Shown: positions 1 through 64,000 of the stretch, in pieces
Numbering within the stretch: position 1 is the first letter of the stretch
How the letters are laid out: each line of letters opens with the position of its first letter
Position numbers and translations under genes: made by a program
Notes under the pieces: generated by a model
Databases searched by the model: none
Seen by the model: only the letters and a program-made list of their open reading frames with translations
Told to the model about the DNA's origin: nothing
IMG/VR virus record: IMGVR_UViG_3300048834_000258
Coordinates: 1 to 64,000 of that record
DNA length: 64,000 bases
Source of the DNA: a virus
Reading direction: 5' to 3' (one strand)

Positions 1-2325
1 GTCGCAAACGGCAGTAACAAAGTCTACGGCACTGGAACCAACTTCCTCGCAGTATTCGGCGCGGGGCGTGCAGGCCCGCCGATCAAGACGACAGATTCCG
101 CCAATGCCCAGATTGCGATTCGAAACGTCTCGACGGGGTATCCCTATTTCGTTTACAGGACAATCACGAACGTAGACTCCGACACCGAATTGACGATCAG
201 CGCGACGTGGCAGCAGACCACCATCAGCTCGCCTGGTGTTGCGTGGGGGTCCTGGACCATTGGGCAGGTGCGCAAGGGCACAGGGACGGTCTACGTGGCC
301 AACGGCAGCACGACGGTCACAGGCACGGGCGGGACCGATCTACAGGCGGAGATCTGCGACGGCGGCACCACGCCGGATGGCGGGACCACGATCTATTTTG
401 TCGAGGCGGGAGCGGTGACGCGGAAGTCGGTTGCCTCCTGTCAGAGCGCCACGCAGATCACCCTTGCGGCGGCGTACGACGGCACGACGATCAGCAGCCC
501 TGGGGTGCCCTACACCTTTGACGATTGGGATCTGGCCAAGGGGGCATGGAGCCCCAATGGCGCGTCGACGGTGAACTTCTACGACATCGCCAAGGCCATG
601 TATCGCTTCTGGTATGCAAGCGGCTGGACGCGCCCCCGAGATGCGGCGCGGTTCCTGGCAGATCGCTACTGGAAACAGACGGCGAACGGCGGGCAGTATA
701 TGTGGGAGTCCTTCGCAGGCTCCGTGATTCGACAGGTAGTTGATCCGCCAGAGTCGCCTGACTCGGATTTCTGGATTGTCAGCGAAAACCGCATGTCGGA
801 TGTGTGGGACGTGCGGAAGTATGTCGGCCACAGTCCCATGTATGAGGCGCGGGAGGTTGCCTACGCCCTGGAGGTTGCCGTAAGGACTGCCCGCTACGAC
901 CCCGACGCCACGCGGCGAGCAACCAATCTAGCGCGGGTGCAAGACTCTTACGATGACCTGTGGAGTACGGACATGGTGGCGGCGTCCAGCGGGGGCTTCT
1001 ACCGCAACCACATCAAAGAACCGGATTCGGCGCGGGTGCTGGCGGTGACCAATGGCTCAGCGACGGTCACCAAGCACAGCGGGACGGATTTCGCTGCGGA
1101 CTTTTGCGGCGATCCTGCGAGCTTCTACAGCACGGGCACGCTGGCGCTGACGAATGGGAGCACGACAATTTCGCTAACTGGGGGCGACCTGACCTTGCAC
1201 GCCGGCAAAAGGATCTTCATTCGGGGCACGCTGGCTGGCCAGCCATACTCGCAGGTCAATCAGATCACCAACGCCACAACGCTCAAATACCCGTGGCCGG
1301 GGACAACGGGCAACGCGACTGCGTGGCGAGCACAGACTCGCGTGGAGTGGTACCCAGGCGACTACTACGCCCTGGAGATGCTGCAAGTCGATTCATCCGG
1401 CGCGGCGATTGGCCCGAAAGCGTGGGGAAGCACCAATGCGGCACTGCCGGAGACTGACGCCTGGTACTGGTGTACCCGAGACAGCGGCACGCAGCTCACG
1501 CTGGATAGGCCATTCACCGGGGACACAGGCGGCACCGGATATCGCAGGGTGATGTTCCACGGCGGCTCCTACGTCCAGCCGTACTTCCAGATGCTTCTCG
1601 CCCGTTCGTTCCAGATGGCTGCAAGGTTGCTGGATGACGAAGGGGACACGGTGCGGGCGGCGGGGTATCGGAGCCTTGCGTCCGATCTGGTGGACTACGT
1701 GACGGAGGTGGCGGCAGACGGCTACAGCTATGGAGTGCCGTACTTCACGGAAACACCCGTCTGCGAACCGGTTTCCAGCAAACCAAACATCTGCGATGAG
1801 GCAGCGGATTCCGACTACCACCGGGCCTACTCGGTGGAGGCGAACGGCCCGCTTGCGCAAGACTACCTGGACGCTCCGACGCCAGAAAAGCTGACGCGAA
1901 TGAATGCCTGGTTCAACGCGCAATTCTGCCCGTCTGCTGGATACGATTGCCCGTTTGCATCCGACGGCAGCACGGCGGAACTGGTGCAGGACGGCATTCC
2001 TGAGTTCAGCGACACGCTCCGCACGAAGAACTTCGGGCAAGCGTTTGGCGTAGGCGGCGGCTACATGGTGGATGCGGCGCGGGTGGGGGGGCAGGCGGCG
2101 GTCGAGAATCGCACGCTAACGGTCCAGGTGGCATCACCACTGGCGTATGGCGATCGCATCAAGATTACGGCAGTCAATGCAAGCGGTGTGGCTGTGACCA
2201 ATACCTGCGAGGCCGTGACGTGCAGCGTCACCAGCGACTTCCGCGCGGGCGGGCAGGTGGTGAAGATCCAGTACTACCTGGATGATGTCCCGGTAACACC
2301 GGAAGGGTTTTTGATTGTCAATTAG
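1..2325 (+). CDS. 5'-truncated large virion-associated / tail-fibre-like protein
   Basis: Frame is open from base 1 (VANGSNKVYGTGTNF...). Four copies of a VxNGSxxVxxxGTxF/L...QLTL beta-module alternate with aromatic-rich helical segments; G/T-rich. Confidence 0.6.
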   Translation, partial: VANGSNKVYGTGTNFLAVFGAGRAGPPIKTTDSANAQIAIRNVSTGYPYFVYRTITNVDSDTELTISATWQQTTISSPGVAWGSWTIGQVRKGTGTVYVANGSTTVTGTGGTDLQAEICDGGTTPDGGTTIYFVEAGAVTRKSVASCQSATQITLAAAYDGTTISSPGVPYTFDDWDLAKGAWSPNGASTVNFYDIAKAMYRFWYASGWTRPRDAARFLADRYWKQTANGGQYMWESFAGSVIRQVVDPPESPDSDFWIVSENRMSDVWDVRKYVGHSPMYEAREVAYALEVAVRTARYDPDATRRATNLARVQDSYDDLWSTDMVAASSGGFYRNHIKEPDSARVLAVTNGSATVTKHSGTDFAADFCGDPASFYSTGTLALTNGSTTISLTGGDLTLHAGKRIFIRGTLAGQPYSQVNQITNATTLKYPWPGTTGNATAWRAQTRVEWYPGDYYALEMLQVDSSGAAIGPKAWGSTNAALPETDAWYWCTRDSGTQLTLDRPFTGDTGGTGYRRVMFHGGSYVQPYFQMLLARSFQMAARLLDDEGDTVRAAGYRSLASDLVDYVTEVAADGYSYGVPYFTETPVCEPVSSKPNICDEAADSDYHRAYSVEANGPLAQDYLDAPTPEKLTRMNAWFNAQFCPSAGYDCPFASDGSTAELVQDGIPEFSDTLRTKNFGQAFGVGGGYMVDAARVGGQAAVENRTLTVQVASPLAYGDRIKITAVNASGVAVTNTCEAVTCSVTSDFRAGGQVVKIQYYLDDVPVTPEGFLIVN

Positions 2326-2333
2326 GAGACCTT

Positions 2334-2774
2334 ATGACGGTCAAAGTGGCGGAGATTGTTTGGAAGCACTTGCGTAAGAAGGCTCGCGAGGCGTTTCCGA
2401 ATGAGATGTTGGGCTATCTGTTTGGGCATATAGAAGGGGATGTGATATATGTTCAAACAGTTTATATCGCCGAGGGCGATGATATTGTGCAGGCTTCGCC
2501 GGAAGCCATCTCCGTGAGTGCTGGGTCCAAAGCAGCGGCGGAATACATTGCGGGAATAATGAAGATGAAGCTGTTGGGTACGGTTCATACGCACCCGGAA
2601 GCGGAGCCTGAAGAGTATACCTGCGATGCGGTTCCGTCGCTTTTTGATTATGAGTATGGATGGGAGGAGCACGTAATGGGCATATTGCACATTTGCCGGA
2701 AGGGCAAGCGGTGGCAGTATGATCTGAGATTTTACGATCCGAAGGGGCTGTATGTCACTGAATTTGTACGTTAA
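2334..2774 (+). CDS. JAB/MPN+ (JAMM) family metalloprotease
   Basis: N-terminal Glu (PNEMLG), HTHP and PSLFD give the E...HxH...SxxD JAMM motif; GGAG SD. Confidence 0.85.
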   Translation: MTVKVAEIVWKHLRKKAREAFPNEMLGYLFGHIEGDVIYVQTVYIAEGDDIVQASPEAISVSAGSKAAAEYIAGIMKMKLLGTVHTHPEAEPEEYTCDAVPSLFDYEYGWEEHVMGILHICRKGKRWQYDLRFYDPKGLYVTEFVR

Positions 2775-5757
2775 GGACCCACGCGAGTCGCGCACCAAAC
2801 AGGTGGCCGAGGAGCGCGAGGCGATCATGAAGATTGCCAAAGCGCGTTGGTTGGCGCGGACTAATATGTACTACCTGTGTAATAAGGTGCTTGGGTACAA
2901 AGATGTGAACCCTGCGGTCCATTATGGGTTGATTCGTACTTTGCAGCAGTTTCCGATGCCTGCGGAAAATGAGTGGTTCAAGTATGATAAGCCGATGGTT
3001 CGCGCCGATGGGTCGGTGGTTTGGGACTATACACCTGTTATTCCGAATATGCTCGATTTGCCGGGAGGCCGTAGACGCCTTATTCTGGATAGTCGCGGTA
3101 CGCTCAAGTGCCACTGCGATTCGAACTGGATGCGTAAAGCCTCGGGCGAGTATGTGCAGACGAAAGACATCGAAGTTGGAGATGTGCTCGACGGTATCGA
3201 TGAGAATTTCCGATTTACTCCTGTAGTTATTGAGCGAAAAGAACTTCAAGGAGAGCAGGAGTGCTATCGAATTACTACCAGAACCGGACGAGTTTTGGAG
3301 GTTTCCCACAACCATCCACTTAGAATGGTGGATAAGTGGATTGAGGCGGAAAAGCTGAAGCCGAAAGATCGAATTGCTATTCACGGAAGGTTGCCAGAGC
3401 CGGAGGGGGCACAGGATGTTGCCTACGACGAGATACTTGGTTGGTTTCTAGGCGACGGCAATATCAGCGGCAGTACTGTTACGCAGAAAAGGGATCGTTT
3501 TGTCCAATGGATTATAGAGGCCGCACAAAAAGCAGGTTTCACGGCAGATGCAATAGAGTACGACCCTGTAAAGAGGCCGGGGATTAAGACGGTTCGGGTG
3601 CAGGGAGCGCGGGATCTATTTCGGGAGTTAGGGTATTTGAAGAAGGATTGGTATGCGAAATCGGCAGACAAGTTTGTCCCCGAGACGATCTTTCGGGCCA
3701 GCAATGCTAGCGTAGGTCGCTTTTTGGCGACACTGTTTGCGGCAGATGGTACTTTCGGAACTGGGTCTATTAGCTATTGCTCTATCTCGAAGAGGCTGTG
3801 CCAAGACATCCAAAGGTTGTTGTTGCGTTTTGGTATTCATAGCCGTGTTTCTACGATTTTGACGAAATACAAAGGAGAGCCTTACACTTGCTATCATCTG
3901 CACGTTCAAGGGATGGAGAACATTTTGCAGTTTGTGGCGAGTATCGGATGGTACAAAGAGTGCCGTTTTAAGTGGCCGAAAGGAAAGGCAAATCCCAACG
4001 TCAACACAGTGCCGAAGCAATGGCGCAAACTGTTTCCGAAGTACTTCTTTGCACGAGGGGAGCGCCCCGATGATTTGCCCAAACTGTGGAACAAGAAACA
4101 GAATCGCTTCATTCCGAAGAGTCTTTCGTCCTACAACGTAGACAAAAAGTATCTTAAGGCAATTTGCCAATATCGTCCAGATGCTTTGATGGAGGGGTTG
4201 GCGTCCGATGATGTATTTTGGGACGAAGTAGTCTCGGTGGAATCTATTGGCAAACAGAGGACGTGGGCTATCCAGACGAACAAACGAAACTACTCTATTT
4301 CGGATGTAGTTACCCATAATACTTCCATTAACATTATGGCGCATTCGGTGCAGTGGATACTGAATTATCCCGACATCGCGATTCTGTTGGTACACGCAAA
4401 AGCCGAGATTGCTGAGGATATCTTGGGCGAGGTTCGTGACATGTTTGCGTTCTGTGAACCACTGCGGCACTTGTTTCCCGAGTTGTGCCCGGAAGCAGAT
4501 CAGATCAAGCACTTTGGAAATAGGAGTCGATTTACTATCCCAGGTAGATCGAAGATTCGCAAAGAGCCGACCATGGATACGACCTCTATTACGTCGGCCA
4601 TCGCCGGAGCGCACTTCGACGTTATCAAGTTTACGGACTGCGTGGAAGAACAGAACGCGGCCAACAAAGAGATGCGCAATGACGTGAGCAAGAAGTTCTC
4701 ACTGTTCCGTAACGTGCTCTCGACGCCGATGCACTGGATTGACGTGGAGGGCACTCGCTATCACTTTGATGACCAGTACGGGCGTATCATTGACGGCGAG
4801 AAGACGCTTCCCTTGGAGCATCGGGTGTGGGGCATCTATGTTAGAGGGTGTTATAAGAAAAAGCTGCCCTCCGGGCAGAAAGATTATCAGTTTTCGCCCG
4901 AGGAGTTGGAACTGCCGGACCTGTTGGACGAGAACGGGAAGAAAGTGAGTTGGTGGCCGGAGCGGTTTCCCACATGGTTCCTGGAGCGAGAAGAGAACGA
5001 CCCTACGGGCGAGATCTTCGACTTCAATTCGCAGCGCCGCAACCATCCGGTGGGTGATAGTAAGACGCTGGATTTCCCCGCCAGCGTGATCCAGTGGATT
5101 CCCGAGAAGGAACTTCGTTCAATTCGAGCGGAGTATTTTGTGACGACGGTGGACACGGCGGAGACGCAGAACGCACAGAGCAACTTCTCGGTAATTACAA
5201 CGTGTATGTGGGATTGTAACAATCGGTGCTATGTGATGGACGTGCGCCGCGCGAAAATGAAGCCCGATGAATTAGTGTCCCAGTTGTTTGATGTGTATGC
5301 AAAATGGCGTCCCATTGTGGTGCGGATCGAGGAAACCTCATACACACGAGGGTTGCAGTTTGGTTTGCGCCGCGAAATGGATTTGAAGCAGTTTTCCATT
5401 CCGTTTGACTTCGTGAAGCCGGACAACCAGAAGAGCAAGCAGGAGCGTATTCGTCTGACGTTGCAGCCGGTCTTGCGGCGGGGCGATTTACGCTTCTCGG
5501 AGGGTTTGCCTTCTGACATGAAAGATGCTATCTATCAGGAGTTCACGCAATTCCCCAAGGGAATTTCGGACGACATCCTGGACACGCTGGCGGACCAGTT
5601 TCAGAACAAGTCGTTCTATGGGAGGATTCGTGAGAGAGAGACTTTCGAAACCATGTCACAGAAAGCATTTAATGCTCTCGTACAGGGGTTGGAAAATCCT
5701 TTTGCGGACCCAGCTACTCCGCCCGAGAGTTACTACTCGCGGACAGGCGGGCTTTAG
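2752..5757 (+). CDS. terL: Terminase large subunit containing an intein (about 597 aa after splicing)
   Basis: Walker A SRGTLK|T split by the intein; GAHFDVIKFTD (Walker B region), GTRYHFDD, nuclease motifs TTVDTA and DDILDTLA. Confidence 0.92.
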   Translation: MSLNLYVKDPRESRTKQVAEEREAIMKIAKARWLARTNMYYLCNKVLGYKDVNPAVHYGLIRTLQQFPMPAENEWFKYDKPMVRADGSVVWDYTPVIPNMLDLPGGRRRLILDSRGTLKCHCDSNWMRKASGEYVQTKDIEVGDVLDGIDENFRFTPVVIERKELQGEQECYRITTRTGRVLEVSHNHPLRMVDKWIEAEKLKPKDRIAIHGRLPEPEGAQDVAYDEILGWFLGDGNISGSTVTQKRDRFVQWIIEAAQKAGFTADAIEYDPVKRPGIKTVRVQGARDLFRELGYLKKDWYAKSADKFVPETIFRASNASVGRFLATLFAADGTFGTGSISYCSISKRLCQDIQRLLLRFGIHSRVSTILTKYKGEPYTCYHLHVQGMENILQFVASIGWYKECRFKWPKGKANPNVNTVPKQWRKLFPKYFFARGERPDDLPKLWNKKQNRFIPKSLSSYNVDKKYLKAICQYRPDALMEGLASDDVFWDEVVSVESIGKQRTWAIQTNKRNYSISDVVTHNTSINIMAHSVQWILNYPDIAILLVHAKAEIAEDILGEVRDMFAFCEPLRHLFPELCPEADQIKHFGNRSRFTIPGRSKIRKEPTMDTTSITSAIAGAHFDVIKFTDCVEEQNAANKEMRNDVSKKFSLFRNVLSTPMHWIDVEGTRYHFDDQYGRIIDGEKTLPLEHRVWGIYVRGCYKKKLPSGQKDYQFSPEELELPDLLDENGKKVSWWPERFPTWFLEREENDPTGEIFDFNSQRRNHPVGDSKTLDFPASVIQWIPEKELRSIRAEYFVTTVDTAETQNAQSNFSVITTCMWDCNNRCYVMDVRRAKMKPDELVSQLFDVYAKWRPIVVRIEETSYTRGLQFGLRREMDLKQFSIPFDFVKPDNQKSKQERIRLTLQPVLRRGDLRFSEGLPSDMKDAIYQEFTQFPKGISDDILDTLADQFQNKSFYGRIRERETFETMSQKAFNALVQGLENPFADPATPPESYYSRTGGL
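3109..4320 (+). mobile_element. Intein with LAGLIDADG homing endonuclease (404 aa)
   Basis: Starts at Cys (CHCDSNW), block B SHNHP, LAGLIDADG-like ILGWFLGDG and FLATLFAADG, ends VVTHN followed by Thr+1. Confidence 0.93.
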
Positions 5758-6824
5758 GTAGCCGCCTGCCGCTTTTCCTGCGAGAATGCCAGCTTGTCGC
5801 CATCGGCGCTGATGTGGATGGTGATGCCCGCCGTAATCTTGCCGCTAGTTTTGAGGACCGCCAGCGGTTGCCACAATAGGTGAGTGATGGCCCGCTTCAA
5901 AGGTCGTGCTCCGTACTTAGCTTCGAAGCCCACTTTAACGAAGAGGTCTTTTGCCGAGTCTTCGAAGTGCAGGGCGCACGAATTGAAGCCCCACCGAGTA
6001 ACGAGCCAGTCGTCGGCTTTGGCCAGTTCAATCTCTACAATGTGGCGCAGCGTCTCTTTTGAGAGTTCTTCATAGTAGAGGAACTCGTCAATGCGGTTGA
6101 TGAACTCCGGCGAGAACTTGCGCTTGAGCCGCTGTTCGACCATGGTGGTCAGGGAGGCGGCTGTGGTTGTGGCGGTGAAGCCGGGGGAGTTCCGTATTTG
6201 GCCAATCTCGGCATAGCCGATGTTGGACGTTAGGAACACCAGCGTGTTCTCGAAGTCGACCGGATTGTTGTCGCCGGTGCGAAGGAAGCCCTTGTCGAGA
6301 ATGCCGAGGAGGATGCGCTGCATCGAAGGCGCGGCCTTCTCAATCTCATCGAACAGTACGACGGAAATTCGACTATGCTCACTGGAAATCGACTCCAGCC
6401 GCTGTTGGGAAAGCACGGCCTGCGTTTCCTTATGGCCCAGATATCCGGGAGGTGCGCCTACCAGTTTGGCCACTTCATGCTCCATCTGGTACTCTCCGCA
6501 GTCCACGCGGAGCAAATGGCGGTCGCTGTTGTGTAGGAGTTCAGCCACGGCTTCGACGGTTCTAGTCTTGCCAGTACCAGTGGGGCCGAGAAGCATGAAA
6601 ACGCCAGCGGGTCTTCCGGGAGGGTTAAGGTTGGCGTCCACCATATCCAGGTAGGGAGTGATTTTGGAAATGCACTCCTGACCGATGATACGCTCGCGTA
6701 ATCGTACCAAGTACGGGAGTTCGGCTTCTCGCGCTCGCCGCGAGTCGGCCATTGGGATGTGCATTCGAGTTCCGTTTACAGGCATTTTGGTTTCTCCTCC
6801 CTTGGATCTTACTCGTAAAGCCAT
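5754..6824 (-). CDS. Single-domain ClpA/B/C D2-type AAA+ ATPase
   Basis: GPTGTGKT, pore loop APPGYLG, Walker B LFDEIEKA, FLTSN, PEFINRID, YGARPLKR. No N-domain, D1 or M-domain. Confidence 0.9.
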   Translation of the reverse strand: MALRVRSKGGETKMPVNGTRMHIPMADSRRAREAELPYLVRLRERIIGQECISKITPYLDMVDANLNPPGRPAGVFMLLGPTGTGKTRTVEAVAELLHNSDRHLLRVDCGEYQMEHEVAKLVGAPPGYLGHKETQAVLSQQRLESISSEHSRISVVLFDEIEKAAPSMQRILLGILDKGFLRTGDNNPVDFENTLVFLTSNIGYAEIGQIRNSPGFTATTTAASLTTMVEQRLKRKFSPEFINRIDEFLYYEELSKETLRHIVEIELAKADDWLVTRWGFNSCALHFEDSAKDLFVKVGFEAKYGARPLKRAITHLLWQPLAVLKTSGKITAGITIHISADGDKLAFSQEKRQAAT

Positions 6825-6855
6825 TCCAAATCAACTCCTTTCTTCGGCCACCTAC

Positions 6856-6937
6856 AGAAAAGAGGGCAGATTGGCGTCCGCCCTCTCGTCCGTTTGTGTG
6901 GCGCGAAGCGCCACGGGGGTCTACAACTAGTGTACCA
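6856..6937 (-). ncRNA. GTTGTAGAC-family unit 1 (promoter, leader/sRNA, terminator) upstream of the Clp ATPase
   Basis: TGG-TACACT-AGTTGTAGACCCCC, hairpin GTGGCGC-TTC-GCGCCAC, then AGAGGGCGGA...TCTGCCCTCT-TTT. Confidence 0.55.
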
Positions 6938-6941
6938 CTAA

Positions 6942-6966
6942 TGGCGCGTAGCGCCAATGGTAAAAT
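6942..6966 (+). promoter_or_regulatory. Portal promoter: palindrome plus extended -10
   Basis: TGGCGC-GTA-GCGCCA then ATGG-TAAAAT, 10 nt before ATG 6977. Confidence 0.6.
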
Positions 6967-6976
6967 AGAAGTAGCG

Positions 6977-8911
6977 ATGGCTGAAGAACTTAACGATTCC
7001 CTCGTACTTTCGACTGACCCGACTCCGGGCTACGAAGACATCACGAAGCAGCTTGCGCTGTCTCGGGTGGTGCAGACGTTCTTCAAGTACGAGACTTGGC
7101 GGCAGCGCAACTACGACCTCAAGTGGCGGCACCTCCAGGAGCTTTATAACGGGGTGGTACCCAGACGGTTCTGGGAAGGCACTACGACCGAGAGAGCTTC
7201 GCTCTCTGTGCGACTCATTCACTCCCAGGTCCAGAGCGTTCTCCCTCTTCTGCACCAAGCATTGTTTGGGTCTGACATTGAGTGGTTCAAAGTTGCCGCC
7301 ATTGGCGAGACTTCTACGCAGGAAGCAGCGGAGGTGCAAGCGCGGCTACTGTACCTGTGCGAGCACCCAACGGATCGGTTTGGGAACAATGTGCGTAACC
7401 AAGTTACGCTTACTCTCAATGATTTGCTTGTCAAAGGTATCGCCATTCTTGCTTTGCAAGTAGATCCGCTTACGCTGGAGCCTGTAGCCAATCGTATCTC
7501 GCCGCTGGACTTCTATGTCGATCCCGCTTGCGGGCCGGACATTGAACAGGCGAAATCGGTTATTTGGCGGCGCACGCTGACGCTGGATCAGGTAGAGGCA
7601 CTGCGAGGGGCCGAAGGCTTTGATATCCCCGACAGGGGGACGCTCATGGAGTGTATTCAGAGTATGCCGTCGGCTATTGCAGATACGTCCCGGCAGATGG
7701 AAGAAAGTTCGCGGGGTGTTCAGTACAATCCGCTGTCCGACGGGCAGGGTGTGTTTGGCGCGGAGAGCAATCTTGAGGTATTAGTGTACTACACCAAGAC
7801 ACGGGTTGTTTGGGTGCTTAACAGACACTACGTTATTTACAATGGCGAGAATCCGTATGGGTTCTACCCGTTTACGGCGGCGACCTGCTTCTTCGACCCG
7901 GATCGGTTCTACGGGAATGGCTATTCCGATGTACTGGCCGATTTGCAGAAGTACATGCAGTCGATTCGTAATGCGCGACTGGACGAGCTTTCGCTGGCCT
8001 TGAATCCGCCGCGAGTGACCCGCGCTTCGCACGATCAGCGCATGACGTTTTCGCAGAGAGTGTGGCGACCGGGTGCTCAGTTGGCGACCGAGAATGGCAA
8101 GGACGATATTTCGGTCCAGGTGCCGTCGAATATTACACAGAATTCATATCAAGAAGAGAGTTGGATGCAACAGCAGGCCCAGGAGATGACCGGGGTGAAC
8201 TCCATGGTCCTCCAGGGTATGCCGATGCGGGGCAATGCTTCTGCGAGTGCAACTTCGGTAGGAGCGCAGCGCGAGGCTCCGTCGTTGCGGCTGCTGATGG
8301 TGGTTCTCTCTTTGGAGAATTATCTGTTGACGCCGATGTTGTATAAGATGTTGAAGATGCACCAGATTCATAATCAGGGCGATCTTCAGTTGAGAGGTAT
8401 GACGGCGGAAGGACAGACGCCTGTTGCGAATCAAAGTTTGCAGCGCGATGTGAAGTTCATGATGTTGTCTGCAACGCGGATGATGTCACGCGAGAAGCTG
8501 TTGCAGGTGTTCCCGTTCCTGACGCAGTATTTGCTCAATCCTGAGTTGATGGGGCACTTGCAACGGATCGGACTGGCGGTTGATATGGCGGAATGGGTCC
8601 GTATGTTGCAGGACGCCAGCGGCACGAAGCAAGTGTATCAGTTGGTGCGGCCTCTCAATGAACAGGAACAGCAGGCGCTCATGCAGCCGACGCCTGAGAT
8701 GATGCAGGATCAGCAGAAGACGAAGGCATCGAACGAAGTTCGCCTCGCGATGGCGGATAAGAAGAATCAGGCCGAGCAGATGAAGGTCCAGGGCAAACTG
8801 CAAGAGGTCGATAAAAAGACCGAGGCGGACATGAAGAAAGAGATGCTGTTGGCGGTTATGCAGCGAGTGATGGGCGGCGGCAACGCCGAAGGCGGCAACA
8901 GTGGCTCTTAG
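6977..8911 (+). CDS. Portal protein
   Basis: Follows TerL; ISPLDFYVDP, YPF...DPDRFYGNG, QEMTGVN and a Q-rich C-terminal barrel as in P22-like portals. Start reassigned to the ATG after the promoter. Confidence 0.85.
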   Translation: MAEELNDSLVLSTDPTPGYEDITKQLALSRVVQTFFKYETWRQRNYDLKWRHLQELYNGVVPRRFWEGTTTERASLSVRLIHSQVQSVLPLLHQALFGSDIEWFKVAAIGETSTQEAAEVQARLLYLCEHPTDRFGNNVRNQVTLTLNDLLVKGIAILALQVDPLTLEPVANRISPLDFYVDPACGPDIEQAKSVIWRRTLTLDQVEALRGAEGFDIPDRGTLMECIQSMPSAIADTSRQMEESSRGVQYNPLSDGQGVFGAESNLEVLVYYTKTRVVWVLNRHYVIYNGENPYGFYPFTAATCFFDPDRFYGNGYSDVLADLQKYMQSIRNARLDELSLALNPPRVTRASHDQRMTFSQRVWRPGAQLATENGKDDISVQVPSNITQNSYQEESWMQQQAQEMTGVNSMVLQGMPMRGNASASATSVGAQREAPSLRLLMVVLSLENYLLTPMLYKMLKMHQIHNQGDLQLRGMTAEGQTPVANQSLQRDVKFMMLSATRMMSREKLLQVFPFLTQYLLNPELMGHLQRIGLAVDMAEWVRMLQDASGTKQVYQLVRPLNEQEQQALMQPTPEMMQDQQKTKASNEVRLAMADKKNQAEQMKVQGKLQEVDKKTEADMKKEMLLAVMQRVMGGGNAEGGNSGS

Positions 8912-9245
8912 TCCTACGGAGTTCGAGCAAGCGGGGAAAGCCCGCGACCTTGCGGACCTGTCCTCCCATCCGGGGTGGGCGGTTCTTCTGTCGGCGCTAG
9001 CCGACAAAGAGAAGCAGTTGTTGGAAGAATTGGCTTTGCTGGACGAGCCGAAGGCTATTGTGCGGGCGAAAGATCACTGGAGTATCTTCCGGCATATTGT
9101 GCAGTTTATTACCAGCGCCCCCGAGAACGCTAAGATCAATGTCTTCGACATCAAAGAGGCCGAAGGGATTGATGATAGCACTCTGACGGTAGGCGCGTTC
9201 CTCAACAAAGTCCCTTATGGATCGGATCAGTTACCTTTAGTGTAA
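8901..9245 (+). CDS. Small helical protein between portal and scaffold
   Basis: Position and HPGW...L motif typical of post-portal proteins. Confidence 0.6.
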   Translation: MALSPTEFEQAGKARDLADLSSHPGWAVLLSALADKEKQLLEELALLDEPKAIVRAKDHWSIFRHIVQFITSAPENAKINVFDIKEAEGIDDSTLTVGAFLNKVPYGSDQLPLV

Positions 9246-9288
9246 ATGTTATCATGGTCTTAGGGACGATTCCCACATAGGAGAGACA

Positions 9289-10074
9289 ATGGCTACCACG
9301 CCCACTTTTGACATCAATTCCATTTCTCCGGAGAAACTGGCCGAGATTCTCGAACAGCTTCGGCAGGAAGACAATAACAATGCACCCCCGCCCCCGGCGC
9401 AGCCGCAGCCCATTAAGATCTCATTCAATGGGGTTGATTTTGTCGGCAATAGTGCCGAAGAAGTGCAGCGCCAGATCGATGTATATACACGAGCACTGGC
9501 CAATGAGCAGCACGCACGGCAGATCCAGGAAGCTACGCGCCAGCAGGCGGCCACACCGCCCGAACCGAAGGCTAAGCAGAAGAAGACGACCGAGGAGTGG
9601 GTGAACAAGTTCACCGAAGATCCGGCCGATGTGATGGACCAGGAAATGGAGCGGAAGATCGAGTCCTATCTTTCGCAGAAGTTTGGGATGCCGAACTGGG
9701 CGGAAGTTCAGAAGGCGGCGGTCCAGCAGATTGTGCAGGACAATTTGCAGAAGACCAAGAATGCGTTCTTCGAACGTAACCCGGATTTCGTGGAAGATCC
9801 CGTCAATTTGCAGGCCATCCAAGGCATCATGCAGCAGAATGGCTTGCAGCCGTCGTTGCAGGGTCTAGAGTGGGCTTGGTCCGAGGCGAAACGCCAGCAA
9901 GTTGCGCGTGTGAAGCAGGCGGAGCCGGTTGCAAGACCGACGGCCCCACTGCCGATGTTGCCTACGGGCGGCGCAAATCCGGGTAGTGATCTGTTGGATG
10001 CGTTCTATTCAACGACTGATCCGGTCAAACAGGAACAGATTTTGCGGCTCATCGAGAAGGCGCAGGCTGGCTAA
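9289..10074 (+). CDS. Capsid scaffolding protein
   Basis: Q/E/P-rich and helical, immediately upstream of the capsid gene; AGGAG SD. Confidence 0.7.
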   Translation: MATTPTFDINSISPEKLAEILEQLRQEDNNNAPPPPAQPQPIKISFNGVDFVGNSAEEVQRQIDVYTRALANEQHARQIQEATRQQAATPPEPKAKQKKTTEEWVNKFTEDPADVMDQEMERKIESYLSQKFGMPNWAEVQKAAVQQIVQDNLQKTKNAFFERNPDFVEDPVNLQAIQGIMQQNGLQPSLQGLEWAWSEAKRQQVARVKQAEPVARPTAPLPMLPTGGANPGSDLLDAFYSTTDPVKQEQILRLIEKAQAG

Positions 10075-10083
10075 TGGGGGGGG

Positions 10084-10105
10084 AGGGAGGCGTAAGCCTC
10101 CCTTT
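10084..10105 (+). terminator. Intrinsic terminator
   Basis: AGGGAGGC-GTAA-GCCTCCCT-TT. Confidence 0.6.
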
Positions 10106-10159
10106 ATCCTTAATGCTAAATTGCGTATGTTACAATAATAAGTAGGAGGAACCCTTTCT

Positions 10160-11197
10160 ATGGCTTATACCCCGGCATCCGTTATCCTGCAAGGCAATAC
10201 TAACTTGCAGCACAATTATACGGGCGGCTCCGCTTCCGGCCTGTATATTTTCCACTACCAGACCAAGGCTCTCGATACTCTTCAGAAGAAGTTCGTGTTT
10301 ATGGACGTTCTGAAGTTGGACGATATGCCCAAGCAGTCTGGCAATACTGTTCAGTGGTATCGTTACCGCGAACTGGGCACCAACACCACGGCGGTCGGCT
10401 CCGCTGCGGAAGGCGCGGTCGGCACTGCGATTCCCGCGCTCAACAGCGATATCATTACGGCCACGCTGTCTCAGTACATGGACTTCGTTACGCTGTCGGA
10501 TCGGGTCATCCTGACTTCGATTGACGGTATGGTGCAGAGTGCCACTGAGCGCATGTCTTACCGGGCAGCGTACACTGTGGATATGATTACCCGTGCGGAA
10601 ATCGATAGCATTTCGGCGGCTGATCGTAGCTCGGCGCTGCTGGGCACTTACCTGAGTTCCGGCGACATTCGCCTGTCTCATGCGTATTTGCAGGGCAACG
10701 ATGTCCGTCCAATGCAGAGCGGCTCCTGTGCAGGCTACTTCTGCGGCATTATCCACCCGTACATTGTGTTCGACGTGGTGAATGATCCCGCCGCGAACGG
10801 TATTGTTGACGTGCGCAAGTACACTGAAGGCAACCCGTTCGAGAAGGTCGAAGACCGTGGGCAGGCGTTCACTTTCAACGGCATCATGTTCAAGGTGTCT
10901 ACGAATGTGCTGGTCGCTTCGAGCAACTACCGCACCTACATCTTCGGCGATGGTGGCATCGGTGGTTCGCAGCTTGCGGGCAAGGGGCCGTCCAAGGTTT
11001 CCGATCCTCGCAATCAGCGGTTCCGGCTGCACGTTGAGGGTAACCTTGCGCCGTCTCTGGCGAACCCCACCGGCTCCATTGGTGGCTTTGTGTCCTACAA
11101 CTTCTACTATGTTGCGAAGGTGCTGACTGACACCCTGACGGGCGGATCGACCTTCAATCGGTTTATCTACTACGATACTCCGACCCAGGTTTCCTAG
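10160..11197 (+). CDS. Major capsid protein (N4-gp56-like, HK97 fold)
   Basis: DMPKQSGNTVQWYRY, ATLSQYMDFVTLSD, GIIHP motifs. Own extended -10 (TGT-TACAAT), AGGAGG SD and downstream terminator. Confidence 0.88.
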   Translation: MAYTPASVILQGNTNLQHNYTGGSASGLYIFHYQTKALDTLQKKFVFMDVLKLDDMPKQSGNTVQWYRYRELGTNTTAVGSAAEGAVGTAIPALNSDIITATLSQYMDFVTLSDRVILTSIDGMVQSATERMSYRAAYTVDMITRAEIDSISAADRSSALLGTYLSSGDIRLSHAYLQGNDVRPMQSGSCAGYFCGIIHPYIVFDVVNDPAANGIVDVRKYTEGNPFEKVEDRGQAFTFNGIMFKVSTNVLVASSNYRTYIFGDGGIGGSQLAGKGPSKVSDPRNQRFRLHVEGNLAPSLANPTGSIGGFVSYNFYYVAKVLTDTLTGGSTFNRFIYYDTPTQVS

Positions 11198-11234
11198 TCT
11201 CTTGGCGGCGGGCGTAGGCTGGTTTCTCCTCAAT

Positions 11235-11268
11235 AGGGAGGCGTGTAAAAGCGCCTCCCTTTTTGTTT
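11235..11268 (+). terminator. Intrinsic terminator after the capsid gene
   Basis: AGGGAGGCG...CGCCTCCCT-TTTT. Confidence 0.8.
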
Positions 11269-11313
11269 ATTAGTGCGGATAATCACTTGCCGCAGGCATG
11301 GTAAAATAAAAGT

Positions 11314-11940
11314 ATGGCAAGTGAACAAAAAGCGGAACTGACTGGTACCATCACGTATGTCGATGGCACTCTTTTTAATGGGTGGATGCTAGTCGGTTTG
11401 GTTCCTCCGCTGCGCGGGTCAACTGCCTATACGAGTTTCTACAAAATCTACGCACAGCAGCGCACGAAGCTGCCCCAGTGGATTACGTTTCAAGTCCGGA
11501 ACGGAGAGTTACAGGCTCCTGCGAAGCTTCGCTTCAACACCTCCATTTCACCGCCGAATACGAAGTATGTTTCGTTTTTTGTTGACTACGAGGGGAACAC
11601 GCTAGCGACCGGGAGCCTGTTCACGGTGACTGCTACTCCACACGCGATTGTGGAACCCTCTTTCTCGATTCCGACTGCGGGCACCACTGCCCCGACACCA
11701 TGCCAGGGGGTTTCCGTGAGCGCACTTTCCACACCTATCCGCGAGACGCCTACCGGCACCATTGATGGGGTCAACGACACGTTCACCCTCTCCGTCATCC
11801 CACCTTCCTTCGTGATCGTCATTCTAGGCGGTACCATTCAGGAAGAGGGAACCTCTTACACGATTTCCGGGAACACGATCACCTTCGAGGCTGCTTACAT
11901 CCCGAGCAGCGGAAGTATTATCGAAGCGATCATTTTCTAA
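11314..11940 (+). CDS. Virion accessory protein with C-terminal beta module; apparently leaderless
   Basis: ETPTGTIDGVNDTFTL...YTISGNTITF module common in fibre proteins; TAAAAT lies 6 nt before the ATG. Confidence 0.6.
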   Translation: MASEQKAELTGTITYVDGTLFNGWMLVGLVPPLRGSTAYTSFYKIYAQQRTKLPQWITFQVRNGELQAPAKLRFNTSISPPNTKYVSFFVDYEGNTLATGSLFTVTATPHAIVEPSFSIPTAGTTAPTPCQGVSVSALSTPIRETPTGTIDGVNDTFTLSVIPPSFVIVILGGTIQEEGTSYTISGNTITFEAAYIPSSGSIIEAIIF

Positions 11941-11953
11941 GGGAGAGACGCCC

Positions 11954-12217
11954 ATGGACACAGTAAACGAGTTCTTAGAGAAGGCATTTGGAGTCTCTGT
12001 GTTCAAGCTGCTAAGTGTCGTTGTATTAGGTATGGCTATGTTTTTTGCCATGCAGTCGAAACTGGATGCACTTTCGCGCGACGTACAGAACGCCTTGACA
12101 CAAAACCAAGCACTGACTGCGGAACTCAAAGAGACCAACAAAGAACTCGCGAAGATGCGCGAAGCACTGATCGAAGTCAAGACAGAATTAGCCCTCGATA
12201 GAGGAAGGAGAAACTAA
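11954..12217 (+). CDS. Single-TM coiled-coil protein (holin/membrane-like)
   Basis: Hydrophobic LLSVVVLGMAMFFAM followed by a heptad coil. Confidence 0.5.
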   Translation: MDTVNEFLEKAFGVSVFKLLSVVVLGMAMFFAMQSKLDALSRDVQNALTQNQALTAELKETNKELAKMREALIEVKTELALDRGRRN

Positions 12218-12805
12218 GTGGCGCACGCCGTTTTTGACACCGCCTCCCTGGAGCGACAACGCCTTGGAGACAAGATCGACCGTACCGGCGAGTTTATCGA
12301 TAGAGCGGAGAAGGAGCAAACCTCCGCCGTAATCGAGAACGAAGATGGGTCAATCATTGATCCTGAGTATAATGCCGGGAGGCCAATGGCCCATACGCAG
12401 TTGGAGAGGCTGGTACGTGTTTATGCGCCACATTTGCACTTTTACGATCATCCTCGAAACCCGACGCTGAAGTTCATTTCGAGAAGCAATTGGCACGAGA
12501 AGAGCGAGTACAGCACGGTGCTGTATCATCGTGGGATCATGCCGGAAAACACACTCCACTCGTTCCAAACGGTGAAGGTGCCGCACCCTTACAACAACCA
12601 TATTGATTGTAAGGACGACCCGGACAAGCAGCTTTTCGTGGAGCGGCGGGTGCCGGGGCCAATCGTGCGTAAGGGATGGAAGCGGGTGTTTACTGAGCTT
12701 TTCAAGCTCGGGTGGATTACCCAGGAACAGTGCGAGCGGGTCGGCGGTAAGTTTGGATCGTCTCGTGACGACCAACGCTTTGCCCAGGATATGGGCAGAG
12801 CTTAG
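12218..12805 (+). CDS. Hypothetical protein
   Basis: Abuts the previous stop; AAGGAG SD. Confidence 0.6.
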   Translation: MAHAVFDTASLERQRLGDKIDRTGEFIDRAEKEQTSAVIENEDGSIIDPEYNAGRPMAHTQLERLVRVYAPHLHFYDHPRNPTLKFISRSNWHEKSEYSTVLYHRGIMPENTLHSFQTVKVPHPYNNHIDCKDDPDKQLFVERRVPGPIVRKGWKRVFTELFKLGWITQEQCERVGGKFGSSRDDQRFAQDMGRA

Positions 12806-12890
12806 ATATCCTTCCATTTAGATGCCGAAGGCCCAATGGTAAAATAGAAGTAGCAGCTATGCTGCTTATTCTATGCCGAGAGGAAAGACC

Positions 12891-13295
12891 ATGCCTTCCA
12901 TTACTCCCCCACTGAAGGGAACCGATGCACCGGCCCCGGCTGCGTCTGATATCGAATTGCGTCTAAAGGCGCTTCAGCTTGCTAAATTGGAACGAGAAGA
13001 GGCGGAGCTTGCCGAAAAGCAAGAGCGGCGTGTAGCTAGTGCTCGTCGTCAAGCTGAAGACGCCGTAGAGACCGAACGAAAACAAAAGTTAGCTGAGAGT
13101 ATGTGCTCTCACCAGATGCCGGGAGGCGTTTCTGCCTTCGGCGGGCAATGGCTATCTAACGGCAAATTGCGCGTAGTTTGCGGGAAATGCGGCAAGAATT
13201 GTTATCGTGAGGAGCTAACGCCTGCGGAGCGGGCTTTGGTCGATTCTGATATGGGCCGTTTTGGCGGTTCAATGACTTTTAGCATGTCGGTCTAA
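12891..13295 (+). CDS. Coiled-coil protein with CxH/CxxC Zn ribbon
   Basis: MCSHQ...VCGKCGK; GAGG SD; upstream GCC-GAA-GGC...TGG-TAAAAT promoter. Confidence 0.55.
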   Translation: MPSITPPLKGTDAPAPAASDIELRLKALQLAKLEREEAELAEKQERRVASARRQAEDAVETERKQKLAESMCSHQMPGGVSAFGGQWLSNGKLRVVCGKCGKNCYREELTPAERALVDSDMGRFGGSMTFSMSV

Positions 13296-13305
13296 GAGGT
13301 AGCTG

Positions 13306-13977
13306 ATGGCTTACACAGTCGGCAAGGCGCTTACATACGCGAAGAAGTTTATCAAAGACCAGCCTATTGATGGGACGGACGTAGGTGTTCAGACCCTCGA
13401 TATGGCGTCTAAGTTCTTCTGGATGTATGCGCCTTGGCGCTGGACCATTGGCAATATGAGCCCCGTGCAGATTACCGGGAATGCCGTAGATTATACAGTG
13501 GCGGAACCCGCCGATTTTCTGTATCTGCAGCAGGCATGGCTTCCAGAAGGCGACAAATTTACGCCCCTGGACATTGTGCCAATGCTGCCTGCGGACCCCA
13601 AGCAGACGGGCAAGCCTTCTAAGGTGATGTTTGTTCAAGGGGCAACTGACAAGTATCGTCTGTTTCCCCAGCCTCCGGCTGGAGGCGACAAGTGGCTTCT
13701 GGCCATCTACAAGAAGGCTCATACGGAAATTACAGCGACTTCAGACACTCCGGGGTTTCCCGACGAGTGGTTTCCGATCTATCAGGAGATCGTGCTCTAC
13801 TATGCGTACAAGTTTGCAGATGACCAGAGAGCGGGCAGTTCGACCATTATGGCCAATGGTCAAACGCAGCACTCAGGCCAGTGGGGCAAAGTGATTTCGA
13901 TGCTCGAAGCGATGAAGGGCCGCGAAGATCTGCTGTTTACGTGGCCGGGATCGATGCAGAGCAAGGAGCAACGGTAA
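13306..13977 (+). CDS. Head-tail adaptor (tubular protein A-like)
   Basis: WRW, DY...PADF, GKP...YRLFPQP, GFPDEW pattern. Confidence 0.65.
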   Translation: MAYTVGKALTYAKKFIKDQPIDGTDVGVQTLDMASKFFWMYAPWRWTIGNMSPVQITGNAVDYTVAEPADFLYLQQAWLPEGDKFTPLDIVPMLPADPKQTGKPSKVMFVQGATDKYRLFPQPPAGGDKWLLAIYKKAHTEITATSDTPGFPDEWFPIYQEIVLYYAYKFADDQRAGSSTIMANGQTQHSGQWGKVISMLEAMKGREDLLFTWPGSMQSKEQR

Positions 13978-14669
13978 TGGCAAGCACCTACACATGGGAA
14001 GATGTTTTGGCCTACCTGTATCAGAACGTGCCTCGCGTAAGCGAGTCGCAGGTAGGGCCGCTGGTGTGCAACCAGATTCTTAACATGATGTGGGATAAGT
14101 GCGACTGGCGCGAGACGATGGCGGATATGCCGCCGTGGCATCCGATTTGCGGAGAACAGGATCATTATTCTCCGCTTGTTTGCGCCCCTTCGGACTTCCG
14201 GGGGTTGCGTAAAGCGCAAGTGTTCGGCATTGGAAGTGATCCGCCCGTGGAACGCATTCTTATCGTCAACAAAGATCTGAAGGAAACAACGTTCCAGTCG
14301 CTTCCCGAGGACCTGTCCTATGATACGGCACGCCGATGCTTCCGGCTTTTCCCGAGGTTTCCCGAGGGACTGGACCCGACCGATTGGGTCATCCAGTGTA
14401 CCTACAAGAAGAATCCGACGAAGATTACTGGAGCGACTATCAATTCAGTAATTCCGTTCGATGACCACTATTTCCAGACACTGGTGGATGTAGGCCACTA
14501 TTGTTTGGCCAAAACAGATCCGCGCCGTATCCGTGAGTATGAAGCTCTACGGGGACAAGCTGAGTATTCGCTGGAACGGAAAGCGATTGAAGAGGGCATT
14601 AACCTGGGAGACCAGCCGATTGCACCGCAGTTTCCTATGGATATGTTTAGGGGAGGATGGTACCGCTAA
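13977..14669 (+). CDS. Second adaptor-like paralogue
   Basis: TAATG coupling; YT-W, DWR, APSDF, RLFP, YKK, IPFDD parallel the previous gene. Confidence 0.6.
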   Translation: MASTYTWEDVLAYLYQNVPRVSESQVGPLVCNQILNMMWDKCDWRETMADMPPWHPICGEQDHYSPLVCAPSDFRGLRKAQVFGIGSDPPVERILIVNKDLKETTFQSLPEDLSYDTARRCFRLFPRFPEGLDPTDWVIQCTYKKNPTKITGATINSVIPFDDHYFQTLVDVGHYCLAKTDPRRIREYEALRGQAEYSLERKAIEEGINLGDQPIAPQFPMDMFRGGWYR

Positions 14670-15994
14670 TGGCTACAAATGCATTTCGACTCTCAAGAAC
14701 GGCGACTCCAACGCCTCGTGTCAATTACGGTCCCAACGAACCCGTTTCTACCACCGGACGAACGGCAACCTCCGATTTCCCGCGTGTAGGTGCTCCCTCT
14801 ACCTTCGAGGAAACCTTCGGAGGGCGCACCTCGCAGCCCTATGCCCCCACCTCCAGCTTCGGAGCTACCTCGCGTACCTCTGGCTATGGAGTGGGCAATA
14901 CACCGTCTGCAACGCCGCAAGCTCCGCCTACGGCTCCGGCGAATCCGATGTTTTCCGTGCCTACGGCAGCGCCTACGCAGGCCCCTTCCGGGGGCGGAGC
15001 CTCCGCTCCGAATCCGTATGCACCGGCCTCCAACTTTATGTCTCCATACTTTGTCGAGAGTATGGGGCAGAATGTTCAGACGCCGAACTTCGGTGGACCT
15101 GTTCTGAACCCCGACGGCAGTGTGTCTACGGGCACCCCTGACAGTTGGGGCGCTTTCGGCTTCAACCCGTTTGCCAACTGGAGCGGTATCAATTCTGATA
15201 CAGGCCAAGCCTGGAATGTGGGCGACCGCTTCCTCAATGACCAGGGAGCGCGGAAGCTGATGGAGCTTCTCGGGCTGAACGCGCCCATCATGAACGAAAG
15301 CGGCGACATTCGCGGCTGGTCTCAGAAAATGGGCAATGTCTTTGGCCCCGGCTCGGGTAACGTAAGTGGCCCTGGCGGGGTGGGTATGTATCGCTACGCG
15401 GACCCGCTGACGGGCCAGTTGGTGGATCTAAGTGCGTATGCACCCTACTTCATTTCTGGCCAAGATGATATTGGAAAGTTTCTCTTCGAAAACCGAAACA
15501 ACCCGATGGTGAATACGGGCCTTCAGTCTGTTATTCCTCAACAGTTCACCAACGTATCGGATCTGCAAGCGGCTCTCCAGAGCGCGGCCTCTTCCCCTGC
15601 GGCGCAAGGCATCTTTCCGGCCACTCCTGCCACGCCCACGACACCCGGCACGGGCGGTACTGGCAGTGGGAGCGGAACGGGTAACAGTTCTGCGGGCAAT
15701 CGCTCGGCGATTGATTCTTTCATTCAGTTGCTCCAAGGTATCTACCAGGGAAGTAACCCGTTCACGGTCCAGAACTTCAATACGACGGGTAATCTCGGCA
15801 CGCCGGGAGCGCCCTTCGGGCAGGATTATCTGGATGGGCTGAGGGTGTTGAGCAACTTCTCCAATCTGGGGGATCAGATTACCAGTTTGCTTACGCCGAA
15901 GGATTTGTTCGACGTATCCCCCACGGGGATGTACGCCAACTTCGGACCAGCGGCGTACCTGCAACGAGCACTTTATCCTGAATTCTATATGTAG
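14669..15994 (+). CDS. Low-complexity P/G/T/S-rich virion protein
   Basis: TAATG coupling; lies within the tail operon. Confidence 0.5.
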   Translation: MATNAFRLSRTATPTPRVNYGPNEPVSTTGRTATSDFPRVGAPSTFEETFGGRTSQPYAPTSSFGATSRTSGYGVGNTPSATPQAPPTAPANPMFSVPTAAPTQAPSGGGASAPNPYAPASNFMSPYFVESMGQNVQTPNFGGPVLNPDGSVSTGTPDSWGAFGFNPFANWSGINSDTGQAWNVGDRFLNDQGARKLMELLGLNAPIMNESGDIRGWSQKMGNVFGPGSGNVSGPGGVGMYRYADPLTGQLVDLSAYAPYFISGQDDIGKFLFENRNNPMVNTGLQSVIPQQFTNVSDLQAALQSAASSPAAQGIFPATPATPTTPGTGGTGSGSGTGNSSAGNRSAIDSFIQLLQGIYQGSNPFTVQNFNTTGNLGTPGAPFGQDYLDGLRVLSNFSNLGDQITSLLTPKDLFDVSPTGMYANFGPAAYLQRALYPEFYM

Positions 15995-16002
15995 GGGGAT
16001 TA

Positions 16003-18342
16003 ATGGCGCAAGAGAACCAGCTTGACGGCGTATCTATTCCCCTACGACTTCCGTTCGACGCGATCCTTTCGGAACTTGATCCGTCTCCGCGTATTGTCTC
16101 TGGTTTGAATAACCAAGTCACTACGGGAGGTTTCCTCAAGAAGCGTGGGGCAATGTCGCAGGTATCTGCCGCCAGCACCATCGGAACGAATAAGCGGATC
16201 GACCGTCTCTACTGCTATACGACCATGGGTGCGTCCCCCAAGTCGTTTGTGATGGCGTCTGTCTACGATACCTCGGGAGGCACCTGGAGCGTCTACTACA
16301 CACGCCCCTCCGCGCCTACGGCATGGACGCAGATCACTTCGTATCGAGACATTAATGCTTCCACGCGCCCTCACGAAATGTGCGAGTCTCGCGGACTTCT
16401 CTACATCAAGGGGTATCCCGCCAGCGGCTCTAGTGAGAAGCTCGGCACTGTTGTCTTCAACGGTGACGACCTGACGGTCAAACCGTGGGGCGCTCTTGGG
16501 CCGTCTACAGCGGCTCGGATGACGAACCAGTACAAGACCAGCGATGCCCTCTACAGCGCGTGGACCTCCTCTGCGCACCCCTTCTCGGTCTCGCAAGGCT
16601 GGCAGTACACCTACGCCTACAAGAGCCTTACGGGCCACATTACAAACCGTTCGCCGCTCGAAACCAACTATGATTTCCCGGCCAGCAACACGGGCGCTTT
16701 CAGCAATCTTTTGCCGAAATTGACGTACGTTGTTCCTGCGGACCCTACCAATTTTCCTACAGTTGTAGTATTTCGCACTACGGATGGCGGCGGAACTTGG
16801 TATGAACTAGACACCATCAATGTGTCGGCAATGACACCGAGTTCGTCCCAGACCTACACCGACAATAGCTTTGTGAGCGGCTTAACGGGGGGGACAGTCA
16901 CAACCACACTAAATGGTGGTATTAATTCAAGTGTACTTTCATTAGTGGTGGCTTCTGCCACCAACTTTCCTGGGTACGGTGACTTTGCCATTCTCATCGA
17001 TAGTGAGTATATCAAAGTGACTGCCGTCAGCGGAACTACATTCACCATTGAGCGCGGCTTTGCCGGAACGACCGCTGCTTCGCATTTGAATGGTGCAACT
17101 ATTACCTATTATGGACTGGACCCAGTACCGGATTCCCAGTTAGACAAGGCCAGCGTAGCTCCTACCCTTACCTCTAATTCGCCGCCTCCTACGGTCCTAG
17201 CGGAAGACGGCGGGATCGTCGGAACCACTACGCCTCAGCCCTCTACGCCTATTGTCAAATTTGCGGGCCGTCTGTGGTACGGAATTGGCAATGTGCTTTT
17301 TTACAGTGCCCTCGAAGAGTTGGACCAAGGGAAGCCTGAAGAGGCTTGGCCCTCGGGAACACTCGGGAACTTCTTCCGACTCCAGGAGCCGCTCGTCGGA
17401 ATGGTGTCTACGGCGGAATCCCTCTACATCTTCACGACAAGACGTACCTACTGGCTGAAGGGCTTCGACAAGCCCTCCTTTTCCATTCAACCGCTCTTTA
17501 CAGACGTAGGGGCCAAGGATGGCTGGGGCATGTGTGCCAAAGGAGATGTGGTCTACTGGGTATCCAACAACAACCGCATCTTTCGCGCCCGCGACAACCA
17601 GAAGGAGCCTATCGGCGACCCACTAGGGTCGGAACTGGCTACGCGCCTAGCGCCTTCGAATGGCGTCTCGAACCTACGCCTCTATCTCACTTCCTACCAA
17701 GTAGATCAGCTTGACTGGGTTGTGTTGCAAGCTACGAATGTTGCGGATAGTTCACTAACGCGCACATTTGTATTCGATTTGCAACAGGAAGGTATCTTCT
17801 GGTATACACCTTGGGATTTGCCCGTGTCTTGCGTAGCAAGCGGTCAGATTTACGAGACAGATACAAAGGACTATCTGATCGGTAGCGGTTGGAATAGAAG
17901 CACAAATACTGTTTCGCTCAACTACTACCAGGATGACGGAACACAGGACTATGTGCCTTCTGCCGTGCAGAACTATACCTATTCCTACAAAACGAACCTG
18001 TTCGGCATCCCCTCGGGGAATAACGTCAACACATACAAGAAGCCGACCTTTGTGCCGTGCATCTATGCGGTTGTGTTCGAGCGCAAGAAGTTCACGAGTG
18101 ACACGGAACCGACGCTCACCTTCTTCATTGATAGCGCCACTACTTCGGTGGCTTCCGGTACGGCGTATCCGCCGCCACGCAGAGCGCAGAGCACCGACTA
18201 CCTCGCCTATAAGTATTGTGACAACATCTACAAGGTGGGCGAACGAATCGGTATCAACGTAGCCAAGTCGGCAGTCAACGAGAAGTTCGAATGTCACGGC
18301 ATGAGAATCATTTGGGAGTACACTGGTGGCATTGGATACTAG
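16003..18342 (+). CDS. Tail nozzle / tubular protein B-like (P22 gp10-like)
   Basis: GGFLKKRG N-terminus and beta-propeller-like motifs (FAGRLWY, LYIFT, DVGA, VYWVS); 779 aa. Confidence 0.7.
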   Translation: MAQENQLDGVSIPLRLPFDAILSELDPSPRIVSGLNNQVTTGGFLKKRGAMSQVSAASTIGTNKRIDRLYCYTTMGASPKSFVMASVYDTSGGTWSVYYTRPSAPTAWTQITSYRDINASTRPHEMCESRGLLYIKGYPASGSSEKLGTVVFNGDDLTVKPWGALGPSTAARMTNQYKTSDALYSAWTSSAHPFSVSQGWQYTYAYKSLTGHITNRSPLETNYDFPASNTGAFSNLLPKLTYVVPADPTNFPTVVVFRTTDGGGTWYELDTINVSAMTPSSSQTYTDNSFVSGLTGGTVTTTLNGGINSSVLSLVVASATNFPGYGDFAILIDSEYIKVTAVSGTTFTIERGFAGTTAASHLNGATITYYGLDPVPDSQLDKASVAPTLTSNSPPPTVLAEDGGIVGTTTPQPSTPIVKFAGRLWYGIGNVLFYSALEELDQGKPEEAWPSGTLGNFFRLQEPLVGMVSTAESLYIFTTRRTYWLKGFDKPSFSIQPLFTDVGAKDGWGMCAKGDVVYWVSNNNRIFRARDNQKEPIGDPLGSELATRLAPSNGVSNLRLYLTSYQVDQLDWVVLQATNVADSSLTRTFVFDLQQEGIFWYTPWDLPVSCVASGQIYETDTKDYLIGSGWNRSTNTVSLNYYQDDGTQDYVPSAVQNYTYSYKTNLFGIPSGNNVNTYKKPTFVPCIYAVVFERKKFTSDTEPTLTFFIDSATTSVASGTAYPPPRRAQSTDYLAYKYCDNIYKVGERIGINVAKSAVNEKFECHGMRIIWEYTGGIGY

Positions 18343-19744
18343 TCCTACGCTGGTAACGCAGAACGAGTTGAAGCGCGTGGCTGATGCCATGCGCTCTCTC
18401 GTCGGCTCGGCGTCCGCAGGCCAGGGCAGCGCCTTTGCTCCGAAGTTGGTCGGAAGCACCCAGGTTCCGACCGTTCAATCCCTCCGTGTGACGCCGCTGT
18501 CTGACTCCTTCCTAGGAAGCGAGTTCCTGCTCACCTGGGAGGACTTGCCGCGCTTCCTGAACGTAGACAGGTACAACGTATATGCCAAGCGTGCAAACGA
18601 CCTAGAGGAGCCTAAGATCGTCGCCTCCGTAGGTAAGGCCCCGTGCCGTATCCGCGTCGGAGGTGACTCGACTTCGCCGGTTACATTTTGGGTCCAGACC
18701 CAACTGAAGAACGGTTTTGCTTCTCCTCGCGAACTAAGCTCTACCGTGACCGGCGTTTCCACGCAGTCTCAGATTGAAGACGACGATATCTCTTCTGTGT
18801 CGATTGGTAAGCTACTTGCAGGGACCGCCACCTTTACGGGGACAGCTACCTTCCAGAACGGAAGCTATTTGCTTGAGATCGCTTCCACGGGTATCCGTAT
18901 GTCCGACGGCACCCGCAATGTGAATATTACGGGAAGTGCCATCACCATCGGAGACGGTACCGCAAGTGTTACCATCAACTCTTCGGGAAACGTCGTCCTC
19001 TCGCGCAGCGGACGCACCGTTACATTGTCCTCAACCGCACTTACTTTGTCTGACGGAACCGGCAGCGTTACCATCAATTCTTCGGGTCATGTAGTCCTTC
19101 AGAACGGAAGCTATACTTCGACCCTTACGGGGTCTAGCCTTACAATGGGCAATGGCACCCAAGCGGTGTCTATCTCCGGCACTGCTATCTCCATGGCGTA
19201 TACAGCAGGCCGTTATATCCAGTTTGATGCTACGCAGATCACACTTACAGACGGCACTGGCTCTCTGTCCATGACAGGTAGTTTGGCGCGGTTCTCGCGC
19301 GGCAGCTATCGACTGGATTTAGCCGCTACCTACGTTGAAATCTCGGACGGCACCAACTACAACCGAATTACTTCCACCCAGCAACTTATTAATGGCGGGC
19401 AAATCATCATTAATGGTACGTCGGGAACTGAGCCGGTTATCATTCGCCTGAGCGGTAATACCAAATTTCGCGTGAACTCGGGCGGCGACATGCAGTTCTC
19501 GGACGATGTACAATTCGGCCCCACAGATATCATTGAACACGGAGATGGGTCTTTCTCCCGAGTGTGGCAGTCTCGAAGTTCAGGCTTTGATTGTTTCGTA
19601 GACTTCGAAGTAGTCAACTCGGGAACAGCTTACCGTCATAATGGAAACGCGGGTATTACGGGGACAAGAACTGCGCTGGACAGCGGAAGTGTAAGCCGCA
19701 CGGTAACTATTAGTGGCGGCATCATTACGGGGTGGACAACCTAA
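18326..19744 (+). CDS. Tail fibre/spike with Fn3-like N-domain and S/T/G beta-repeat
   Basis: LTWED...YNVYAK Fn3-like segment; repeated ITxSDGTxSVTINSSG units. Confidence 0.65.
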   Translation: MALDTSPTLVTQNELKRVADAMRSLVGSASAGQGSAFAPKLVGSTQVPTVQSLRVTPLSDSFLGSEFLLTWEDLPRFLNVDRYNVYAKRANDLEEPKIVASVGKAPCRIRVGGDSTSPVTFWVQTQLKNGFASPRELSSTVTGVSTQSQIEDDDISSVSIGKLLAGTATFTGTATFQNGSYLLEIASTGIRMSDGTRNVNITGSAITIGDGTASVTINSSGNVVLSRSGRTVTLSSTALTLSDGTGSVTINSSGHVVLQNGSYTSTLTGSSLTMGNGTQAVSISGTAISMAYTAGRYIQFDATQITLTDGTGSLSMTGSLARFSRGSYRLDLAATYVEISDGTNYNRITSTQQLINGGQIIINGTSGTEPVIIRLSGNTKFRVNSGGDMQFSDDVQFGPTDIIEHGDGSFSRVWQSRSSGFDCFVDFEVVNSGTAYRHNGNAGITGTRTALDSGSVSRTVTISGGIITGWTT

Positions 19745-20055
19745 TGTCAGCTTGCAAAGATTGCGCCAATTTCTCGGGCTTGGGGAGCTTCGCCGATGGA
19801 GCGGTGCCTAAGATCGACACATCCGAAAGGGCCGAATGGTACGCGCCTCTCAAGTGCCGCGCCAGTGTCCAACTGATCCAACTGTGGGACCCCGTGAATG
19901 GTATCATGAAGGAATGGAAAGGATACGCCAATGTCGGAGACATTAACAACGACCCCCAGCGAGACTGCCCCCTCTTCGAGCGAAGAAGTGCAGGAATCTC
20001 CCTCCAGGATAGTGCTCTCATCGCGCCACCAGCAAAACTTGAAGGAATTAGATGA
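19744..20055 (+). CDS. Small Cys-containing protein
   Basis: TAATG coupling; CKDC...KC...DCPLF. Confidence 0.5.
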   Translation: MSACKDCANFSGLGSFADGAVPKIDTSERAEWYAPLKCRASVQLIQLWDPVNGIMKEWKGYANVGDINNDPQRDCPLFERRSAGISLQDSALIAPPAKLEGIR

Positions 20056-20197
20056 GTTGACGGCCAGAGCCGCAGAAGAAGCGATCCGCCCCTTCCTGGA
20101 GCGCCGCAACGGCTATCTGGCGGCTGTCATGACCGCACTCGAACTGACGGGCAACTGGGACTACGACGCACAGACCTTTACGTTCACACGTAAGTAA
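19931..20197 (+). CDS. Small hypothetical protein overlapping the previous gene
   Basis: AAAGGA SD; ends just before a bidirectional hairpin. Confidence 0.45.
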   Translation: MSETLTTTPSETAPSSSEEVQESPSRIVLSSRHQQNLKELDELTARAAEEAIRPFLERRNGYLAAVMTALELTGNWDYDAQTFTFTRK

Positions 20198-20208
20198 AAA
20201 GCACCTAC

Positions 20209-20274
20209 AAAACGCACAAAGGGCGGCACAATGGCCGCCTCTCTGTGTTTTGGTGGTCTACAACCAGTGTAGCA
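20209..20274 (-). ncRNA. GTTGTAGAC-family unit 2
   Basis: TGC-TACACT-GGTTGTAGACCACC, long stem CACAGAGAGGCGGC/GCCGCCCTTTGTG, then T-tract. Confidence 0.55.
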
Positions 20275-20284
20275 TAGACGCGAG

Positions 20285-21073
20285 CTATTCTTCGACGTAA
20301 GTACCTTTCCACCCATAGAAGGTTACTTCTGAGCCGGGAGCCGGAATCGGAAATTTTGGATGTGTCGGAGATCCAAGGTAATCGGCCACGGCATCATACG
20401 GGATACGAATGTATCCCCGCTTGCGCGTGCCGACGATGGCTCGACGCGGTGAGCCGAGCAAACTGACACTTGTCAGGACAGTAAGATCTGCGGTGCTTAC
20501 AAACACAGAGTCAGCATTTACGCATTGCATTTCCGGCTCAATGAACTGGTTCTCCTTGAGTTTCCCCTCCGCCCGCAGCTTCGCTTCCAGCGCCGCCGCG
20601 TCGGTGATGTCCTCGCCGTACACCTGCTGCCAGTCGTTGAGCTTGTAGGCGTGAATGATTTTGAAGTTGATGCCATATTCGCCCGTGAAGTCTTGAGACA
20701 AAGTCGGTCGCCTGCCTGCGTAATGGATCACAGCAAAGGGCCGTCCCGCAGCAACGTCCCCAAACTTCGGCTTCCCATACTTCTCCGGGCAGGGGCAGTG
20801 CTTCGCCCACACGCTCTCGGGCGTAGCGCCTTCGCCGTACTTTTCCTCGATCTCGGTCAACGCCGGGGCGAGGATGAGGACAGGGGCATCACAGGGGTAA
20901 TCGTCGGAAGCGGCAATCACCCGAGGTGCCCACCTCCCTAGCCAATTCTCCCCTTTCTTGGGGGGCCGAAACGCAATTGCCCGAAAGCCGGTTGGGATCG
21001 GTGGGTTGGGGGTTCCGTACTTCTGCTCAACCGTGATCGTTTCCTCAACTTGCACTTTCCAAGGTTCAAACAT
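20285..21073 (-). CDS. FRPP-family repeat protein A (3 repeats), antisense insertion in the late operon
   Basis: Repeats beginning VEQKYG, IEEKYG and WQQVYG; AFRPP..GE..L; GAGG SD. Confidence 0.65.
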   Translation of the reverse strand: MFEPWKVQVEETITVEQKYGTPNPPIPTGFRAIAFRPPKKGENWLGRWAPRVIAASDDYPCDAPVLILAPALTEIEEKYGEGATPESVWAKHCPCPEKYGKPKFGDVAAGRPFAVIHYAGRRPTLSQDFTGEYGINFKIIHAYKLNDWQQVYGEDITDAAALEAKLRAEGKLKENQFIEPEMQCVNADSVFVSTADLTVLTSVSLLGSPRRAIVGTRKRGYIRIPYDAVADYLGSPTHPKFPIPAPGSEVTFYGWKGTYVEE

Positions 21074-21163
21074 GAAATCCTCCTCTGGCGCACAGCGCCG
21101 ATTGACTTACACAGACAGGATAACACGGGTCCACCCGGACTGCAATGGTAAAATAGTAGTAGG

Positions 21164-23578
21164 ATGGCTGAATACCAAGCTCCGACTTTAGATAAAATTC
21201 TAGGTGGTGTGGGCACTGGCGTCGGGCTTGGGACGATGGCCACAACCGCTATGGGGAGTGCTGCGGCCTCCGGGCTGATGGGCGCAACGATGGCGGGGTT
21301 GCTTAGCAACCCGTTTACGGCGGTGGGAGCAGCCCTGCTGCCACTGGCAGCGAAGATGTTTGGTCCGGGGTCCGATGGACCGAAGATGGTGGGGGCAACC
21401 AACTTGGTTGAACCCTACGACAAGCTGCTTACGCAAAGGCGTGATGACTTCCTGAAGAATAGTGCGAATGCTACGCCGGAACAGAAATTACGGTTTGCGG
21501 CGGAACAAGAAGCTATTATTCAGGATATGTTCTCGAAATTCGAGAAATATAAGGATCAGTTAGGGGATATCGGGGCGCGTAGTATTGCTGAACGGCAGGC
21601 GGGCGGCAAGCATGACTTCTACAAATACTATGTGACTCCTATTACTGGTGGCGGGCGAGCCGCAGATTTCGCGCAGGCGAACGGGTTGCAGATGCCGCAA
21701 ATCAGCGGCGTAGGCACCCCCGGAGGGGGAGGTCTCAACCTCACCCAGCGAGTAATGGGTGCTCCCGGAGGGAGCGCGGGTACGGGAATAGGCGGTGCCG
21801 CAGGCACCCCGATTTTGAATTTGGGAGGCGGCTCTGCCGCTAATTGGGCTTTACCAGCAGCGGCGGGAGGTGCGACGATGTTCAGCGGTATTGGTTCGTG
21901 GCTCGGAAATCTTTTCGGAAACCAGGGTTTCCAGCAAGCAATGGGCGCTCTTGCGCCCGCAATTACCGGCATTCTCGGCGGTCTGGGTCAGCGGTCTTCT
22001 AACGATTCGGCTAACGAGACTCTCCAGGGCGCAATCGCAGACCTCCTCGGACGCGGCGATGAGTTTGCCAATTTGTCCGCAGAACAACAGGCACAGGTGG
22101 TCCAAGCTGTTCAGCAGATGCTCGGAGCGGGCGGGGCCACCCCGCAGTTCTCCGCTTTGCAGAGTGATATCGCTCGCACTGGCAGTTCGATGCCCGCGCT
22201 GTTCGGCCAGAACCTTGCGGACCCGCAGGCTATCAACATGCTGCTTCAGAGCATCGCTGATCCTCGGGCGCAAAGCGCCATGACACAGGGGGCTAACATG
22301 GTCGCCTCTGGCGGAATGACTCCTGAACTGGCTCAGTTGTTCCAGACAGCACAGGCGCTCCAGACGGGCAGTTCTGGCCAACAGATGCAGCTTCAATCGT
22401 TGGCAAACGAACTAACCCAAAACGGCGGTACTACGCCCTTCCTCCAAACGCTTATGGGCGCGGGGGCTAGTGCCCTCGGCACTAGAGGGATGACGCCGGA
22501 GATCCAGCAGGCACTCGGCCCGTTTATGTCGCTCTTGCAGAGCGGCGGTAAGAATGCCGAAAATACCGCGCTGTTTGGGCGCGGCATGGACCTCTTCAAC
22601 CGGGAAGCCTTGCTTCCTATGTCGAAGGTTATTGGCATCGCTGGTGACCAAGCGGGTAGAGCCGTCCTCGATCAGTATGAGCAGGTACGGCGCGAAGCGC
22701 AGCAGCGTGGCGGTGGCCCTGGAGCCGTGGTTGGCTCGGGGAGTGCCAACGATGCGCGGGCCGAGTTTGGAGACCGGGCAGCAGCAGCTATTGCGAAGGC
22801 ACAGCAAGACGCAATGATGGGCCAGCAGGGGCTGCAACTGCAACAGCAGGCGACTGGTGCCGGAGCCGCAGGCCAAGGGGCTTCACTGATGGCGCAGCTT
22901 CTCGGAATGGGCCAGAGCGGCGTATCCAACCTTCTGAGCACAGCCGCAGGGCGCGAAGGCACTCTGGGCCAGTTGGGAGCCGCAGGTCAGCAGCAGGCCA
23001 ATGCCCGGACGGGCATGGGTGGAGATTTCCTCAACACCATCATGCAAATTGCCCTGGGCGGCGGACAGTTGGGAGCCTCTGCTGCGGGACAGCAGACGGG
23101 GCGCATTAACGCTGGTGGTAACATTGTGCAAGGCATGGGCCAATTGCAGCAGAGCGGCCTCGATTCGATTGTGAAGAATCTGCTGCAAGGTTCGCAGTTG
23201 GGGATCCAGCAGGGAACAGCTTTGGGCAATTTGCTCAATACAAACCAGGAGCTTCTGTCTCGGAACGAGATTGGACGGATGTCCAATATCAATTCGCTGC
23301 TTTCGTTGCTAACACAAATGAGCGGGCAGAATTTGAGTACAGCGAGTGGGCTGTATCAGGGTTCGACAGGACTACAAACACCGCTGGCAACTGGACAGCG
23401 AAACTCGCCTATTAGTGATGCGCTAACGGCTCTTGGACCTGGACTAGCTCAGTGGTTCGGTAATCGGATGTCTATTCCTACTGCGAGTACGCCGGGAATT
23501 GTACCCACTCCCAATGCAACGGTAGCGCCCTATGTGACATCACTACCTAAACTTCCGGGATTTAATCCGACTTCGTAG
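21164..23578 (+). CDS. Internal virion / DNA ejection protein
   Basis: 804 aa, extremely G/A/Q/L-rich, after the tail genes; own TGG-TAAAAT promoter. Confidence 0.65.
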   Translation: MAEYQAPTLDKILGGVGTGVGLGTMATTAMGSAAASGLMGATMAGLLSNPFTAVGAALLPLAAKMFGPGSDGPKMVGATNLVEPYDKLLTQRRDDFLKNSANATPEQKLRFAAEQEAIIQDMFSKFEKYKDQLGDIGARSIAERQAGGKHDFYKYYVTPITGGGRAADFAQANGLQMPQISGVGTPGGGGLNLTQRVMGAPGGSAGTGIGGAAGTPILNLGGGSAANWALPAAAGGATMFSGIGSWLGNLFGNQGFQQAMGALAPAITGILGGLGQRSSNDSANETLQGAIADLLGRGDEFANLSAEQQAQVVQAVQQMLGAGGATPQFSALQSDIARTGSSMPALFGQNLADPQAINMLLQSIADPRAQSAMTQGANMVASGGMTPELAQLFQTAQALQTGSSGQQMQLQSLANELTQNGGTTPFLQTLMGAGASALGTRGMTPEIQQALGPFMSLLQSGGKNAENTALFGRGMDLFNREALLPMSKVIGIAGDQAGRAVLDQYEQVRREAQQRGGGPGAVVGSGSANDARAEFGDRAAAAIAKAQQDAMMGQQGLQLQQQATGAGAAGQGASLMAQLLGMGQSGVSNLLSTAAGREGTLGQLGAAGQQQANARTGMGGDFLNTIMQIALGGGQLGASAAGQQTGRINAGGNIVQGMGQLQQSGLDSIVKNLLQGSQLGIQQGTALGNLLNTNQELLSRNEIGRMSNINSLLSLLTQMSGQNLSTASGLYQGSTGLQTPLATGQRNSPISDALTALGPGLAQWFGNRMSIPTASTPGIVPTPNATVAPYVTSLPKLPGFNPTS

Positions 23579-23586
23579 GAGCTAAT

Positions 23587-25443
23587 ATGGCGTTCAACTT
23601 TACACAACTCGCGGAAATGATGAACCCTCAAGCTCCTCAACCTGCGCCTATGGCACAGCAGGCGGCAGCACAGCAGGCAGCGGCGGAATTGGAGTTCCAG
23701 CAAATGCTGGCAAAGATCCGCGAACACCAAGAGGCTCAGCGCCAAGCTCAGTTGGCCGAAACTAGCCAGCAGTTTGATCCTATTATCGAACGGATGCGTG
23801 GTAACGTTGAAACGGCTACGCAGCCGGTTCCGCAGGGAAGCCGTCTCGGCGACTTGGGCGAGATCATTGCGAATGCTTTCTATACTGCTAGGTTCAACGA
23901 ACGGCTGAAGACACCCTACGAGCGCCGACAGGCGGAAGCCGGAACCCGCCAGCAGCAAGAGATGAACGCGCTAGCGCAAATGCGGCTGATGATGGAGGGC
24001 AAGTCCAAGGCAGAGGATCGAATTTCCCAGTCGTTTGATGACCGCACAAAAGCGGAGATGGACGCAGCCGCTAAGCTGTGGAAAGCTCGTCAAGACATGG
24101 AGAAAGCTGCTCGTGCTGCACAGCAGCGGGACCGAGGTTTGGATATTTCTCAAGCGAGATTAGAAGATACTCAGAAGCGCACTGGTATTATGGAAGGTCG
24201 TGCTGAGGATGATATTGGCAATCAAGCTGATGTTCTCGTCCAACAGAAGTATCCTCGTTTGAAAAAGGGATCTGCTGAGTATGTGGCTCGTCATGCGGAG
24301 GAGTTTGATGCTATTCGCAGAAATCGCCAAGGCTCTAAAATCCTCTCGCAGCAAACATTCGATGCGGGCCTAAATCCCGTCATCGACATTATGCGAGTAC
24401 CTCCGGTGCCTATCTCCGTCACACCAACACAACAGCCGAAGGCCGCAGCCGCTCCTACGAAACAATTAGGCGGGCAGGCTCGACCCTCGATCCCAGCACC
24501 GGCTCCCCCGGCTAATGCGTCTCCGAGACCTCTAGTGTCTGAACGCACGCTACTGTCGGCTTCGGAATTACCCAACACAAATAACAAAAGCTGGTGGGTT
24601 CGTAGAAACATTACCGACGGAGCGCCAAAAGTCTGGTTCAATTCAGGAAGACGCCACAAAGCACAGTCGCTTAAAGTAGTGCAAGACCACCAAGCGTTGC
24701 TCGATCTCAACAACTCTATGTTGTCGGCGGTCGGGCGTATTGTGGAAAAGGGAGGAGCCGAATATTTCTCACCGGCCCACCCTCGAAATATTATGGGACT
24801 TCTAGCGGCTCCTGTAACTGAACCTGGAGTGGCCGAGGATCTCTACGACCGGGGCTGGAGTATTCTGAAATCGGTCATGTCTCCAAAAGCAGGAGGCGAG
24901 AATTCACTGCCTCCTCAAGTTCGAGATTTGGTGATGGACTTGCGGGAGAATCTCAACAAAGCCATCAAACTACAGACTGGCGCTGCTGGTTCGTTTCAGG
25001 AATACAAACGTATCAGTTTGACGCAACCTGCGGAAAGCGATAGCTTGCACGAGTTAGCTCGAAAGTTCGTAAAGAATCAAATAGCAGTTTCTTTGAATCT
25101 CGGCTTGCTGGATGTATACACTACAGGCAAGGGTCAGTTGTCCGACAAGCAACTAGAATCGTTCCGCCAATACCATGCCGTTATTGCGGAGAAGATGAGC
25201 CAATCATTGGTTAATGGCAACCTTTCTGGGGCTGAATTGGAGGAGGCGTTTAAGCCCGAAACCTTAATCGAAGGGGCACTTCTCTACAGTCAAGCCAAAG
25301 AACGGGGGCCTGAGTTCGCCGATCAAGTTCTGGCGGATATGGTTCGCGGCATTGAAGCCATTCAGAAGAAGAAGTCTAATGTCATCGATAGGATGAAAAA
25401 AGCCAACACATCTGAAGGTGAGTTCGCGGAGTTCAACAACTAG
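23587..25443 (+). CDS. Internal virion / ejection protein
   Basis: Helical, Q/A-rich; AGGAG SD; position. Confidence 0.55.
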   Translation: MAFNFTQLAEMMNPQAPQPAPMAQQAAAQQAAAELEFQQMLAKIREHQEAQRQAQLAETSQQFDPIIERMRGNVETATQPVPQGSRLGDLGEIIANAFYTARFNERLKTPYERRQAEAGTRQQQEMNALAQMRLMMEGKSKAEDRISQSFDDRTKAEMDAAAKLWKARQDMEKAARAAQQRDRGLDISQARLEDTQKRTGIMEGRAEDDIGNQADVLVQQKYPRLKKGSAEYVARHAEEFDAIRRNRQGSKILSQQTFDAGLNPVIDIMRVPPVPISVTPTQQPKAAAAPTKQLGGQARPSIPAPAPPANASPRPLVSERTLLSASELPNTNNKSWWVRRNITDGAPKVWFNSGRRHKAQSLKVVQDHQALLDLNNSMLSAVGRIVEKGGAEYFSPAHPRNIMGLLAAPVTEPGVAEDLYDRGWSILKSVMSPKAGGENSLPPQVRDLVMDLRENLNKAIKLQTGAAGSFQEYKRISLTQPAESDSLHELARKFVKNQIAVSLNLGLLDVYTTGKGQLSDKQLESFRQYHAVIAEKMSQSLVNGNLSGAELEEAFKPETLIEGALLYSQAKERGPEFADQVLADMVRGIEAIQKKKSNVIDRMKKANTSEGEFAEFNN

Positions 25444-25452
25444 GAGTAATCT

Positions 25453-27870
25453 ATGCCCATCATTGGCGGCGGTATTGTTTCGGAGCAAAAAGCGCAAGAG
25501 CGTGAAGAGAAATTTCGCCGGTTTCAGCAACAACTGAAACTATACAAGACCATGCCGCCCGAAGCCCGCAAGGAATTCCTCGTCAAAAAGATGGGAATGT
25601 CGGAATTGGCCGAGGTTTCTCCCGAAGAGGCGGCTTTGAAATTCGACGAGATTTACGCCAAGAAAGCGGACGCTCCAGGACCGGATCTTACTGCTAATCC
25701 TATGTGGATGATTTCTGGAACTGACCCAGTTAGCCCCGGAACTGCCGCAACCCGCCTAGGTCTAGGCACAGCGGGAGCCGCTGCTACTGCTTTTTTGCCA
25801 GGTCCCTTTAAGGGGGCTGGGATGTCTCTGCTAGCTTCGGCCCCTTTTACTTCTCCAGATTCCGCACCGGCTGATGTAGCAAGTGCTGCCGTCAATGCTA
25901 TCCCAGCGGGACGCGGCGGCTTTATTATGCAAACCCTCAAAAATATGTTTCTGGGCGGGGCCGAGGGAGTTGCCCGTAAAGCCTTTGGGGATGAACAGGC
26001 CAGTCCTGCCCTTCAAGCGGGACTAGGTGCTGCGTCAGGGCTAGCCCAAGGTACTGTGCCGTGGATGGCTCGCGCCATTCCGGGCAAGGGACGAGAGATG
26101 GCCGAAGATATACTCTTCCAGTCACGCTCCAAACTTAAGCCTGCTGGAGAAAAAGCTATTCCCCAAAAAGAAGCTGTGCGTATGCTTACTCAACGACCCG
26201 AGTACATGGCACAGGTAGACCAAGCCCTAGGCCAACCGGGCCTCGCCGCTTCCACAGCAGCCCCGGCTAGCCTTGTTCCCGAAGACGTTCTCAAGTATAT
26301 GCGAAGTTTGGAGGAAACCGCTAAGGGTAGCGTGCAAGTCGCGCCTTTGCCGAAGCGGCCCACTATCAAACCCTTCAAGGAAACACCGACCTATAATAGA
26401 GGCGTTAGTCCTCTGGCCAAAGGTACCGAAGACGAGGTAGTTGAAGAATTTATTGGAGGTGGGCGTATCACACTAGAGCCTGGAACTGCTTCAGTATCTC
26501 GTCAGTCCCTTGGAGTCGGCTTTAATCCCGACCTCATGTACACTAGACTTCTGGGGCAAATTACCCAGAATAAGAAATATGCAGTTGAAGCGCAGGCAGC
26601 TTTGCAAGCCTTGGATTACATGAACGACGCAGTATTTGGTGATGCTAAAGGGGCAGACGCTGTATTGGAAGTAGCCAATAAGCACAAGCTCTTTAGCAAT
26701 GTGAAAAATTTCCCCTCCCGTGCTTCTATCGATGCCGCTGCGGAAGATTTGGCCGAAGCCTCCAATTTTGACAAGACTTCAGCCGTTGCCGTACTTGAAC
26801 ACGCTGTTAAGTACGGACGCGGCGAAGGCACGCTCAAAAAGCTGGTGGATAAGGTCGGCAAGGAAACCGACCAAGGTATCCGCGCTCTTATTGACGAGAC
26901 TAAAATGCCGGGGGAGACAGTCGAAACTGTTATTCCGGGGCAAGCACCTAAGTTCGACCTTGCGGATAATACCGCGTATGAAATGCGCGTAGCACCTATG
27001 CGGCAGCAGGCTGCTCAGCGCACGGAAGAAGCTAATGCCAAAATCGCGGCAGAGAATGCTTTCAAACAAGAGCAAGCGCAGGTGGCCAACGCGCGAAACA
27101 TTGCGCAATTCAAGCAGAAGCTAGAAAAGTTTGACGCAATTCGCCAAACTCGTGAGAGCTTGGGGTTGCCGGGGATTCTCCCAAAAGGAGATGAACTGGC
27201 AAAGCCGATCACCTCGGGAGGAGATTCTCAGGATATTGTTCATTCTCTAGGGAAACTGTTTGAGACGGTGGAGAAAGAAATTCCCAAAGATCTTCCCCGT
27301 ACTCGTCAGTTGATGATTCAACAGATGTTGGCAAAGGTTCGAGACGCCAAACTTACTAAGGATATGGTCAAGCGTCTCAAGCCCCCGGACGGCATTGGGG
27401 TACTCCCCGACGACCAGATTGATCCTAAGACCGCAGGGCTTTCTTGGGAATACCTAAAGACGCTGACAGGCGAAACCGAAGTTCCTGACAGCCAAGCCAC
27501 GGCAGCTTTGGGCTTGTCTGCCGTGCTTCGGGACGAACAACTTCTCAACGCAATTGCCCAGGGAGACCGAGAGACTGTCTGGCTTAGTACCAAACTGTCG
27601 ATTATCGGCGTTCGTTTCCGCGAATTGCTCAAAGCCGATCCTTCGGGAGCCGTCGAACGTTACATGAAAGCCACTCCCGAGCAAATCAAAGCCATGGGCA
27701 CTCGCCTTAACACAACACTGCCCATGCTTCGTTCCGGGATGCGTGTAGGTGTGGGGGAAATATCTCGAAGTACAGAAGGCGAAGGCCAACGTCAAACCAT
27801 TCTGGACACAGTTGCCAAGAAGTTCAAGGGTGCGAAAAATCGGCAGAAGATTGTAGATCGGTTGCCTTAA
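25453..27870 (+). CDS. Internal virion / ejection protein
   Basis: 805 aa, A-rich with GxA helices; last late gene of the block. Confidence 0.55.
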   Translation: MPIIGGGIVSEQKAQEREEKFRRFQQQLKLYKTMPPEARKEFLVKKMGMSELAEVSPEEAALKFDEIYAKKADAPGPDLTANPMWMISGTDPVSPGTAATRLGLGTAGAAATAFLPGPFKGAGMSLLASAPFTSPDSAPADVASAAVNAIPAGRGGFIMQTLKNMFLGGAEGVARKAFGDEQASPALQAGLGAASGLAQGTVPWMARAIPGKGREMAEDILFQSRSKLKPAGEKAIPQKEAVRMLTQRPEYMAQVDQALGQPGLAASTAAPASLVPEDVLKYMRSLEETAKGSVQVAPLPKRPTIKPFKETPTYNRGVSPLAKGTEDEVVEEFIGGGRITLEPGTASVSRQSLGVGFNPDLMYTRLLGQITQNKKYAVEAQAALQALDYMNDAVFGDAKGADAVLEVANKHKLFSNVKNFPSRASIDAAAEDLAEASNFDKTSAVAVLEHAVKYGRGEGTLKKLVDKVGKETDQGIRALIDETKMPGETVETVIPGQAPKFDLADNTAYEMRVAPMRQQAAQRTEEANAKIAAENAFKQEQAQVANARNIAQFKQKLEKFDAIRQTRESLGLPGILPKGDELAKPITSGGDSQDIVHSLGKLFETVEKEIPKDLPRTRQLMIQQMLAKVRDAKLTKDMVKRLKPPDGIGVLPDDQIDPKTAGLSWEYLKTLTGETEVPDSQATAALGLSAVLRDEQLLNAIAQGDRETVWLSTKLSIIGVRFRELLKADPSGAVERYMKATPEQIKAMGTRLNTTLPMLRSGMRVGVGEISRSTEGEGQRQTILDTVAKKFKGAKNRQKIVDRLP

Positions 27871-27873
27871 TTG

Positions 27874-27960
27874 TGGTATGCTTGTTGTAGACACCAACCC
27901 CACGAGAGGACAGACGCCGACGCCCGTTGGCTCTGTCCTTTTGTGTTTTCTGTGCGTTTT
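27874..27960 (+). ncRNA. GTTGTAGAC-family unit 3
   Basis: TGG-TATGCT-TGTTGTAGACACCAACCC, stem CACGAGAGGACAGA/TCTGTCCTTTTGTG, then T-tract. Confidence 0.55.
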
Positions 27961-27977
27961 CGATTTGGGAATAGCGA

Positions 27978-28121
27978 ATGAGACGAGTGCCTAGAAACCC
28001 CTACGTGAAGGCCGTCAAAAATAGAAGTGGCGCGGGTCCCCACAAGTTCAACCGCAAAGCGGCCCTTGCCGAAATCCGCGCCAAAGAAGCCTCCAAAGAA
28101 GCCGAACGCTGGAGGCGCTAG
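27978..28121 (+). CDS. Small basic protein (47 aa, below the ORF-track cutoff)
   Basis: MRRVPRNPYVKAVKNRSGAGPHK...; stop overlaps the convergent gene's stop. Confidence 0.5.
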   Translation: MRRVPRNPYVKAVKNRSGAGPHKFNRKAALAEIRAKEASKEAERWRR

Positions 28122-28819
28122 AGCGCTTCGCGCTCTTCGACTTTTCCTGCCAAAAGTCCCGTTTTACCTTTGCGGAGACCGCCGAGAACCACCCACTGGA
28201 GGCATCCGACTTCTGGATTGGGGACCACAGTATAAGTCGTCTTAGCAACCTCATCGAAATCGAAAACCAGGACGCGCTTTTTGCGCGGCTGCTTCGGACG
28301 CACGATATAGACGGGCTTGCCTCCGGCCTCGTAGTTCTGTGCGCCGTCTATCGTACCGTAGATCCAAAACTCTTCTGGGTCGATGAAGGCGCAGGTCTCC
28401 TTGTCTCGCAACTTGCGAAACTCAACCACTTCCCACTCGTTGCCGTCTCGACTAGCCATAGCGTCGTCAGACTTGCCCACTGCGTTCCGTGCATGATTGG
28501 AGGCTCGTGGACACTTCGCCAGCGCGTCTGCGCCGGTCTTGATGCCTTTGCCGTAGGTGCGCTCGCTCTCGTTGAGGTCTTCTACCACAATCAAGCGCGG
28601 GCCGTAAGGTCCCTTGTCGCCCTTCTCCTTCGTGGCAATCTTGCCGTCGGGAGTCAGGTAAGTGTCCCCTAAAGAGGGGACGCGGAAGTTGGGTACACAG
28701 GGGGCCTTGCTATACCCCAAGGAACTCAGGTAGACTGCGATAGACACCCCCAAATCCTTTACCAATTCCGAATAGACCTCCCCAAACCAAACAGAAACAC
28801 AGTTAGATGGTGTAAGCAT
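28118..28819 (-). CDS. FRPP-family repeat protein C (2 repeats)
   Basis: NFRVPSLGDTYL...GPRLIV, ERTYG, VEFRKL...PVYIVRP..KKRVLVF. Confidence 0.6.
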   Translation of the reverse strand: MLTPSNCVSVWFGEVYSELVKDLGVSIAVYLSSLGYSKAPCVPNFRVPSLGDTYLTPDGKIATKEKGDKGPYGPRLIVVEDLNESERTYGKGIKTGADALAKCPRASNHARNAVGKSDDAMASRDGNEWEVVEFRKLRDKETCAFIDPEEFWIYGTIDGAQNYEAGGKPVYIVRPKQPRKKRVLVFDFDEVAKTTYTVVPNPEVGCLQWVVLGGLRKGKTGLLAGKVEEREAL

Positions 28820-28831
28820 CTCAAAACCCTC

Positions 28832-29077
28832 CTATGTGAGAATGACTTTCAGTTCTTTGGCGTCTACGAGTACTTCGCGTACCGTTTCGCCAAAGTGGAT
28901 TGCGTTCACCGCGCCAAAGGCGGTGCTCTGCACCTTTACAGTGCGGAGTTGACATAATTCGCCGTCGTGGTAACGGAAGCGAGTTTGAGCGCCCAACTGG
29001 CGGCGGTCGATGTAGTAGATCGGCGCGTGGCTGGGCACTTCTTCAAGAGCTTTCAGAAGGTCGGCTTTCGTCATCAC
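28832..29077 (-). CDS. Hypothetical protein, apparently leaderless
   Basis: TTGCAT-17-GAAACT-6 nt-GTG. Confidence 0.55.
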   Translation of the reverse strand: MMTKADLLKALEEVPSHAPIYYIDRRQLGAQTRFRYHDGELCQLRTVKVQSTAFGAVNAIHFGETVREVLVDAKELKVILT

Positions 29078-29110
29078 AAAACCAGTTTCGCACAGAAAAG
29101 CGAAAAATGC

Positions 29111-29177
29111 AAACGAAAAAGGCAGGCCACTTTCGCGGCACTGCCTCTTCCGGGGTTGGTCTACAACCAGTATAGCA
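29111..29177 (-). ncRNA. GTTGTAGAC-family unit 4
   Basis: TGC-TATACT-GGTTGTAGACCAACCCC, stem GAAGAGGCAG..GCCGC-GAAA-GTGGC-CTGCCTTTTTC. Confidence 0.6.
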
Positions 29178-29178
29178 T

Positions 29179-29222
29179 AAAAAGCGAACGGCCCTCCGGG
29201 TACCAGTCGAAGGGCCGCTCAC
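29179..29222 (-). terminator. Terminator ending the replication operon
   Basis: AGCGGCCCTTCG...CGGAGGGCCGTT-CGC-TTTTT. Confidence 0.65.
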
Positions 29223-29344
29223 AAGCGAAATTCTCACAAATTGTATGGTCACCCTAACAACAGGTTATAGGGACTTCCTTTCCGGTCCTATCGGACCCTT
29301 TGAGATTAGTGCCTTAGCACACTCTCAGAATAACGCCGCAGGGG

Positions 29345-30187
29345 TTAAATGTCAAACGGAAAAGATTCGCAGAGGTCGTAAAGGGGAGCTTTGTAGGAGT
29401 TCTGGACGTAGAGGACGCGGGAGAGGTTGTAGGCGTTCACTTCGAGGTAGAAGTCTTCTGGGGATTCGCCCTGGCGGGTTTGGACGCGCATTTCGAGGTA
29501 CCAGCTACAGTGAGAGGAGTGGTGCCGTTTGGAGGCGCTGACGAGCGTGTCCGGGTTGCCCACCCACTGGGAGGCCCCTCGGAAGTTGTGGATGTCGAGG
29601 GTGTCTGCGTTGCGGCTGGTTTCGTCGGTGCCCGGTTTGCGGAAGTGATGGGCGATGATGGCGGAAGCGCCTGGGTGCTTCAGGAGAGCTTCGTCTAGGT
29701 GCGCGTAGAACTGACGTACTACTTGGTTTGAAGAATCGTCGCCCTCTAACATGCGGCCCACGGGGTCGAGGATCACGATGTCCGGTTGTGCTTCGCCCAT
29801 TAGCTGGAGGAGCAGTTTGTACCCTTCGTAGGTGTCCAGTTTGAATTCTGGTATTTTTGAGACGTAGGTGAAGCCCTCCAGTTGTTCGGGCGTTAGACCG
29901 CGCAAGAGGCGCTTCAAACGTTTCTGGAGGCCCCATTCGCCGAGTTCCTGTTCGAAGTAGAGGATGCGAGGCTTGGCCTCCGGGAGAAAGTCTGGATGGC
30001 CGTAGATGGGATTTCCAAGGGCGAAGTCCCGGATGTTTTCGAGGATGCAGAAGGACTTGCCCACTTTAGCGCCAGCGCCTAAGAGGAGCGTGCCGCCTTT
30101 GGGGAGGTACGACGGACCAGCCCACGTTGCGTTTGTGGGTAGGTCCGCCGCTACGAGTTGTGCAAGCGACTTGACTTGCGGGGGCAT
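29345..30187 (-). CDS. RecA-fold AAA_25 / RepA-like helicase (no fused primase)
   Basis: GAKVGKS, ILYFEQE, DIVILDP, IIAHHFRK, FRGAS. Confidence 0.8.
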   Translation of the reverse strand: MPPQVKSLAQLVAADLPTNATWAGPSYLPKGGTLLLGAGAKVGKSFCILENIRDFALGNPIYGHPDFLPEAKPRILYFEQELGEWGLQKRLKRLLRGLTPEQLEGFTYVSKIPEFKLDTYEGYKLLLQLMGEAQPDIVILDPVGRMLEGDDSSNQVVRQFYAHLDEALLKHPGASAIIAHHFRKPGTDETSRNADTLDIHNFRGASQWVGNPDTLVSASKRHHSSHCSWYLEMRVQTRQGESPEDFYLEVNAYNLSRVLYVQNSYKAPLYDLCESFPFDI

Positions 30188-30694
30188 TTAGCTGTTGACC
30201 TTCCCTTCCACGGAAGGAAACTTCTCCAAGATGCGAGCGAATAGGGAGGGTGGCGGGGGCGCAAAGGTGGTAGCGGTCGGAACCGAAGGTTCTTCGATGT
30301 CCGCAGCCGTAGGCTGGTCGTGTTCGATGTATTCGTCCAGGATACCGAAGTCTTCGGGGAGTGGGTAGTTGCCGAAGATGCCAGCTTCTGCGAGTTCCCC
30401 CAGGTGGCCGCGCAAGTAGAGGAAATAGACGAGTATGTTTAGGTTGGCAGCACAATGGCCAATATGTTCGGCTGCTTTTTCTGGCTCTTCGATGAGGCCG
30501 TAGAGGTGTTCAAGCGCGTGGGTATAGCAGCTTTTGATGAACTCCGGGCCACCGGAACGGTAGTTGTACTCGCCCTTAGATTTACGACCCTCGGTCATCG
30601 CTTCGGCAACAAGCCGATTGAATTGAGGGTTGACCAGATGATAGTCAGGCTTAGCCTCAGAACGAGCGGCTCCGCCTTCGTATGAAACGGACAT
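30188..30694 (-). CDS. dATP/dGTP diphosphohydrolase (DUF5664-like)
   Basis: GGA.R...KPDYHLV...VAEAMTEG...NYR.G...HIGHCAAN. Confidence 0.75.
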   Translation of the reverse strand: MSVSYEGGAARSEAKPDYHLVNPQFNRLVAEAMTEGRKSKGEYNYRSGGPEFIKSCYTHALEHLYGLIEEPEKAAEHIGHCAANLNILVYFLYLRGHLGELAEAGIFGNYPLPEDFGILDEYIEHDQPTAADIEEPSVPTATTFAPPPPSLFARILEKFPSVEGKVNS

Positions 30695-30720
30695 GGTGTC
30701 TCCTTCTGTAGCCCTCCGGG

Positions 30721-31521
30721 CTACGGTGTGTAGATTTTGCCGTTGAGCGCGAAGCGTTCGGCGTGCATGATTACAGGGTAAATGCTGAAGGTGCCGTCGG
30801 TCAATAGGTAGCCGTAGGCAAAGCCGTGGGACCACTCATTGTTTTGGCGTTTTGAGTAGTGGGGGTTCAGATCACAAAGACCGGGGATGCTCCATCCGAT
30901 GAGTGTTTCGTTTTTGTCGAGGGGCTTTTTGCGCGAATGCGCTTGGAAGGTGTGACGGTGACCATATACGATGTTGCGCATATAGTCGCGGGTTGCGGCG
31001 GCTGCGTGGTATTGGCCGTTGGCGATAGTGTCGCCGTGGCCGAAGAAGAGCTTGCCGAGTTGGTGGAAGTACCCTTGTTCAACTATCTTGAAGGATTGTG
31101 CAGATAGCTGAAGCAGCCCATCCAAAGATAGGATGTCATCCAGACAGGGGTACTTGTCGAGGAACTGCTGAAGCCAGTTTTCGTGGTTGCCGATAATGAA
31201 TACACGCTCGGCAGCGATAGCCGCCATGGGTGCGATGACTTGCTCTTGTGCTTTGTTCAAATCGTCGCGCAGCGACGTGCGAGACACCTCAGCGGCGCGG
31301 TCTTTGTTCCAGTGGGAAATGGGTGCCCAATCAAGGAGGTCGCCGCCATGAATCCAGACATCGGGGCGGAAGTCTTCGGCGAAGTTGCGGACGCAGCGGA
31401 TAGCCCGTTCGTTGTGGGTCTTTTTGTTGATGTATTTGCCCGCTTTGTGTTCGACCCAGGTGCCGATGTGAGTGTCTGTCCAGAAGAGGAAGCGTTTGGC
31501 GATTTCGACGTGTTTAGGCAT
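30721..31521 (-). CDS. Calcineurin-like metallophosphoesterase
   Basis: DTH, GGDLLD, GNHE, HGD, GHRH. Confidence 0.85.
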   Translation of the reverse strand: MPKHVEIAKRFLFWTDTHIGTWVEHKAGKYINKKTHNERAIRCVRNFAEDFRPDVWIHGGDLLDWAPISHWNKDRAAEVSRTSLRDDLNKAQEQVIAPMAAIAAERVFIIGNHENWLQQFLDKYPCLDDILSLDGLLQLSAQSFKIVEQGYFHQLGKLFFGHGDTIANGQYHAAAATRDYMRNIVYGHRHTFQAHSRKKPLDKNETLIGWSIPGLCDLNPHYSKRQNNEWSHGFAYGYLLTDGTFSIYPVIMHAERFALNGKIYTP

Positions 31522-31783
31522 TGAACTCAACCCTCGCTTGGTAGAGACGGTTGGCGGTTGCTAAGCAAATCCAGGCGGCTTCGGCGAGAGTTAAGTGTTC
31601 TTGTTCGGTGAATTGGTGGAAGCTGTCGAGTAGAGCTTCGACGGCGGGCAAGTATTTCGTTTCGAGTTTAGAAGGATCTATGTCTTGAGAATCCTCCCGG
31701 AGCATTACGAGAGAAGCCGTGCGAAGCGCATTGGCTACGTCTTTGGCTGTGGTGCGCTCTTCAACCTTTGGTTTTCTCGCCAA
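31514..31783 (-). CDS. Hypothetical protein
   Basis: AGGAGG SD and a TTG start after a promoter. Confidence 0.55.
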   Translation of the reverse strand: MARKPKVEERTTAKDVANALRTASLVMLREDSQDIDPSKLETKYLPAVEALLDSFHQFTEQEHLTLAEAAWICLATANRLYQARVEFNA

Positions 31784-31803
31784 ACAGCTATCCTCCTACA
31801 ATT

Positions 31804-31833
31804 ATTGTAACAGTTTCAAGAGGTTGGCGTCAA
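31804..31833 (-). promoter_or_regulatory. Sigma70-like promoter
   Basis: TTGACG-18-TACAAT with TG extension. Confidence 0.65.
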
Positions 31834-31836
31834 GAG

Positions 31837-33831
31837 TTAAATTAGTTCCATGGTGCCCCAGTTAGGGCCGCGCTTTAGTTCGGATGCGCAATAGAAGTCG
31901 GGGTAAATGTCCGTTTCGGTTGTCATGAGGTTCATGAACTCCCGGCATTCGTCTAGCGTCCAGACGAGGGGAACTTCAAAGATAAGCTCGTCGTGGATTT
32001 GCATTAGAGGCACAGCACCATAGGTACTGTAGTATTTGCGCATAATACCTTGGCAGTGGTCGCCGCCGTAGCCTTGACCGATAGCTGCCGCAGCTTTCTT
32101 GAGGTTGTCGTTGGGGTCTTTGTAGAGATTGAGAAAGTAGCCATTTGCGCGGGTAATACGCTCAGTAGTTTCAACCTCTCTACCGATTTTCTGCTGCCAG
32201 TCTAAGACCTTCGGAAAGTGATGAAGGTAGCCAAGTTGAATCTCTACCGCTTGACGACGATGTTCGATAGTGTCATCGCCAAAGAGTAGGAAGGCCAGCT
32301 TCTTTCCACTGAGGCACATTTGGAGACCGCAGTATTGCCAGTCTTCAAAAATGTGCAGAGCGCCTTGATCGAGCAGTTGGCGGTTGAAACCAGTGCGTAG
32401 GTCGCCGGGGCGGTAGCCGTGATATCCAAGCAAATAGTTGGTGCCTAATACCACAATCTTCGAGATATCGCGAGGTTTGCAGTTTCGGTCTTTAGCGGGT
32501 CTTGCGAACAGTTCACCCACAGTATCAGTGATTAAGGTGTAGCCATCGTATTTTAATTCTTCGAGATACCCCGCCTCTTTCAAAACAATGCGAAGTTCGA
32601 GCTGGCTAAAATCCCCACGAAGTAGTACATAATCTTCTCTGGAAGGGACGACTACGCGGCGCACAGCCGACATGCCGCCTTTCTTAGGGACGTTCTGAAA
32701 GTTGGGCGAAGCACAACTGAGGCGACCCGTCGAGGTACTCGCGACGATGAAGCGCGGGTGGACTTTGTTGGCGCGGTCGAGATATTTTTCATCGACCCAA
32801 GACTTGATACCCTTGCCTGCCTGCTTCCAGTCGTACAAATTTTTGAGGTGCCGGAGAAGCTCGGGAGCCGATTCGTCTACGTCTTCGAGGCGGTAGCCGT
32901 ATTCGTCAGCTACGCTGCGCAGCGTAGAAAGCACGTTGTCCTTAGAGGCGCTCTCCATTTCGATGCCGGAGGCGGAGAAGAAAGCAGTCACTTGCTTTGG
33001 CGAGCCGGGATTGAAGGGGAGGTCAGCAGCAGTACGGTCGCGCTTTTCTTTGATTTCGGCGGCAATCTCCGCCGCAGTCTCCATGTTGAGTTGGATGCCC
33101 CGGTCTTGCATCTTCTCGGCAATCTCGGCCATCTCCGCTTTGTGCCAATACGCCAGCTTGGAGGGGAACTGTTTTTCGTACTGGCGCTTCATTTCGTACC
33201 AAGCCACCAAGGGTGCCCAGCTATCGACGGCATTGTACCCCCAAACGTCGCATTTCGGGCAAGGCCCTGTACAGAACTTGCCTCGACACTCTTTGTAGTT
33301 GGGGATAAGCAAGTAGTGAGCGGAGCACGAAAACAGATCGAAAAGTCCGATAGATCCGCTTTCGCCAGTGGATTCACCACTTTCCGAGCGGTCTTCAGTT
33401 TTGGCGTAGTGCTGATGTAGGATGTAGAAGTAGAGAAGAGTATCCTCCCAGCGGTGGAGGTCTGTCTTGAAGCCGAGAACGGCTTCAGTCACAGGCTTGT
33501 CAGCGGACACTACTGCGTGGCCTACGAGCGGTAGTCCGCTGTCCCATATCTCTTCTACGAGCTTCTGCTCGTGCGGCAGCGATGCGGCGCTTCTCTTAGA
33601 GGCAATGCCTACGATAGTGGGCCGCAGGCCCGTAAACTCCAAGTCGTAGCCGAGAGCGCCTTCCTCTTGTGCTTCGCGCAGGGTGCGCGAAAAGCCCGCG
33701 TAATCGCGGTAGATGGGCGGAAAGAAGCCCTCCCCCAAAGGGGGACCGTCGTCGCCGAGAAGTGTAAGCTGCATTGGCCGCGAGCCGAGCAGGTTTGCGA
33801 ACAGTTCGCCTTTTGCTTTTCTACTTGCCAT
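31837..33831 (-). CDS. polA: Family A DNA polymerase with 3'-5' exonuclease
   Basis: ExoI YDLEF, ExoIII YNAVD, TGRLS..PNFQN, motif A DFSQLELR, motif B KIVVLGTNY, motif C IHDEL. Start moved to the ATG with a GGAG SD. Confidence 0.93.
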   Translation of the reverse strand: MASRKAKGELFANLLGSRPMQLTLLGDDGPPLGEGFFPPIYRDYAGFSRTLREAQEEGALGYDLEFTGLRPTIVGIASKRSAASLPHEQKLVEEIWDSGLPLVGHAVVSADKPVTEAVLGFKTDLHRWEDTLLYFYILHQHYAKTEDRSESGESTGESGSIGLFDLFSCSAHYLLIPNYKECRGKFCTGPCPKCDVWGYNAVDSWAPLVAWYEMKRQYEKQFPSKLAYWHKAEMAEIAEKMQDRGIQLNMETAAEIAAEIKEKRDRTAADLPFNPGSPKQVTAFFSASGIEMESASKDNVLSTLRSVADEYGYRLEDVDESAPELLRHLKNLYDWKQAGKGIKSWVDEKYLDRANKVHPRFIVASTSTGRLSCASPNFQNVPKKGGMSAVRRVVVPSREDYVLLRGDFSQLELRIVLKEAGYLEELKYDGYTLITDTVGELFARPAKDRNCKPRDISKIVVLGTNYLLGYHGYRPGDLRTGFNRQLLDQGALHIFEDWQYCGLQMCLSGKKLAFLLFGDDTIEHRRQAVEIQLGYLHHFPKVLDWQQKIGREVETTERITRANGYFLNLYKDPNDNLKKAAAAIGQGYGGDHCQGIMRKYYSTYGAVPLMQIHDELIFEVPLVWTLDECREFMNLMTTETDIYPDFYCASELKRGPNWGTMELI

Positions 33832-33952
33832 AGTGCTCCGCGAAATAGGCAGCGATGGTGCTGATAATGACAACAGCGGCGAAGATGGCTGCTAGCGAAA
33901 GCAGGTCTTGCCAAAAGTGCCAATCGTAGTCTTCCGGTGGTTTGGGAATCAT
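33821..33952 (-). CDS. Small membrane protein (43 aa)
   Basis: MIPKPPEDYDWHFWQDLLSLAAIFAAVVIISTIAAYF...; fills the gap between two genes. Confidence 0.45.
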   Translation of the reverse strand: MIPKPPEDYDWHFWQDLLSLAAIFAAVVIISTIAAYFAEHYGK

Positions 33953-34365
33953 TTAAGCACCTCAAGAATTAAACAGTCTTTGCCGTAGTAGATGAGCGTG
34001 GGTTTGGGATCTTCTTCGTAATGAATATGGCCCAAGTGATCTTCTGGGGTGGCTTCGATGTATGGATGTATCCAGGCAAGGAAGCGTTCAATCTCTCGGT
34101 CGTAGTTCTTTAGATCGCAGCGAGTGGTGAGACAATACCCCGAGTCAATAGAGTTTCGCTTAAAATCCCGAACAAATCGAGGGACGAAATAGTAAGAACT
34201 GGAGTTTCCTATATGGTCCCAACGCTCGGTCACGAAGTATGGATGAAAAGGTAGCAGTTTAGGCTCCTGCCCTTCATCGAATAAATACTGAAGCACTGCC
34301 AGAACCTCCCCCGGCAAATCCTTCTTGAGGGTGCAGCAGAGATACAGTTCGGTGTACATTCCCAT
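33949..34365 (-). CDS. Conserved phage hypothetical protein
   Basis: MGMYTEL...LKNYD.EIE.FL.WI.PY; GGAGG SD. Confidence 0.65.
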   Translation of the reverse strand: MGMYTELYLCCTLKKDLPGEVLAVLQYLFDEGQEPKLLPFHPYFVTERWDHIGNSSSYYFVPRFVRDFKRNSIDSGYCLTTRCDLKNYDREIERFLAWIHPYIEATPEDHLGHIHYEEDPKPTLIYYGKDCLILEVLK

Positions 34366-34381
34366 AGAAACCTCCTACGTC

Positions 34382-34948
34382 CTATGGACGCCAATGGAAC
34401 TTAGTATCGATGTGGAGCTTCCAGGAGGACAAGCCCCCCTTGAGTTGCGGGTCGAGGAACTCCAGAACTTCTTTGCCGTAAGCGACTAAGGGGCGATAGC
34501 CCCGGTCAGCCAGTTGTTGAGCTTTGCTCGCCGCCAACTCGTTGATGCACTGCATCGGAGGGGAGCCGAAAGCTCCCTCCAGGTCGTAGGTGTAGACGAC
34601 GGCGTTCGGCCTCCAAGCCCGCAGGGCTTGGTCGTACTGGCGGCATAGGGTGAGCGCGTGCTGTGCGTTCGTCTTTGGAAGCGTGCCCTTGGCACTGTGC
34701 GCAAAGTAGCAGCGAATGAGGTACGCTACTAAGATGTCGTCTTTGGCAAAGCCAAGTTTGTTATAGGTCCGTAGGACCGAGTACATAGAGTCGGCATCCC
34801 AAGGGTCGCCAGTGACGGCGCTTTCGCGCCCAGGGCGATACAACAGCACACCTACTTTAGGTGCCGAAGGCACCAAGTCAGCGCAGAAGCCTACCGTAGG
34901 TAGGTGATAGAGACGGCAACTTGAGCAAGTGTCCGGCTTGCGGTTCAT
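34382..34948 (-). CDS. Degenerate family-4 uracil-DNA-glycosylase-like domain (SPO1 polymerase-associated type)
   Basis: CSSCRL, PGRE...G.P, LIRC, ...LCRQY. Confidence 0.6.
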   Translation of the reverse strand: MNRKPDTCSSCRLYHLPTVGFCADLVPSAPKVGVLLYRPGRESAVTGDPWDADSMYSVLRTYNKLGFAKDDILVAYLIRCYFAHSAKGTLPKTNAQHALTLCRQYDQALRAWRPNAVVYTYDLEGAFGSPPMQCINELAASKAQQLADRGYRPLVAYGKEVLEFLDPQLKGGLSSWKLHIDTKFHWRP

Positions 34949-35163
34949 TAGACCCAGACCACCTTTTCCAAATCTTCGGAATAGGCTGGGTGATGCAGAG
35001 GAATGAGATTTCCGTGTGCGCAGCGTTCGACCGACAGCACGGAATGTTCGTACTCAATCTCTCCGCCTTTGTCAGGAAATGGTACACATTCCACCACTAC
35101 AGGCAAATCGCCGTGCAGTTCTCGCAGATGCTCTAACCGTTTGATGTATTGTGAAATTGTCAT
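34948..35163 (-). CDS. Small protein, tandem paralogue 1
   Basis: MTISQYI...HGDLPV; RBS AGGAGCTTCACATG. Confidence 0.6.
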   Translation of the reverse strand: MTISQYIKRLEHLRELHGDLPVVVECVPFPDKGGEIEYEHSVLSVERCAHGNLIPLHHPAYSEDLEKVVWV

Positions 35164-35173
35164 GTGAAGCTCC

Positions 35174-35380
35174 TTAGCGTAGTTCGAGATAGGGACCGTA
35201 GAAAGGTTTTTCATCCTCGGGCACAGGCCCATAGGTGTGAAGACGTTCTCGTAGGTTGCGTTGAACTACCAAAGCCTCCGAGACCTCCTCGAAACCATCT
35301 TCCTGCCATAAGATGACAGGAAGATCTCCGTGCTCAACAATCTGAGCAGCAATCTCCTGAATGAGTTCTGATGCTTTCAT
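35174..35380 (-). CDS. Small protein, tandem paralogue 2
   Basis: MKASELI...HGDLPV; same RBS AGGAGCTTCACATG. Confidence 0.6.
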   Translation of the reverse strand: MKASELIQEIAAQIVEHGDLPVILWQEDGFEEVSEALVVQRNLRERLHTYGPVPEDEKPFYGPYLELR

Positions 35381-35398
35381 GTGAAGCTCCTCTAAGTC

Positions 35399-35459
35399 AG
35401 TATACCGCGATTTGCGAAGCAAATCAACAAAAAACAGGGGCGAGCCGAAGCCCGCCCCT
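35399..35459 (-). promoter_or_regulatory. Terminator followed by a palindrome-containing promoter
   Basis: GGGGCGGGC-TTCG-GCTCGCCCC-TGTTTTTT, then TTGATT-17-TATACT containing GATTTGC-TTC-GCAAATC. Confidence 0.65.
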
Positions 35460-35490
35460 TAGTTAGGAGGTTGCCTATTGCATGGCTTAC

Positions 35491-36180
35491 TTAGAGGACT
35501 TCTCCCACGCGGTCGGGGGTGAAGGTCACTTCGGCGTCGTCTTCGTCCAACTTGTCGTAGGAGTTGATTTCGCCCGCCGCAAAACGAGTGGCCTGTTTCT
35601 CGGCGCGTTTCAGGAAGGACTCGAAGGTCTTCGTCATCTTGGCTTCGTCGCCGAAGGGAATGAAGGTGAAGTTCGCGATTTCGCGATACTGGCCGCGAAC
35701 CTTGATCCATTCGCCGTCACCGTCGCGCTCGTTCTTGCGCTGCTGTGCGGTGATGTAGAGGAAGGGCAGGGGCCGCTTCGTTTCGTCTTCTTCACCCTGG
35801 GCGAACACGGAACGAAGAACCGCGACCAACTCTTCGGGAGTGTACTCGGCCATTTCGCCGAGGGCGGCAAGATAGTCGTCGGCGCGTTCAAACGAACCGG
35901 CTACGCCCATCAGAAGACCGGGGCGGTCCACCGAGCCGAGGTTGCGCTGGTATTCGTACTTGTCGCGCTTTTCGAGCGTGTTGCAGTTGAAGGTATTGGG
36001 GCACCACTCGGGCTGAATGGTGATGTATGTGTTGAAGTCGGGGGAACCGGCGAGGCCCTTGATCTTGACCTTTACGCCTAGAGCACCGTCGGTGCTGCGC
36101 ACCTTCCCTACTTCAAATCCGGCGAGGACGCCCAGGTTGAACTGCTGCGGCATGGGCCGCGCTTGCAATGGTTTTGCCAT
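35491..36180 (-). CDS. Probable single-stranded DNA-binding protein
   Basis: Downstream of Sak4, beta-rich with an acidic tail, followed by a terminator. Confidence 0.5.
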   Translation of the reverse strand: MAKPLQARPMPQQFNLGVLAGFEVGKVRSTDGALGVKVKIKGLAGSPDFNTYITIQPEWCPNTFNCNTLEKRDKYEYQRNLGSVDRPGLLMGVAGSFERADDYLAALGEMAEYTPEELVAVLRSVFAQGEEDETKRPLPFLYITAQQRKNERDGDGEWIKVRGQYREIANFTFIPFGDEAKMTKTFESFLKRAEKQATRFAAGEINSYDKLDEDDAEVTFTPDRVGEVL

Positions 36181-36193
36181 GTGATGTTTCTCC

Positions 36194-36580
36194 TTAGTGG
36201 ATCAATTTCGTCTGAGGCGGAGCCTCTTCAGAAGTACCCCGAACGGGGTACACGAACTGCGGCGAAGCCGAGAACGAAGTGCCCGGTAGGGCCAGCGGCG
36301 TGTGGTTGTCCACGAGCGCCTCTTCGTAGCCAGCTTGCTTTCGCATCTCGGGCAAAGCTGCCCTATATGAGTCTACCGCAAGTTGATAGTTTTTGTCAAC
36401 AACTTCCTCGCCAAATTGTACGAGGAGAGATGCTCGAAGTGAAGAGACGATAGCGGACACCGCTGCTGGCGGATAAGGGCACAGCATGATGTTAACCGCT
36501 TCGTGCAACTTCAAAAGAATGAGTTCGACCTTTTGAGCTTCGCTCAAATCGCCAAAGTTTACTTGTTGATTTTCTTCCAC
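36194..36580 (-). CDS. Hypothetical protein
   Basis: ORF in operon with a GGAGG SD. Confidence 0.5.
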   Translation of the reverse strand: MEENQQVNFGDLSEAQKVELILLKLHEAVNIMLCPYPPAAVSAIVSSLRASLLVQFGEEVVDKNYQLAVDSYRAALPEMRKQAGYEEALVDNHTPLALPGTSFSASPQFVYPVRGTSEEAPPQTKLIH

Positions 36581-37425
36581 AGGGCCTCCATGTCGGCTGG
36601 TTCAGTTGGCTGCAAGTCATTGCCACGCTGCTTGCTGACGCAATCAGGGGAGGCAATGACGTATTCGTAGGTGAGTTCTTTCTTTCCGATGGGATACTTG
36701 CGCACCGAGCGGAAAACGAAGTCGAAGTAGCCTGCAACTTGGTTGCGAGTAGCACCTACCAGTGCGGGGCGATAGACCGTATCGGCCTGTTTGACTTCGC
36801 GCCCCGGCTGCGGAGCCGCAGGCTCGTACTCCCAAGCGTTGACGTAGTAGTGCAGCGGCTTCGCCGCTGTCGCCTGCAAGTGCAGGAAGTCGTCCAGGAC
36901 GCGCTTGGAAACACGTCCGATGGCGTCCCAGTCTTTCTCGCCAGCTACGAGACCCTCTTCGCGCATCTGGCCTCCAGCCTTGTCTACCTTGCCTGCGTAG
37001 TCCTTGGAAAGGACGTACTCGTCAATGTAGTTGGTCTGGAAGTTGGAGAGGCCGTCCCAGGCGAGGAGGTCGGGGTCGAAATCGGCCATCGTTTTGCCGT
37101 CGCCAAGCGCAAGCTCCGCGAACCCCTCCACAAAGGCTTTCACTTCCTGGTAAGTGGCGAGGTCGAAGAAAACGAGGTTATCGAGAAGCTCGGGCTTGCC
37201 CTCGGCAAGCAGGTCAGCACGGACGGTGCGAAGCCCATGGCCTCCGGCTTCCGTCGAGAGGACCGCTACCTTTAGGCCCGCTTTGAGAAAGCCCGTAAGG
37301 GCTTTCGTCTTTCCGGTGCCTGAGGCTCCGTACATGAAGATTTTCTGTTGCTGCGGTTCTTCGTCCGTCAGCTTGCGAGGCCGCAAGACGGGTGCGTCTT
37401 TCGGCTTGAAGTTGAGAAGACTCAT
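36559..37425 (-). CDS. Sak4-like / AAA_24 recombinase ATPase
   Basis: YGASGTGKT, STEAGG, LAWDGLS, GYFDFV. Confidence 0.8.
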   Translation of the reverse strand: MSLLNFKPKDAPVLRPRKLTDEEPQQQKIFMYGASGTGKTKALTGFLKAGLKVAVLSTEAGGHGLRTVRADLLAEGKPELLDNLVFFDLATYQEVKAFVEGFAELALGDGKTMADFDPDLLAWDGLSNFQTNYIDEYVLSKDYAGKVDKAGGQMREEGLVAGEKDWDAIGRVSKRVLDDFLHLQATAAKPLHYYVNAWEYEPAAPQPGREVKQADTVYRPALVGATRNQVAGYFDFVFRSVRKYPIGKKELTYEYVIASPDCVSKQRGNDLQPTEPADMEALWKKINK

Positions 37426-38261
37426 AGAGTAAGTTCCTTTCCAGTGTTGAAGCCGGTGGCGATTTGCCAATCGCGAATCTGCATATAGGCGGCAGCGATA
37501 GCGGCGTGAGCCGCTTTGCCGACCTGAAGTGCCATCCCGTCTTCCTCGGTCCCCGTCAATTTTGAGAGGCGAAGCCTCTCCGGGCAAAGGGCGAATTTGT
37601 CGAGGGTTGAATGCGACAGGTGCTCTAATTTTAGCACACCAGCGGGGGTGCCAGTCGAAAGGCACCCTGTCATAAAGGGACAGTCGCGCCCAAAAGCGCC
37701 GCAGCCTGAGGGGCGGTATTCCGGCCAGCGTTCCGCGTCTCGGAGAGATTCCAATTGCGCGGCACTCTGCCGCAGGTAAAGAGGTACCTTACCTAGTTGG
37801 TAGTTCCAGTAAGAGGATGCCGACGTAAGAGCGACTTGGCGCGGTTTGCCGCTCCCGGCACGCGGAATGCCGCGATAGAGGAACTTGACATTCAGTTTGG
37901 GGAATCGTTGCTGGATGAAGTAGCTGTAGAGCCGCCACTGCCAGCTATCCACTATCTTAGACTCCCAGCGTTTGTCGGGATTCGTTGTGATCTTCCAGTC
38001 AACGATGATTACCTGGGAAGGGTTGTACGCGATCAGGTCGGCGACCCACTTGAACTTGTAGGGCCAGAAGTCGAGCGTTTCTTCGAACTCCTGTTCGACG
38101 CCTACGATGCGGAACCCGTCTGCGTCCGCCGAGGCGCATGCCTCTAAAGCACACATAGCAGAAGCTGCCGCGCTGTCGGTGTAATAGTCGGGAAGGTCGC
38201 AGTCGAGGATTGCTTGGTTGAGGGGGTCGGAGTTAAGGTCGTTAAGGCGAAACTTAGCCAT
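37422..38261 (-). CDS. PD-(D/E)xK Cas4/AddB-like exonuclease, apparently circularly permuted
   Basis: VEQEF, ADLI, VDWK, WQ..LY, CxxFGxxCPFxxxC, then LSHSTL...CP...GKAAH at the C-terminus. Confidence 0.8.
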   Translation of the reverse strand: MAKFRLNDLNSDPLNQAILDCDLPDYYTDSAAASAMCALEACASADADGFRIVGVEQEFEETLDFWPYKFKWVADLIAYNPSQVIIVDWKITTNPDKRWESKIVDSWQWRLYSYFIQQRFPKLNVKFLYRGIPRAGSGKPRQVALTSASSYWNYQLGKVPLYLRQSAAQLESLRDAERWPEYRPSGCGAFGRDCPFMTGCLSTGTPAGVLKLEHLSHSTLDKFALCPERLRLSKLTGTEEDGMALQVGKAAHAAIAAAYMQIRDWQIATGFNTGKELTL

Positions 38262-38551
38262 TAAGCCTCCCCTTCTTCGAAGTGGTCATTGTGCGGAGAT
38301 CCAAAGGATCTCGCTTGAACAAGAGTACGTCCTCCGGGCGCGAGGCTAAAGCCTCCACGTTCAAAGCGTTCCACTTCTGAGAGAGCGCAGCGTATGAGCG
38401 AGGTTTCCTCGGCGCTAGCCGTGCCGCTGTAACGATCCTCCCACCCTCGGGCCGCGAAGTGCTCGTCCAGCTTCTCCGCTAACGATTTGCGGTTGGGGTT
38501 TTGGTTGCGTTGGGCAACGTAGTAGCGTTTGCGTGTTGCATCAATCTGCAT
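38261..38551 (-). CDS. Hypothetical protein
   Basis: AAGGAG SD; TAATG coupling. Confidence 0.55.
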   Translation of the reverse strand: MQIDATRKRYYVAQRNQNPNRKSLAEKLDEHFAARGWEDRYSGTASAEETSLIRCALSEVERFERGGFSLAPGGRTLVQARSFGSPHNDHFEEGEA

Positions 38552-38574
38552 TTAAGTATTCTCCTTTCTTGACG

Positions 38575-39510
38575 CTATTTTAGCGCCTTGCCCTCGTTGT
38601 CCGTGATGCCATAGCCGTGGCACTTGTCGCACACCCGAAGCGGCTCTCCCAGTTTTGCAAGAATGCCGTCCAGAAACGCCTGCACCTTGGATTCAAGGTC
38701 GTCGGCATTCTGCCCAGTGATGGTTTCCGGCTGTGGGTGCCCTTGGCGGTATTGTGCGGTTCCGTAATTTACGATGTTACCCAAGGACAACTCACGAAGC
38801 GGCTCCCGCCACGACCTGACGCGCTTACTACGACCGCGCCCCTCTTCGCGTGTGAAGTTTTGCATCTCTTCATGAATGACGGGGATGGTCTTTTTGATTT
38901 CCAGAAAGGTAGTTGCGCTGCTTCCCGAAAAGATGCCGGAACTCAGCGAGCACCCCGCTGGAATGCGCGGGACCACATAATCCCAGATGACCTTGTAGAG
39001 ATCATCACCGCCTAAGTAGCATGGGTACTTGTGCCAAGATACTGGGTTGTATTCCAAACCGAAAGGAAGCTGCATTTTAGTGCCTGCATACTTCGGGGTG
39101 CGCGGTTCGCAGTCGTCATCCACGAGGCGCAAGTCGTACTCAATAGGCACCCACGTTCCGGGGATTTTGGTTGAGTCCGTGTCGTAGAACTGCTGCATTC
39201 CTCCCGGCCATTCCTCATCGGGCCAACCGCCCCATCGGGCTGGGGCCACCTCGGCAGGCAACGTCGGAGACGGCACAAGTTCGGGCTTCAACACAAAGCG
39301 GTGAACGTCCTCGCGCGGTGGTTGCCATTTCGCAATTTCTTTGACTGGCCATTCAGCCTTGTACCAGTCCTTGCCATAGTTGCAGGATTTCGCTTCGGTA
39401 CCGTTGACCGACCACGGCCCGCTGATGGTACGCGGGTACTCTCCCGACGAGATACCGCAAAAATACACCACGCCAGCTTTTTTCACTGCATTGAATGTTG
39501 TAGGATTCAT
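38575..39510 (-). CDS. Hypothetical protein with C-terminal CxxCxGxG
   Basis: 311-aa ORF with SD. Confidence 0.6.
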   Translation of the reverse strand: MNPTTFNAVKKAGVVYFCGISSGEYPRTISGPWSVNGTEAKSCNYGKDWYKAEWPVKEIAKWQPPREDVHRFVLKPELVPSPTLPAEVAPARWGGWPDEEWPGGMQQFYDTDSTKIPGTWVPIEYDLRLVDDDCEPRTPKYAGTKMQLPFGLEYNPVSWHKYPCYLGGDDLYKVIWDYVVPRIPAGCSLSSGIFSGSSATTFLEIKKTIPVIHEEMQNFTREEGRGRSKRVRSWREPLRELSLGNIVNYGTAQYRQGHPQPETITGQNADDLESKVQAFLDGILAKLGEPLRVCDKCHGYGITDNEGKALK

Positions 39511-39512
39511 CG

Positions 39513-39809
39513 CTATTCTTCCTCCTCCTCTTCAAAGGCTTCCGCCAGTTCACAAAGTCCCTTTAAGTTTAGCAGACCTGGCGGCTTCGCCGTAAGGGCG
39601 TAGAGTTCTTCCTTTACCATTCCATAAACCGCCAAAAGGTAGTCAGTTGTGATTTCCTCTTCCGCGAGTTGCTTTAGCAACAAAGTAGCTAGACGGAAGT
39701 TCTGTTCGGCTAGAGGCGCTAGCGCCAGCAGCTCTTTGGCTTCGAGCCAAGCAACTGAGCCGAAAACAGGGCGCGAACGCGCCAGTTCGCGAGCTTCATT
39801 CAGTGTCAT
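39513..39809 (-). CDS. Hypothetical protein
   Basis: Start at MTLNEAR with an AAGGA SD. Confidence 0.5.
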   Translation of the reverse strand: MTLNEARELARSRPVFGSVAWLEAKELLALAPLAEQNFRLATLLLKQLAEEEITTDYLLAVYGMVKEELYALTAKPPGLLNLKGLCELAEAFEEEEEE

Positions 39810-40668
39810 TGGTTTTCCTTTCTTCCGCCAAAGGCGGAATGTCCTTGACGCGGAGGGCGGCGAGGGATTTAGCGGCGAGGCACTGACTGCAATCGCAGTC
39901 AGTGTTGATATACGGACAAACCCCCTCATCCTCAACGCGGTTCTCCTGTATGCCTATTAGTGCTTCCCGCATCGCCCGGCTGTCGGCTTCGATGGCGAGG
40001 GTGTAAGCACAAAGCAAATTTATGGTGTAGTGAGAGGGTAGCCGGACGGATTCCGTAGCCATGATTCCCTCAATGTCCGGTCGTTTCATACTTCCACCCC
40101 ATTCGCCCTGAGCACACAAACCGTCAGTGCCCGTGCGGCATCTTGCGGCGTGCCGTCGTGAGGTTCGGAAAAAGCCCTATTCGGGGCCATCCATACGCGA
40201 GCCCAGTCCCTATCCATTTCCCAATTCCACAAGTCTTTCGCCCGCGCGAACTCCCAGGCTTGGGTGAGGTTGGAAACGGGAAGCCACGCACTTACGGAAA
40301 CAGTAGGCCCGGCGGTGTCGTGCCAACAGGCGTAAGCGCCATCAGCCCAAGTCGCTACAGGCAATAGCCGCTTCTCCCACCCCATGTACTTCGCCGCTGC
40401 GGCGTTCAGTTGTTCGTTGGTCATGCAGTCCCCCTAGTCTTTAGATAGGCCACCACCTTATTGCGAAAGTCCTGTGTCGAATTCCTCAGCACCCAGCCAA
40501 TCAATTCCTGAGCTTCCATCGGCGATAGATCAAAATCCTCGTCAATATCTTCCGACGATCCGGCAGAATCGGTATAGCGATGGCCCGAGAACACGCTTAC
40601 ATGGACCGCCGTATCTTCCGTTAGCGGCTTGCCGCTGAGATCCGAGGTAATCACCTCAACTGTTTTTC

Positions 40669-41133
40669 TCACTCTGCACCTCCCTGTTCACTCTCCGCGT
40701 CTGTTCGCGTGGCGTGAACACGCGCCGGGTTGATTGCATCCAGCACCCTTGTGCCAATCTCTTCGCCGTCGGCGTTTTCGTATCCCGGCCAGTCCATGGG
40801 GTCTGGCATGATCAAAGACAGCGCGTGGAGGAGCCGCTCGCGATCCGCCCGCAGTTCGCGGATCTCGGCGATCAGGTTGGGAAGGGCATTACGGGCAGCG
40901 CAAATCAGGTCGCGGTTCGCCGGGTGATCTGTCCAATCGCAGAAATCGACTATTTGGCACACTAGCCGGGACGCCAAGCGTCTTCCAAAGTGGATAATTG
41001 GTTGTGCAATTTCCACGCGGTAAACCCTACGCTTTCCATACGGAGTTGCTTCATGGGCAAATTCCCTAGCCTCCCACGGTCCCGGCGTAGCTTCCACCAG
41101 CAGTCGCTCAAGTTCTTGTAGGTCAATCGGCAT
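40669..41133 (-). CDS. Ead/Ea22-like protein
   Basis: EATPGPWE...NRDLICAARNALPNLIAEIRELR. Confidence 0.65.
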   Translation of the reverse strand: MPIDLQELERLLVEATPGPWEAREFAHEATPYGKRRVYRVEIAQPIIHFGRRLASRLVCQIVDFCDWTDHPANRDLICAARNALPNLIAEIRELRADRERLLHALSLIMPDPMDWPGYENADGEEIGTRVLDAINPARVHATRTDAESEQGGAE

Positions 41134-41493
41134 TGTCTTCTCCCTTCCGCGCTACGCGAACGCCATTGTCCAGCTCCTCTTGTACCTGCGTTGGTGTCCA
41201 CTGTGACCAACCGCACCGCTCGCCATTGATGCTGGCTTGCCACTTGTACACAACCTGCTCAAGGGTGAAGACGGACCCATCATCGTAGATGAGCCGGTCC
41301 CCCGGCTTCAGTTCACTTGCTTGCATCGGATTCTCCCTTCTCGATCTGCACCAGTTCGTAGCCGTCGAGGGCCTGTTGCCATAGCGGGTGGATGTCACAC
41401 ATATTGCTCTTGTGGCGCACCGCCCAGTGCTGATTGCACCATCCGCGAGCAGCCCCGAGAAAATTCCACTTCGGGCACATCTCGCACCGGATG

Positions 41494-41862
41494 TCAGAGA
41501 GTTTCATCGCCTTCTCCCTTCGGCGGCGCGGGCAGGGGCATCCAGTGGGTAGGCATCGGGTCGTCGTCCACATAACCAAGCCAACCCTCATCACACTGCC
41601 CCAGATACACCTCTTCATCGATGGTCCAGCCGTAGGCGTCCGCGTCCACGTTGTACTCCCACTTAGCAACCGGGGCGCAATGCCAGCCTTCGCGCCAGAT
41701 GAAAATTTCGGTCCCATCCTTCGGGGCCGTCTCAATCGGCTTCCACTCCGTCTCTTCGAGCAGTTGGCGGAGGGCTAATCCGCATTCGCTGGCCCAAGCA
41801 AGCGGGTCAGCGGCCATCCTGTCCTCGTTCGTCACCAACTCCCGCATCTCATCTCGCGTCAT
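41494..41862 (-). CDS. DUF551-like protein
   Basis: WKPIETAPKDGT...PTHWMPLPAPP. Confidence 0.75.
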   Translation of the reverse strand: MTRDEMRELVTNEDRMAADPLAWASECGLALRQLLEETEWKPIETAPKDGTEIFIWREGWHCAPVAKWEYNVDADAYGWTIDEEVYLGQCDEGWLGYVDDDPMPTHWMPLPAPPKGEGDETL

Positions 41863-42772
41863 CGCTTCTCCCTCCATTCCCGTGCAGCCGCCAGCATGAC
41901 GCCCGCCAGTTCATCCGCTTCCTTGGCCGTGCGGCAAAGAATGGGGGAGCGATGTGGCCTATTCCGTTCGAAATAGGCTTGGTACCAGTAAAGTTTTGCC
42001 CACCGCCCCCCCCTTTGCAGATCCGGCGCAACTCGTGGGTAGTACATCTCGTCGCCGTCCTGCGCCTCCCCCGTCTCAAGGAACTTCGCCCATTGCTTCG
42101 GTGTCATGATGCCTCGCTTTCTTCGTCGTCCTCCCAATCGTCTTCATCTTCTAGTGCCCGCACTTCACGCTCAATACAAGGCAGGCAGCAATAATACCGC
42201 CCGAACTCCCCATCCACCAATGCTGAGTCACAAACAACTTTCGTTCCGGCAGGAATGGAATGCCCACATTCGGGGCCGGGGACCATGCAATCGTGCGGTT
42301 TTCTGGTTATTACCAGTTTTATCGACCTGCACTGAATGTCGGTATCGCGGTCTTCGAATATGAGATACGGAGCATCCAGATATTCCGCGTCTGTCATTTC
42401 GCCTCACCCTCCTTGATCTTCGCAACCACCGCATCCACCACTTCCGACAGGTCGATCTCGCCAAGGTCGGTGATGACATCAGCGCCCATAAAGTCCACTT
42501 GCGCCTCCGGCATCTTGCTGGCCACCACGAACCGCACGTCATCTGATCCATAGCGATACTTCCGCCGGACTCGGTACAGGTTGAATGTCATACGCCCTCC
42601 GGGTTTCGTCGCCCTGCTCTGCATGTCTCTCCTTTGCCGCTACGTTGCCGCAAAATCGCACGTTTGACGCCGATTTGCCGCATCTCCTTTGCTGCTAAGT
42701 CGTTGATTCCCCGTTCGCCCGGTCTGTAAGTCATTGACCAAAAGGCGGGCATGCCATAATCGCAATTTGCCT

Positions 42773-43273
42773 CTATGCCCCATTTAGCGGGGGTTCTGGC
42801 GATGTTTGCCGCTCAGTTGACGCAGTTGCGTCGATGGACTTTACCGTCATGGGGTGCGTAATTTCCAACCGCAGCGCGGCGTCGCGCACCTGCTGCATGT
42901 CTTCGCCGTATCCCCACAGGTCGCCACGGCAATACTCGGCTGGCCATGGCCCGAAGTGCCAAGCATGGAGCCGCTTGCCGGTCATGATGTAATCACGGAG
43001 GCTGCACACCAGCGACCGTAGGGTGCCGCCTTCGCTGAACCCTCGTTTCCAGTAATCGTAGTGAAGATAGATCCGCTTCTGGGTGTACTTGTCGATGAAC
43101 CACACCCGCCCGCGATCATCCACCTCCAGCCGGCTCACTCGCGGGTTCTCCATTCGCTCCAGTCGATCCGCATCCTCGCTGAAGAACCGGCGTCCGCAAC
43201 TGGCGATCACTCGCAATAGCTCATTAGCGCGTTCGCATCGTTCTCGTTTAGTGTCAATCTTGGTGCCCATCAC
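42773..43273 (-). CDS. Conserved phage hypothetical protein
   Basis: IASCGRRFF...GRVWFID.YT...GFS.GGTLR.LV...WGY. Confidence 0.65.
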   Translation of the reverse strand: MMGTKIDTKRERCERANELLRVIASCGRRFFSEDADRLERMENPRVSRLEVDDRGRVWFIDKYTQKRIYLHYDYWKRGFSEGGTLRSLVCSLRDYIMTGKRLHAWHFGPWPAEYCRGDLWGYGEDMQQVRDAALRLEITHPMTVKSIDATASTERQTSPEPPLNGA

Positions 43274-44046
43274 TCTCCCCCTTCGCCGGTTGACGGCCGC
43301 CCAGTTGCCGGGGCTTTCGACCGATTGAGCCGATCTATCTCGGCAGCAATCAGTGCCCCCGCTTTGACAAGATTTCGTACCGGATCTGGGTCAGGCTTCC
43401 ACCAGCGCGCCTCCCACGGCCACGGGTGCAGCCACTTGCGAATCCAACCAAATTCTGACTCGACGGTGACCTTCGCCTTTATTGGAAGTTGCGCTGCGTG
43501 AGCGATGTAGGAAATTGCAGCCGCTGCGAGTTCTCCGTACAGATGCTGGTCATCGTGATCGTGGGTCCAGCCTTCTTTTTCAATCTGCCGCCACCGTTCA
43601 GCGATAATTAACTCTGCTCCCGTCATCACCCCCCCCTCCGCCTCGCTGGGCTTCTGTGTCTTCTTGGCGGCCTCCGCGTCCAGGGCGGCGAGTTTGGCTA
43701 GCCATTCCTTCGCCCACCGTGTTAAAATGATGACTTTCCCTTTGTCTTCGTCCACTACCGTGGGGGCTTCCAAAAGTCTGAGCATGACCTCCAGCACCTT
43801 TCGCCGCTCGTCGGCACGGATCCTCTGCTCGTAGGCTTCGGCGGCTTCCGCTGTACCGTTCAGCGCCTTGAGTGCGGCAACGCCCTCATCGCTTTCCAGA
43901 TCAATCGCCAAGCCACCATCCTCGTACCACTTGTCGCTCTCTTCGATCTTGCGGTACAGGTCGGATAAGGCATCTCGCACAACGGCCAGCGCCGCCACCT
44001 GGGCCTCTGCCGCTTCAGCGCGGGCCTTCCAGTCGATGTCACTCAT
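43270..44046 (-). CDS. Modular protein with a C-terminal helical (possibly MazG-like) domain
   Basis: [12 protein letters not shown]...HDDQH..GELA...[15 protein letters not shown]; internal SD plus Met at about 43626. Confidence 0.55.
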
Positions 44047-44537
44047 TGGGGGCCTCCTTTCGGCAGCGCAGCCAGGCGCGCCGCCACGAACTCAATCCAC
44101 GCGCCGTACTCGGCTGTTTCCGCGTCGGTGTAGCCTTCCTTCCGCCCAACCGCCGCGTAATGTTCCCGCCACCACTCGACCGTCTCGGTCATGCAGCCAA
44201 TTGAGATCTTTCCGTCGTGGACAATCGCAGCGTGGCGCGACAGGCCAAAGTGCCATGGAGCGCCTACCGCTGACGCCACAGCCGCATTGTTCCATCGCGC
44301 CCCGCTCAGGTCGGCCCCGCTCAGGTCGGCCCAGCGCAAGTCGGCCTCGCGCAGGTCGGCCCCGCTCAGGTCGGCCCCGCTCAGGTCGGCCCAGCGCAAG
44401 TCGGCCTCGCGCAGGTCGGCCCCGCGCAAGTTAGCCTCACTCAAGTTGGCCCAACTCAGGTTGGCTCCGCTGGCCACCGCGTCCGCTACGCTGGCGTATT
44501 CGCCTATTTCCGTTCCGTCTCGTCTATAGATTTTCAT
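44043..44537 (-). CDS. Pentapeptide repeat protein
   Basis: A(D/N)Lxx repeats; exact 60-nt tandem duplication at about 44299-44425. Confidence 0.85.
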
Positions 44538-44713
44538 TACTCCTCCCTCCCTAGCGCAAATTTGGCCACTTGCGCCATAAACACCGGGTCTCTCTTGGCC
44601 GCGATTCGCTCCAGCGCCGCACGCAGTCGGGCGTTGTCCGCTTCGAGTGCTTCGACACGCTCATGGTATTCGAACAGCATTTCGCTAGTCGCTTTCGTGT
44701 TCATCTCAACCTC

Positions 44714-45340
44714 CTAGTAAACAATGCCTTTGGGCGCGAAGTGCGCGGCTGTTACCAGTGTACCGAGATTGAGCGTGTCAATCAAGGTCACGGAGCCATT
44801 TAGGTCGCGAAGTCGCTCGAAATCCAGGCGAAGCCTGACCTGCTGATAGGGGCCGACGATAGTTTCAGAACGAAACACCTCAACGCCATTGCGTTCGCGG
44901 TAGATCGCCGCTACGCTGACTGGCGTTTCGCCAGTGTTCACGAACACAATCTCCGTGTCCGCGTTCAGTTCGAACCACGGAAGGGTCCGCTTCGCGCTCG
45001 GCTTCTGCGTGCGCAGAACGCCTTTGTCCGTTAGGACAAAGATGCGTGGAGAGCCAAAGGGCGATACGTTGACAGCCCAGTAGGTGCCCGGTTCAGCGAA
45101 CGTGAAGCACGCGATTGCTTGCGGGACGAGTCCGCCCAAGAGGGCGGCTTGCCGTCCAAAGGCTTTGAAAGAAGGTTGTGTCGGGGAGCCGAGAGGCTCC
45201 CGGAACTGGATGTTGTAGCCGACAGTTTCATCGGAATCATTGAGGATGCAGAGTTGCGTGCCAGGAGTCGCGTCAACGACGGGGAGCACCTGGGCGCTAA
45301 GCGCAAAACAAAGTGTCAAAAGTGTGAATGTGAGTTTCAT
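44714..45340 (-). CDS. Secreted protein with two beta-sandwich-like repeats
   Basis: Signal peptide MKLTFTLLTLCFALSA|Q; repeats TQLCILND and TEIVFVNTG. Confidence 0.6.
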   Translation of the reverse strand: MKLTFTLLTLCFALSAQVLPVVDATPGTQLCILNDSDETVGYNIQFREPLGSPTQPSFKAFGRQAALLGGLVPQAIACFTFAEPGTYWAVNVSPFGSPRIFVLTDKGVLRTQKPSAKRTLPWFELNADTEIVFVNTGETPVSVAAIYRERNGVEVFRSETIVGPYQQVRLRLDFERLRDLNGSVTLIDTLNLGTLVTAAHFAPKGIVY

Positions 45341-45370
45341 TGTCTTTTCCTTTGGAGGGGCCAAAGGCCC

Positions 45371-45820
45371 CTAGCAGATTTCGTAGCCCTCGTAGGTACA
45401 AGTGAAGAACAGCGTCTCTCCCTTGCAATGGTATGCGAAGTGGTGCGGCCCGGACACGTCAAATGACAGATCGTCGCAGATCTCGACAATGGGCGCAATG
45501 TCGGTGAAAACAGTCTTGGCTGCGCTAATCGCACGGTCTTTCTCCGAGACAGCCTTCGCGTTGTTGGGAAAACCATCGTAGAGGAAATCGACGGGGCAAT
45601 AGCCACGGATTTCGATGGTCACGTCGCAGCACTCGGGCGAGCCGTAGCAATCAACCGAGGTTTCGGCGGAAGGCCCGCGCCCTTTGACGCGCGGATAGTG
45701 GAAACCCTGGACTACATCGTAGTCGAGGCCGCACTTGGATTCGGCCAGTTGTTCTTGGATTCGTTTTGCTTCGAGTTGCGTCCGTTGAAGTTTTTCGAGT
45801 AGTGTTAGTGTCGTTGCCAT
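45371..45820 (-). CDS. Hypothetical protein, apparently leaderless
   Basis: TTGCAC-17-TATAGT (45855-45827), then 6 nt to the ATG. Confidence 0.65.
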   Translation of the reverse strand: MATTLTLLEKLQRTQLEAKRIQEQLAESKCGLDYDVVQGFHYPRVKGRGPSAETSVDCYGSPECCDVTIEIRGYCPVDFLYDGFPNNAKAVSEKDRAISAAKTVFTDIAPIVEICDDLSFDVSGPHHFAYHCKGETLFFTCTYEGYEIC

Positions 45821-45883
45821 GTCTCAACTATAACGGCTTTGCGAAGCAAGTGCAAGAGAAAAATGCGCTTAGCGCAAAAAATC

Positions 45884-46381
45884 TTACAAACCAAGTTTGG
45901 CAAACGCTTCTTCGAGCGGAAGTGGTTTGTAATCATGCAGTTCCACACAAACGCAAAGGGAGTATTTGCCGAAGGGTTTGTGGGGAGTGTTGTGAACGTG
46001 TCCATAAAACAGCCCAAAGTTGGGGTTGACCTTAGGAAGGTTGGGCCGGTGTTGGGCTACTACCGGGCGCTTGCGAGTTGAGAACACATACCGATCTACT
46101 ACAGATGTAAAACCCGCTTTGAGCAGAAAGTCCGCAGGTCGATCATGGTTGCCGCGCACCAGGAAGATGCGCCCATTAAGACACTCGCGGTACTTCGCCA
46201 CATTTTCGGCCTTGCCCAGGGCAAAATCGCCCAGGTGATAGACCCAATCTTCCGGCCTTACTACGGAGTTCCAGTTGGCGATGAGGGTTTCGTCCATCTC
46301 CTCAACGGAAGAAAAAGGGCGCTGACAGTACTTGATGATATTGGTGTGCCCAAAATGGGTGTCGGAAATGATGAAGTCCAT
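45884..46381 (-). CDS. Calcineurin-like metallophosphoesterase, apparently leaderless
   Basis: SDTHFGH, HLGD, GNHD, GHVH; TATACT lies 6 nt before the ATG. Confidence 0.88.
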   Translation of the reverse strand: MDFIISDTHFGHTNIIKYCQRPFSSVEEMDETLIANWNSVVRPEDWVYHLGDFALGKAENVAKYRECLNGRIFLVRGNHDRPADFLLKAGFTSVVDRYVFSTRKRPVVAQHRPNLPKVNPNFGLFYGHVHNTPHKPFGKYSLCVCVELHDYKPLPLEEAFAKLGL

Positions 46382-46401
46382 AAACGCAGTATAACGCAAT
46401 C

Positions 46402-46478
46402 AAAACGCAAAAGGAAAACGGCGGAACCGCTCTCACGGAATCCGCCGCTCTCCGGGTGGTTGCACTACTATTCTACCA
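46402..46478 (-). ncRNA. Variant family unit 8
   Basis: TGG-TAGAAT-AGTAGTGCAACCACCC, stem GGAGAGCGGCGGA/TCCGCCGTTTTCC, then T-tract. Confidence 0.45.
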
Positions 46479-46654
46479 CGGCTTCGCCACCGAAGGTGGT
46501 ACGAAGAGTGGGAACAAAGACTTTTTCTAGGATTTGAGTGAAAGCCCAGGTGACTGATTTGTCGCCGAAGTGAGGGGCGATAGCCCCTCCGACATTGGGG
46601 CGTTTCCGCCCCGCTAGGGCCGGGTCATGAGCGGTAGCTTGGAAGGAAGGCGTT

Positions 46655-47134
46655 TCACTCATGGGCTTCGCCCTCTTCCGCTTCGGAAGGCTCCTCGAAC
46701 TCGGCGGTGATGATTTCGCCTTTGGCTTCGTAGCCGGTGAAGTCGAGCACTTCTGCCAGGAGTGTTTCGCGCTCTTTGAGAAGCGCGATGTTGATGTTGA
46801 TCTTCTCGGAAGGTGCCCAGCCGACTTCCTTCTTCTTCGCGAGCAGTTCAGCGGCTTTTAACTGGTCGCTAGCGCGATCAGCAGTCAACATTGTTTCGAC
46901 CGCTTTAGCGGTCAGAAGGCGGTTAATCTGTTCGTTGGAGAGGTCCTGCTGGCGCAGAAGGCGTTGGATCTCAGCCTGCACAGGCGTGCTCTCCAGCGAA
47001 GCTGGGTTGCCCAGGGCGATAGCCGCTTCGCTTTGCGAAAGCCCTTGGCCTACGGTCAGGTCAACGAATTGCTTCGCGATTGCTTTACTCTCCGTCCGTA
47101 CTTGGCTTAGGCTCTTCGGCTTCTGTATCCGCAT
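46655..47134 (-). CDS. terS: Probable terminase small subunit
   Basis: N-terminal HTH (GLSQSEAAIALG), VQAEIQRL, DQLKAAELLAK, beta-strand ININI and an acidic tail. Confidence 0.6.
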   Translation of the reverse strand: MRIQKPKSLSQVRTESKAIAKQFVDLTVGQGLSQSEAAIALGNPASLESTPVQAEIQRLLRQQDLSNEQINRLLTAKAVETMLTADRASDQLKAAELLAKKKEVGWAPSEKININIALLKERETLLAEVLDFTGYEAKGEIITAEFEEPSEAEEGEAHE

Positions 47135-47538
47135 AGAATAGGCCCCCTCCTTCGATTATACTAATGCACTCGATCAGTTCGCCTACGGCCTTTAGAATCT
47201 CCTGGATAGAGCGAAGCTCTGGTTGCGTAGCAACTGTGAGGGCAATGCCGCGTGGTCCCATTTTGAGGGTGACGTATTCACCTCGGTAAACATTTACGTT
47301 GAAAGTGTAGTCCTTGTAGGCTTGTTCCATCATTTGCCGAGTATCTCCGGGTCATACAGACAGTGGGCTTTCGCAGTAAAGCTGCGCCAATCTCGTAATA
47401 GGTCTTTGTGCTGACCTGTTCGCATTGTGTTGTTCCAGTCACTAATACTGGAGACATAGGTGACACTGGAAGCGTCAGCTTCCAGCACTTCGCGGATCTC
47501 AGACGAGTCCGACCAGACTTGGCCCTTCTTTGGTTCCA

Positions 47539-47922
47539 TTATTCCTCCCAAGGTGGGGTTTCCACCATTGCAATTTCTTCTGCTGTCGCAGACGGCGCAT
47601 AGCGTGGTACGCGCTTCCGTCCGGGGGTTTTGCGCCCCTTGGGCGGCTTGTAGTAGAGCTTTTTGCCGTACTGCATTTCGAGCAGGTCTGTCATCTCCAA
47701 CAAAAGGCCCATAGGTGTCTCTACCATAGGGAAGTAGCGATGGCCCGCTTTCCGAGACGGAGGCAACACCTCCAGTTTTCCTTTGGCAGTACGCCGAGCT
47801 AGGTAGCCAGGGACTAGAAAAACTTCTCCCGAAGGGAGAGGGATGACTAGTGTGAAGCGAAGACCTTTGCCGGTCTTCAGGTCCACGTAGTCAACGTCGC
47901 GTAGATGCGGTTCGGTGGCCAT
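47539..47922 (-). CDS. SpoVG-like nucleic-acid-binding protein
   Basis: Beta strands, then LEVLPPSRK..HRYFPMV and a helix, matching the SpoVG pattern. Confidence 0.5.
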   Translation of the reverse strand: MATEPHLRDVDYVDLKTGKGLRFTLVIPLPSGEVFLVPGYLARRTAKGKLEVLPPSRKAGHRYFPMVETPMGLLLEMTDLLEMQYGKKLYYKPPKGRKTPGRKRVPRYAPSATAEEIAMVETPPWEE

Positions 47923-48201
47923 TTAGAGAATCTCCGCTTTTTGGGGACTTTCTGGCGATAGCCGGTCGTTGCTAGAATGCGTCACGTGCGCATTTTCAGC
48001 CTCCTGGTGAAGCCGGGAGAGCACTTTTTGATTAGCCGGGTTCTGGAGCAGAATTGCTAGTTCCTCGGAAGTAATAAAAACTCCCTTCAAGGGGCTTCTC
48101 CAGTGTTTCGTCCGGCATTTGGCAGAGCAGTAGTGATGCCAAGGTCGAGTCGCTTCGAAAAGATCGCCGCATTGCATACAGTTGCGAAAATCGCTCATCA
48201 A
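47923..48201 (-). CDS. Zn-finger protein
   Basis: CMQCG..F......YCSAKCR. Confidence 0.65.
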   Translation of the reverse strand: MMSDFRNCMQCGDLFEATRPWHHYCSAKCRTKHWRSPLKGVFITSEELAILLQNPANQKVLSRLHQEAENAHVTHSSNDRLSPESPQKAEIL

Positions 48202-48914
48202 TCCTCCAACTCTTCCAAGAAAAGCCGCACCTCATCCACCGAAAGTTTGAACTGCTCGACCGCTTCCTTTGATAGAAGCGTTTGGGAATGGGACAAGAGC
48301 CGGAACTCTTTGGCCCCTTCATCGTGGAGACAGATGAGATCCCCGTAGTCTGCTGAGTGATCTTCCGCCAGCACTTTAGTAAACCAGCGAAGATGTCCCG
48401 AAAGAGGCTTCCCCTTATCGTCCGCGAGAAAACATCGTTGAAAGAACCGATGCAGCCGTTGGACGGGAACATCTTCAACGAAGTTCGTTTTCTTGCGAGG
48501 CAGTCCTCTATCGGTAATTCGGTTGATGGAGGATGCCCACCGCGCAGCGGTGTAGTTTTCCTCGAACATACCATCTTCGTCCACCAGATGGGAGTAAACC
48601 TCCCCTATGCGCTTTTCCCAATCGGCCAAGGCCGATTGCCACGAATGCGGGATGTAGTCAAACGCTAGCCCATCTGCCGACAGGCAGACATGTTCAAAGA
48701 GCGCCTGCGCTCCGCTAGGAGCCGTCAGAATGAGGTTGTGCTTCATCGCGGCTCTGCCACGCAGAGCGGGGTCTTCATCGAAAAGCCCTTCTAGCCACAT
48801 GAAAGCCCCCAGTTCGAAGGTCCAGTCGTCTAGCGAAGCTAAGTAGGTCCGCTCTTTGCGCGGTACTCGCACCGTGTAGGTGCCTTTCGAAAGGTCAATC
48901 GTTGTTAGGTCCAT
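48198..48914 (-). CDS. Hypothetical protein
   Basis: Start at MDLTT with an AAGGA SD. Confidence 0.55.
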   Translation of the reverse strand: MDLTTIDLSKGTYTVRVPRKERTYLASLDDWTFELGAFMWLEGLFDEDPALRGRAAMKHNLILTAPSGAQALFEHVCLSADGLAFDYIPHSWQSALADWEKRIGEVYSHLVDEDGMFEENYTAARWASSINRITDRGLPRKKTNFVEDVPVQRLHRFFQRCFLADDKGKPLSGHLRWFTKVLAEDHSADYGDLICLHDEGAKEFRLLSHSQTLLSKEAVEQFKLSVDEVRLFLEELED

Positions 48915-49227
48915 TAGAGCGTCCTTTCTCGGATATCTCCGGTAACGGCCACCAGTAGATAGGCTCTCGGATTTCGTCTGTGCAAAAGCCCGCATCTTCA
49001 TGCCAAGCGCAGACCGAGAAGAAAGGTGATAGCCCACAGCCCTTCAGGTCCACTGAGTAGGCGAGAAACGGTGTACCGTCCGTAGGCGCGGTCTCCATGC
49101 TGTGAGGTTCTAACCTATCTAGCAACTCGCCTACCACACTAGCCAGAAGCCTAGCAGCGGTGGTATCCACTGAAGGGAAACCATTCCAGTAATCGGACAA
49201 GATAGAGCGGGCGCGTTCAGTAGTCAT
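48895..49227 (-). CDS. DUF551-like protein
   Basis: METAPTDGT...YWWPLPE. Confidence 0.6.
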   Translation of the reverse strand: MTTERARSILSDYWNGFPSVDTTAARLLASVVGELLDRLEPHSMETAPTDGTPFLAYSVDLKGCGLSPFFSVCAWHEDAGFCTDEIREPIYWWPLPEISEKGRSNGPNND

Positions 49228-49430
49228 CCTAAAACTCCTCCTCCGCCGACGGGGGAGCAAACTCCGTCTTAAGCCATTCCGACCGCTTAGCCGCTTCGTT
49301 GAGCGGAGCGTTCAGCCGTTGGTTTATTTCGTGGCGGTGTTCGAGGTAATCGATCCACGCAATCACGTCCTTGGCGGTGAGCGGGTCCAGACCGGCACCC
49401 GAGCGCAGGACGTGATAAACCCATTGCTGC

Positions 49431-49739
49431 TCAAACGGTCTCTTCACCCTTCACCTCCTCCGGCGAAGCCGGAAATGCTACGTTCGGGTGCTTCGCATCC
49501 AGGCCCATCGAACGTAGGTTAGCACAGATTTCCTCTTCTGCCCACCCAGGCAGAGAAAAAACAGGCCAGTACGCCCCTATCTTATCTCGCGACTTAGGCG
49601 GGTGCACCGCTGCGCGAAACAACTGAAAGCCTTTGACAAGCAAAGTCTTGCCGGAAGCAAACTTGAATGTCACATCGAAGTAGAGGCACTCCTCTCCGTT
49701 TTTCAGACGACTGTGTCTCACGTTTCCAACTGAAAGCAT
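49431..49739 (-). CDS. SpoVG-like protein, first gene of the leftward block
   Basis: YFDVTF...LLVKGFQL...VHPPKSR...YWPVF; GAGGAGG SD. Confidence 0.45.
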   Translation of the reverse strand: MLSVGNVRHSRLKNGEECLYFDVTFKFASGKTLLVKGFQLFRAAVHPPKSRDKIGAYWPVFSLPGWAEEEICANLRSMGLDAKHPNVAFPASPEEVKGEETV

Positions 49740-49784
49740 TTTTCCTCCTCTTTCTCGCTTCTGCGAAGCAGTTTGGCACTCCAA

Positions 49785-50020
49785 TTGCTATATACTATAT
49801 ACTACTATAGTTATACCTATACTCCCGTAAGGGAGTATAGGATAGTACAAATATGAAAGTATACCTTATACTGTATACTGACCGGGGCCTTCCGCTTCCG
49901 CTCGGCCCCGGAGGTAGTAGTCATACGGTTACGATTTCGCGCCTGCGGCGAGATTCGCCTCTTCTTCGCGTTAAATGGCATGTTAACTCCCGCGTTAACG
50001 GTTAAATTAACGTTCCGTTG
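49785..50020. other. Origin-like region between divergent gene blocks
   Basis: AT-rich TATAC/TATAG repeats, perfect hairpin CCTATACTCCC-GTAA-GGGAGTATAGG and clustered GTTAA repeats. Confidence 0.5.
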
Positions 50021-50176
50021 GCTGTGCCAACCGCCGACCCCTTGCGGGATCTCTGCCGTTGCGCGGTTTCTATAGGTATAGTATAGGCACTCCACCTTCG
50101 GCACAAGGAAAAAACGCCCACGGCGCTCATTAAAATTTTTTAATGCACCGGAGGCGCACCGAAGGCACGAAAGCCC

Positions 50177-50282
50177 TTGTATTTTGGCGCGTCTAGCGCC
50201 AAAATAGTTGTAGACCACCACAGCGGCAGCGGGACCGCCAAGTCCCCTGTCCTGCGGTAAACCGCCCGCTTCGCGGGTTTGC
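50177..50282 (+). promoter_or_regulatory. Promoter plus GTTGTAGAC-family unit 5 (leader of paralogue B)
   Basis: TTGTAT-17-CAAAAT-AGTTGTAGACCACC; spacer palindrome ATTTTGGCGC/GCGCCAAAAT; downstream hairpins. Confidence 0.55.
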
Positions 50283-50301
50283 AAAGCAAACGGAGGTTCC
50301 A

Positions 50302-50664
50302 ATGTTTCCATTTCCAACAACTTATACATACGAAGAGACAGTCCGCAAGACTGTCACTGTCTACGATGTCTACGGGGATAAAATCCCGGATCCGCCGAAA
50401 GGCAAGCGGTATGTAGCGTTTCGCCCGCCACTACCAAATGACAACTATCTGGCGATAGAGGGAGGCCGTTGTCTCGGCCCTCGTCTCATCATCGGCGATG
50501 TGCCGAAGCCAAAGCGTTTCCTGAAAGTGCCCATGGTAGAGGGCGACACTGTATGGTGCTTGGTCGAGCCTCAGTTGCTTGCTCGAATTTCTGTCAATCG
50601 TTTCTGGGAAGGTACCATCATCGAAGAAAGCCCCGAAGGGGCCGAAGAAGGAGGAGCGGCCTAG
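50302..50664 (+). CDS. FRPP-family protein B (1 repeat)
   Basis: EET...VYG..P.PPKG.RYVAFRPP...YL...GPRLII...KRFLKVP...WEGTIIEE. Confidence 0.65.
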   Translation: MFPFPTTYTYEETVRKTVTVYDVYGDKIPDPPKGKRYVAFRPPLPNDNYLAIEGGRCLGPRLIIGDVPKPKRFLKVPMVEGDTVWCLVEPQLLARISVNRFWEGTIIEESPEGAEEGGAA

Positions 50665-50678
50665 CCGCGTACAACACT

Positions 50679-51212
50679 ATGAAGAAGCTTAAGAACATTG
50701 TGCCGATTCCGCTGGGCGGCGAAATCGCTGAACCGGGGTGCATTTGGGAAGAATCTCCCGAGTCAGGGCTCTACAGCACACCTATTAATGGCCTTAACAG
50801 GTACATTAATAAAAGGCAAGCCGCCGACCGTCGGATCTTCGAGCCGGTGGAGGAGGAGTGGCCTCGTCTTACATCGCCCTACATGTATCTGTATAGCGCT
50901 ACGAGCGCTGAGCATTCGTGGTGGACCAATGATGACATAGATCAACAGCGGTTCGCGGAAGGCAACTGCTTCCACCCAGACACCAACCTGAACCCCGCAG
51001 GGGTTCACATCGACGACGCGCTGAAGGTGTTCAAGCTCGCGCTGCGGGTGCCGAATCTTTGGGGCACTTTGGTCGGGATGTTTCAGGACCCTCAAGGGTT
51101 TACGGCAAACCAGGACTATTTGGAAGAATTCCACATCGCTGCCGAGATCGAGGAAGCCGCGAAGCGGCTTGGAGGACGCGAAGATGAACTACATCGAACG
51201 TGCGAAGATTGA
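50679..51212 (+). CDS. Hypothetical protein
   Basis: Start at MKKLK; contains D..RF..GNCF. Confidence 0.5.
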   Translation: MKKLKNIVPIPLGGEIAEPGCIWEESPESGLYSTPINGLNRYINKRQAADRRIFEPVEEEWPRLTSPYMYLYSATSAEHSWWTNDDIDQQRFAEGNCFHPDTNLNPAGVHIDDALKVFKLALRVPNLWGTLVGMFQDPQGFTANQDYLEEFHIAAEIEEAAKRLGGREDELHRTCED

Positions 51213-51438
51213 CGCGATCCTTCGGATCCTGCGCGATTTGGAAACACTCGGTGCCTACGGCACCAACGTAGCTACACCACATCGCTATATGGAAGCTACG
51301 CTAGACGAATTGCTGCGAACTTCGTTCGCGCCGAAAGCAGCACTAAAGCATGTGACGGCATCACGGCCCGAGTACCTGCCTACAATCGAGACGGTGCGAG
51401 CTTCGCTTGCGCAAGGGGGAGCGCCTTCGGCGCTCTAA
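51184..51438 (+). CDS. Hypothetical protein
   Basis: GGAGG SD. Confidence 0.5.
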   Translation: MNYIERAKIDAILRILRDLETLGAYGTNVATPHRYMEATLDELLRTSFAPKAALKHVTASRPEYLPTIETVRASLAQGGAPSAL

Positions 51439-51487
51439 AATCTGCGAAATTTGGAGATTCGGAACGAATCCCGAAAACAGCATATAT

Positions 51488-51513
51488 AGAGGCGGCAAAA
51501 GCCGCCTCTTTTT
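51488..51513 (+). terminator. Intrinsic terminator
   Basis: AGAGGCGGC-AAAA-GCCGCCTCT-TTTT. Confidence 0.8.
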
Positions 51514-51666
51514 GTGTGCCTATGGGGGCCTTCGGCCCTGGAGGCTCGGCGCTACGCGCCGTGTCAATGATCGATTAGTCAAGTATTATTTCGCAAAAAT
51601 TGCTTGCTGATGGCGTGAAATCGCGATAGCCTATGACTTCCGGCGATGCCGGAAAGCGAGGAAAAC

Positions 51667-51984
51667 ATGGGAAAATTCGACAATGACATGGAGGCATACA
51701 TCTACGGTCTTAGCCTAGATGGGTGCGATGAGGAATGCGGCGATAGCGTGGATGGTACCGGATGGTACGGATTGCTAGTAGGCAATCTGGCCGAGGCTGA
51801 CCGCGAAGAGTTCGCCCAACTCAGTTCAGAAGACCGAACGGAACTGGCCAGATTCGCTGGTGCAATCATCGGCGAAGATACCCAAGGTTTCGTTAGTGTC
51901 GAATACTTCGAAACCGAAACCGAACTCCGGGAAACTTGGGCGCAAGTTTTAGTCGATGTGGGAGAACTGGAACATGAAAACTGA
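51667..51984 (+). CDS. Very acidic small early protein
   Basis: D/E-rich; TTGCTG-17-TAGCCT promoter upstream; GAGG SD. Confidence 0.65.
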   Translation: MGKFDNDMEAYIYGLSLDGCDEECGDSVDGTGWYGLLVGNLAEADREEFAQLSSEDRTELARFAGAIIGEDTQGFVSVEYFETETELRETWAQVLVDVGELEHEN

Positions 51985-52483
51985 ATTGATTCGAGACGGT
52001 GAGAGTCTGGTCTCTGCCAGATTCAAGTCTAGCGGAACTGAGATACCCGTTTATGACGATGGATTCGGTCCGCTCTACATTCATCGCGATTCTATGGGAG
52101 TTAGCGGAATCGTGAGAGCGCAAACATGGGAAGACGCCTACAGTATTTGCGAAGACGAGTTTTTCCCCGAAGCAACGGAAACGTTGGAAGAAATCGTCAA
52201 GGAATACGGATTTCGGCGTGAACACAAGAAAGTGGTAGACGACTCTGGCCAGTTTGTACGCTGGGAAACGGTAGAAACACCCGACCCTGACGCTTGGATC
52301 GAGAATGCATTGTTCTGTGAGGCGTTCGGCTTCCGTTCCAGTGGTCCGAACGTTACAGACACTCTAAATCACGGCATCTATGCCAAGGATCTGAACGGGG
52401 ATTTTTTAGACCGTCTCACGCGAAAATTGCTGGATCAACTGGGAATCGAACTGACAATCGAAACGAATGAGGAAATCGACTAA
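51974..52483 (+). CDS. Acidic hypothetical early protein
   Basis: GGAG SD; overlaps the previous gene. Confidence 0.6.
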   Translation: MKTELIRDGESLVSARFKSSGTEIPVYDDGFGPLYIHRDSMGVSGIVRAQTWEDAYSICEDEFFPEATETLEEIVKEYGFRREHKKVVDDSGQFVRWETVETPDPDAWIENALFCEAFGFRSSGPNVTDTLNHGIYAKDLNGDFLDRLTRKLLDQLGIELTIETNEEID

Positions 52484-52484
52484 C

Positions 52485-53483
52485 ATGGCAAGACAGAAAA
52501 CGATCTATCCAACAAACGAGATTGCTCACTTATGGGCACACCAAGCGGTACCCGTTGCGTACAATCCGCGACGGAACTTTTACTTCGAAGGGCCGACGAT
52601 TTTTTCCTATGGCTCTCACTTCCCGATTGCGATGCACGTTCGGAACAAACGCGGCCAATCGGCTATTTTGCTCACGGAGAAAACCCATTCGGTTACGACC
52701 GCTGGGCATATCTCCATGGTTCGGCGTGCGATTCCGTTTCCGACATCTACTTGTTTCAACGTTTGGAATCCTACGGATGCCCGGCCCGAAGTAATCCGGC
52801 GCGATTACGAAATCCGCATTGAACGGAAACGCGCATCCCTGGACGCGCCTAAGACACGCAAGACAACCAAAGCACAACGATTGCTTGAACTCCGTTCGTT
52901 GATCGCAGAAGCGAACCGCGCGGCTGAGTTCTTTGGCTTTGATTCGTTCGAGCCGGTACCGCAAGCGGACATCGATGCCGCGTTAGCGGTGCAAGCAGAA
53001 TATTCTGCGAAATTGGAGGAAACGCGCGAAGCGCGTAGGATTGTGCAGAACGCGCGCTGGGAAGCACAACGCGAACGCTGGGCGCAAGAACAGACAAAAC
53101 GCCGATTGGATCAAGAGCAGTTTTGCGCCATGTGGGAATCGACTCTCAAGGATTGTTGGCGCAATCGGCAACCATTCCCGGATGGCGTGGGAATGCAAGG
53201 GCACGCGCTATCGTTTGCTTACTTGCGCGTCAGCGGAAACGAAATCGAAACTACGCTAGGCGCTCGTGTTCCGGCAGAGCATGTACGGCGTGCTTTGCCC
53301 TTCGTCCTTCGCCTGTTGGCCAGCGGCCAGCAATGGCAACGGAACGGCCATACAATCCATCTAGGACATTATAGCCTAGATCGGATTGACGCTGATGGGA
53401 CTGTCCATGCTGGATGCCATCGTATCCCGCGCGCCGAAGTGGAGTACATCGCAGCTACGCTGGGAGTACCTCATGCAGCATAA
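52485..53483 (+). CDS. Conserved phage early protein
   Basis: AHLWAHQ...FYFEG.TIFSYG.HFPIA...TT..H; C-terminal ETT.GA.VP...AGCH.I. Confidence 0.65.
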   Translation: MARQKTIYPTNEIAHLWAHQAVPVAYNPRRNFYFEGPTIFSYGSHFPIAMHVRNKRGQSAILLTEKTHSVTTAGHISMVRRAIPFPTSTCFNVWNPTDARPEVIRRDYEIRIERKRASLDAPKTRKTTKAQRLLELRSLIAEANRAAEFFGFDSFEPVPQADIDAALAVQAEYSAKLEETREARRIVQNARWEAQRERWAQEQTKRRLDQEQFCAMWESTLKDCWRNRQPFPDGVGMQGHALSFAYLRVSGNEIETTLGARVPAEHVRRALPFVLRLLASGQQWQRNGHTIHLGHYSLDRIDADGTVHAGCHRIPRAEVEYIAATLGVPHAA

Positions 53484-53583
53484 CGGGCTTTGGCTCACTC
53501 TCGAATTGCTGGCAGCACTTACACTGCCGGTATACGCAATTTATAGGCTAGTCAACGGCTAGCCAACCAACTAACCGACACAA

Positions 53584-53611
53584 AAAAGCCGCTCCAATCG
53601 GAGCGGCTTTT
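53584..53611. terminator. Bidirectional terminator between convergent early genes
   Basis: AAAAGCCGCTCC-AATC-GGAGCGGCTTTT. Confidence 0.8.
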
Positions 53612-53632
53612 GCTTTGGGTGGTGAGCGTAGC

Positions 53633-54483
53633 TTAAAGCGATTCGACATAGACGCGCATTGCTCGCCTTGTCCGATAGGACGCTATCGCGTCGCAAAGAC
53701 GCTGTATCGCGTTTCGGTGCGGTTCGGGAAGCGAAGCTTCCGGCGTCCGCTCCAGACGGTCCAGGAGGGCTAAGGCTCTCCGATAGTGATCTACCCTAGC
53801 TGTATCGGCCAGTAGATCGTCGCATCTATCGATGCGGCGCGATTCAGCCAAGTAGGCCAGTAGCACGTATTCGCGTGTTCGCTCCAAGGTTGTCATTGCG
53901 TATACTCCGTTTCGAAGGTTTGGGTTTTGTCATTGTGCCACCAATAGACCCTGCGGCCATGGTAGAGACCTGTTCCTGACGTTCCATTCGTGGTGGATGC
54001 CAGTATTCGCAACTTAGGGATTTTCGCGTAGTCCGTTAACCAGCATCCATTTTCGTTCAGGCCGTGGTGCTGTTTGAGTAGACGTGCCAAGGTTTCGAGC
54101 ATCTTAGTTTTCCTCCGATTCGATTCTGATTTCACGCTGCAATCGCCGCGCGACGCGGTTTAGGATGCGCCAGCTAACGCTGGAGCAACCTGGAGTTGAT
54201 TGGAGATCGGTTACGATCTCCAAAGCATCGCAGAGATCGGTTAGGCGTTTGATAGAGCGCGCTAACGCGCGGATTGATTGGGTTGCCATGGTTTGATTCT
54301 CCCTTGAGTGGGGGGCGCTTAGCGTCCTGCGTAGTCCCAATAGACGGCATCATAATTGCTTTGTGCTAGGCGCAAAGCAAACCACGCACGAGCGCGGTCA
54401 AGTCCGTCTGTATTGAGAGTCAGTGACTCATAAGTCACGCGTGCATTGCACAGTGTTTGGTAAAGCGTGTGTAAGGTTTCCAT
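53633..54483 (-). CDS. Four small early genes (53633-53896, 53893-54102, 54104-54289, 54319-54483)
   Basis: Tightly packed. The first is leaderless after TTGCGT-17-GATACT, whose spacer holds GTGTGC-TA-GCACAC. Confidence 0.5.
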
Positions 54484-54876
54484 GAGTCCAGTATCCCGCC
54501 GTGTGCTAGCACACGCAAGCAAACAAAGGGCGAAGGATCGATAGATTATTTTTATGGGAGCTTCGCTCCGCAAATACTTGAGTGGAAGAGACTCAAGTAT
54601 TGGATATGTGAGTGTGAGACACTCAGATGCTAAGAATTTAGCACACCGCACGTCCCTTGCCAAACTACAAGTGTAGTAAATCGGATTTATAGGTCCATTA
54701 ACGAAATTAATGGCCTTTCGGGCCTGTCAGCTAGTACCATGAGGCTAGAATCCTCGCTACAGTACCGTGCCGCTAAGCTCCATTATGTAACCTTTCGTCT
54801 TTTTCGCTGTAAGCCCTTACACTATACAACTGGCCTATATTCAGACATGCGTGTCCGAATTAATTATGTTTAATGT

Positions 54877-55016
54877 GGGGAGGGGTCGGGGGAGGGGGCA
54901 CTGCGTGCCTGGGGTCGTAAACCGTTGATTTTAAAGGGAAAGAAGGTTCCTTGCCGGGGTATGGGGTGGGGTCCCTTTTTTGTGGGGAGGGGTTGGGGCG
55001 GGGTTTGGGGTGGGGG
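54877..55016 (+). repeat. Dense G4/G5 tracts with an IHF-like site
   Basis: G4-A-G4-TC-G5-A-G5 and a six-tract run at 54984-55016; AATCAACGGTTTA on the minus strand at 54918-54930. Confidence 0.75.
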
Positions 55017-55218
55017 CGCAGCCCCCACTGTCTCCGGCCCAAACCAAGAAGGTTCCTAACTTTTTGATTCCCTTGGCGGGGAATTCGTTGCATCTATCTT
55101 AGCGAATATTTCTGAGAATTTCCTATCAATAACAAAACTAATCTTCGCCCTTTGTTCCCCTTGGGGGAACGCGCTTCCGGGGGCCGGAAGGGACCTTTAG
55201 CCCCTTCCACTAACCCCT

Positions 55219-55569
55219 TTATTTGTAATCACTTAGCACCTTAGCCACTTTCTTCGACAGCCGGTCCACATCCTCTTCAATTTCAAGCAGTTGCGCCCGC
55301 AAAGAATCTCCTAAGTCGGATCTCTGCGGCCTCGCGGCCAACAACGTCGGCAAGTAGCTCTCCGCTACCGCATAGTCCCAAGCCTGCAAAAGCCACTCCA
55401 CTCCCATCTCGTTCGTCTCAATCAGTCGCGCGGCTTCCCACTTGGAGCGATTGTCACGAATCCACAAAAAGAACATCTCCCTGGCGCTACTCGCCGAATC
55501 CGCCATGGACAAAACGTGCGTCTTCCACTTCCGCGCCCCGTTCTCCAAATACTCAATCGTGTACGTCAT
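55219..55569 (-). CDS. Hypothetical protein
   Basis: GGAGGGCAAATG start; ATGA coupling. Confidence 0.55.
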   Translation of the reverse strand: MTYTIEYLENGARKWKTHVLSMADSASSAREMFFLWIRDNRSKWEAARLIETNEMGVEWLLQAWDYAVAESYLPTLLAARPQRSDLGDSLRAQLLEIEEDVDRLSKKVAKVLSDYK

Positions 55570-55877
55570 TTGCCCTCCTTCGGGGCTTTCGCTCCGGCGC
55601 TTAAAACACTTTGCCGCTCCTTCTGCAACTGCTCCGACCACCAATCAAGTACGAGCCGCTTCGCGTTTGTCTCCCCTCGCGCCCCCAAATACTCGCGTAT
55701 CTGTATAACCGCGTCGTTCCGCCCTATGCGGCGCTGCGCTGCCGCGCTCTGCGCATATACCGTGTACCACTCAGTCTCCGACCGAGCGGTCTGAGACACT
55801 CCCAGGTTATAACCACTGACAGCACAAGTCGCCGCCAGAAAAGTCAACCACGCTAAATGCAACAACGCTTTCTTCAT
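55566..55877 (-). CDS. N-terminally membrane-anchored protein
   Basis: MKKALLHLAWLTFLAATCAVSG. Confidence 0.5.
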   Translation of the reverse strand: MKKALLHLAWLTFLAATCAVSGYNLGVSQTARSETEWYTVYAQSAAAQRRIGRNDAVIQIREYLGARGETNAKRLVLDWWSEQLQKERQSVLSAGAKAPKEGK

Positions 55878-56464
55878 TTGCCCTCCTGCGCCTGCGCCTC
55901 CGGCGCTCCGAAACAATCAGACATGGCCAGTGCCCAAAATTTGGTGGCCTTTTCCGGGAACCGGCAGGCTGCCGTAATTTGCTCTACTCCGTACCAAATC
56001 ACGGAATCCGATACCTCCGGTTCCCATTGTGTCCAACACTCGGCCAACTTACCCAGAAACATCTTCGCCTCCAGGTACGTCGCCACGTTGTCCATCTCCT
56101 TAACAATCGGCAAATCGCACGCCACCCCAAACTTCCCACAAATCACACGCCTTGCGCGATCCTCCGCCTGCCGATATGCAAGCATGTCCGGCCTGTGCTT
56201 AATCGGCTTCGGCATATCCTTCAGATAGGCTTCGCCCGCGTCATGGAGCAGCGCACACTTCCAAAGCTCTCTATCGTCCGTCGCGCTGCGCACCAACTCG
56301 TAAACCACCAGCGTATGCTGCGCGACCGTCCACCCACCCGCGTTCCCGCCGAAGCGCACCTCATGTGCCAAGTTATGGACGATATCGCTCAACTCGATGT
56401 CCTCCGCGCGTAGCGCAAACGGATCAACGACTTTACCACTTCCCATTTGAATGCGGTAGCTCAT
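55874..56464 (-). CDS. HD-domain 5'-deoxynucleotidase (YfbR/YfdR-like)
   Basis: DIVHNLA...RFGG...TVAQH...ALLHDAGEAY..D.P.P.K. Confidence 0.85.
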   Translation of the reverse strand: MSYRIQMGSGKVVDPFALRAEDIELSDIVHNLAHEVRFGGNAGGWTVAQHTLVVYELVRSATDDRELWKCALLHDAGEAYLKDMPKPIKHRPDMLAYRQAEDRARRVICGKFGVACDLPIVKEMDNVATYLEAKMFLGKLAECWTQWEPEVSDSVIWYGVEQITAACRFPEKATKFWALAMSDCFGAPEAQAQEGK

Positions 56465-56745
56465 CAGAAGCACTCCTCGGCGAACTGCTTTGCCTTCTCA
56501 CGGTCCTCAAAATAGTAGGTCACGTCCGGTTCGCGCTGCGCCGTCCCAAAGAACTTCACCTCATACGCCTGCACATCTGCGCACAGCGCCGCCATTCCCA
56601 ACCGCGCCACCACTTCCGCCGACTCGTCGCACACCAGCCACGCCGTATGCTCCTTGTCGATCCAATGCGTCTTTCGCGCTGCCCGCGCTTGGCGCACCAA
56701 GTCCTTAGCCATTAACGCCGTCTGAAAACTCAACATATCTGGCAT
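56464..56745 (-). CDS. Hypothetical protein
   Basis: AAGGAGG SD; TGATG coupling. Confidence 0.55.
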   Translation of the reverse strand: MPDMLSFQTALMAKDLVRQARAARKTHWIDKEHTAWLVCDESAEVVARLGMAALCADVQAYEVKFFGTAQREPDVTYYFEDREKAKQFAEECF

Positions 56746-56864
56746 AAATCCTCCTTCGGAGCCTTTGGCTCCACTCCCATCTTACCCCTTTCTTGCAAGA
56801 AAAACTACTACTTTTTTTTCTTGCAGGCGCAAAGCGCCCGTGCTATCCTAAGTGCGGAGGTCCA

Positions 56865-57131
56865 ATGGCTCGCAAACCAATCGAACGCCCGCGCACAACA
56901 CTTGTGCCCCTACCGTGCCGCTGGTATGCCCCCGGCAAATTCGCACACAACCCCAACTGGGAGTTGCACACCCTTTGCGAAGGCTACTTCCTGGCCGAAA
57001 TTGCCCAGGACGGACCCAACTACTTCGTCTTTGTTCCCGGCGCGAAAGTCCCCGAACTGCCCTTCCCGACGGCCCACGCCGCCAAAGAATGGGCCGAGAC
57101 CTACCTCGCCGACCCCAACAACTTCAAATAG
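56865..57131 (+). CDS. Hypothetical protein
   Basis: TTGCAG-17-TATCCT promoter (56821-56849) containing GGCGC-AAA-GCGCC; GGAGG SD. Confidence 0.6.
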   Translation: MARKPIERPRTTLVPLPCRWYAPGKFAHNPNWELHTLCEGYFLAEIAQDGPNYFVFVPGAKVPELPFPTAHAAKEWAETYLADPNNFK

Positions 57132-57158
57132 CGCCTAGCGCAAGAAAGGAACCGCCCC

Positions 57159-57539
57159 ATGCCCGCACGCACCAAAAAGACTCCCATCGTACTTGTGTAC
57201 GATCCCACCGACGAAGGACGCTTTGCTTTCTATGACGAGGGCACTCTCGCTTTCGAAGGCTCTGACGAAAACAACCACTACTTCGACTTCCTCGCCTTCT
57301 GTCAAAAGTTCAACATCCCTTACGAAGAACGCGAGATGCTCGAAGGTCTTGAAGGCGAGGAATTTCCCCGCAAACTCGAAGATCTGAAGCCGAAGGTTTC
57401 CGTTCACGTCGAAATCGATACGTGGGATGAAGCCGAATACCTGAACATCGCGACCGACGATACCGGCCTCGGTTGGGTCTCCAAAGCCGACGCCATCGAG
57501 ATCCGCGACCGTCTCGTGGAGGCCCTCGGCAAATGCTAG
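57159..57539 (+). CDS. Acidic protein, tandem paralogue 1
   Basis: FAFY...EEFP..LEDL...DEAEYL. Confidence 0.6.
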   Translation: MPARTKKTPIVLVYDPTDEGRFAFYDEGTLAFEGSDENNHYFDFLAFCQKFNIPYEEREMLEGLEGEEFPRKLEDLKPKVSVHVEIDTWDEAEYLNIATDDTGLGWVSKADAIEIRDRLVEALGKC

Positions 57540-57880
57540 CCACCCGAACCGAACTACCGAACGAGCCGCGCCGCTGGCGGCTCGTCTCCTCGGCCCGCGC
57601 CGAACCGGGACGCGACTTCGCCATCTACATTGACAACTACCTTTACTGCATCGGAGATGCGGGTCTCGAAGCGATTCTTCTTGAGACGAAGACTCCCTTC
57701 ATCCCCGAAATGACAGAACGGGAGAAGTTCCCCGAGTTCTTCGAAGATCTCATCCACACAACCGACATCGACATCGACTGCCTCGCGACCGACGAAGCGG
57801 CTTTTCTGCGCCTCGATGGACGCTATTACACACGCCGCCAAGCGGAGCACATCTACAACGCGCTAAAAGCGCACTTCTAA
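57533..57880 (+). CDS. Acidic protein, tandem paralogue 2
   Basis: FAIY...EKFPEFFEDL...DEAAFL. Confidence 0.6.
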   Translation: MLATRTELPNEPRRWRLVSSARAEPGRDFAIYIDNYLYCIGDAGLEAILLETKTPFIPEMTEREKFPEFFEDLIHTTDIDIDCLATDEAAFLRLDGRYYTRRQAEHIYNALKAHF

Positions 57881-57957
57881 ACGCACAAAAGGCGGAACCA
57901 AAGCCGCTCGGCCTCGGATTCCGCCCTTCGTGTGGTGGGTCTACAACCAGTTTAACA
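57879..57957 (-). ncRNA. GTTGTAGAC-family unit 6
   Basis: TGT-TAAACT-GGTTGTAGACCCACC, stem CACGAAGGGCGGAA/TTCCGCCTTTTGTG. Confidence 0.55.
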
Positions 57958-57958
57958 T

Positions 57959-57986
57959 AAAAGGGGAGCCGGGTGGCTCCCCTTTT
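57959..57986. terminator. Terminator of the 58007-58513 gene
   Basis: AAAAGGGGAGCC-GGGT-GGCTCCCCTTTT. Confidence 0.8.
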
Positions 57987-58006
57987 AGTTAGTTAGCGCC
58001 GAAGGC

Positions 58007-58513
58007 TTACAGGCCCGCGAAGTCGCCGTAGGCGCGGCTGTCAGCGCCCGCCTGGGGAGCGCACCACAGGACGACGAAGGCACCAGCGCCCTCGGTTTCC
58101 GGCGTGGTCCGCGTCACGTCGAAGTCCGCAGTCAACACGGAACCCGCCGCAATCGTGGTTTTGGTCGCGTCCAGGACGGGCGGGGTAACGCCGGTGCTGG
58201 CAGCATTCGCGTAGACAAAGCCCGCGCCCGCAGCCTTGGTGATGGTGCAGGTGGTGGTAAGAATGGAAGTGCCGGAAGTCGCGGCGTCAGCCCGCTTGTC
58301 CACGTCGATAACGACCTGCCAAGCATCGGTGCCGTCAACACCGTTGGTTACGATGCCCGCATTGATGCCGACAACTTCCACATCAAAGGGGAAGATGCCG
58401 CCAGGGACGCCGAGCACGTCAGCGGACAAAGTGCCCGACTGCATAATCACGGGAAAGAGCAGCGCCGTTCCGGGCGCAGCCGCGTTAGAGAGAAGCAAAA
58501 CACCATTAGCCAT
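58007..58513 (-). CDS. Probable capsid decoration / minor virion protein, solo transcription unit
   Basis: A/T/G/V-rich jelly-roll-like sequence (PFDVEV...VDK...SILT...TIAAG.VLT.D); own promoter GTGC-GAA-GCAC-ATGG-TAGAAT; AGGAGG SD. Confidence 0.55.
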   Translation of the reverse strand: MANGVLLLSNAAAPGTALLFPVIMQSGTLSADVLGVPGGIFPFDVEVVGINAGIVTNGVDGTDAWQVVIDVDKRADAATSGTSILTTTCTITKAAGAGFVYANAASTGVTPPVLDATKTTIAAGSVLTADFDVTRTTPETEGAGAFVVLWCAPQAGADSRAYGDFAGL

Positions 58514-58609
58514 AGTTTGGCCTCCTAGCTAGAAGTATAAGGATGCGCAATCCTACTATTATTCTACCATGTGCTTCGCACGCCATTAACTTTCCATAGT
58601 GGAAGGGTA

Positions 58610-58638
58610 TTGACAGCGGGCCAGAGGCCCGCTATACT
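58610..58638 (+). promoter_or_regulatory. Near-consensus sigma70 promoter with a palindromic spacer
   Basis: TTGACA-GCGGGCC-AGA-GGCCCGC-TATACT (17 bp spacer). Confidence 0.85.
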
Positions 58639-58861
58639 GAGATTGTCGCTCGGCGCAACCTCCCCGGTTGTCGTTAGTGGCAGGCCCGAGCTGGGCGGGG
58701 CGCGACGAAACCCGGCAAAGATTCGCCAACAGCCTCGGCTTAACGCTTGCAAGGTTGGCGAAGTCGCAGGTCTGGCGAATGTCACCGTAGGGTGGCCAGT
58801 AACCAGCGCATGTGGCCCCGAGTGTGGCGACGAATCGGGGCAATTTTCGAGGAGGTAAATC

Positions 58862-59224
58862 ATGAGTGTTTTTGGTGGATGGATCGGCGTGGACCTGGAT
58901 GGCACACTCGCTGAATATGACGGATGGAAGGGGCCGGAACACATCGGCAAGCCCGTCCCGGCGATGGCCTTCCGCGTCAAGAAGTGGCTGGCTGAAGGAA
59001 AGGACGTGCGGATCTTCACGGCACGAGTGTCGCATGACGGGTCTCCCGCTCGCGTGGCCGATGCAGCAGATGCTTCTGACGCCATTTCTAGTTGGTGCAA
59101 AGAGAACTTCGGCCAACGACTTCCGATTACAAACCAGAAAGACTACGCCATGGTGGAACTGTGGGACGACCGCTGCGTGCAGGTTGAACCCAACACCGGC
59201 AGAAGGGTGGATGGGAAGTCATGA
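58862..59224 (+). CDS. HAD-superfamily phosphatase (PNK phosphatase-like)
   Basis: IGVDLDGTL, IFTAR, K, WDDR. Confidence 0.8.
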   Translation: MSVFGGWIGVDLDGTLAEYDGWKGPEHIGKPVPAMAFRVKKWLAEGKDVRIFTARVSHDGSPARVADAADASDAISSWCKENFGQRLPITNQKDYAMVELWDDRCVQVEPNTGRRVDGKS

Positions 59225-59646
59225 GTGAACCGTTCAAGATGACGCCGGAAGAGATCAAGCAGGCGGAGGATATGTATGTCAACAGCGGGCCTTTCGGCTC
59301 ACTGACGCAGGTGTTCAACAAATTCCCGCGAATCTACGCATTCAGGCCCTACCGAGAGGGAGAGGAAGTGGTTACGCTGGACCGGACTTCGCTTGTTGTG
59401 AACCATAGTGGTGGTGACAGACCGCACTTCATCCTCCGCCCGCGCAAGAAGGTCACCGTGACCGACTACGTGTTTCGCGATACGGGGGAGACGCGGCTCC
59501 CAGACTACGGAGAGTGGTTTCGTTCTGGTGGGATGCTTGGCCTCGAAGATTATTTCCTGCAAGCGATGCCGGGAAATCTCTACACCAAACGCGAACGGAT
59601 CTACACCCGCGAGGAGATCACCCGCGAAATCGAGGTGGAGGAATGA
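59221..59646 (+). CDS. FRPP-family protein D
   Basis: EDMY...AFRPYREGE...PHFILRPRKK. Confidence 0.5.
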   Translation: MSEPFKMTPEEIKQAEDMYVNSGPFGSLTQVFNKFPRIYAFRPYREGEEVVTLDRTSLVVNHSGGDRPHFILRPRKKVTVTDYVFRDTGETRLPDYGEWFRSGGMLGLEDYFLQAMPGNLYTKRERIYTREEITREIEVEE

Positions 59647-59673
59647 TTCGGCGCAAAGCGCCGAAGAAATAGC

Positions 59674-59761
59674 TTGACAGATTTACCGCGAAGCGGTAAA
59701 TTAGTAGTGGACCCTCCTCACGAGAGACGCCGCGATGCTTGCATCCGGCGTTTTTCGTTTT
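59674..59761 (+). ncRNA. Variant family unit 9 with a full promoter
   Basis: TTGACA-17-TAAATT-AGTAGTGGACCCTCCT, stem ACGAGAGACGCCG/CGGCGTTTTTCGT, then TTT. Confidence 0.5.
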
Positions 59762-59798
59762 AGTTGAAATGATAAAATAGTCATAGGAGGCGTGTCCT

Positions 59799-60209
59799 AT
59801 GGCATTTACCTTTGTTAATGATGGGGAGCGAGTTGCCCTCGAACTTTTGCTCAACAAAACCGGGTCGTTGGCTAATACAGTTATGGGCCTGTACACCAAC
59901 AACCAGTCGATCTCTAACGCGGTTGTTTTAGGCGACTTGACCGAGGCGACTGGCAGCGGCTATAGCGCGATTACCCTTACGGGAGCCAGTTGGACGATTA
60001 CCGAGGGCGCTCCTACCAGCGCGGCTTTTCCCCAGCAGACCTTCACTTTCAGTGGAGCCATCGGTCCCATTTACGGCTACTTCATTAAGCATGGGACCAC
60101 TTTGATCGGGCTTGAGGCTTTTTCGGCTGGCCCCTATACATACACGTCAGCCGGTGGTACCCTAAAGGTGACGGTCAATTTGACCGCAGGATCTTCAACC
60201 AACGACTAG
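59799..60209 (+). CDS. Small tail-fibre-associated structural protein
   Basis: MGLYT...E.TGSGY...T...W...TFTF...IYGYFI; TGA-TAAAAT promoter and AGGAGG SD. Confidence 0.6.
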   Translation: MAFTFVNDGERVALELLLNKTGSLANTVMGLYTNNQSISNAVVLGDLTEATGSGYSAITLTGASWTITEGAPTSAAFPQQTFTFSGAIGPIYGYFIKHGTTLIGLEAFSAGPYTYTSAGGTLKVTVNLTAGSSTND

Positions 60210-60216
60210 GAGACGC

Positions 60217-60597
60217 ATGAGACACACCTTCTTCCTTCTCTGGGCCGTCCTTTTGACGGCCCTTCTTTTGCCCGCGCAGACCGCACAGCGCAAGGTGACC
60301 CTTAATTGGGATCACCCAGACGCGAACGTCACGTTCAACGCCTACATTTCTCCTGGAGATTGCCTGACGACTCCGACGTTTGTGAAGCACAACACCGCGC
60401 CCATCACGGCGAAGACCTATGAGATTACGGGGCTTGCCGAGGGCACGTACTGTTTCGCGGTGCGAGCCGAGCGGGACACGCTGGAGTCTGGAAACAGTAA
60501 CTTGGCCAGTGCCATTGTTGGCCCGCCGCCCGTCGTTCCTGGCGCTCCGACCGGGCTTAGCTTGAGCGTGTCGGTGACGGTAACCGTTAACCCCTAA
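60217..60597 (+). CDS. Signal-peptide-bearing fibronectin type III protein
   Basis: Hydrophobic N-terminus; VTLNWD...FNAY...YEITGL..GTYCFAVRA...ES..SN...PGAPTGL. Confidence 0.7.
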   Translation: MRHTFFLLWAVLLTALLLPAQTAQRKVTLNWDHPDANVTFNAYISPGDCLTTPTFVKHNTAPITAKTYEITGLAEGTYCFAVRAERDTLESGNSNLASAIVGPPPVVPGAPTGLSLSVSVTVTVNP

Positions 60598-62198
60598 TGC
60601 GCGTACTGATCGCTCTCTTGTGGGTGGCACTGGCGTTCGCGCAGCCGGTGCCGCCTACTAACCTTCGGGCGTCTACCAAACCCATGGCCACTTTCGTACA
60701 AGGCGCAGTTCCCACATCGGCGGCAGATCCGATCAGTTGCACGTTCTCTTCGGCTCCGACCGAGGGAAATCTGCTGATTGCGGCGATGTCCGAGCGGAGC
60801 GGGAATAGCACGACAAACCACACCATCAGTGGAAGCGGCTGGACAAAGCGGGTGGGGCGTGATGTGTCGCTACCATCGGGCGACAATAGACGCACCCTCA
60901 CGATCTGGACGAAAGTAGCGGGAGCCTCAGAGCCGTCTACCATCACAATGGATGATGGCGGGTCCGGTACATCAAAAAACGGTTTCGTCGCAGAGTACGC
61001 GCTGGAGAGCGGCGAAGACACCTGGGAATTTCTGGAAGCCGTATCAAACGACAACGGGGAAACCGATAACGCCACGAGTCTAGCCACCGGGACCACATCG
61101 TCGTTGTCTGGCACGCAGATGGTGGTGTTTGGCGTTGGATCGATGAAGGCGGCGAGCGGCGCTCCATCGGGCCATACCTGGGCGTCCGCGACGTTGACTG
61201 CTAATGTCAGTTCCTACCCGAGTGGCTTGGGCAGCTACGGGATGTGGCTCGGCATCGCGTCCGCGAACAGTGATAGCGCGGGGACGAAAGCCTCCACGAT
61301 GACGATGGGTGGCGGCCCGTCGAATGACGGGCTTACCGCTGCGATCCTGGTTTTCAATTTGGTGAGTGGCGGAGGTGGCGACGATTACACCCACTCTGGT
61401 ACCGGAGCTTTAGCCCTTTCTGGTTCCAATACCACAGTTCTAGACACCATTGTAAGCTCTTCTGGCAACCTAGCCGTTTCGGGCACTACCGGGATTGTGC
61501 TAGAGGCCATTGTCACCACTTCGGGGGCATTGACATTTACGGGGAGTCACGCTGCGGTCCTTGAAGCCATCGCAGCCGTTTCCGGCAACTTGACGCTATC
61601 TGGTAGTGCGGCTGTTGCACCTGATTGGGTAGTTAGTAGCTCCGGTGGTTTTCTATTAGGCGGCACGGGAGAACCTGTGCCCGGCTTCGATCTACTGGGA
61701 ACCGGGGCGCTTTCCCTGGGCGGCTCCGTCAGCGTAGAGTTTACCGAATCTGGCGATATTGTGTACTCCGGTACTGGCCATCTAGCCCTAGCCGGTGCTG
61801 CCTCCATTGTCCTAGACGCGATCACCTCTCAGTCGGGCAACCTCGCTTTAGGAGGCTCGGGCGCTATCGCCCCCGACTTCCTCATTGCGGGTACGGGGGC
61901 TCTCAGCTTAGCGGGTAGTTCGGCGCTTGTGCCCGAGTTTGTGCTTACGCCCTCGGGCAATTTGGCCCTAAGTGGCTCGATTGCGACTGAAGCTAACTTT
62001 GTCGTGGCGGTTTCGGGCGACCTGGAGTTGGGCGGAACGGCAGTCGTTGCGTATACCGGCCCCGTCTCTACGCAAGTAGCAACTTCTACAATTGTAGTAG
62101 TTCCGTGTGTGGCTACCGTGGTAAAATTAGATCATAGGACTGTTTTACTGCTACAGAAGCCCCGCACGGAGGTCTCTTTATGGAAAGACATCACGTAG
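60597..62198 (+). CDS. Signal-peptide-bearing fibre-like protein with about 20-aa repeats
   Basis: MRVLIALLWVALAFA|Q; about 11 repeats of (S/T)GxLxLxG. Confidence 0.6.
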   Translation: MRVLIALLWVALAFAQPVPPTNLRASTKPMATFVQGAVPTSAADPISCTFSSAPTEGNLLIAAMSERSGNSTTNHTISGSGWTKRVGRDVSLPSGDNRRTLTIWTKVAGASEPSTITMDDGGSGTSKNGFVAEYALESGEDTWEFLEAVSNDNGETDNATSLATGTTSSLSGTQMVVFGVGSMKAASGAPSGHTWASATLTANVSSYPSGLGSYGMWLGIASANSDSAGTKASTMTMGGGPSNDGLTAAILVFNLVSGGGGDDYTHSGTGALALSGSNTTVLDTIVSSSGNLAVSGTTGIVLEAIVTTSGALTFTGSHAAVLEAIAAVSGNLTLSGSAAVAPDWVVSSSGGFLLGGTGEPVPGFDLLGTGALSLGGSVSVEFTESGDIVYSGTGHLALAGAASIVLDAITSQSGNLALGGSGAIAPDFLIAGTGALSLAGSSALVPEFVLTPSGNLALSGSIATEANFVVAVSGDLELGGTAVVAYTGPVSTQVATSTIVVVPCVATVVKLDHRTVLLLQKPRTEVSLWKDIT

Positions 62199-62479
62199 TT
62201 AAGGATACTAAATGCCGTCTTACCTGCACTTTCTACGACATTTCGAACGCGCTGGCCGATCCTACCACAGTGACCTTCTCGATTAAGCTGCCTGCGGGCA
62301 CGACCACCACATACACCTACGGAACCGATGCGGAGTTGGTGCGGTCTTCGACTGGTGTTTACTACGTGGATTTCCTGTTTAACGCCAAAGGCGCGTACAT
62401 TTACCGCTTTCTGGGTGCTGGTTCGGTGGGTGCGCCGGGTGAGGGTACCGTGGACGTTGCCGAGAGTGCTCTAGCCTAA
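62180..62479 (+). CDS. Ig-like small structural protein
   Basis: ADPTTVTF.I..P.G...STGVYYVD.....G.Y.YRF. Confidence 0.6.
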   Translation: MERHHVVKDTKCRLTCTFYDISNALADPTTVTFSIKLPAGTTTTYTYGTDAELVRSSTGVYYVDFLFNAKGAYIYRFLGAGSVGAPGEGTVDVAESALA

Positions 62480-62509
62480 ATGCTAAAATAGTCATAGGAG
62501 ACTGAACCT

Positions 62510-62785
62510 ATGGCCTTTTTGCAGATTTTCGCTTTGATTCCCGTCCTCTGGGAACTTCTGGAGCGCATCATCAAGACTGTTGAGACCGAGGAGCTTCCTG
62601 GGTCTGAGAAGAAGCAGCTTGCGCTCGACGCGCTCAAATCCCTGGTCGAAGTAGTTGGGTCGATCCCTGGCGTGAAGGGCAAATTCTCTGCCGACTTTGT
62701 GGTCAACCTCGCTATCCCTATCATTGACATTGTTGTTGGCATTTTCAATGCCATCGGCATCTTCCGCAAGAAACCTGCCGCCTAA
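62510..62785 (+). CDS. Holin-like protein
   Basis: Hydrophobic ends, G.EKK motif and a basic tail; precedes a lysozyme-like gene. Confidence 0.5.
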   Translation: MAFLQIFALIPVLWELLERIIKTVETEELPGSEKKQLALDALKSLVEVVGSIPGVKGKFSADFVVNLAIPIIDIVVGIFNAIGIFRKKPAA

Positions 62786-62807
62786 AGGCAGTGCCGGGAC
62801 TTCGACC

Positions 62808-63353
62808 ATGACGCGCACAGAACTTATTTCCATGATGGCGGATGCCATCGAAATCAAGGAGGGGTACCACGCTAGACCGGGGCACCCCGACTATCCGACC
62901 ATTCCGCAGCAGCTTTGTAACCCTGGCAACGTTCGGCGCTGGAGTGCCAAGCATCCGACAGCTTACGGTTACATCGACTTCTATCAATGGGAGTTGAACA
63001 AGACCGGCTCGGTCGAGCCGCTTATGCCGCGCCGCCCTGTTCGGTCTGCCTCCAAAAAGCAGCGCCGCGAAACCTTAGATAAAATTCTAAGCGAAATGGC
63101 GAAGCGGCCCGCAGAGCGCGTCCGTTCGGCCCAAGCCGAAGGTCGCAGGGTGCTCGAAGCACTGATCGGCCAGTACATTGACGGGAAGTACACGAACGGG
63201 AAGTCGCCTTCGATGCTCGGCATGTTCCAGGTGTACGCGCCGTCTTCGGACGGCAACGAGCCGTTCACTTACGCGCAGTTTGTAGGAGAACGGTGCGGGT
63301 TCGACCGCAAGACGATTATGGAAACGCCTCTAAAGGAGTTAGTTAGTGACTAA
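62808..63353 (+). CDS. Putative endolysin (lysozyme-like NPGN...YAP family)
   Basis: AI...EG, CNPGN, F, EG...L, YAPSSDGN.P..YA.FV. Confidence 0.6.
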   Translation: MTRTELISMMADAIEIKEGYHARPGHPDYPTIPQQLCNPGNVRRWSAKHPTAYGYIDFYQWELNKTGSVEPLMPRRPVRSASKKQRRETLDKILSEMAKRPAERVRSAQAEGRRVLEALIGQYIDGKYTNGKSPSMLGMFQVYAPSSDGNEPFTYAQFVGERCGFDRKTIMETPLKELVSD

Positions 63354-63567
63354 CGAACATCTCGACCGAATTTTTACCTACCGCGCCCCTTTCGGGGATC
63401 AGCCGGAAAGGTACGTCAAGATTAGGCAAGCCGCCAAAGATTTCGCGCAATTGGTGCAGGATGCGTGTCCCGAATCTCGGGAGAAATCCACTGCTCTGAC
63501 AAACATTCAACAGGCGGTGATGTGGGCAAATGCCAGCATCGCCATCAACGAGGAGCAAAGCTCATGA
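63346..63567 (+). CDS. Acb2/Tad1-like helical hairpin protein (putative immune-signal sponge)
   Basis: FTY.AP...Q..RY..IR.AAK.FA......CP.SREKS.A.T.IQQAVMWANASIA. Confidence 0.7.
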   Translation: MTNEHLDRIFTYRAPFGDQPERYVKIRQAAKDFAQLVQDACPESREKSTALTNIQQAVMWANASIAINEEQSS

Positions 63568-63770
63568 GTAAATTCACTGAATGGTTGGAGGGCGAGGGTG
63601 CCAAGATCTTTACGATGAGCGCCCTTTGTCTGGTGTTTTTCGCGGCGGAAGTGGCGATCAAGGTTTGGGTGCCGGAGAGCGAGCAGCTTCAGGGGCAGAT
63701 CGGCTCGATTGCCGCTGGCTTTGGCGGAGCGTTGCTCGCGATCCTACGACCTCCGCAGGCGACGAAATAA
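63564..63770 (+). CDS. Two-TM membrane protein
   Basis: ATGA coupling; two hydrophobic helices. Confidence 0.55.
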   Translation: MSKFTEWLEGEGAKIFTMSALCLVFFAAEVAIKVWVPESEQLQGQIGSIAAGFGGALLAILRPPQATK

Positions 63771-63775
63771 CGGCG

Positions 63776-63845
63776 AAAACTCAAAACCCCAGACGACCGT
63801 CCGCATTGCGGAGCGGCCATCCTGGGGTCTACAACTAGTCTAACA
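63776..63845 (-). ncRNA. GTTGTAGAC-family unit 7
   Basis: TGT-TAGACT-AGTTGTAGACCCCAGGATGGCCG...CGGTCGTCTGGGGTTTT. Confidence 0.55.
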
Positions 63846-63902
63846 CAACTCGCGGCGGTTGCGAAGCAAATGTTACAATAGAAAGAGGGAGGAACCTGCA
63901 CT

Positions 63903-64000
63903 ATGGCTCAACCGAAGATTGGATCTGTTCCGTTCACGAAGATGCTGACGGCGAACGTCAACCCGGCTGAAGTGGCGGCGAATACGTCGGCGGCTCAGAC
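63903..64000 (+). CDS. 3'-truncated probable virion protein
   Basis: TTGC-GAA-GCAA-ATGT-TACAAT promoter, GGAGG SD, MAQPKIGSVPF... Confidence 0.5.
   Translation, partial: MAQPKIGSVPFTKMLTANVNPAEVAANTSAAQ

Follow-up and report, generated by a model that had tools for sequence, protein, structure and literature searches.

In lambda-type phages, the JAB domain is encoded in a late morphogenesis operon beside the host-specificity/fibre gene, according to a 2006 report (PMC1779556). Cap3 of type II CBASS is described as undoing the conjugation of cGAS through its isopeptidase activity (Jenson et al., 2023, PMC10097602), and the Bil system is described in a preprint as attaching a ubiquitin-like protein (Ubl) onto the central tail fibre of phages (Hor et al., 10.1101/2023.09.04.556158). 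Stand-alone JABs are furthermore scattered in phage genomes, where their annotations read 'minor tail protein', 'protease' or 'metalloprotease'. No known substrate for any stand-alone phage JAB was found in the literature searched.

Here we describe such a gene in a window of 64,000 nucleotides, i.e. positions 1 to 64,000 of the 73.6-kb IMG/VR record IMGVR_UViG_3300048834_000258. The record belongs to an uncultured phage, and the podovirus-like layout assumed in the original prediction is supported by an SU10-portal match in Pfam and by a remote relationship with the podovirus Tunturi 3. The nearest cultured kin of the record are phages of Acidobacteriota (Tunturiibacter), two of which carry stand-alone JABs. 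The clade appears to be a small group of uncultured podovirus-like soil phages, the hosts of which are probably Acidobacteriota.

The JAMM protein and its active site

The stand-alone JAMM/Prok-JAB metallopeptidase gene (2334..2774, plus strand; identified by its open reading frame, Pfam PF14464, AF2 modelling, Foldseek and dN/dS) starts with ATG and encodes 146 amino acids (16.7 kDa, pI 5.5). The protein scores 34.2 bits for Prok-JAB (PF14464; cut-off 25 bits, E=2.5e-8), and a six-frame search with the same model yields 33.3 bits. In a Pfam scan at E<=0.1, Prok-JAB and JAB are the sole families to appear, with no match to the RadC family. The intact E/HxH/SxxD motif claimed in the original prediction is confirmed. 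It consists of the catalytic Glu24, the general base of JAMM enzymes (codon 2403..2405, plus strand), and the zinc-binding/catalytic block H85-x-H87-x14-S102-x-x-D105 (2586..2648, plus strand) with H85-T-H87 at 2586-2594 and S102-L-F-D105 at 2637-2648. In an alignment of 48 homologues, E24 (48/48), H85, H87 and S102 never vary, and conservation of D105 reaches at least 90%; the match is not a product of chance. The classical JAMM motif has a spacer of 7 residues from HxH to SxxD. The spacer of 14 residues found here is longer, and the corresponding loop is of variable length across the family.

The AF2 model of the protein displays an MPN fold (pLDDT 95.3, pTM 0.89). Foldseek analysis with this model returned 218 PDB matches at E<=0.001, every one listed being a JAMM/MPN protein, with 2kks, CSN5, Rpn11 and BRCC36 among the top matches (TM up to 0.76). 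Judged from sequence and model, the protein is a single-domain, stand-alone and apparently active JAMM peptidase.

Genomic setting and conservation of the locus

The JAMM gene lies directly downstream of a tail-fibre-like/receptor-binding-like gene (1..2325, plus strand; 5'-truncated by the contig start, 774 aa visible), the stop codon of which occupies 2323-2325. The JAMM start codon follows 8 nt after the end of this gene, and a Shine-Dalgarno sequence AGGAG (2324..2328, plus strand) lies 5 nt before it and overlaps the stop codon. The junction TAGGAGAC(C/T)TT(A/G)TG at the JAMM start is kept in two related contigs, L003 and L004. The original prediction had placed the gene directly after a fibre-like gene: the adjacency holds and the upstream gene is real, but its identity as a fibre depends on weak, local PHROG matches (5.5e-5) in a gene cut by the contig start. 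The full-length fibre-like proteins of the relatives have 1070 and 1087 aa. By sequence comparison the gene is large and hypervariable, its protein sharing 72% identity with a paralogue of 1168 aa (record positions 66610-70116) and only 35–41% with the L004 and L003 orthologues.

At its C-terminus the fibre-like protein has an all-beta (FN3/Ig-like) domain (2107..2322, plus strand; alignment and AF2) that is conserved together with the JAMM gene. Over the last 74 residues, identity with L003 is 94–100%; a block of 61 aa is 85% identical to L004 with a third-codon-position identity of 56%, compared with 22–46% identity to the relatives in the remainder of the protein. AF2 models about 72 aa of this domain as all beta without any helix (pLDDT 74–84), and Foldseek yields only weak FN3/CBM-like matches, none of them at E<=0.001. 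A hidden beta-grasp fold, considered for this domain with its conserved RAGG, was rejected; the model is a sandwich made of beta strands only, and RAGG lies at the turn of a hairpin.

The 3′ end of the JAMM gene overlaps the start of the large terminase subunit gene, as had been claimed, by 23 nt (2752..2774, plus strand), with equivalents in L003 (5642-5664) and L004 (8419-8441); translational coupling of the two genes may be inferred from this overlap. Both the ribosome binding site and the overlap are retained at 78.5% nucleotide identity. The terL gene (2752..5757, plus strand, 1001 aa; phrog_38 1.6e-47) is interrupted by an intein (LAGLIDADG_3, Intein_splicing), and its orthologues in L003 and L004 are intein-less (597 and 598 aa). 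Convergent with terL is a gene for a ClpB-D2-like single-ring AAA+ ATPase of 356 aa (5754..6824, minus strand; AAA_2 1.2e-41, ClpB_D2-small 1e-14, phrog_4871 1.1e-78), which is kept in L003 (93% identity) and L004 (83%). The portal gene (6977..8911, plus strand; SU10_portal 5.4e-20, phrog_332, phrog_1216) starts the head module, which further comprises an ORF of 114 aa, a scaffold-like protein of 261 aa and a capsid protein of 345 aa that shows no obvious leader. A function of the JAMM protein as prohead protease was considered and set aside, as a head module with a separate scaffold-like protein would give no reason to invoke a protease. Ten small late ORFs have no relevant Pfam match, and a scan for promoter- and terminator-like sites around the JAMM gene shows no excess, at or below shuffled expectation.

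The JAMM gene differs from its L003 counterpart at 10 nucleotides, with 100% identical proteins. Its dN/dS against L004 amounts to 0.114, and that of the neighbouring AAA+ gene to 0.115. On these comparisons the gene is under strong purifying selection. Its GC content of 49.9% is close to that of the terL exteins (51.8–52.3%), unlike that of the fibre body (62%).

The gene order fibre-like, JAMM, terL, AAA+ (minus strand) and portal is found in 3/3 contigs in which the region is visible (window, L003 and L004), a count that covers closely related contigs only. A terL-based scan for relatives added only L008, a contig that begins inside terL, and two distant loci. The fetched flanks of two of two more distant terL relatives (L009 and L010) contain no JAB gene. 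Single-protein and small-alignment scans revealed no further relatives in viral contigs (P0003, P0005, P0054, P0056), in metagenome contigs (A3, P0054) or in genome contigs (A3). A search of proteins of 330–2000 aa with the A1 profile found no fused JAB forms at E<=1e-5, which is weak evidence.

Ten homologues looked up by cluster are all metagenomic, and the sole names given to them are 'proteasome lid subunit RPN8/RPN11'. Among 301 sampled Acidobacteriota genomes, five have family matches at E<=1e-25, one of them being the seed genome and the other four displaying ordinary chromosomal contexts. In a Bryobacteraceae metagenome-assembled genome (MAG), a family member 26% identical to the JAMM protein ends a prophage-like gene string, following a 1368-aa Phage-tail_3/host-specificity protein, a 1034-aa tail protein and a 383-aa HTH protein; a 65-aa tail-fibre-type domain is common to this locus and the window ORF 11314-11940. 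In the cultured phages, Tunturi 5 gp271 is 32% identical to the JAMM protein (E 2e-14; family profile 9.4e-35) and is encoded among DNA-metabolism genes. Tunturi 3 gp141 matches the family profile at 3.4e-19, and its gene lies 2.4 kb upstream of terL, seven genes away. Both proteins are annotated as 'minor tail protein'.

A phylogeny of the kind proposed along with the original prediction was computed from 106 rows and 149 columns, covering lambda K as well as a Cap3-like protein and cellular JABs, and leaving out P0001, P0021, P0051-P0058 and P0105. The window clade forms a separate small branch (SH-aLRT 85) and joins neither the Cap3-like protein nor lambda K. However, the backbone is unresolved (14/101 branches strongly supported), lambda K and the Cap3-like row sit on very long branches with lambda K unplaced, and BilC is absent from the tree. 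The tree indicates only that the window clade stands apart, as an orphan lineage.

Possible functions

Our best guess, a tentative one, is that the JAMM protein is a late morphogenesis-linked peptidase, with a counter-defence deconjugase as its close rival. The observed basis is the gene with its intact motif, the purifying selection, the conserved synteny and overlap, and the MPN fold. From these we infer late co-expression and catalytic activity: the gene would encode a minimal, catalytically competent JAMM/MPN+ zinc peptidase, would share a transcript with the last tail-fibre-like gene and be coupled in translation to terL, and its product would therefore appear when and where virions are assembled. 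The enzyme would then most likely cleave some late protein that the phage itself encodes, at a peptide or isopeptide bond, the choice of a phage protein as substrate being the weakest step. In function it would correspond to the JAB half of lambda gpK, which adjoins the host-specificity gene J, but would work without NlpC/P60 and without a recognisable Ubl partner. The fixed, coupled position and the core-like composition look more like those of a resident late gene than those of a mobile anti-defence gene. A link of JABs to tail genes also recurs, in the Bryobacteraceae locus, and the C-terminal domain of the fibre-like protein beside the JAMM gene is conserved.

Several observations speak against a morphogenesis-linked peptidase. 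Genes for a Ubl, an E1 enzyme or NlpC/P60 are not detectable in the whole 73.6-kb record (PF06805, PF02597, PF00240, PF00899 and PF00877: 0 hits at E<=1), the adjoining fibre domain is an all-beta sandwich rather than a beta-grasp, and the separate scaffold-like protein would leave no obvious need for a protease in the head module. The varying JAB positions in Tunturi 3 and Tunturi 5 and the lack of a JAB gene in the L009 and L010 flanks would fit an accessory gene too, and the Bryobacteraceae JAB closes a tail cluster behind an HTH gene, which is likewise a classic place for accessory genes. To our knowledge, almost all known JAMM enzymes act on ubiquitin-like tails, and the Foldseek neighbours found here are such enzymes.

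A counter-defence function, which the original prediction had put forward, would involve a late enzyme that strips host Ubl tags (Bil-like, type II CBASS Cap2-like, Bub-like or undescribed) from virion proteins or from a host signalling enzyme, whereby assembly would be rescued or the alarm silenced. This is possible, if somewhat unlikely. A stand-alone, apparently active JAMM protein with intact site and fold in a late same-strand gene string holds up, and since neither a Ubl nor an E1 or NlpC/P60 appears to be encoded by the phage, a host-made tag would be a natural substrate. The patchy placement of JABs, which differs among related phages, and the rarity of the family in cellular genomes (see above) point in the same direction, as do the modification of the central tail fibre by Bil and the reversal of conjugation by Cap3, and the presumed host phylum has JAB domains within frames of about 800 aa. 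The claim that the protein reverses bacterial Ubl defence is not backed by specific evidence, however: no specific relation to defence JABs is detected by profiles or structures (see below), the tree displays no link to the Cap3-like protein, and Cap3 is above cut-off in 0/301 sampled genomes of Acidobacteriota, the presumed host phylum. Fixed position, gene overlap, and core-like GC and selection are atypical for anti-defence genes, and the locus displays all of these. Moreover, in the text consulted Bil is demonstrated only for phages with long tails, and no report of a phage JAB acting as counter-defence was found in the literature searched. A more specific proposal is a viral 'deubiquitinase' directed against bacterial immunity, made together with the virion proteins and belonging to JABs that have no relation to Cap3 or BilC, which would strip Ubl tags from fibre or assembly proteins or from a host signalling enzyme; this, too, we consider possible, if somewhat unlikely.

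The remaining explanations appear less probable. The JAMM gene occupies the usual slot of the small terminase upstream of terL, and as a packaging accessory its product might act with TerL, for example by trimming or regulating it (TerL has a conserved ...SRTGGL end), or as a non-canonical partner. The 23-nt overlap in 3/3 contigs and the TerL C-terminus YYSRTGGL, identical across window, L003 and L004, are compatible with such a role, and no small terminase was recognised among 16 distinct small and mid-sized ORFs and the scanned late genes; this last point is weak evidence, since the small terminases of novel phages often escape detection. The JAMM protein is, however, acidic and a complete catalytic MPN domain instead of a small-terminase fold (no PHROG at E<=0.01, JAB families only in Pfam), and the Tunturi 3 JAB is separated from terL by its seven-gene distance, which makes a packaging function improbable. 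A predicted complex of intein-less TerL (from the L003/L004 alignment) with the JAMM protein scored 0.00 against a mark of 0.32, which speaks neither way on binding. By analogy to Rpn11 on its AAA+ ring, the JAMM protein and the ClpB-D2-like ATPase might also unfold and process or deconjugate host or phage proteins as a pair. The two genes flank terL, are co-conserved in 3/3 contigs with nearly equal dN/dS (see above), and the best-characterised structural neighbours of the JAMM protein include Rpn11 and a ubiquitin-bound archaeal homologue. Yet they are located on opposite strands and so do not form one operon, the co-conservation in three closely related contigs is a weak argument, and we know of no such pair in bacteria or phages; we regard this pairing as quite unlikely. 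Inactive MPN domains are common in eukaryotic complexes, and the MPN- subunits CSN6 and Rpn8 are among the weak profile matches of the JAMM family, which may suggest a structural or binding module devoid of peptidase activity. Since none of the five residues for catalysis and zinc binding is missing and the family conserves them, this is very improbable.

The locus is a clean case, with an intact enzyme under strong purifying selection, fixed between a receptor-binding-type gene and terL, in a phage without detectable Ubl, E1 or NlpC/P60. As family members are present in the cultured Tunturi 3 and Tunturi 5, which grow on Tunturiibacter, the choice between an assembly protease and an antagonist of Ubl-based immunity is open to bench tests, and either answer would tell what the genes of this recurrent phage class do. 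A counter-defence JAMM protein, if true, would point to undescribed Ubl-based defences and counters in Acidobacteriota.

Comparison with known JAB systems

The locus shares with lambda gpK a phage-encoded JAB in a late gene string, the lambda layout being K-I-J. As to a place beside a fibre gene in a tail cluster, the window gene directly follows a fibre-like gene, but the fibre identity of the latter depends on weak matches, and the phage is podovirus-like. On the other hand, gpK (TAPK) combines JAB with a C-terminal NlpC/P60 domain, whereas the JAMM protein of the window is a single domain of 146 aa, and a search of the record with PF00877 gives 0 hits. A Ubl partner of the lambda TAPI type is likewise lacking (PF06805, Lambda_tail_I, 0 hits), the neighbouring fibre domain being all beta. 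Lastly, gpK stems from a long-tailed phage, in contrast to the podovirus-like phage described here, in which the gene follows a fibre-like gene and overlaps terL. The original claim that the protein is distinct from gpK is upheld by these differences.

With Cap3 the protein has in common its small size, the stand-alone Prok-JAB domain and the catalytic motif. Similarity to the CBASS-JAB models of PADLOC is weak (best E 5.7e-5, 20.9 bits). The score for the Cap3 equivalog NF050170 is 13.3 bits against a cut-off of 200 (E=0.074, NCBIfam), that for TIGR02256 is 11.7 bits against 127.6, and the family profile matches the Cap3 structure 9ild with E 3.4e-5. In place of the CD-NTase and the Cap2 E1/E2 of a Cap3 operon, the JAMM gene is flanked by a fibre-like gene and by terL, with 0 hits for ThiF/E1 in the record. 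BilC is also a stand-alone JAMM protein of similar size, and Bil acts on a fibre protein at the tail tip of phages. For BilC (8tyx) the family profile gives E=4.5e-3 and 19.8 bits, a weaker match than to more than 50 other JAMM chains. The Bil operon comprises the Ubl BilA, the E2 BilB and the E1 BilD, whereas ubiquitin, ThiS and ThiF have 0 hits in the phage record; and BilC is part of the host's defence operon, unlike the phage-encoded protein of the window.

Cellular JABs of the Mec+/CysO type, encoded beside ThiS/ThiF, belong to the same Pfam family, but neither ThiS nor ThiF is present in the window phage (0 hits). A JAB adjoining a ThiS-ThiF-rhodanese fusion (L023) matches the family profile at ~1e-26 and falls into a different clade of the tree. 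The best profile matches of the family are 2kcq ('Mov34/MPN/PAD-1 family', 9.6e-20) and 2kks (DSY2949, 2.2e-15), two bacterial MPN proteins from structural genomics that have the same size (146–153 aa) and a single MPN domain. The best fold match is 2kks (E 5.9e-9, TM 0.70), at just 24% identity. As both are uncharacterised cellular proteins, these matches transfer no function to the phage protein.

Orphan JABs of tailed phages have about 120–160 aa. Tunturi 5 gp271 and Tunturi 3 gp141 stand alone like the JAMM protein of the window but are found at other genomic places, and the 'metalloprotease/protease' JABs of actinophages (Gordonia Yikes, Mycobacterium Patience, Brevibacterium Cantare) are neighbours in fold. 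The window gene adds a member to this poorly understood class of orphan phage JABs.

The JAMM gene and its neighbourhood

An ATG-started open reading frame at window positions 2334–2774 (plus strand) encodes a protein of 146 amino acids that matches Pfam Prok-JAB (PF14464) with 34.2 bits (cut-off 25) and none of the PHROG families. An AGGAG ribosome-binding site on the same strand, 5 nt 5′ of the ATG, overlaps the TAG stop codon (2323–2325) of the upstream gene. All elements of the JAMM motif are present (E24, H85-x-H87, S102-x-x-D105). In the classical motif 7 residues separate HxH from SxxD; here the loop counts 14 residues, and its length differs among family members. Exhaustive phmmer search of 1.84 billion representatives returned 49 proteins at E≤1e-3. 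In the 48-sequence alignment of these homologues no variation occurs at P22, E24, G31, G82, H85, H87 or S102, and conservation of D105 is at least 90%. The AlphaFold2 model computed from this alignment (pLDDT 95.3, pTM 0.89) displays 218 Foldseek matches in the PDB at E≤0.001, headed by 2kks, CSN5, Rpn11, BRCC36 and a ubiquitin-bound archaeal Rpn11 homologue. Reading frame, Pfam match, motif, model and structural neighbours thus bear out the original prediction of an intact, stand-alone JAMM protease between a fibre-like gene and terL, and the protein is presumably active as a peptidase.

The order fibre-like gene, JAMM gene, terL, AAA+ gene (minus strand) and portal gene is found in all three contigs showing the region, namely the window and the related viral contigs L003 and L004, in which the fibre-like gene encodes 1070 or 1087 amino acids; the contig of a fourth relative (L008) begins inside terL. 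The 23-nt overlap of the JAMM gene with terL (2752–5757, plus strand; phrog_38 1.6e-47) is conserved together with the ribosome-binding site. Compared with L003, 10 nt differences leave the JAMM protein identical, and dN/dS against L004 is 0.114. The AAA+ gene (5754–6824), placed on the opposite strand between terL and portal and kept in L003 and L004, has a dN/dS of 0.115; its ClpB-D2-like product of 356 amino acids consists of the ClpB/ClpA D2-type module only (TIGR03346 match spanning positions 562–852 of 853). With 49.9% GC, the JAMM gene is near the terL exteins (51.8–52.3%) and unlike the fibre body (62.2%). Promoter- or terminator-like sites are not enriched around it. The JAMM gene is intact, selected and fixed between the fibre-like gene and terL, and we infer that it is a resident late gene, sharing a transcript with its neighbours and tied to terL by translational coupling.

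The fibre-like gene and the phage record

The fibre-like gene (1–2325, plus strand) is open at the contig start and encodes 774 amino acids. Window positions 1–2092 are 80% identical to record positions 67768–69865, which belong to the gene of a 1168-aa paralogue near the opposite end of the record (66610–70116; 2811–6317 of the far-end locus L005), and the first 100 window bases recur exactly within this gene. Since the contig starts within a gene that is repeated near its other end, the break in the record (73,567 bases, IMG/VR, classed as linear; the window covers bases 1–64,000) probably lies at this repeat, although CheckV rates the record as 100% complete.

Fibre character is indicated by local PHROG matches (tail fibre 5.5e-5), protein size, a PKD-like match in the paralogue that stays under the Pfam cut-off (19.7 vs 27 bits), and the pattern of variation. 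The protein is only 41% (L003) and 35% (L004) identical to its orthologues, whereas the flanking JAMM, TerL and AAA+ proteins reach 70–100%. The last ~75 residues are 94–100% identical to L003. Judged from sequence, this C-terminal end is under protein-level constraint, because a 61-aa block retains 85% identity to L004, yet only 56% at third codon positions. AlphaFold2 predicts an all-beta domain here (pLDDT 74–84) with only weak FN3/CBM-like neighbours in the PDB; a beta-grasp fold was considered and rejected on the all-beta model. The variable part may have been acquired through recombination, as suggested by the GC content of the fibre body against the 50–52% of the adjacent JAMM gene and terL. 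Patches of ~61–62% GC (genome 55.6%) occur at window 1–2070, 22001–23000, 44001–45000 and 58001–59000.

Five large late proteins carry a Sec-signal-like leader (basic start, 12–14 hydrophobic residues, F-A/G-G/Q-Q): the fibre-like proteins of L003 and L004 (genes starting at 2003 and 4729), the paralogue (record 66610), a 654-aa protein (record 64649) and a 533-aa protein (window 60597). Such a leader is odd for virion fibres; one possibility is that these proteins are exported as enzymes or adhesins, another that the leader is lost by a different route.

Further 3′ of the JAMM gene follow an SU10-type portal, a scaffold-like protein, the major capsid protein and then a run of large proteins of tail type; replication genes occupy the minus strand from ~28 to 50 kb. 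Tape-measure, sheath and tube families found no match among 20 scanned late and early proteins. Within the phage collection, the closest records come from phages of Tunturiibacter (Acidobacteriota). Tunturi 3 shares 25% identity in TerL (E 2e-26) and 23% in the portal, and its capsid protein is 30% identical to that of L004. As Tunturi 3 is a podovirus (PMC11924767), the predicted podovirus-like layout is reasonable; an acidobacterial host may fairly be inferred, rather than reported as a finding.

Within terL, window 3109–4320 encodes an intein of 404 amino acids with a LAGLIDADG homing-endonuclease domain, which divides the P-loop between SRGTLK and TSIN (intein ends C…HN). Its GC content is 48.1%, against 51.8–52.3% in the exteins. 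The orthologous terL genes of L003 (597 aa) and L004 (598 aa) are intein-free, and the aligned part of L008 holds no insertion. Beyond the window, record 71574–72575 (L005 7775–8776) encodes a ParA/MinD-type ATPase (AAA_31 3.2e-27), with a TPR-like open reading frame after it at the contig end, which could reflect either a prophage maintained like a plasmid or adjoining DNA that is not of phage origin. Self-BLAST displays short, tandem-like direct repeats within a high-GC stretch on the early-gene side (window 44295–44470; copies 81–91% identical, offset by ~46–76 nt).

Occurrence of the family

In a tblastn search of 50,697 phage records the sole match was gp271 of Tunturi 5 (L001 6001–6486; 31–32% identity, Pfam JAB 1.5e-9), located among DNA-metabolism genes. 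Gp141 of Tunturi 3 (L012 7775–8221; Pfam JAB 1.1e-8, family profile 3.4e-19) lies 2.4 kb upstream of terL. Both are stand-alone JAB domains annotated as 'minor tail protein', a label probably derived from gpK-type annotation transfer. Viral proteins structurally similar to the JAMM protein include JABs, likewise stand-alone, from phages of Brevibacterium, Gordonia and Mycobacterium.

Profile search of a 5.8-billion-protein collection yielded 53 proteins at E≤1e-8, nearly all unnamed metagenomic sequences and one from a Bryobacteraceae MAG. Four genome loci with a family JAB were recovered, all in Acidobacteriota MAGs. In the Bryobacteraceae locus (L013) the JAB comes last in a prophage-like string, after a 1368-aa Phage-tail_3/host-specificity protein, a 1034-aa tail protein and a 383-aa HTH protein; no informative neighbours were found in the remaining three. 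A C-terminal domain of 65 amino acids (42% identical; PHROG tail-fibre 18673, weak CBM_X2 match) is common to the window reading frame after the capsid gene (11314–11940) and a gene of L013 (11879–12745).

At E≤1e-25 the family profile matched 5 of 301 sampled Acidobacteriota genomes, one being the seed genome; the other four matches are weaker and chromosomal, one by a ThiS-ThiF-rhodanese fusion and the rest near metabolic or envelope genes. The former (L023 8008–10078, minus strand) is a compact sulfur-carrier-type module, in which the cellular JAB adjoins a single 482-aa fusion. Cap3 exceeded its cut-off in none of the 301 genomes, with sub-threshold matches in 13. Three such Cap3-like JAB domains (L029, L030 and L032, in genomes G169, G240 and G154) lie within open frames of ~800 amino acids and may be JAB fusions of Ubl-conjugation-type operons.

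Possible roles and relation to known JAB proteins

We tentatively rank a morphogenesis-linked role first, because the position of the gene is fixed, coupled and compositionally 'core', and because an association with tail or host-specificity genes recurs. The enzyme, presumably expressed late, would take part in virion morphogenesis. Such a JAB association has a precedent in lambda and T1 (PMC1779556). The original prediction had instead proposed a late-made deconjugase shielding virion assembly from bacterial ubiquitin-like (Ubl) defence such as Bil or type II CBASS, which we consider only somewhat less likely. Ubl tails are the typical target of JAMM enzymes, the phage record holds no Ubl of its own, and JAB genes shift place among related phages, all of which count for this proposal. 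However, specific support is lacking: no publication in which a phage JAB counters Bil or CBASS turned up in our literature search, the Bil preprint (10.1101/2023.09.04.556158) leaves even the role of BilC unstudied, and in the cGAS-conjugation paper (PMC10097602) Cap3 figures solely as an isopeptidase of the host. The prediction of a stand-alone, non-gpK JAMM protein by terL stands, and its anti-Ubl role is a candidate close behind the morphogenesis-linked one. A role linked to TerL and joint action with the AAA+ ATPase are minor alternatives to the morphogenesis-linked role.

Assignment of the protein to Cap3 was rejected, as both the Cap3 equivalog NF050170 (13.3 bits, cut-off 200) and TIGR02256 (11.7 bits, cut-off 127.6) remain far under cut-off; PADLOC CBASS-JAB models reach 20.9 bits at most. 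Among solved structures the family profile best matches 2kcq (9.6e-20) and 2kks (2.2e-15), followed by archaeal Rpn11-like, AMSH-LP and PfJAMM1 (~1e-9), Cap3 (9ild, 3.4e-5) and BilC (8tyx, 4.5e-3). NlpC/P60, Lambda_tail_I, ThiS, ubiquitin and ThiF have no match across the whole record, and the predicted difference from lambda gpK is supported by the absence of the first two. Family profile search found no longer fused relatives, which is weak evidence. In a quick maximum-likelihood tree (106 rows, 149 columns; proteins P0001, P0021, P0051–P0058 and P0105 left out), the window protein, L004, P0002 and P0003 (with P0004) form a separate branch (SH-aLRT 85). Lambda K falls elsewhere, as does a Cap3-like protein from Acidobacteriota, both on very long branches over a poorly supported backbone; the phylogeny proposed earlier thus sets the window clade apart, but places it only weakly relative to these two. 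The JAMM protein belongs to the class of orphan phage JAB peptidases, outside Cap3, BilC and gpK.

Follow-up and report, generated by a model that had tools for sequence, protein, structure and literature searches.

The window, a stretch of 64,000 nucleotides of DNA of an uncultured phage from a virus record of 73,567 bp, belongs to a genome with the gene order TerL, portal, capsid and large proteins at the end, resembling that of phiEco32 and N4, and with a capsid protein that falls, by the names of its homologues, into the N4-gp56 family (40–46% identity). A ParA-like protein and repeated, iteron-like sites of the GCCTCTATGGAGGCATA type are located at 71.1–72.6 kb of the record. Dispersed over the window are seven exact copies of GTTGTAGAC, at 6919–6927(-), 20256–20264(-), 27884–27892(+), 29159–29167(-), 50207–50215(+), 57939–57947(-) and 63827–63835(-) (units 1–7, respectively), against an expectation of 0.33; none of 100 shuffles got to seven copies, and the whole record holds only these seven. 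All lie outside conserved coding sequence, in agreement with the preliminary description, which had proposed this count, although its claim of intergenic placement holds strictly for only five copies, found in gaps of a crude gene call. The other two are inside called ORFs: one where the portal ORF is extended at its 5' end by unconserved sequence, and one in the low-scoring ORF 49817–50329, which is not conserved in a related phage. As had been noted, a -10-like hexamer precedes the motif, and it ends exactly 1 nt before GTTGTAGAC in 7/7 copies; the hexamers are TACACT (twice), TATGCT, TATACT, CAAAAT, TAAACT and TAGACT. A TGn extension is present in six of the seven exact units (7/9 with the variants), and unit 5, which lacks it, has TTGTAT-17-CAAAAT instead. 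The two reported variants with GTAGTG, at 46478(-) (TGGTAGAAT-A-GTAGTGCAACC; unit 8) and 59697(+) (TTGACA-17-TAAATT-A-GTAGTGGACC; unit 9), are real and built like the exact units, the latter being picked up by a simple promoter scan as well; these positions, like the other unit coordinates of that description, denote the first base of the TGn or -10 box. No additional units were found by a relaxed pattern search, and the sequence shared by all units amounts to only about 20 nt.

The surroundings of the units differ. Unit 1 (6858–6937, -; predicted start 6922, RNA of about 65 nt) consists of TGGTACACT, A, GTTGTAGAC, a small hairpin GTGGCGC-TTC-GCGCCAC, a terminator hairpin and TTTTCTGT; it and the portal promoter TGGTAAAAT at 6958(+) are arranged back-to-back, and it leads to a Lon-like protease gene (5754–6824, -), with no other promoter between. 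Unit 3 (27874–27950, +; predicted start 27889, about 54 nt) begins 4 nt past the stop of an 805-aa gene (25453–27870) and comprises TGGTATGCT, T, GTTGTAGAC, ACCAACCCCAC, a hairpin and TTTTGTGTTTT. Directly 3' of it lies a conserved basic ORF of 47 aa (27978–28121, +; MRRVPRNPYVKAVKNRSG...AERWRR), which has no family match and no evident promoter of its own; in its first 22 codons, five of the six differences from the relative are synonymous, as read from the alignment. Since the gene behind units 1 and 3 has no evident promoter of its own, read-through must, on sequence grounds, be presumed necessary for expression of the protease and of the 47-aa basic protein. Unit 4 (29110–29177, -; predicted start 29162, about 47 nt), with TGCTATACT, G, GTTGTAGAC, CAACCCC, a GAAA-loop hairpin and TTTTTCG, is placed between a primase/helicase-like gene (29345–30187, -) and an 81-aa gene (28832–29077, -). 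The variant unit 8 (46410–46478, -; about 48 nt) contains TGGTAGAAT, A, GTAGTGCAACCACCC, a hairpin and TTTTCCTTTT, and is followed, 6 nt ahead of the ATG of a phosphoesterase gene (45884–46399, -), by TATACT, an arrangement that is the same in the relative. Unit 5 (50177–50285, +; predicted start 50212), with TTGTAT-17-CAAAAT, A, GTTGTAGAC, CACCACA and two hairpins, the second with TTTG only, heads the + genes from 50302. The variant unit 9 (59674–59760, +; about 46 nt) has TTGACA-17-TAAATT, A, GTAGTGGACCCTCCTCAC, a hairpin and TTTTTCGTTTT, and a separate promoter, TGATAAAAT (59770), serves the gene behind it (59799–60209). The second promoter that had been described after units 4, 8 and 9 is therefore clear after unit 9, plausible after unit 8 and weak after unit 4.

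Units 2, 6 and 7 face the stop codons of convergent + genes, as had been stated. Unit 2 (20210–20274, -; predicted start 20259, about 42–50 nt), composed of TGCTACACT, G, GTTGTAGAC, CACCAAAACACA, a hairpin and TTTGTGCGTTTT, starts 10 nt past the stop of a gene at 20285–21073(-) and has its end abutting the stop codon of the convergent gene (about 20197). Unit 6 (57885–57957, -; predicted start 57942, about 56 nt), with TGTTAAACT, G, GTTGTAGAC, CCACCACAC, a long hairpin and TTTTGTGCG, is preceded by the terminator of the gene 58007–58513(-) and ends 3 nt from the stop of the gene 57473–57880(+). Unit 7 (63780–63845, -; predicted start 63830, about 48 nt), with TGTTAGACT, A, GTTGTAGAC, CCCA, a 41-nt hairpin and TTTTGAGTTTT, aims at the end of the gene 63465–63770(+) and is back-to-back with the promoter TGTTACAAT (63871) of the gene at 63903(+). 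With three units ending against convergent genes and unit 9 preceding a separate promoter, the view that the units are not simple leaders is borne out. Proteins encoded beside the units gave no match to a family of known function, and no regulator was found.

The start site can be predicted by comparison with a second promoter class of the phage, comprising 11 promoters of the type TGGTAAAAT or TACAAT followed by AnnnGTAGG, with hexamers all ending in AT. Because this class runs directly into the SD or ATG, its transcripts would start 7–8 nt after the hexamer. From this geometry and the usual start 7 nt after the hexamer of sigma-70-type promoters, transcription of the units should start at the A of TAGAC (T at -1, A at +1). 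The 9-mer GTTGTAGAC would then cover -5 to +4, and the conserved block, which extends back into the hexamer (CT at its final two positions in six of the seven units here and in 7/7 units of the relative), would cover -8 to +4. GTTGTAGAC would thus consist largely of promoter DNA, leaving AGAC as the only sequence shared by the RNAs; the common RNA 5' end GUUGUAGAC proposed earlier is not supported. The alternative offered with it, a DNA-level element overlapping +1, suits the anatomy better than an RNA motif; its form as a repressor operator is a separate explanation that is weighed below.

By one folding rule, all nine units possess a stable hairpin ending at most 2 nt from a T run, 42–69 nt past the predicted start, the T run of unit 5 being TTTG only. 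The same rule flags one of 13 other extended -10 promoters of the genome, and with unit 5 scored negative the units differ from these 13 in hairpin plus T tract with a Fisher p of 2.4e-4. A C/A-only run of at least 4 nt is present in 14/14 copies of the motif (mean 7.8, versus 0.96 after other GAC sites). The layout of C/A linker, hairpin and, except in unit 5, U-tract is as originally described, and each unit is self-contained, with a promoter and its own terminator; short promoter-to-terminator RNAs are indeed predicted, at about 42–69 nt (50–75 nt in that description). The terminator hairpins are GC-rich, but those of paralogous units share no sequence, and GC-rich hairpins with 3-nt loops abut or overlap several -10 boxes. 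The CCUCCU that had suggested anti-SD-like regulators occurs in unit 9 only, and pairing of the 5' tails with the phage's own translation starts is no better than that of shuffled tails. The units have no family match in Rfam, and no RNA run holding the sequence was found.

Conservation in related phages, which had been anticipated, is observed: a relative (G001) of about 82% DNA identity keeps all seven exact units, and some are also found in contig fragments, so that the comparison covers one full relative and a few fragments, i.e. few lineages. Over eight units, the two genomes show no differences in the motif (0/72), compared with 7/72 in the -10 boxes, 13/151 in the linkers, 5/80 in the tails, 14/173 (8%) in stems and 11/42 (26%) in loops; the flanks differ at 16–24% and third codon positions at 33%. 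The orthologous hairpins all still fold. In unit 7 of the relative the inner hairpin sequence is replaced, yet it folds at -30.7 kcal/mol and the T tract is kept, and its unit 8 has TAGACT and stem changes from G-C to G-U. The 5' tails drift between orthologues by A/C exchanges, with the C/A composition kept. Mosaicism is evident around the units. The relative and three contig fragments match unit 1 with 100% identity across about 190 nt, with differing flanking genes; homology at unit 2 sets in about 30 nt ahead of its -10 box, the upstream gene being diverged or replaced; and unit 5 is a conserved island with both flanks diverged. Unit 4 is conserved in the relative and in a metagenome contig (L169) that carries unit 3 with different sequence upstream of its -10 box. 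A joint from 50291 to 50650, just past unit 5, is present in contigs of 4/4 DNA runs, and unit 9 is missing in the relative together with the entire 58.9–62.5 kb segment.

The units are thus real and strongly conserved. The explanation that we favour, and to which we give an even chance of being correct, is that the nine sites are promoters for the host polymerase which form one co-regulated class, each coupled to a terminator close to the promoter. It is supported by the variable hexamer in a fixed 1-nt register with its TGn extension and final CT, by the unchanged motif and the C/A run, by the hairpins that set the units apart from other promoters and still fold in the relative, and by the sigma factor search, in which no Sigma70_r2 or r4_2 match was obtained in six frames with working controls. 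The units would be autonomous short transcription units for host RNA polymerase with its primary sigma factor, of the extended -10 type or, in units 5 and 9, the -35/-10 type. The invariant block CT-n-GTTGT-A(+1)GAC, from the last two hexamer bases to +4, would cover the downstream transcription bubble, set the start at A and mark the promoter class, so that initiation or promoter escape may be controlled in the same way for all members, either by the polymerase itself or through a putative phage factor. As an intrinsic terminator follows a G/U-free C/A run in every member, the default product would be a 42–69-nt RNA with pppAGAC, a C/A tail, a hairpin and a U tail. Where the gene behind has no promoter of its own (the protease of unit 1, the 47-aa protein of unit 3 and probably unit 4), the terminator would act as an attenuator passing only a fraction, or a regulated fraction, of transcripts. 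Against this promoter-class explanation, the GT-A-G around +1 is common to the second class, and some of the conservation may reflect the host's preferred start context; in addition, the sequence is in no RNA run, no regulator was found, the lineages are few and the search for a T7-like polymerase was without a working positive control.

The promoter-class explanation also leaves units 2, 6 and 7 with nothing to express and the keeping of the G/U-free tail unexplained, which are the points where a second, tentative explanation gains: the short RNAs themselves may be the purpose, as a multi-copy trans-acting family (AGAC at the 5' end, then a single-stranded C/A tail, a stable hairpin and a U tail) that would either occupy, like sponges or decoys, a host protein that binds single-stranded RNA or senses RNA, or regulate by base pairing, with the DNA block only securing strong, precise initiation. 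The separate promoter behind unit 9 points the same way, as do the G-U pairs of the hairpin extensions, functional only in the direction of the unit, and the T tracts, present in the unit direction and, in units 6 and 7, missing on the opposite strand. A tail of constant composition and drifting sequence is more in keeping with a protein platform than with a seed. Small RNAs of 3' UTRs with their own promoter are a known class, and units 2 and 3 are laid out in this way. However, the bases conserved best (-8 to -1) would be outside the RNA, the tails match the phage translation starts no better than shuffled ones, and the Rfam and RNA-run searches gave nothing. It is rather unlikely that a phage repressor or activator has GTTGTAGAC as its operator over +1 of dispersed promoters, like the C1 operators of P1. 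An asymmetric, invariant, dispersed site overlapping promoters, the 0/72 motif changes and the ParA-like protein with its GCCTCTATGGAGGCATA-type repeats would suit an operator, but the strict 1-nt register and the reach into the hexamer argue for an open-complex function, no helix-turn-helix DNA-binding protein is among the matches listed, and the terminators and C/A runs are left unexplained.

With a promoter, a conserved element near the start and a terminator all inside 70 nt, the units recall the lambdoid PR'-tR' layout, and the read-through needed at units 1 and 3 would be provided if the block loaded a Q-like or RfaH-like factor that carries polymerase through the nearby terminator. Such a factor would activate simultaneously the genes that follow units 1, 3, 4 and 8, and timed antisense RNA would enter the convergent operons from units 2, 6 and 7; antisense transcripts across late genes have been reported for the N4-like phage LUZ7 (PMC9163698). 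We consider this improbable: no Q, N or NusG-like protein is among the matches listed, the last T of a -10-like pause element is missing from TAGACC and read-through of units 2, 6 and 7 would oppose the phage's own genes. A still smaller probability is given to the motif being the core promoter of a phage sigma factor or polymerase, with the true start in the C/A run and TGnTAnnCT as part of a longer promoter. The elements recognized by the phage sigma factor of phiEco32 and 7-11, of the TAATGTATA or tttGATGTAGAC type, have TGTA(G/T)A in common with the motif (PMC4331800), the gene order resembles that of phiEco32 and N4, and the capsid is of the N4-gp56 family by the names of its homologues. 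However, host holoenzyme reads just such a TGn and hexamer in perfect register, the sigma domains were not detected, 35 phiEco32 proteins including gp36 have no tblastn match and three large ORFs have no match among PDB sequences. Similarly slight is the chance that the units are chiefly junctions for recombination and insulation, comparable to the promoter-early stem-loop (PeSL) cassettes of T4-type phages, with conservation due to genome exchange and not to motif function. Mosaic breakpoints do lie at unit edges (units 2 and 5 in the relative, unit 3 in the metagenome contig and the joint after unit 5), and GC-rich hairpins with 3-nt loops stand at several -10 boxes, as in PeSLs (PMC2839356). 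Yet stems are kept while loops are free, which indicates selection on structure and not mere co-inheritance, and paralogous hairpins without common sequence, in units sharing only some 20 nt, offer little homology for exchange.

Compared with known systems, the units resemble several without coinciding with one. The oop RNA of lambda, 77 nt long, comes from a single self-contained promoter-to-terminator unit overlapping the coding end of cII; units 2, 6 and 7 are likewise aimed at the 3' end of a convergent gene, but stop at or before its stop codon and overlap at most the terminator region. The 17 bp C1 operators of phage-plasmid P1 are asymmetric and dispersed, vary in position relative to the promoter hexamers and are not coupled to terminators. 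The present motif is also an asymmetric, highly conserved site at many promoters of a genome with plasmid partition genes, but it has a fixed register and terminators, and no repressor was found. In lambdoid phages, the late promoter PR', a start-proximal element and the terminator tR' occupy a short span. This arrangement gives 6S RNA and, in Stx phages, StxS (PMC7547250); as predicted for the units here, an intrinsic terminator lies close behind the promoter, a short RNA is the default and read-through decides the expression of the downstream gene. A lambdoid genome has one such site, with a Q-binding element and a -10-like pause site and a gene behind it, whereas this genome has nine with the block at -8 to +4, several lack a gene behind and no Q homologue is among the matches listed.

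The gp36 promoters of phiEco32 and 7-11 share with the units a single conserved TGTA(T/G)A element, one 7-11 site being tttGATGTAGAC, and a similar genome layout (PMC4331800). The present units have a complete host-type extended -10 box directly upstream, in a phage with no sigma gene detected and no tblastn similarity to phiEco32 proteins. The PeSL cassettes of the T4-type phages RB49 and phi1 (Arbiol et al. 2010; PMC2839356) likewise combine dispersed strong sigma-70-type promoters with a GC-rich terminating stem-loop, are preferred at variable gene cassettes and coincide with mosaic breakpoints, and several promoters here also have a stem-loop in or beside the spacer. In PeSLs, however, the stem-loop is upstream of or inside the promoter and blocks incoming transcription, with an SD and gene following, whereas here the terminator is downstream of the predicted start, the unit would stop its own transcript and three units have no gene; PeSLs are not described as having an invariant block from -8 to +4. 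The units are a variant of the known phage promoter/terminator cassettes.

The 9-mer GTTGTAGAC occurs seven times in the window, against 0.33 copies expected, and none of 100 shuffles reached seven. No further copy is found in the whole record of 73,567 bp, which is rated complete in IMG/VR, and the genome-wide count thus bears out the restriction of the motif to the repeated units at 6937(-), 20274(-), 27874(+), 29177(-), 50200(+), 57957(-) and 63845(-) (units 1 to 7). In all seven copies a -10-like hexamer lies exactly one base 5' of the 9-mer in the direction of the motif, and in six of them the hexamer carries a TGn extension, unit 5 having TTGTAT-17-CAAAAT instead. A run consisting only of C and A, at least 4 nt long, directly follows the motif on its 3' side in all 14 copies from this phage (G000) and its full-length relative from IMG/VR (G001); the mean length of this run is 7.8 after the motif compared with 0.96 after other GAC sites, and it is followed by a GC-rich hairpin and then by a T tract. 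The two variants reported in the preliminary description, at 46478(-) and 59697(+) (units 8 and 9), are real: GTAGTG replaces GTTGTA and the build is otherwise that of the exact copies, the TTGACA-17-TAAATT of unit 9 being detected by a simple promoter scan. A relaxed pattern search found no tenth unit. The nine units, with an extended -10 or a -35/-10 consensus, are predicted from the sequence to represent a repeated strong sigma-70-like promoter.

A second, larger set of extended -10 promoters, numbering about 11 copies between genes (for example TGGTAAAAT-AGAAGTAGG and TGTTACAAT-AATAAGTAGGAGG), stands ahead of structural and other genes. These have the form TG(G/T)TA(A/C)AAT, then A-n-n-n-GTAGG, and are located on the + strand at 6958, 10128, 11299, 12837, 21146, 59770, 62481 and 63871, on the - strand at 31812 and 58569, and on the + strand at about 817 of L085, the stretch of the same record past the window (genome position 64617). 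In this class a spacing of 7-8 nt separates the hexamer from the ribosome-binding site or from the ATG itself, and the usual start geometry for the host is fixed by this spacing. In three cases (6977, 11314 and 21164) the predicted start is followed 1-5 nt later by the ATG, so that these mRNAs would be leaderless or nearly so, and the remaining promoters of the class have the SD at the very 5' end of the predicted mRNA. Applied to the units, the same geometry places +1 at the A of TAGAC, the T before it at -1 and the G after it at +2, so that the 9-mer would span -5 to +4 and only AGAC would be taken up into the RNA. The starts thus predicted for units 1 to 9 are 6922, 20259, 27889, 29162, 50212, 57942, 63830, 46462 and 59710. 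RNAs sharing the whole 9-mer as a common 5' end, as originally proposed, are not compatible with this predicted start. The hexamer of the units ends in CT in six of the seven units of this phage and in seven of seven in G001, whereas that of the other class ends in AT. Since the CT is also class-specific, the conserved element extends to CT-n-GTTGTAGAC, from a predicted -8 to +4, which would be the downstream half of the transcription bubble. Part of this block may be just a preferred start context, because GTAG around +1 is common to both classes. The contrast between the two promoter classes seems to lie chiefly in the bubble and start-site region and not in the -35 and -10 boxes.

The units are also distinguished by what lies downstream. 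Under a folding rule of a hairpin of -10 kcal/mol or lower, ending within 2 nt of a run of at least three T and situated 25-75 nt after the start, all nine units pass (unit 5 with TTTG only), with predicted RNAs of 42-69 nt, compared with one of 13 other extended -10 promoters, the hit of which spans a start codon (Fisher p = 2.4e-4 if unit 5 is scored as a negative). The defining hairpin lies 4-54 nt after the predicted start, with the T tract behind it. G-U pairs (GAGAG with CUUUU) that lengthen the hairpin bases exist only in RNA of the unit's direction, and the T tract is absent from the reverse strand of units 6 and 7, which indicates that the hairpins serve the units' own direction. Extra spacer hairpins are present at units 1, 5 and 9.

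The record is also rich in GC-rich perfect hairpins with 3-nt loops (105, compared with 27 +/- 4 in shuffles), many having C-GAA-G or C-TTC-G loops and GGCGC/GCGCC-like stems. Both genes and intergenic stretches contain them, for example at 6898-6914, 6942-6956, 21087-21099, 51547-51561, 56826-56838, 59647-59665 and 59681-59701, and several abut -10 boxes. They resemble the stem-loops of promoter-early stem-loop (PeSL) elements, and also the hairpin promoters of the N4 virion polymerase. N4-type virion-polymerase promoters were considered for them, given a capsid of the N4-gp56 family (gene 10160-11197(+), whose homologues at 40-46% identity are so named by JGI), and no evidence of a virion polymerase was found. 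The gene order TerL, portal and capsid, with three large ORFs closing the late block, parallels that of N4, in which the virion RNA polymerase gene sits last; these three ORFs (804, 618 and 805 aa, within 21164-27870(+)) have no family match, and PDB sequence searches with them gave no meaningful match.

Genes were called crudely by a codon-usage score together with family searches, and the resulting layout is podovirus-like: up to 27.9 kb the + strand carries TerL, portal, capsid, tail genes and the three large ORFs, the - strand between 50 and 28 kb carries the replication genes, and the region from 50 to 64 kb holds small divergent operons. Genes lie behind units 1, 3, 4, 5, 8 and 9. Unit 1 is the sole visible promoter of a Lon-like protease gene, which is reversed between TerL and portal and has the terminator in its leader; unit 3 begins 4 nt after the stop codon of the last large ORF; unit 4 lies ahead of an 81-aa gene and unit 5 at the head of a + strand operon; downstream of unit 8 is a phosphoesterase gene with TATACT 6 nt upstream of its ATG; and unit 9 has a separate TGATAAAAT promoter behind it. 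Units 2, 6 and 7 have no SD or gene behind them; the distance from their ends to the stop codons of convergent genes is 3-15 nt. Units 1 and 7 stand back-to-back with second-class promoters, with 26-31 bp between the hexamers, and two polymerases could hardly occupy both promoters of such a pair at once. Behind unit 3 lies a conserved 47-aa ORF (27978-28121(+)), rich in arginine and lysine and absent from ordinary ORF lists, in which five of the six differences from G001 read in the first 22 codons are synonymous; its product has no family match and no lead in the Protein Atlas, and is a candidate nucleic-acid-binding regulator.

Several other features of the genome were observed. In unrelated phage contigs (L066 and L077 from IMG/VR, and L065) the Lon-like protease lies 1-2 kb from a homologue (29-37% identity) of the phosphoesterase 45884-46399, and in one such contig near homologues of 51956-52483 and of the Sak4-like gene; in the present phage the protease and the phosphoesterase each have a unit ahead. 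TerL (2752-5757(+)) carries an insert of about 400 aa at about residues 120-520, which looks like an intein or homing element; in three relatives that lack it, the TerL alignment passes from residues 1-119/123 straight to 521/524-1001. The pentapeptide-repeat gene 44043-44537(-) has many matches to a tandem array at the G001 end, and contig depth over it (bin 44001-44667) is very high in each of the four metagenome runs; it is a common repeat and not a phage-specific signal. A ParA-type ATPase gene (L085 7269-8775, genome 71069-72575) is preceded by at least six GCCTCTATGGAGGCATA-like repeats, and the contig end (genome 73045-73542) carries part of an IS66-type transposase; together these suggest either a plasmid-like partition system or a contig end that is not purely phage. 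A 1.2-kb stretch without a convincing gene (53988-55218, present in G001 at about 78% identity) contains, especially at 54870-55030, G-quadruplex-like + strand runs such as GGGGAGGGG, GGGGTGGGG and GGGGTTGGGG, to which the C-rich unit tails are complementary in a trivial way. Finally, 58610-58861(+) contains TTGACA-17-TATACT, the best -35/-10 match (11/12) in the 20 kb scanned, with a 7-bp, 3-nt-loop hairpin within its spacer and an untranslated leader of about 225 nt ahead of gene 58862, which may be a structured leader or an RNA gene.

Conservation of the units, as drawn from one full relative and fragments, agrees with the expectation in the preliminary description. A pattern scan of IMG/VR gave 45 stretches, in which relatives account for seven loci from four contigs. 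G001 (61,847 bp), a mosaic relative with 66-93% identity per segment, has exactly seven copies, all at orthologous places. Over the eight units shared by the two genomes, differences number 0/72 (0%) in the motif, 7/72 (10%) in the -10 box, 13/151 (9%) in the linker, 14/173 (8%) in the stems, 11/42 (26%) in loops and bulges, 5/80 (6%) in the T-rich tail and 160/843 in the flanks (16-24% over three flank classes), compared with 33% at about 3,100 third codon positions of eight genes; at the latter rate the probability of 0/72 is near 3e-13 by our own arithmetic. All orthologous hairpins still fold, including that of unit 7, with a different inner-stem sequence, and about 190 nt at unit 1 are identical across four lineages whose flanking genes are 7-17% apart in protein. 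The units also mark mosaic borders in this small sample of genomes: homology to G001 starts at unit 2 and both starts and stops at unit 5, the sequence upstream of unit 3 differs in L169, a metagenome contig of a third relative, and the contigs of all four DNA runs (four studies), which represent relatives only, join 50291 to 50650 right after unit 5. The DNA runs with relatives come from freshwater or wastewater sites; for 54001-64000 no RNA run containing the sequence was listed.

The unit family is known from one small clade. Among 185,579 species genomes, 36 single pattern matches were found, which is the chance level, and none had the unit build by eye; of 49 matching stretches in JGI metagenomes, one is a fragment of a relative. 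A few unrelated metagenome promoters (for example L139 and L157) show the same bases after a consensus promoter without a terminator and were treated as chance. No DNA match to the phage was obtained among 50,697 phage records in near or distant mode. The protease search gave 25 loci, and of the 16 read only the four close ones are syntenic and keep unit 1; the capsid search gave three close relatives only, and the search for relatives with the 805-aa protein gave no match. The closest cultured relative by capsid, at 29% identity, is the Tunturiibacter phage Tunturi_3, and from this capsid match an acidobacterium is a possible host. Tunturi_3 has eight GTWGTAGAC sites, of which only one is placed at a promoter or leader, and a family of units is absent. 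At 31069-31138 (about 1440-1530 of L178) it has a consensus promoter with a leader, GTAGTAGACACCACCACAG, before the SD, much like GTTGTAGACCACCACAG of unit 5, and AAGAAATAGCTTGACA upstream of that promoter is identical to 16 nt upstream of unit 9; this likeness may reflect a shared, perhaps acidobacterial, host promoter style, or chance. In the literature, the text matches listed for the GTTGTAGAC string are unrelated by title and start of abstract, and the work found on phage promoter-proximal terminators, short RNAs and phiEco32 promoters describes no such family. No tRNA or tmRNA was found.

The leading reading, to which we give an even chance, takes the conserved block as the mark of a promoter class under common control, with each promoter coupled to a proximal terminator. 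The fixed register to the hexamer, the extension into the hexamer and the mostly untranscribed position of the block point to a role at the DNA level in the open complex. The default product of each unit would be a short RNA, and genes without their own promoter behind units 1, 3 and probably 4 would receive an attenuated or regulated supply. This promoter-class reading leaves the gene-less units 2, 6 and 7 and the kept G/U-free tail unexplained, and a function of the short RNAs in trans thus stays a serious, if tentative, partner or rival. Such RNAs would more probably serve as a protein platform or decoy than as base-pairing seeds, because the tails drift by A/C exchange and pair no better than those of shuffled controls. 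No two-way agreement is kept in the 5' tails, which vary from unit to unit and also between orthologues, and against 80-odd phage translation starts their pairing is no better than the shuffled level; pairing to phage genes, by a seed or in the anti-SD-like manner suggested initially, was rejected. A bold version of the trans reading would make the C/A-tailed RNAs decoys for a host RNA-binding or RNA-sensing protein.

Other explanations of the block are unlikely. A repressor operator would suit a record with ParA and iteron-like repeats; no repressor candidate was found, the proteins neighbouring the units being without family. A promoter for a phage sigma factor that escapes detection is similarly improbable: Sigma70_r2 and r4_2 gave no match at E<=1 in six frames, with controls matched in 11/14 and 14/14 genomes, and phiEco32 proteins, gp36 included, gave no tblastn match. 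The search for a T7-like polymerase (PF00940) had no working positive control and is uninformative. Doubtful to much the same degree is a Q-like loading site, for which no Q-family antiterminator is present among the Pfam and PHROG matches listed for 106 ORFs (bulk lists: best 25 of 31 and best 25 of 45), and so are PeSL-like recombination junctions. In a speculative and rather improbable combination, the -8 to +4 block would be an open-complex loading site for a phage factor, analogous to Q or RfaH-ops without homology to either, that sets termination against read-through at nine sites. Such a factor would travel with the host polymerase and act at the nearby hairpin; dispersed genes (protease, phosphoesterase and the 47-aa arginine-rich protein) would be switched on, and units 2, 6 and 7 would launch timed antisense transcripts into the convergent operons. 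Recognition sites of a T7-type primase, of which GAC(C/A)(C/A) on the unit strand is presumably the complement, were dropped because three of the four possible C/A combinations fit by composition alone.

A phage that relies on the host polymerase for the whole of infection has to divide its promoters into classes, for which few ways are known; in this phage the promoters of one class are each systematically coupled to a terminator of their own. If the block is a regulatory handle, a dispersed regulon would be controlled in a compact new way, at initiation or attenuation; should the RNAs act in trans instead, they would be a rare multi-copy phage small-RNA family. The units also offer nine natural promoter-terminator pairs with graded hairpins for studying the interplay of start site and proximal terminator, with practical value limited by the phage being uncultured.

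Lambda oop and the P1 C1 operators are analogies to the units; P1-type dispersed operators have a binding repressor in P1, whereas none was identified here among the proteins neighbouring the units. The units match no Rfam family at gathering score (64-kb window, both strands), and unlike seed-type small RNAs their 5' tails have no conserved seed complementary to the phage targets tested, the translation starts. The sigma gp36 promoters of phiEco32 and 7-11 (PMC4331800) contain TGTA(T/G)A, which is shared with the motif of the units; however, the lack of a sigma domain and of phiEco32 homology here counts against kinship. The promoter-terminator-short-RNA logic of the lambdoid PR'-tR' (StxS; PMC7547250) is also seen in the units, with a predicted terminator soon after the promoter at eight or nine of the nine. 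However, units 2, 6 and 7 have no genes behind the terminator, and this phage has no Q homologue among the matches listed. Nor is there a pause element, TAGAC(C/A) at -1 to +5 being the only candidate; the consensus of the -10-like sigma-dependent pause element ends in T, which this candidate lacks. The closest published family is the PeSLs of T4-type phages, described (PMC2839356) as strong promoters present in repeated copies at plastic loci, each joined to a terminator stem-loop, with the stem-loop upstream of, within or overlapping the promoter, ahead of the start, and an SD and start codon following. The defining hairpin of the units instead lies downstream of the start, and units 2, 6 and 7 have no SD or gene. 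[quoted passage not shown]
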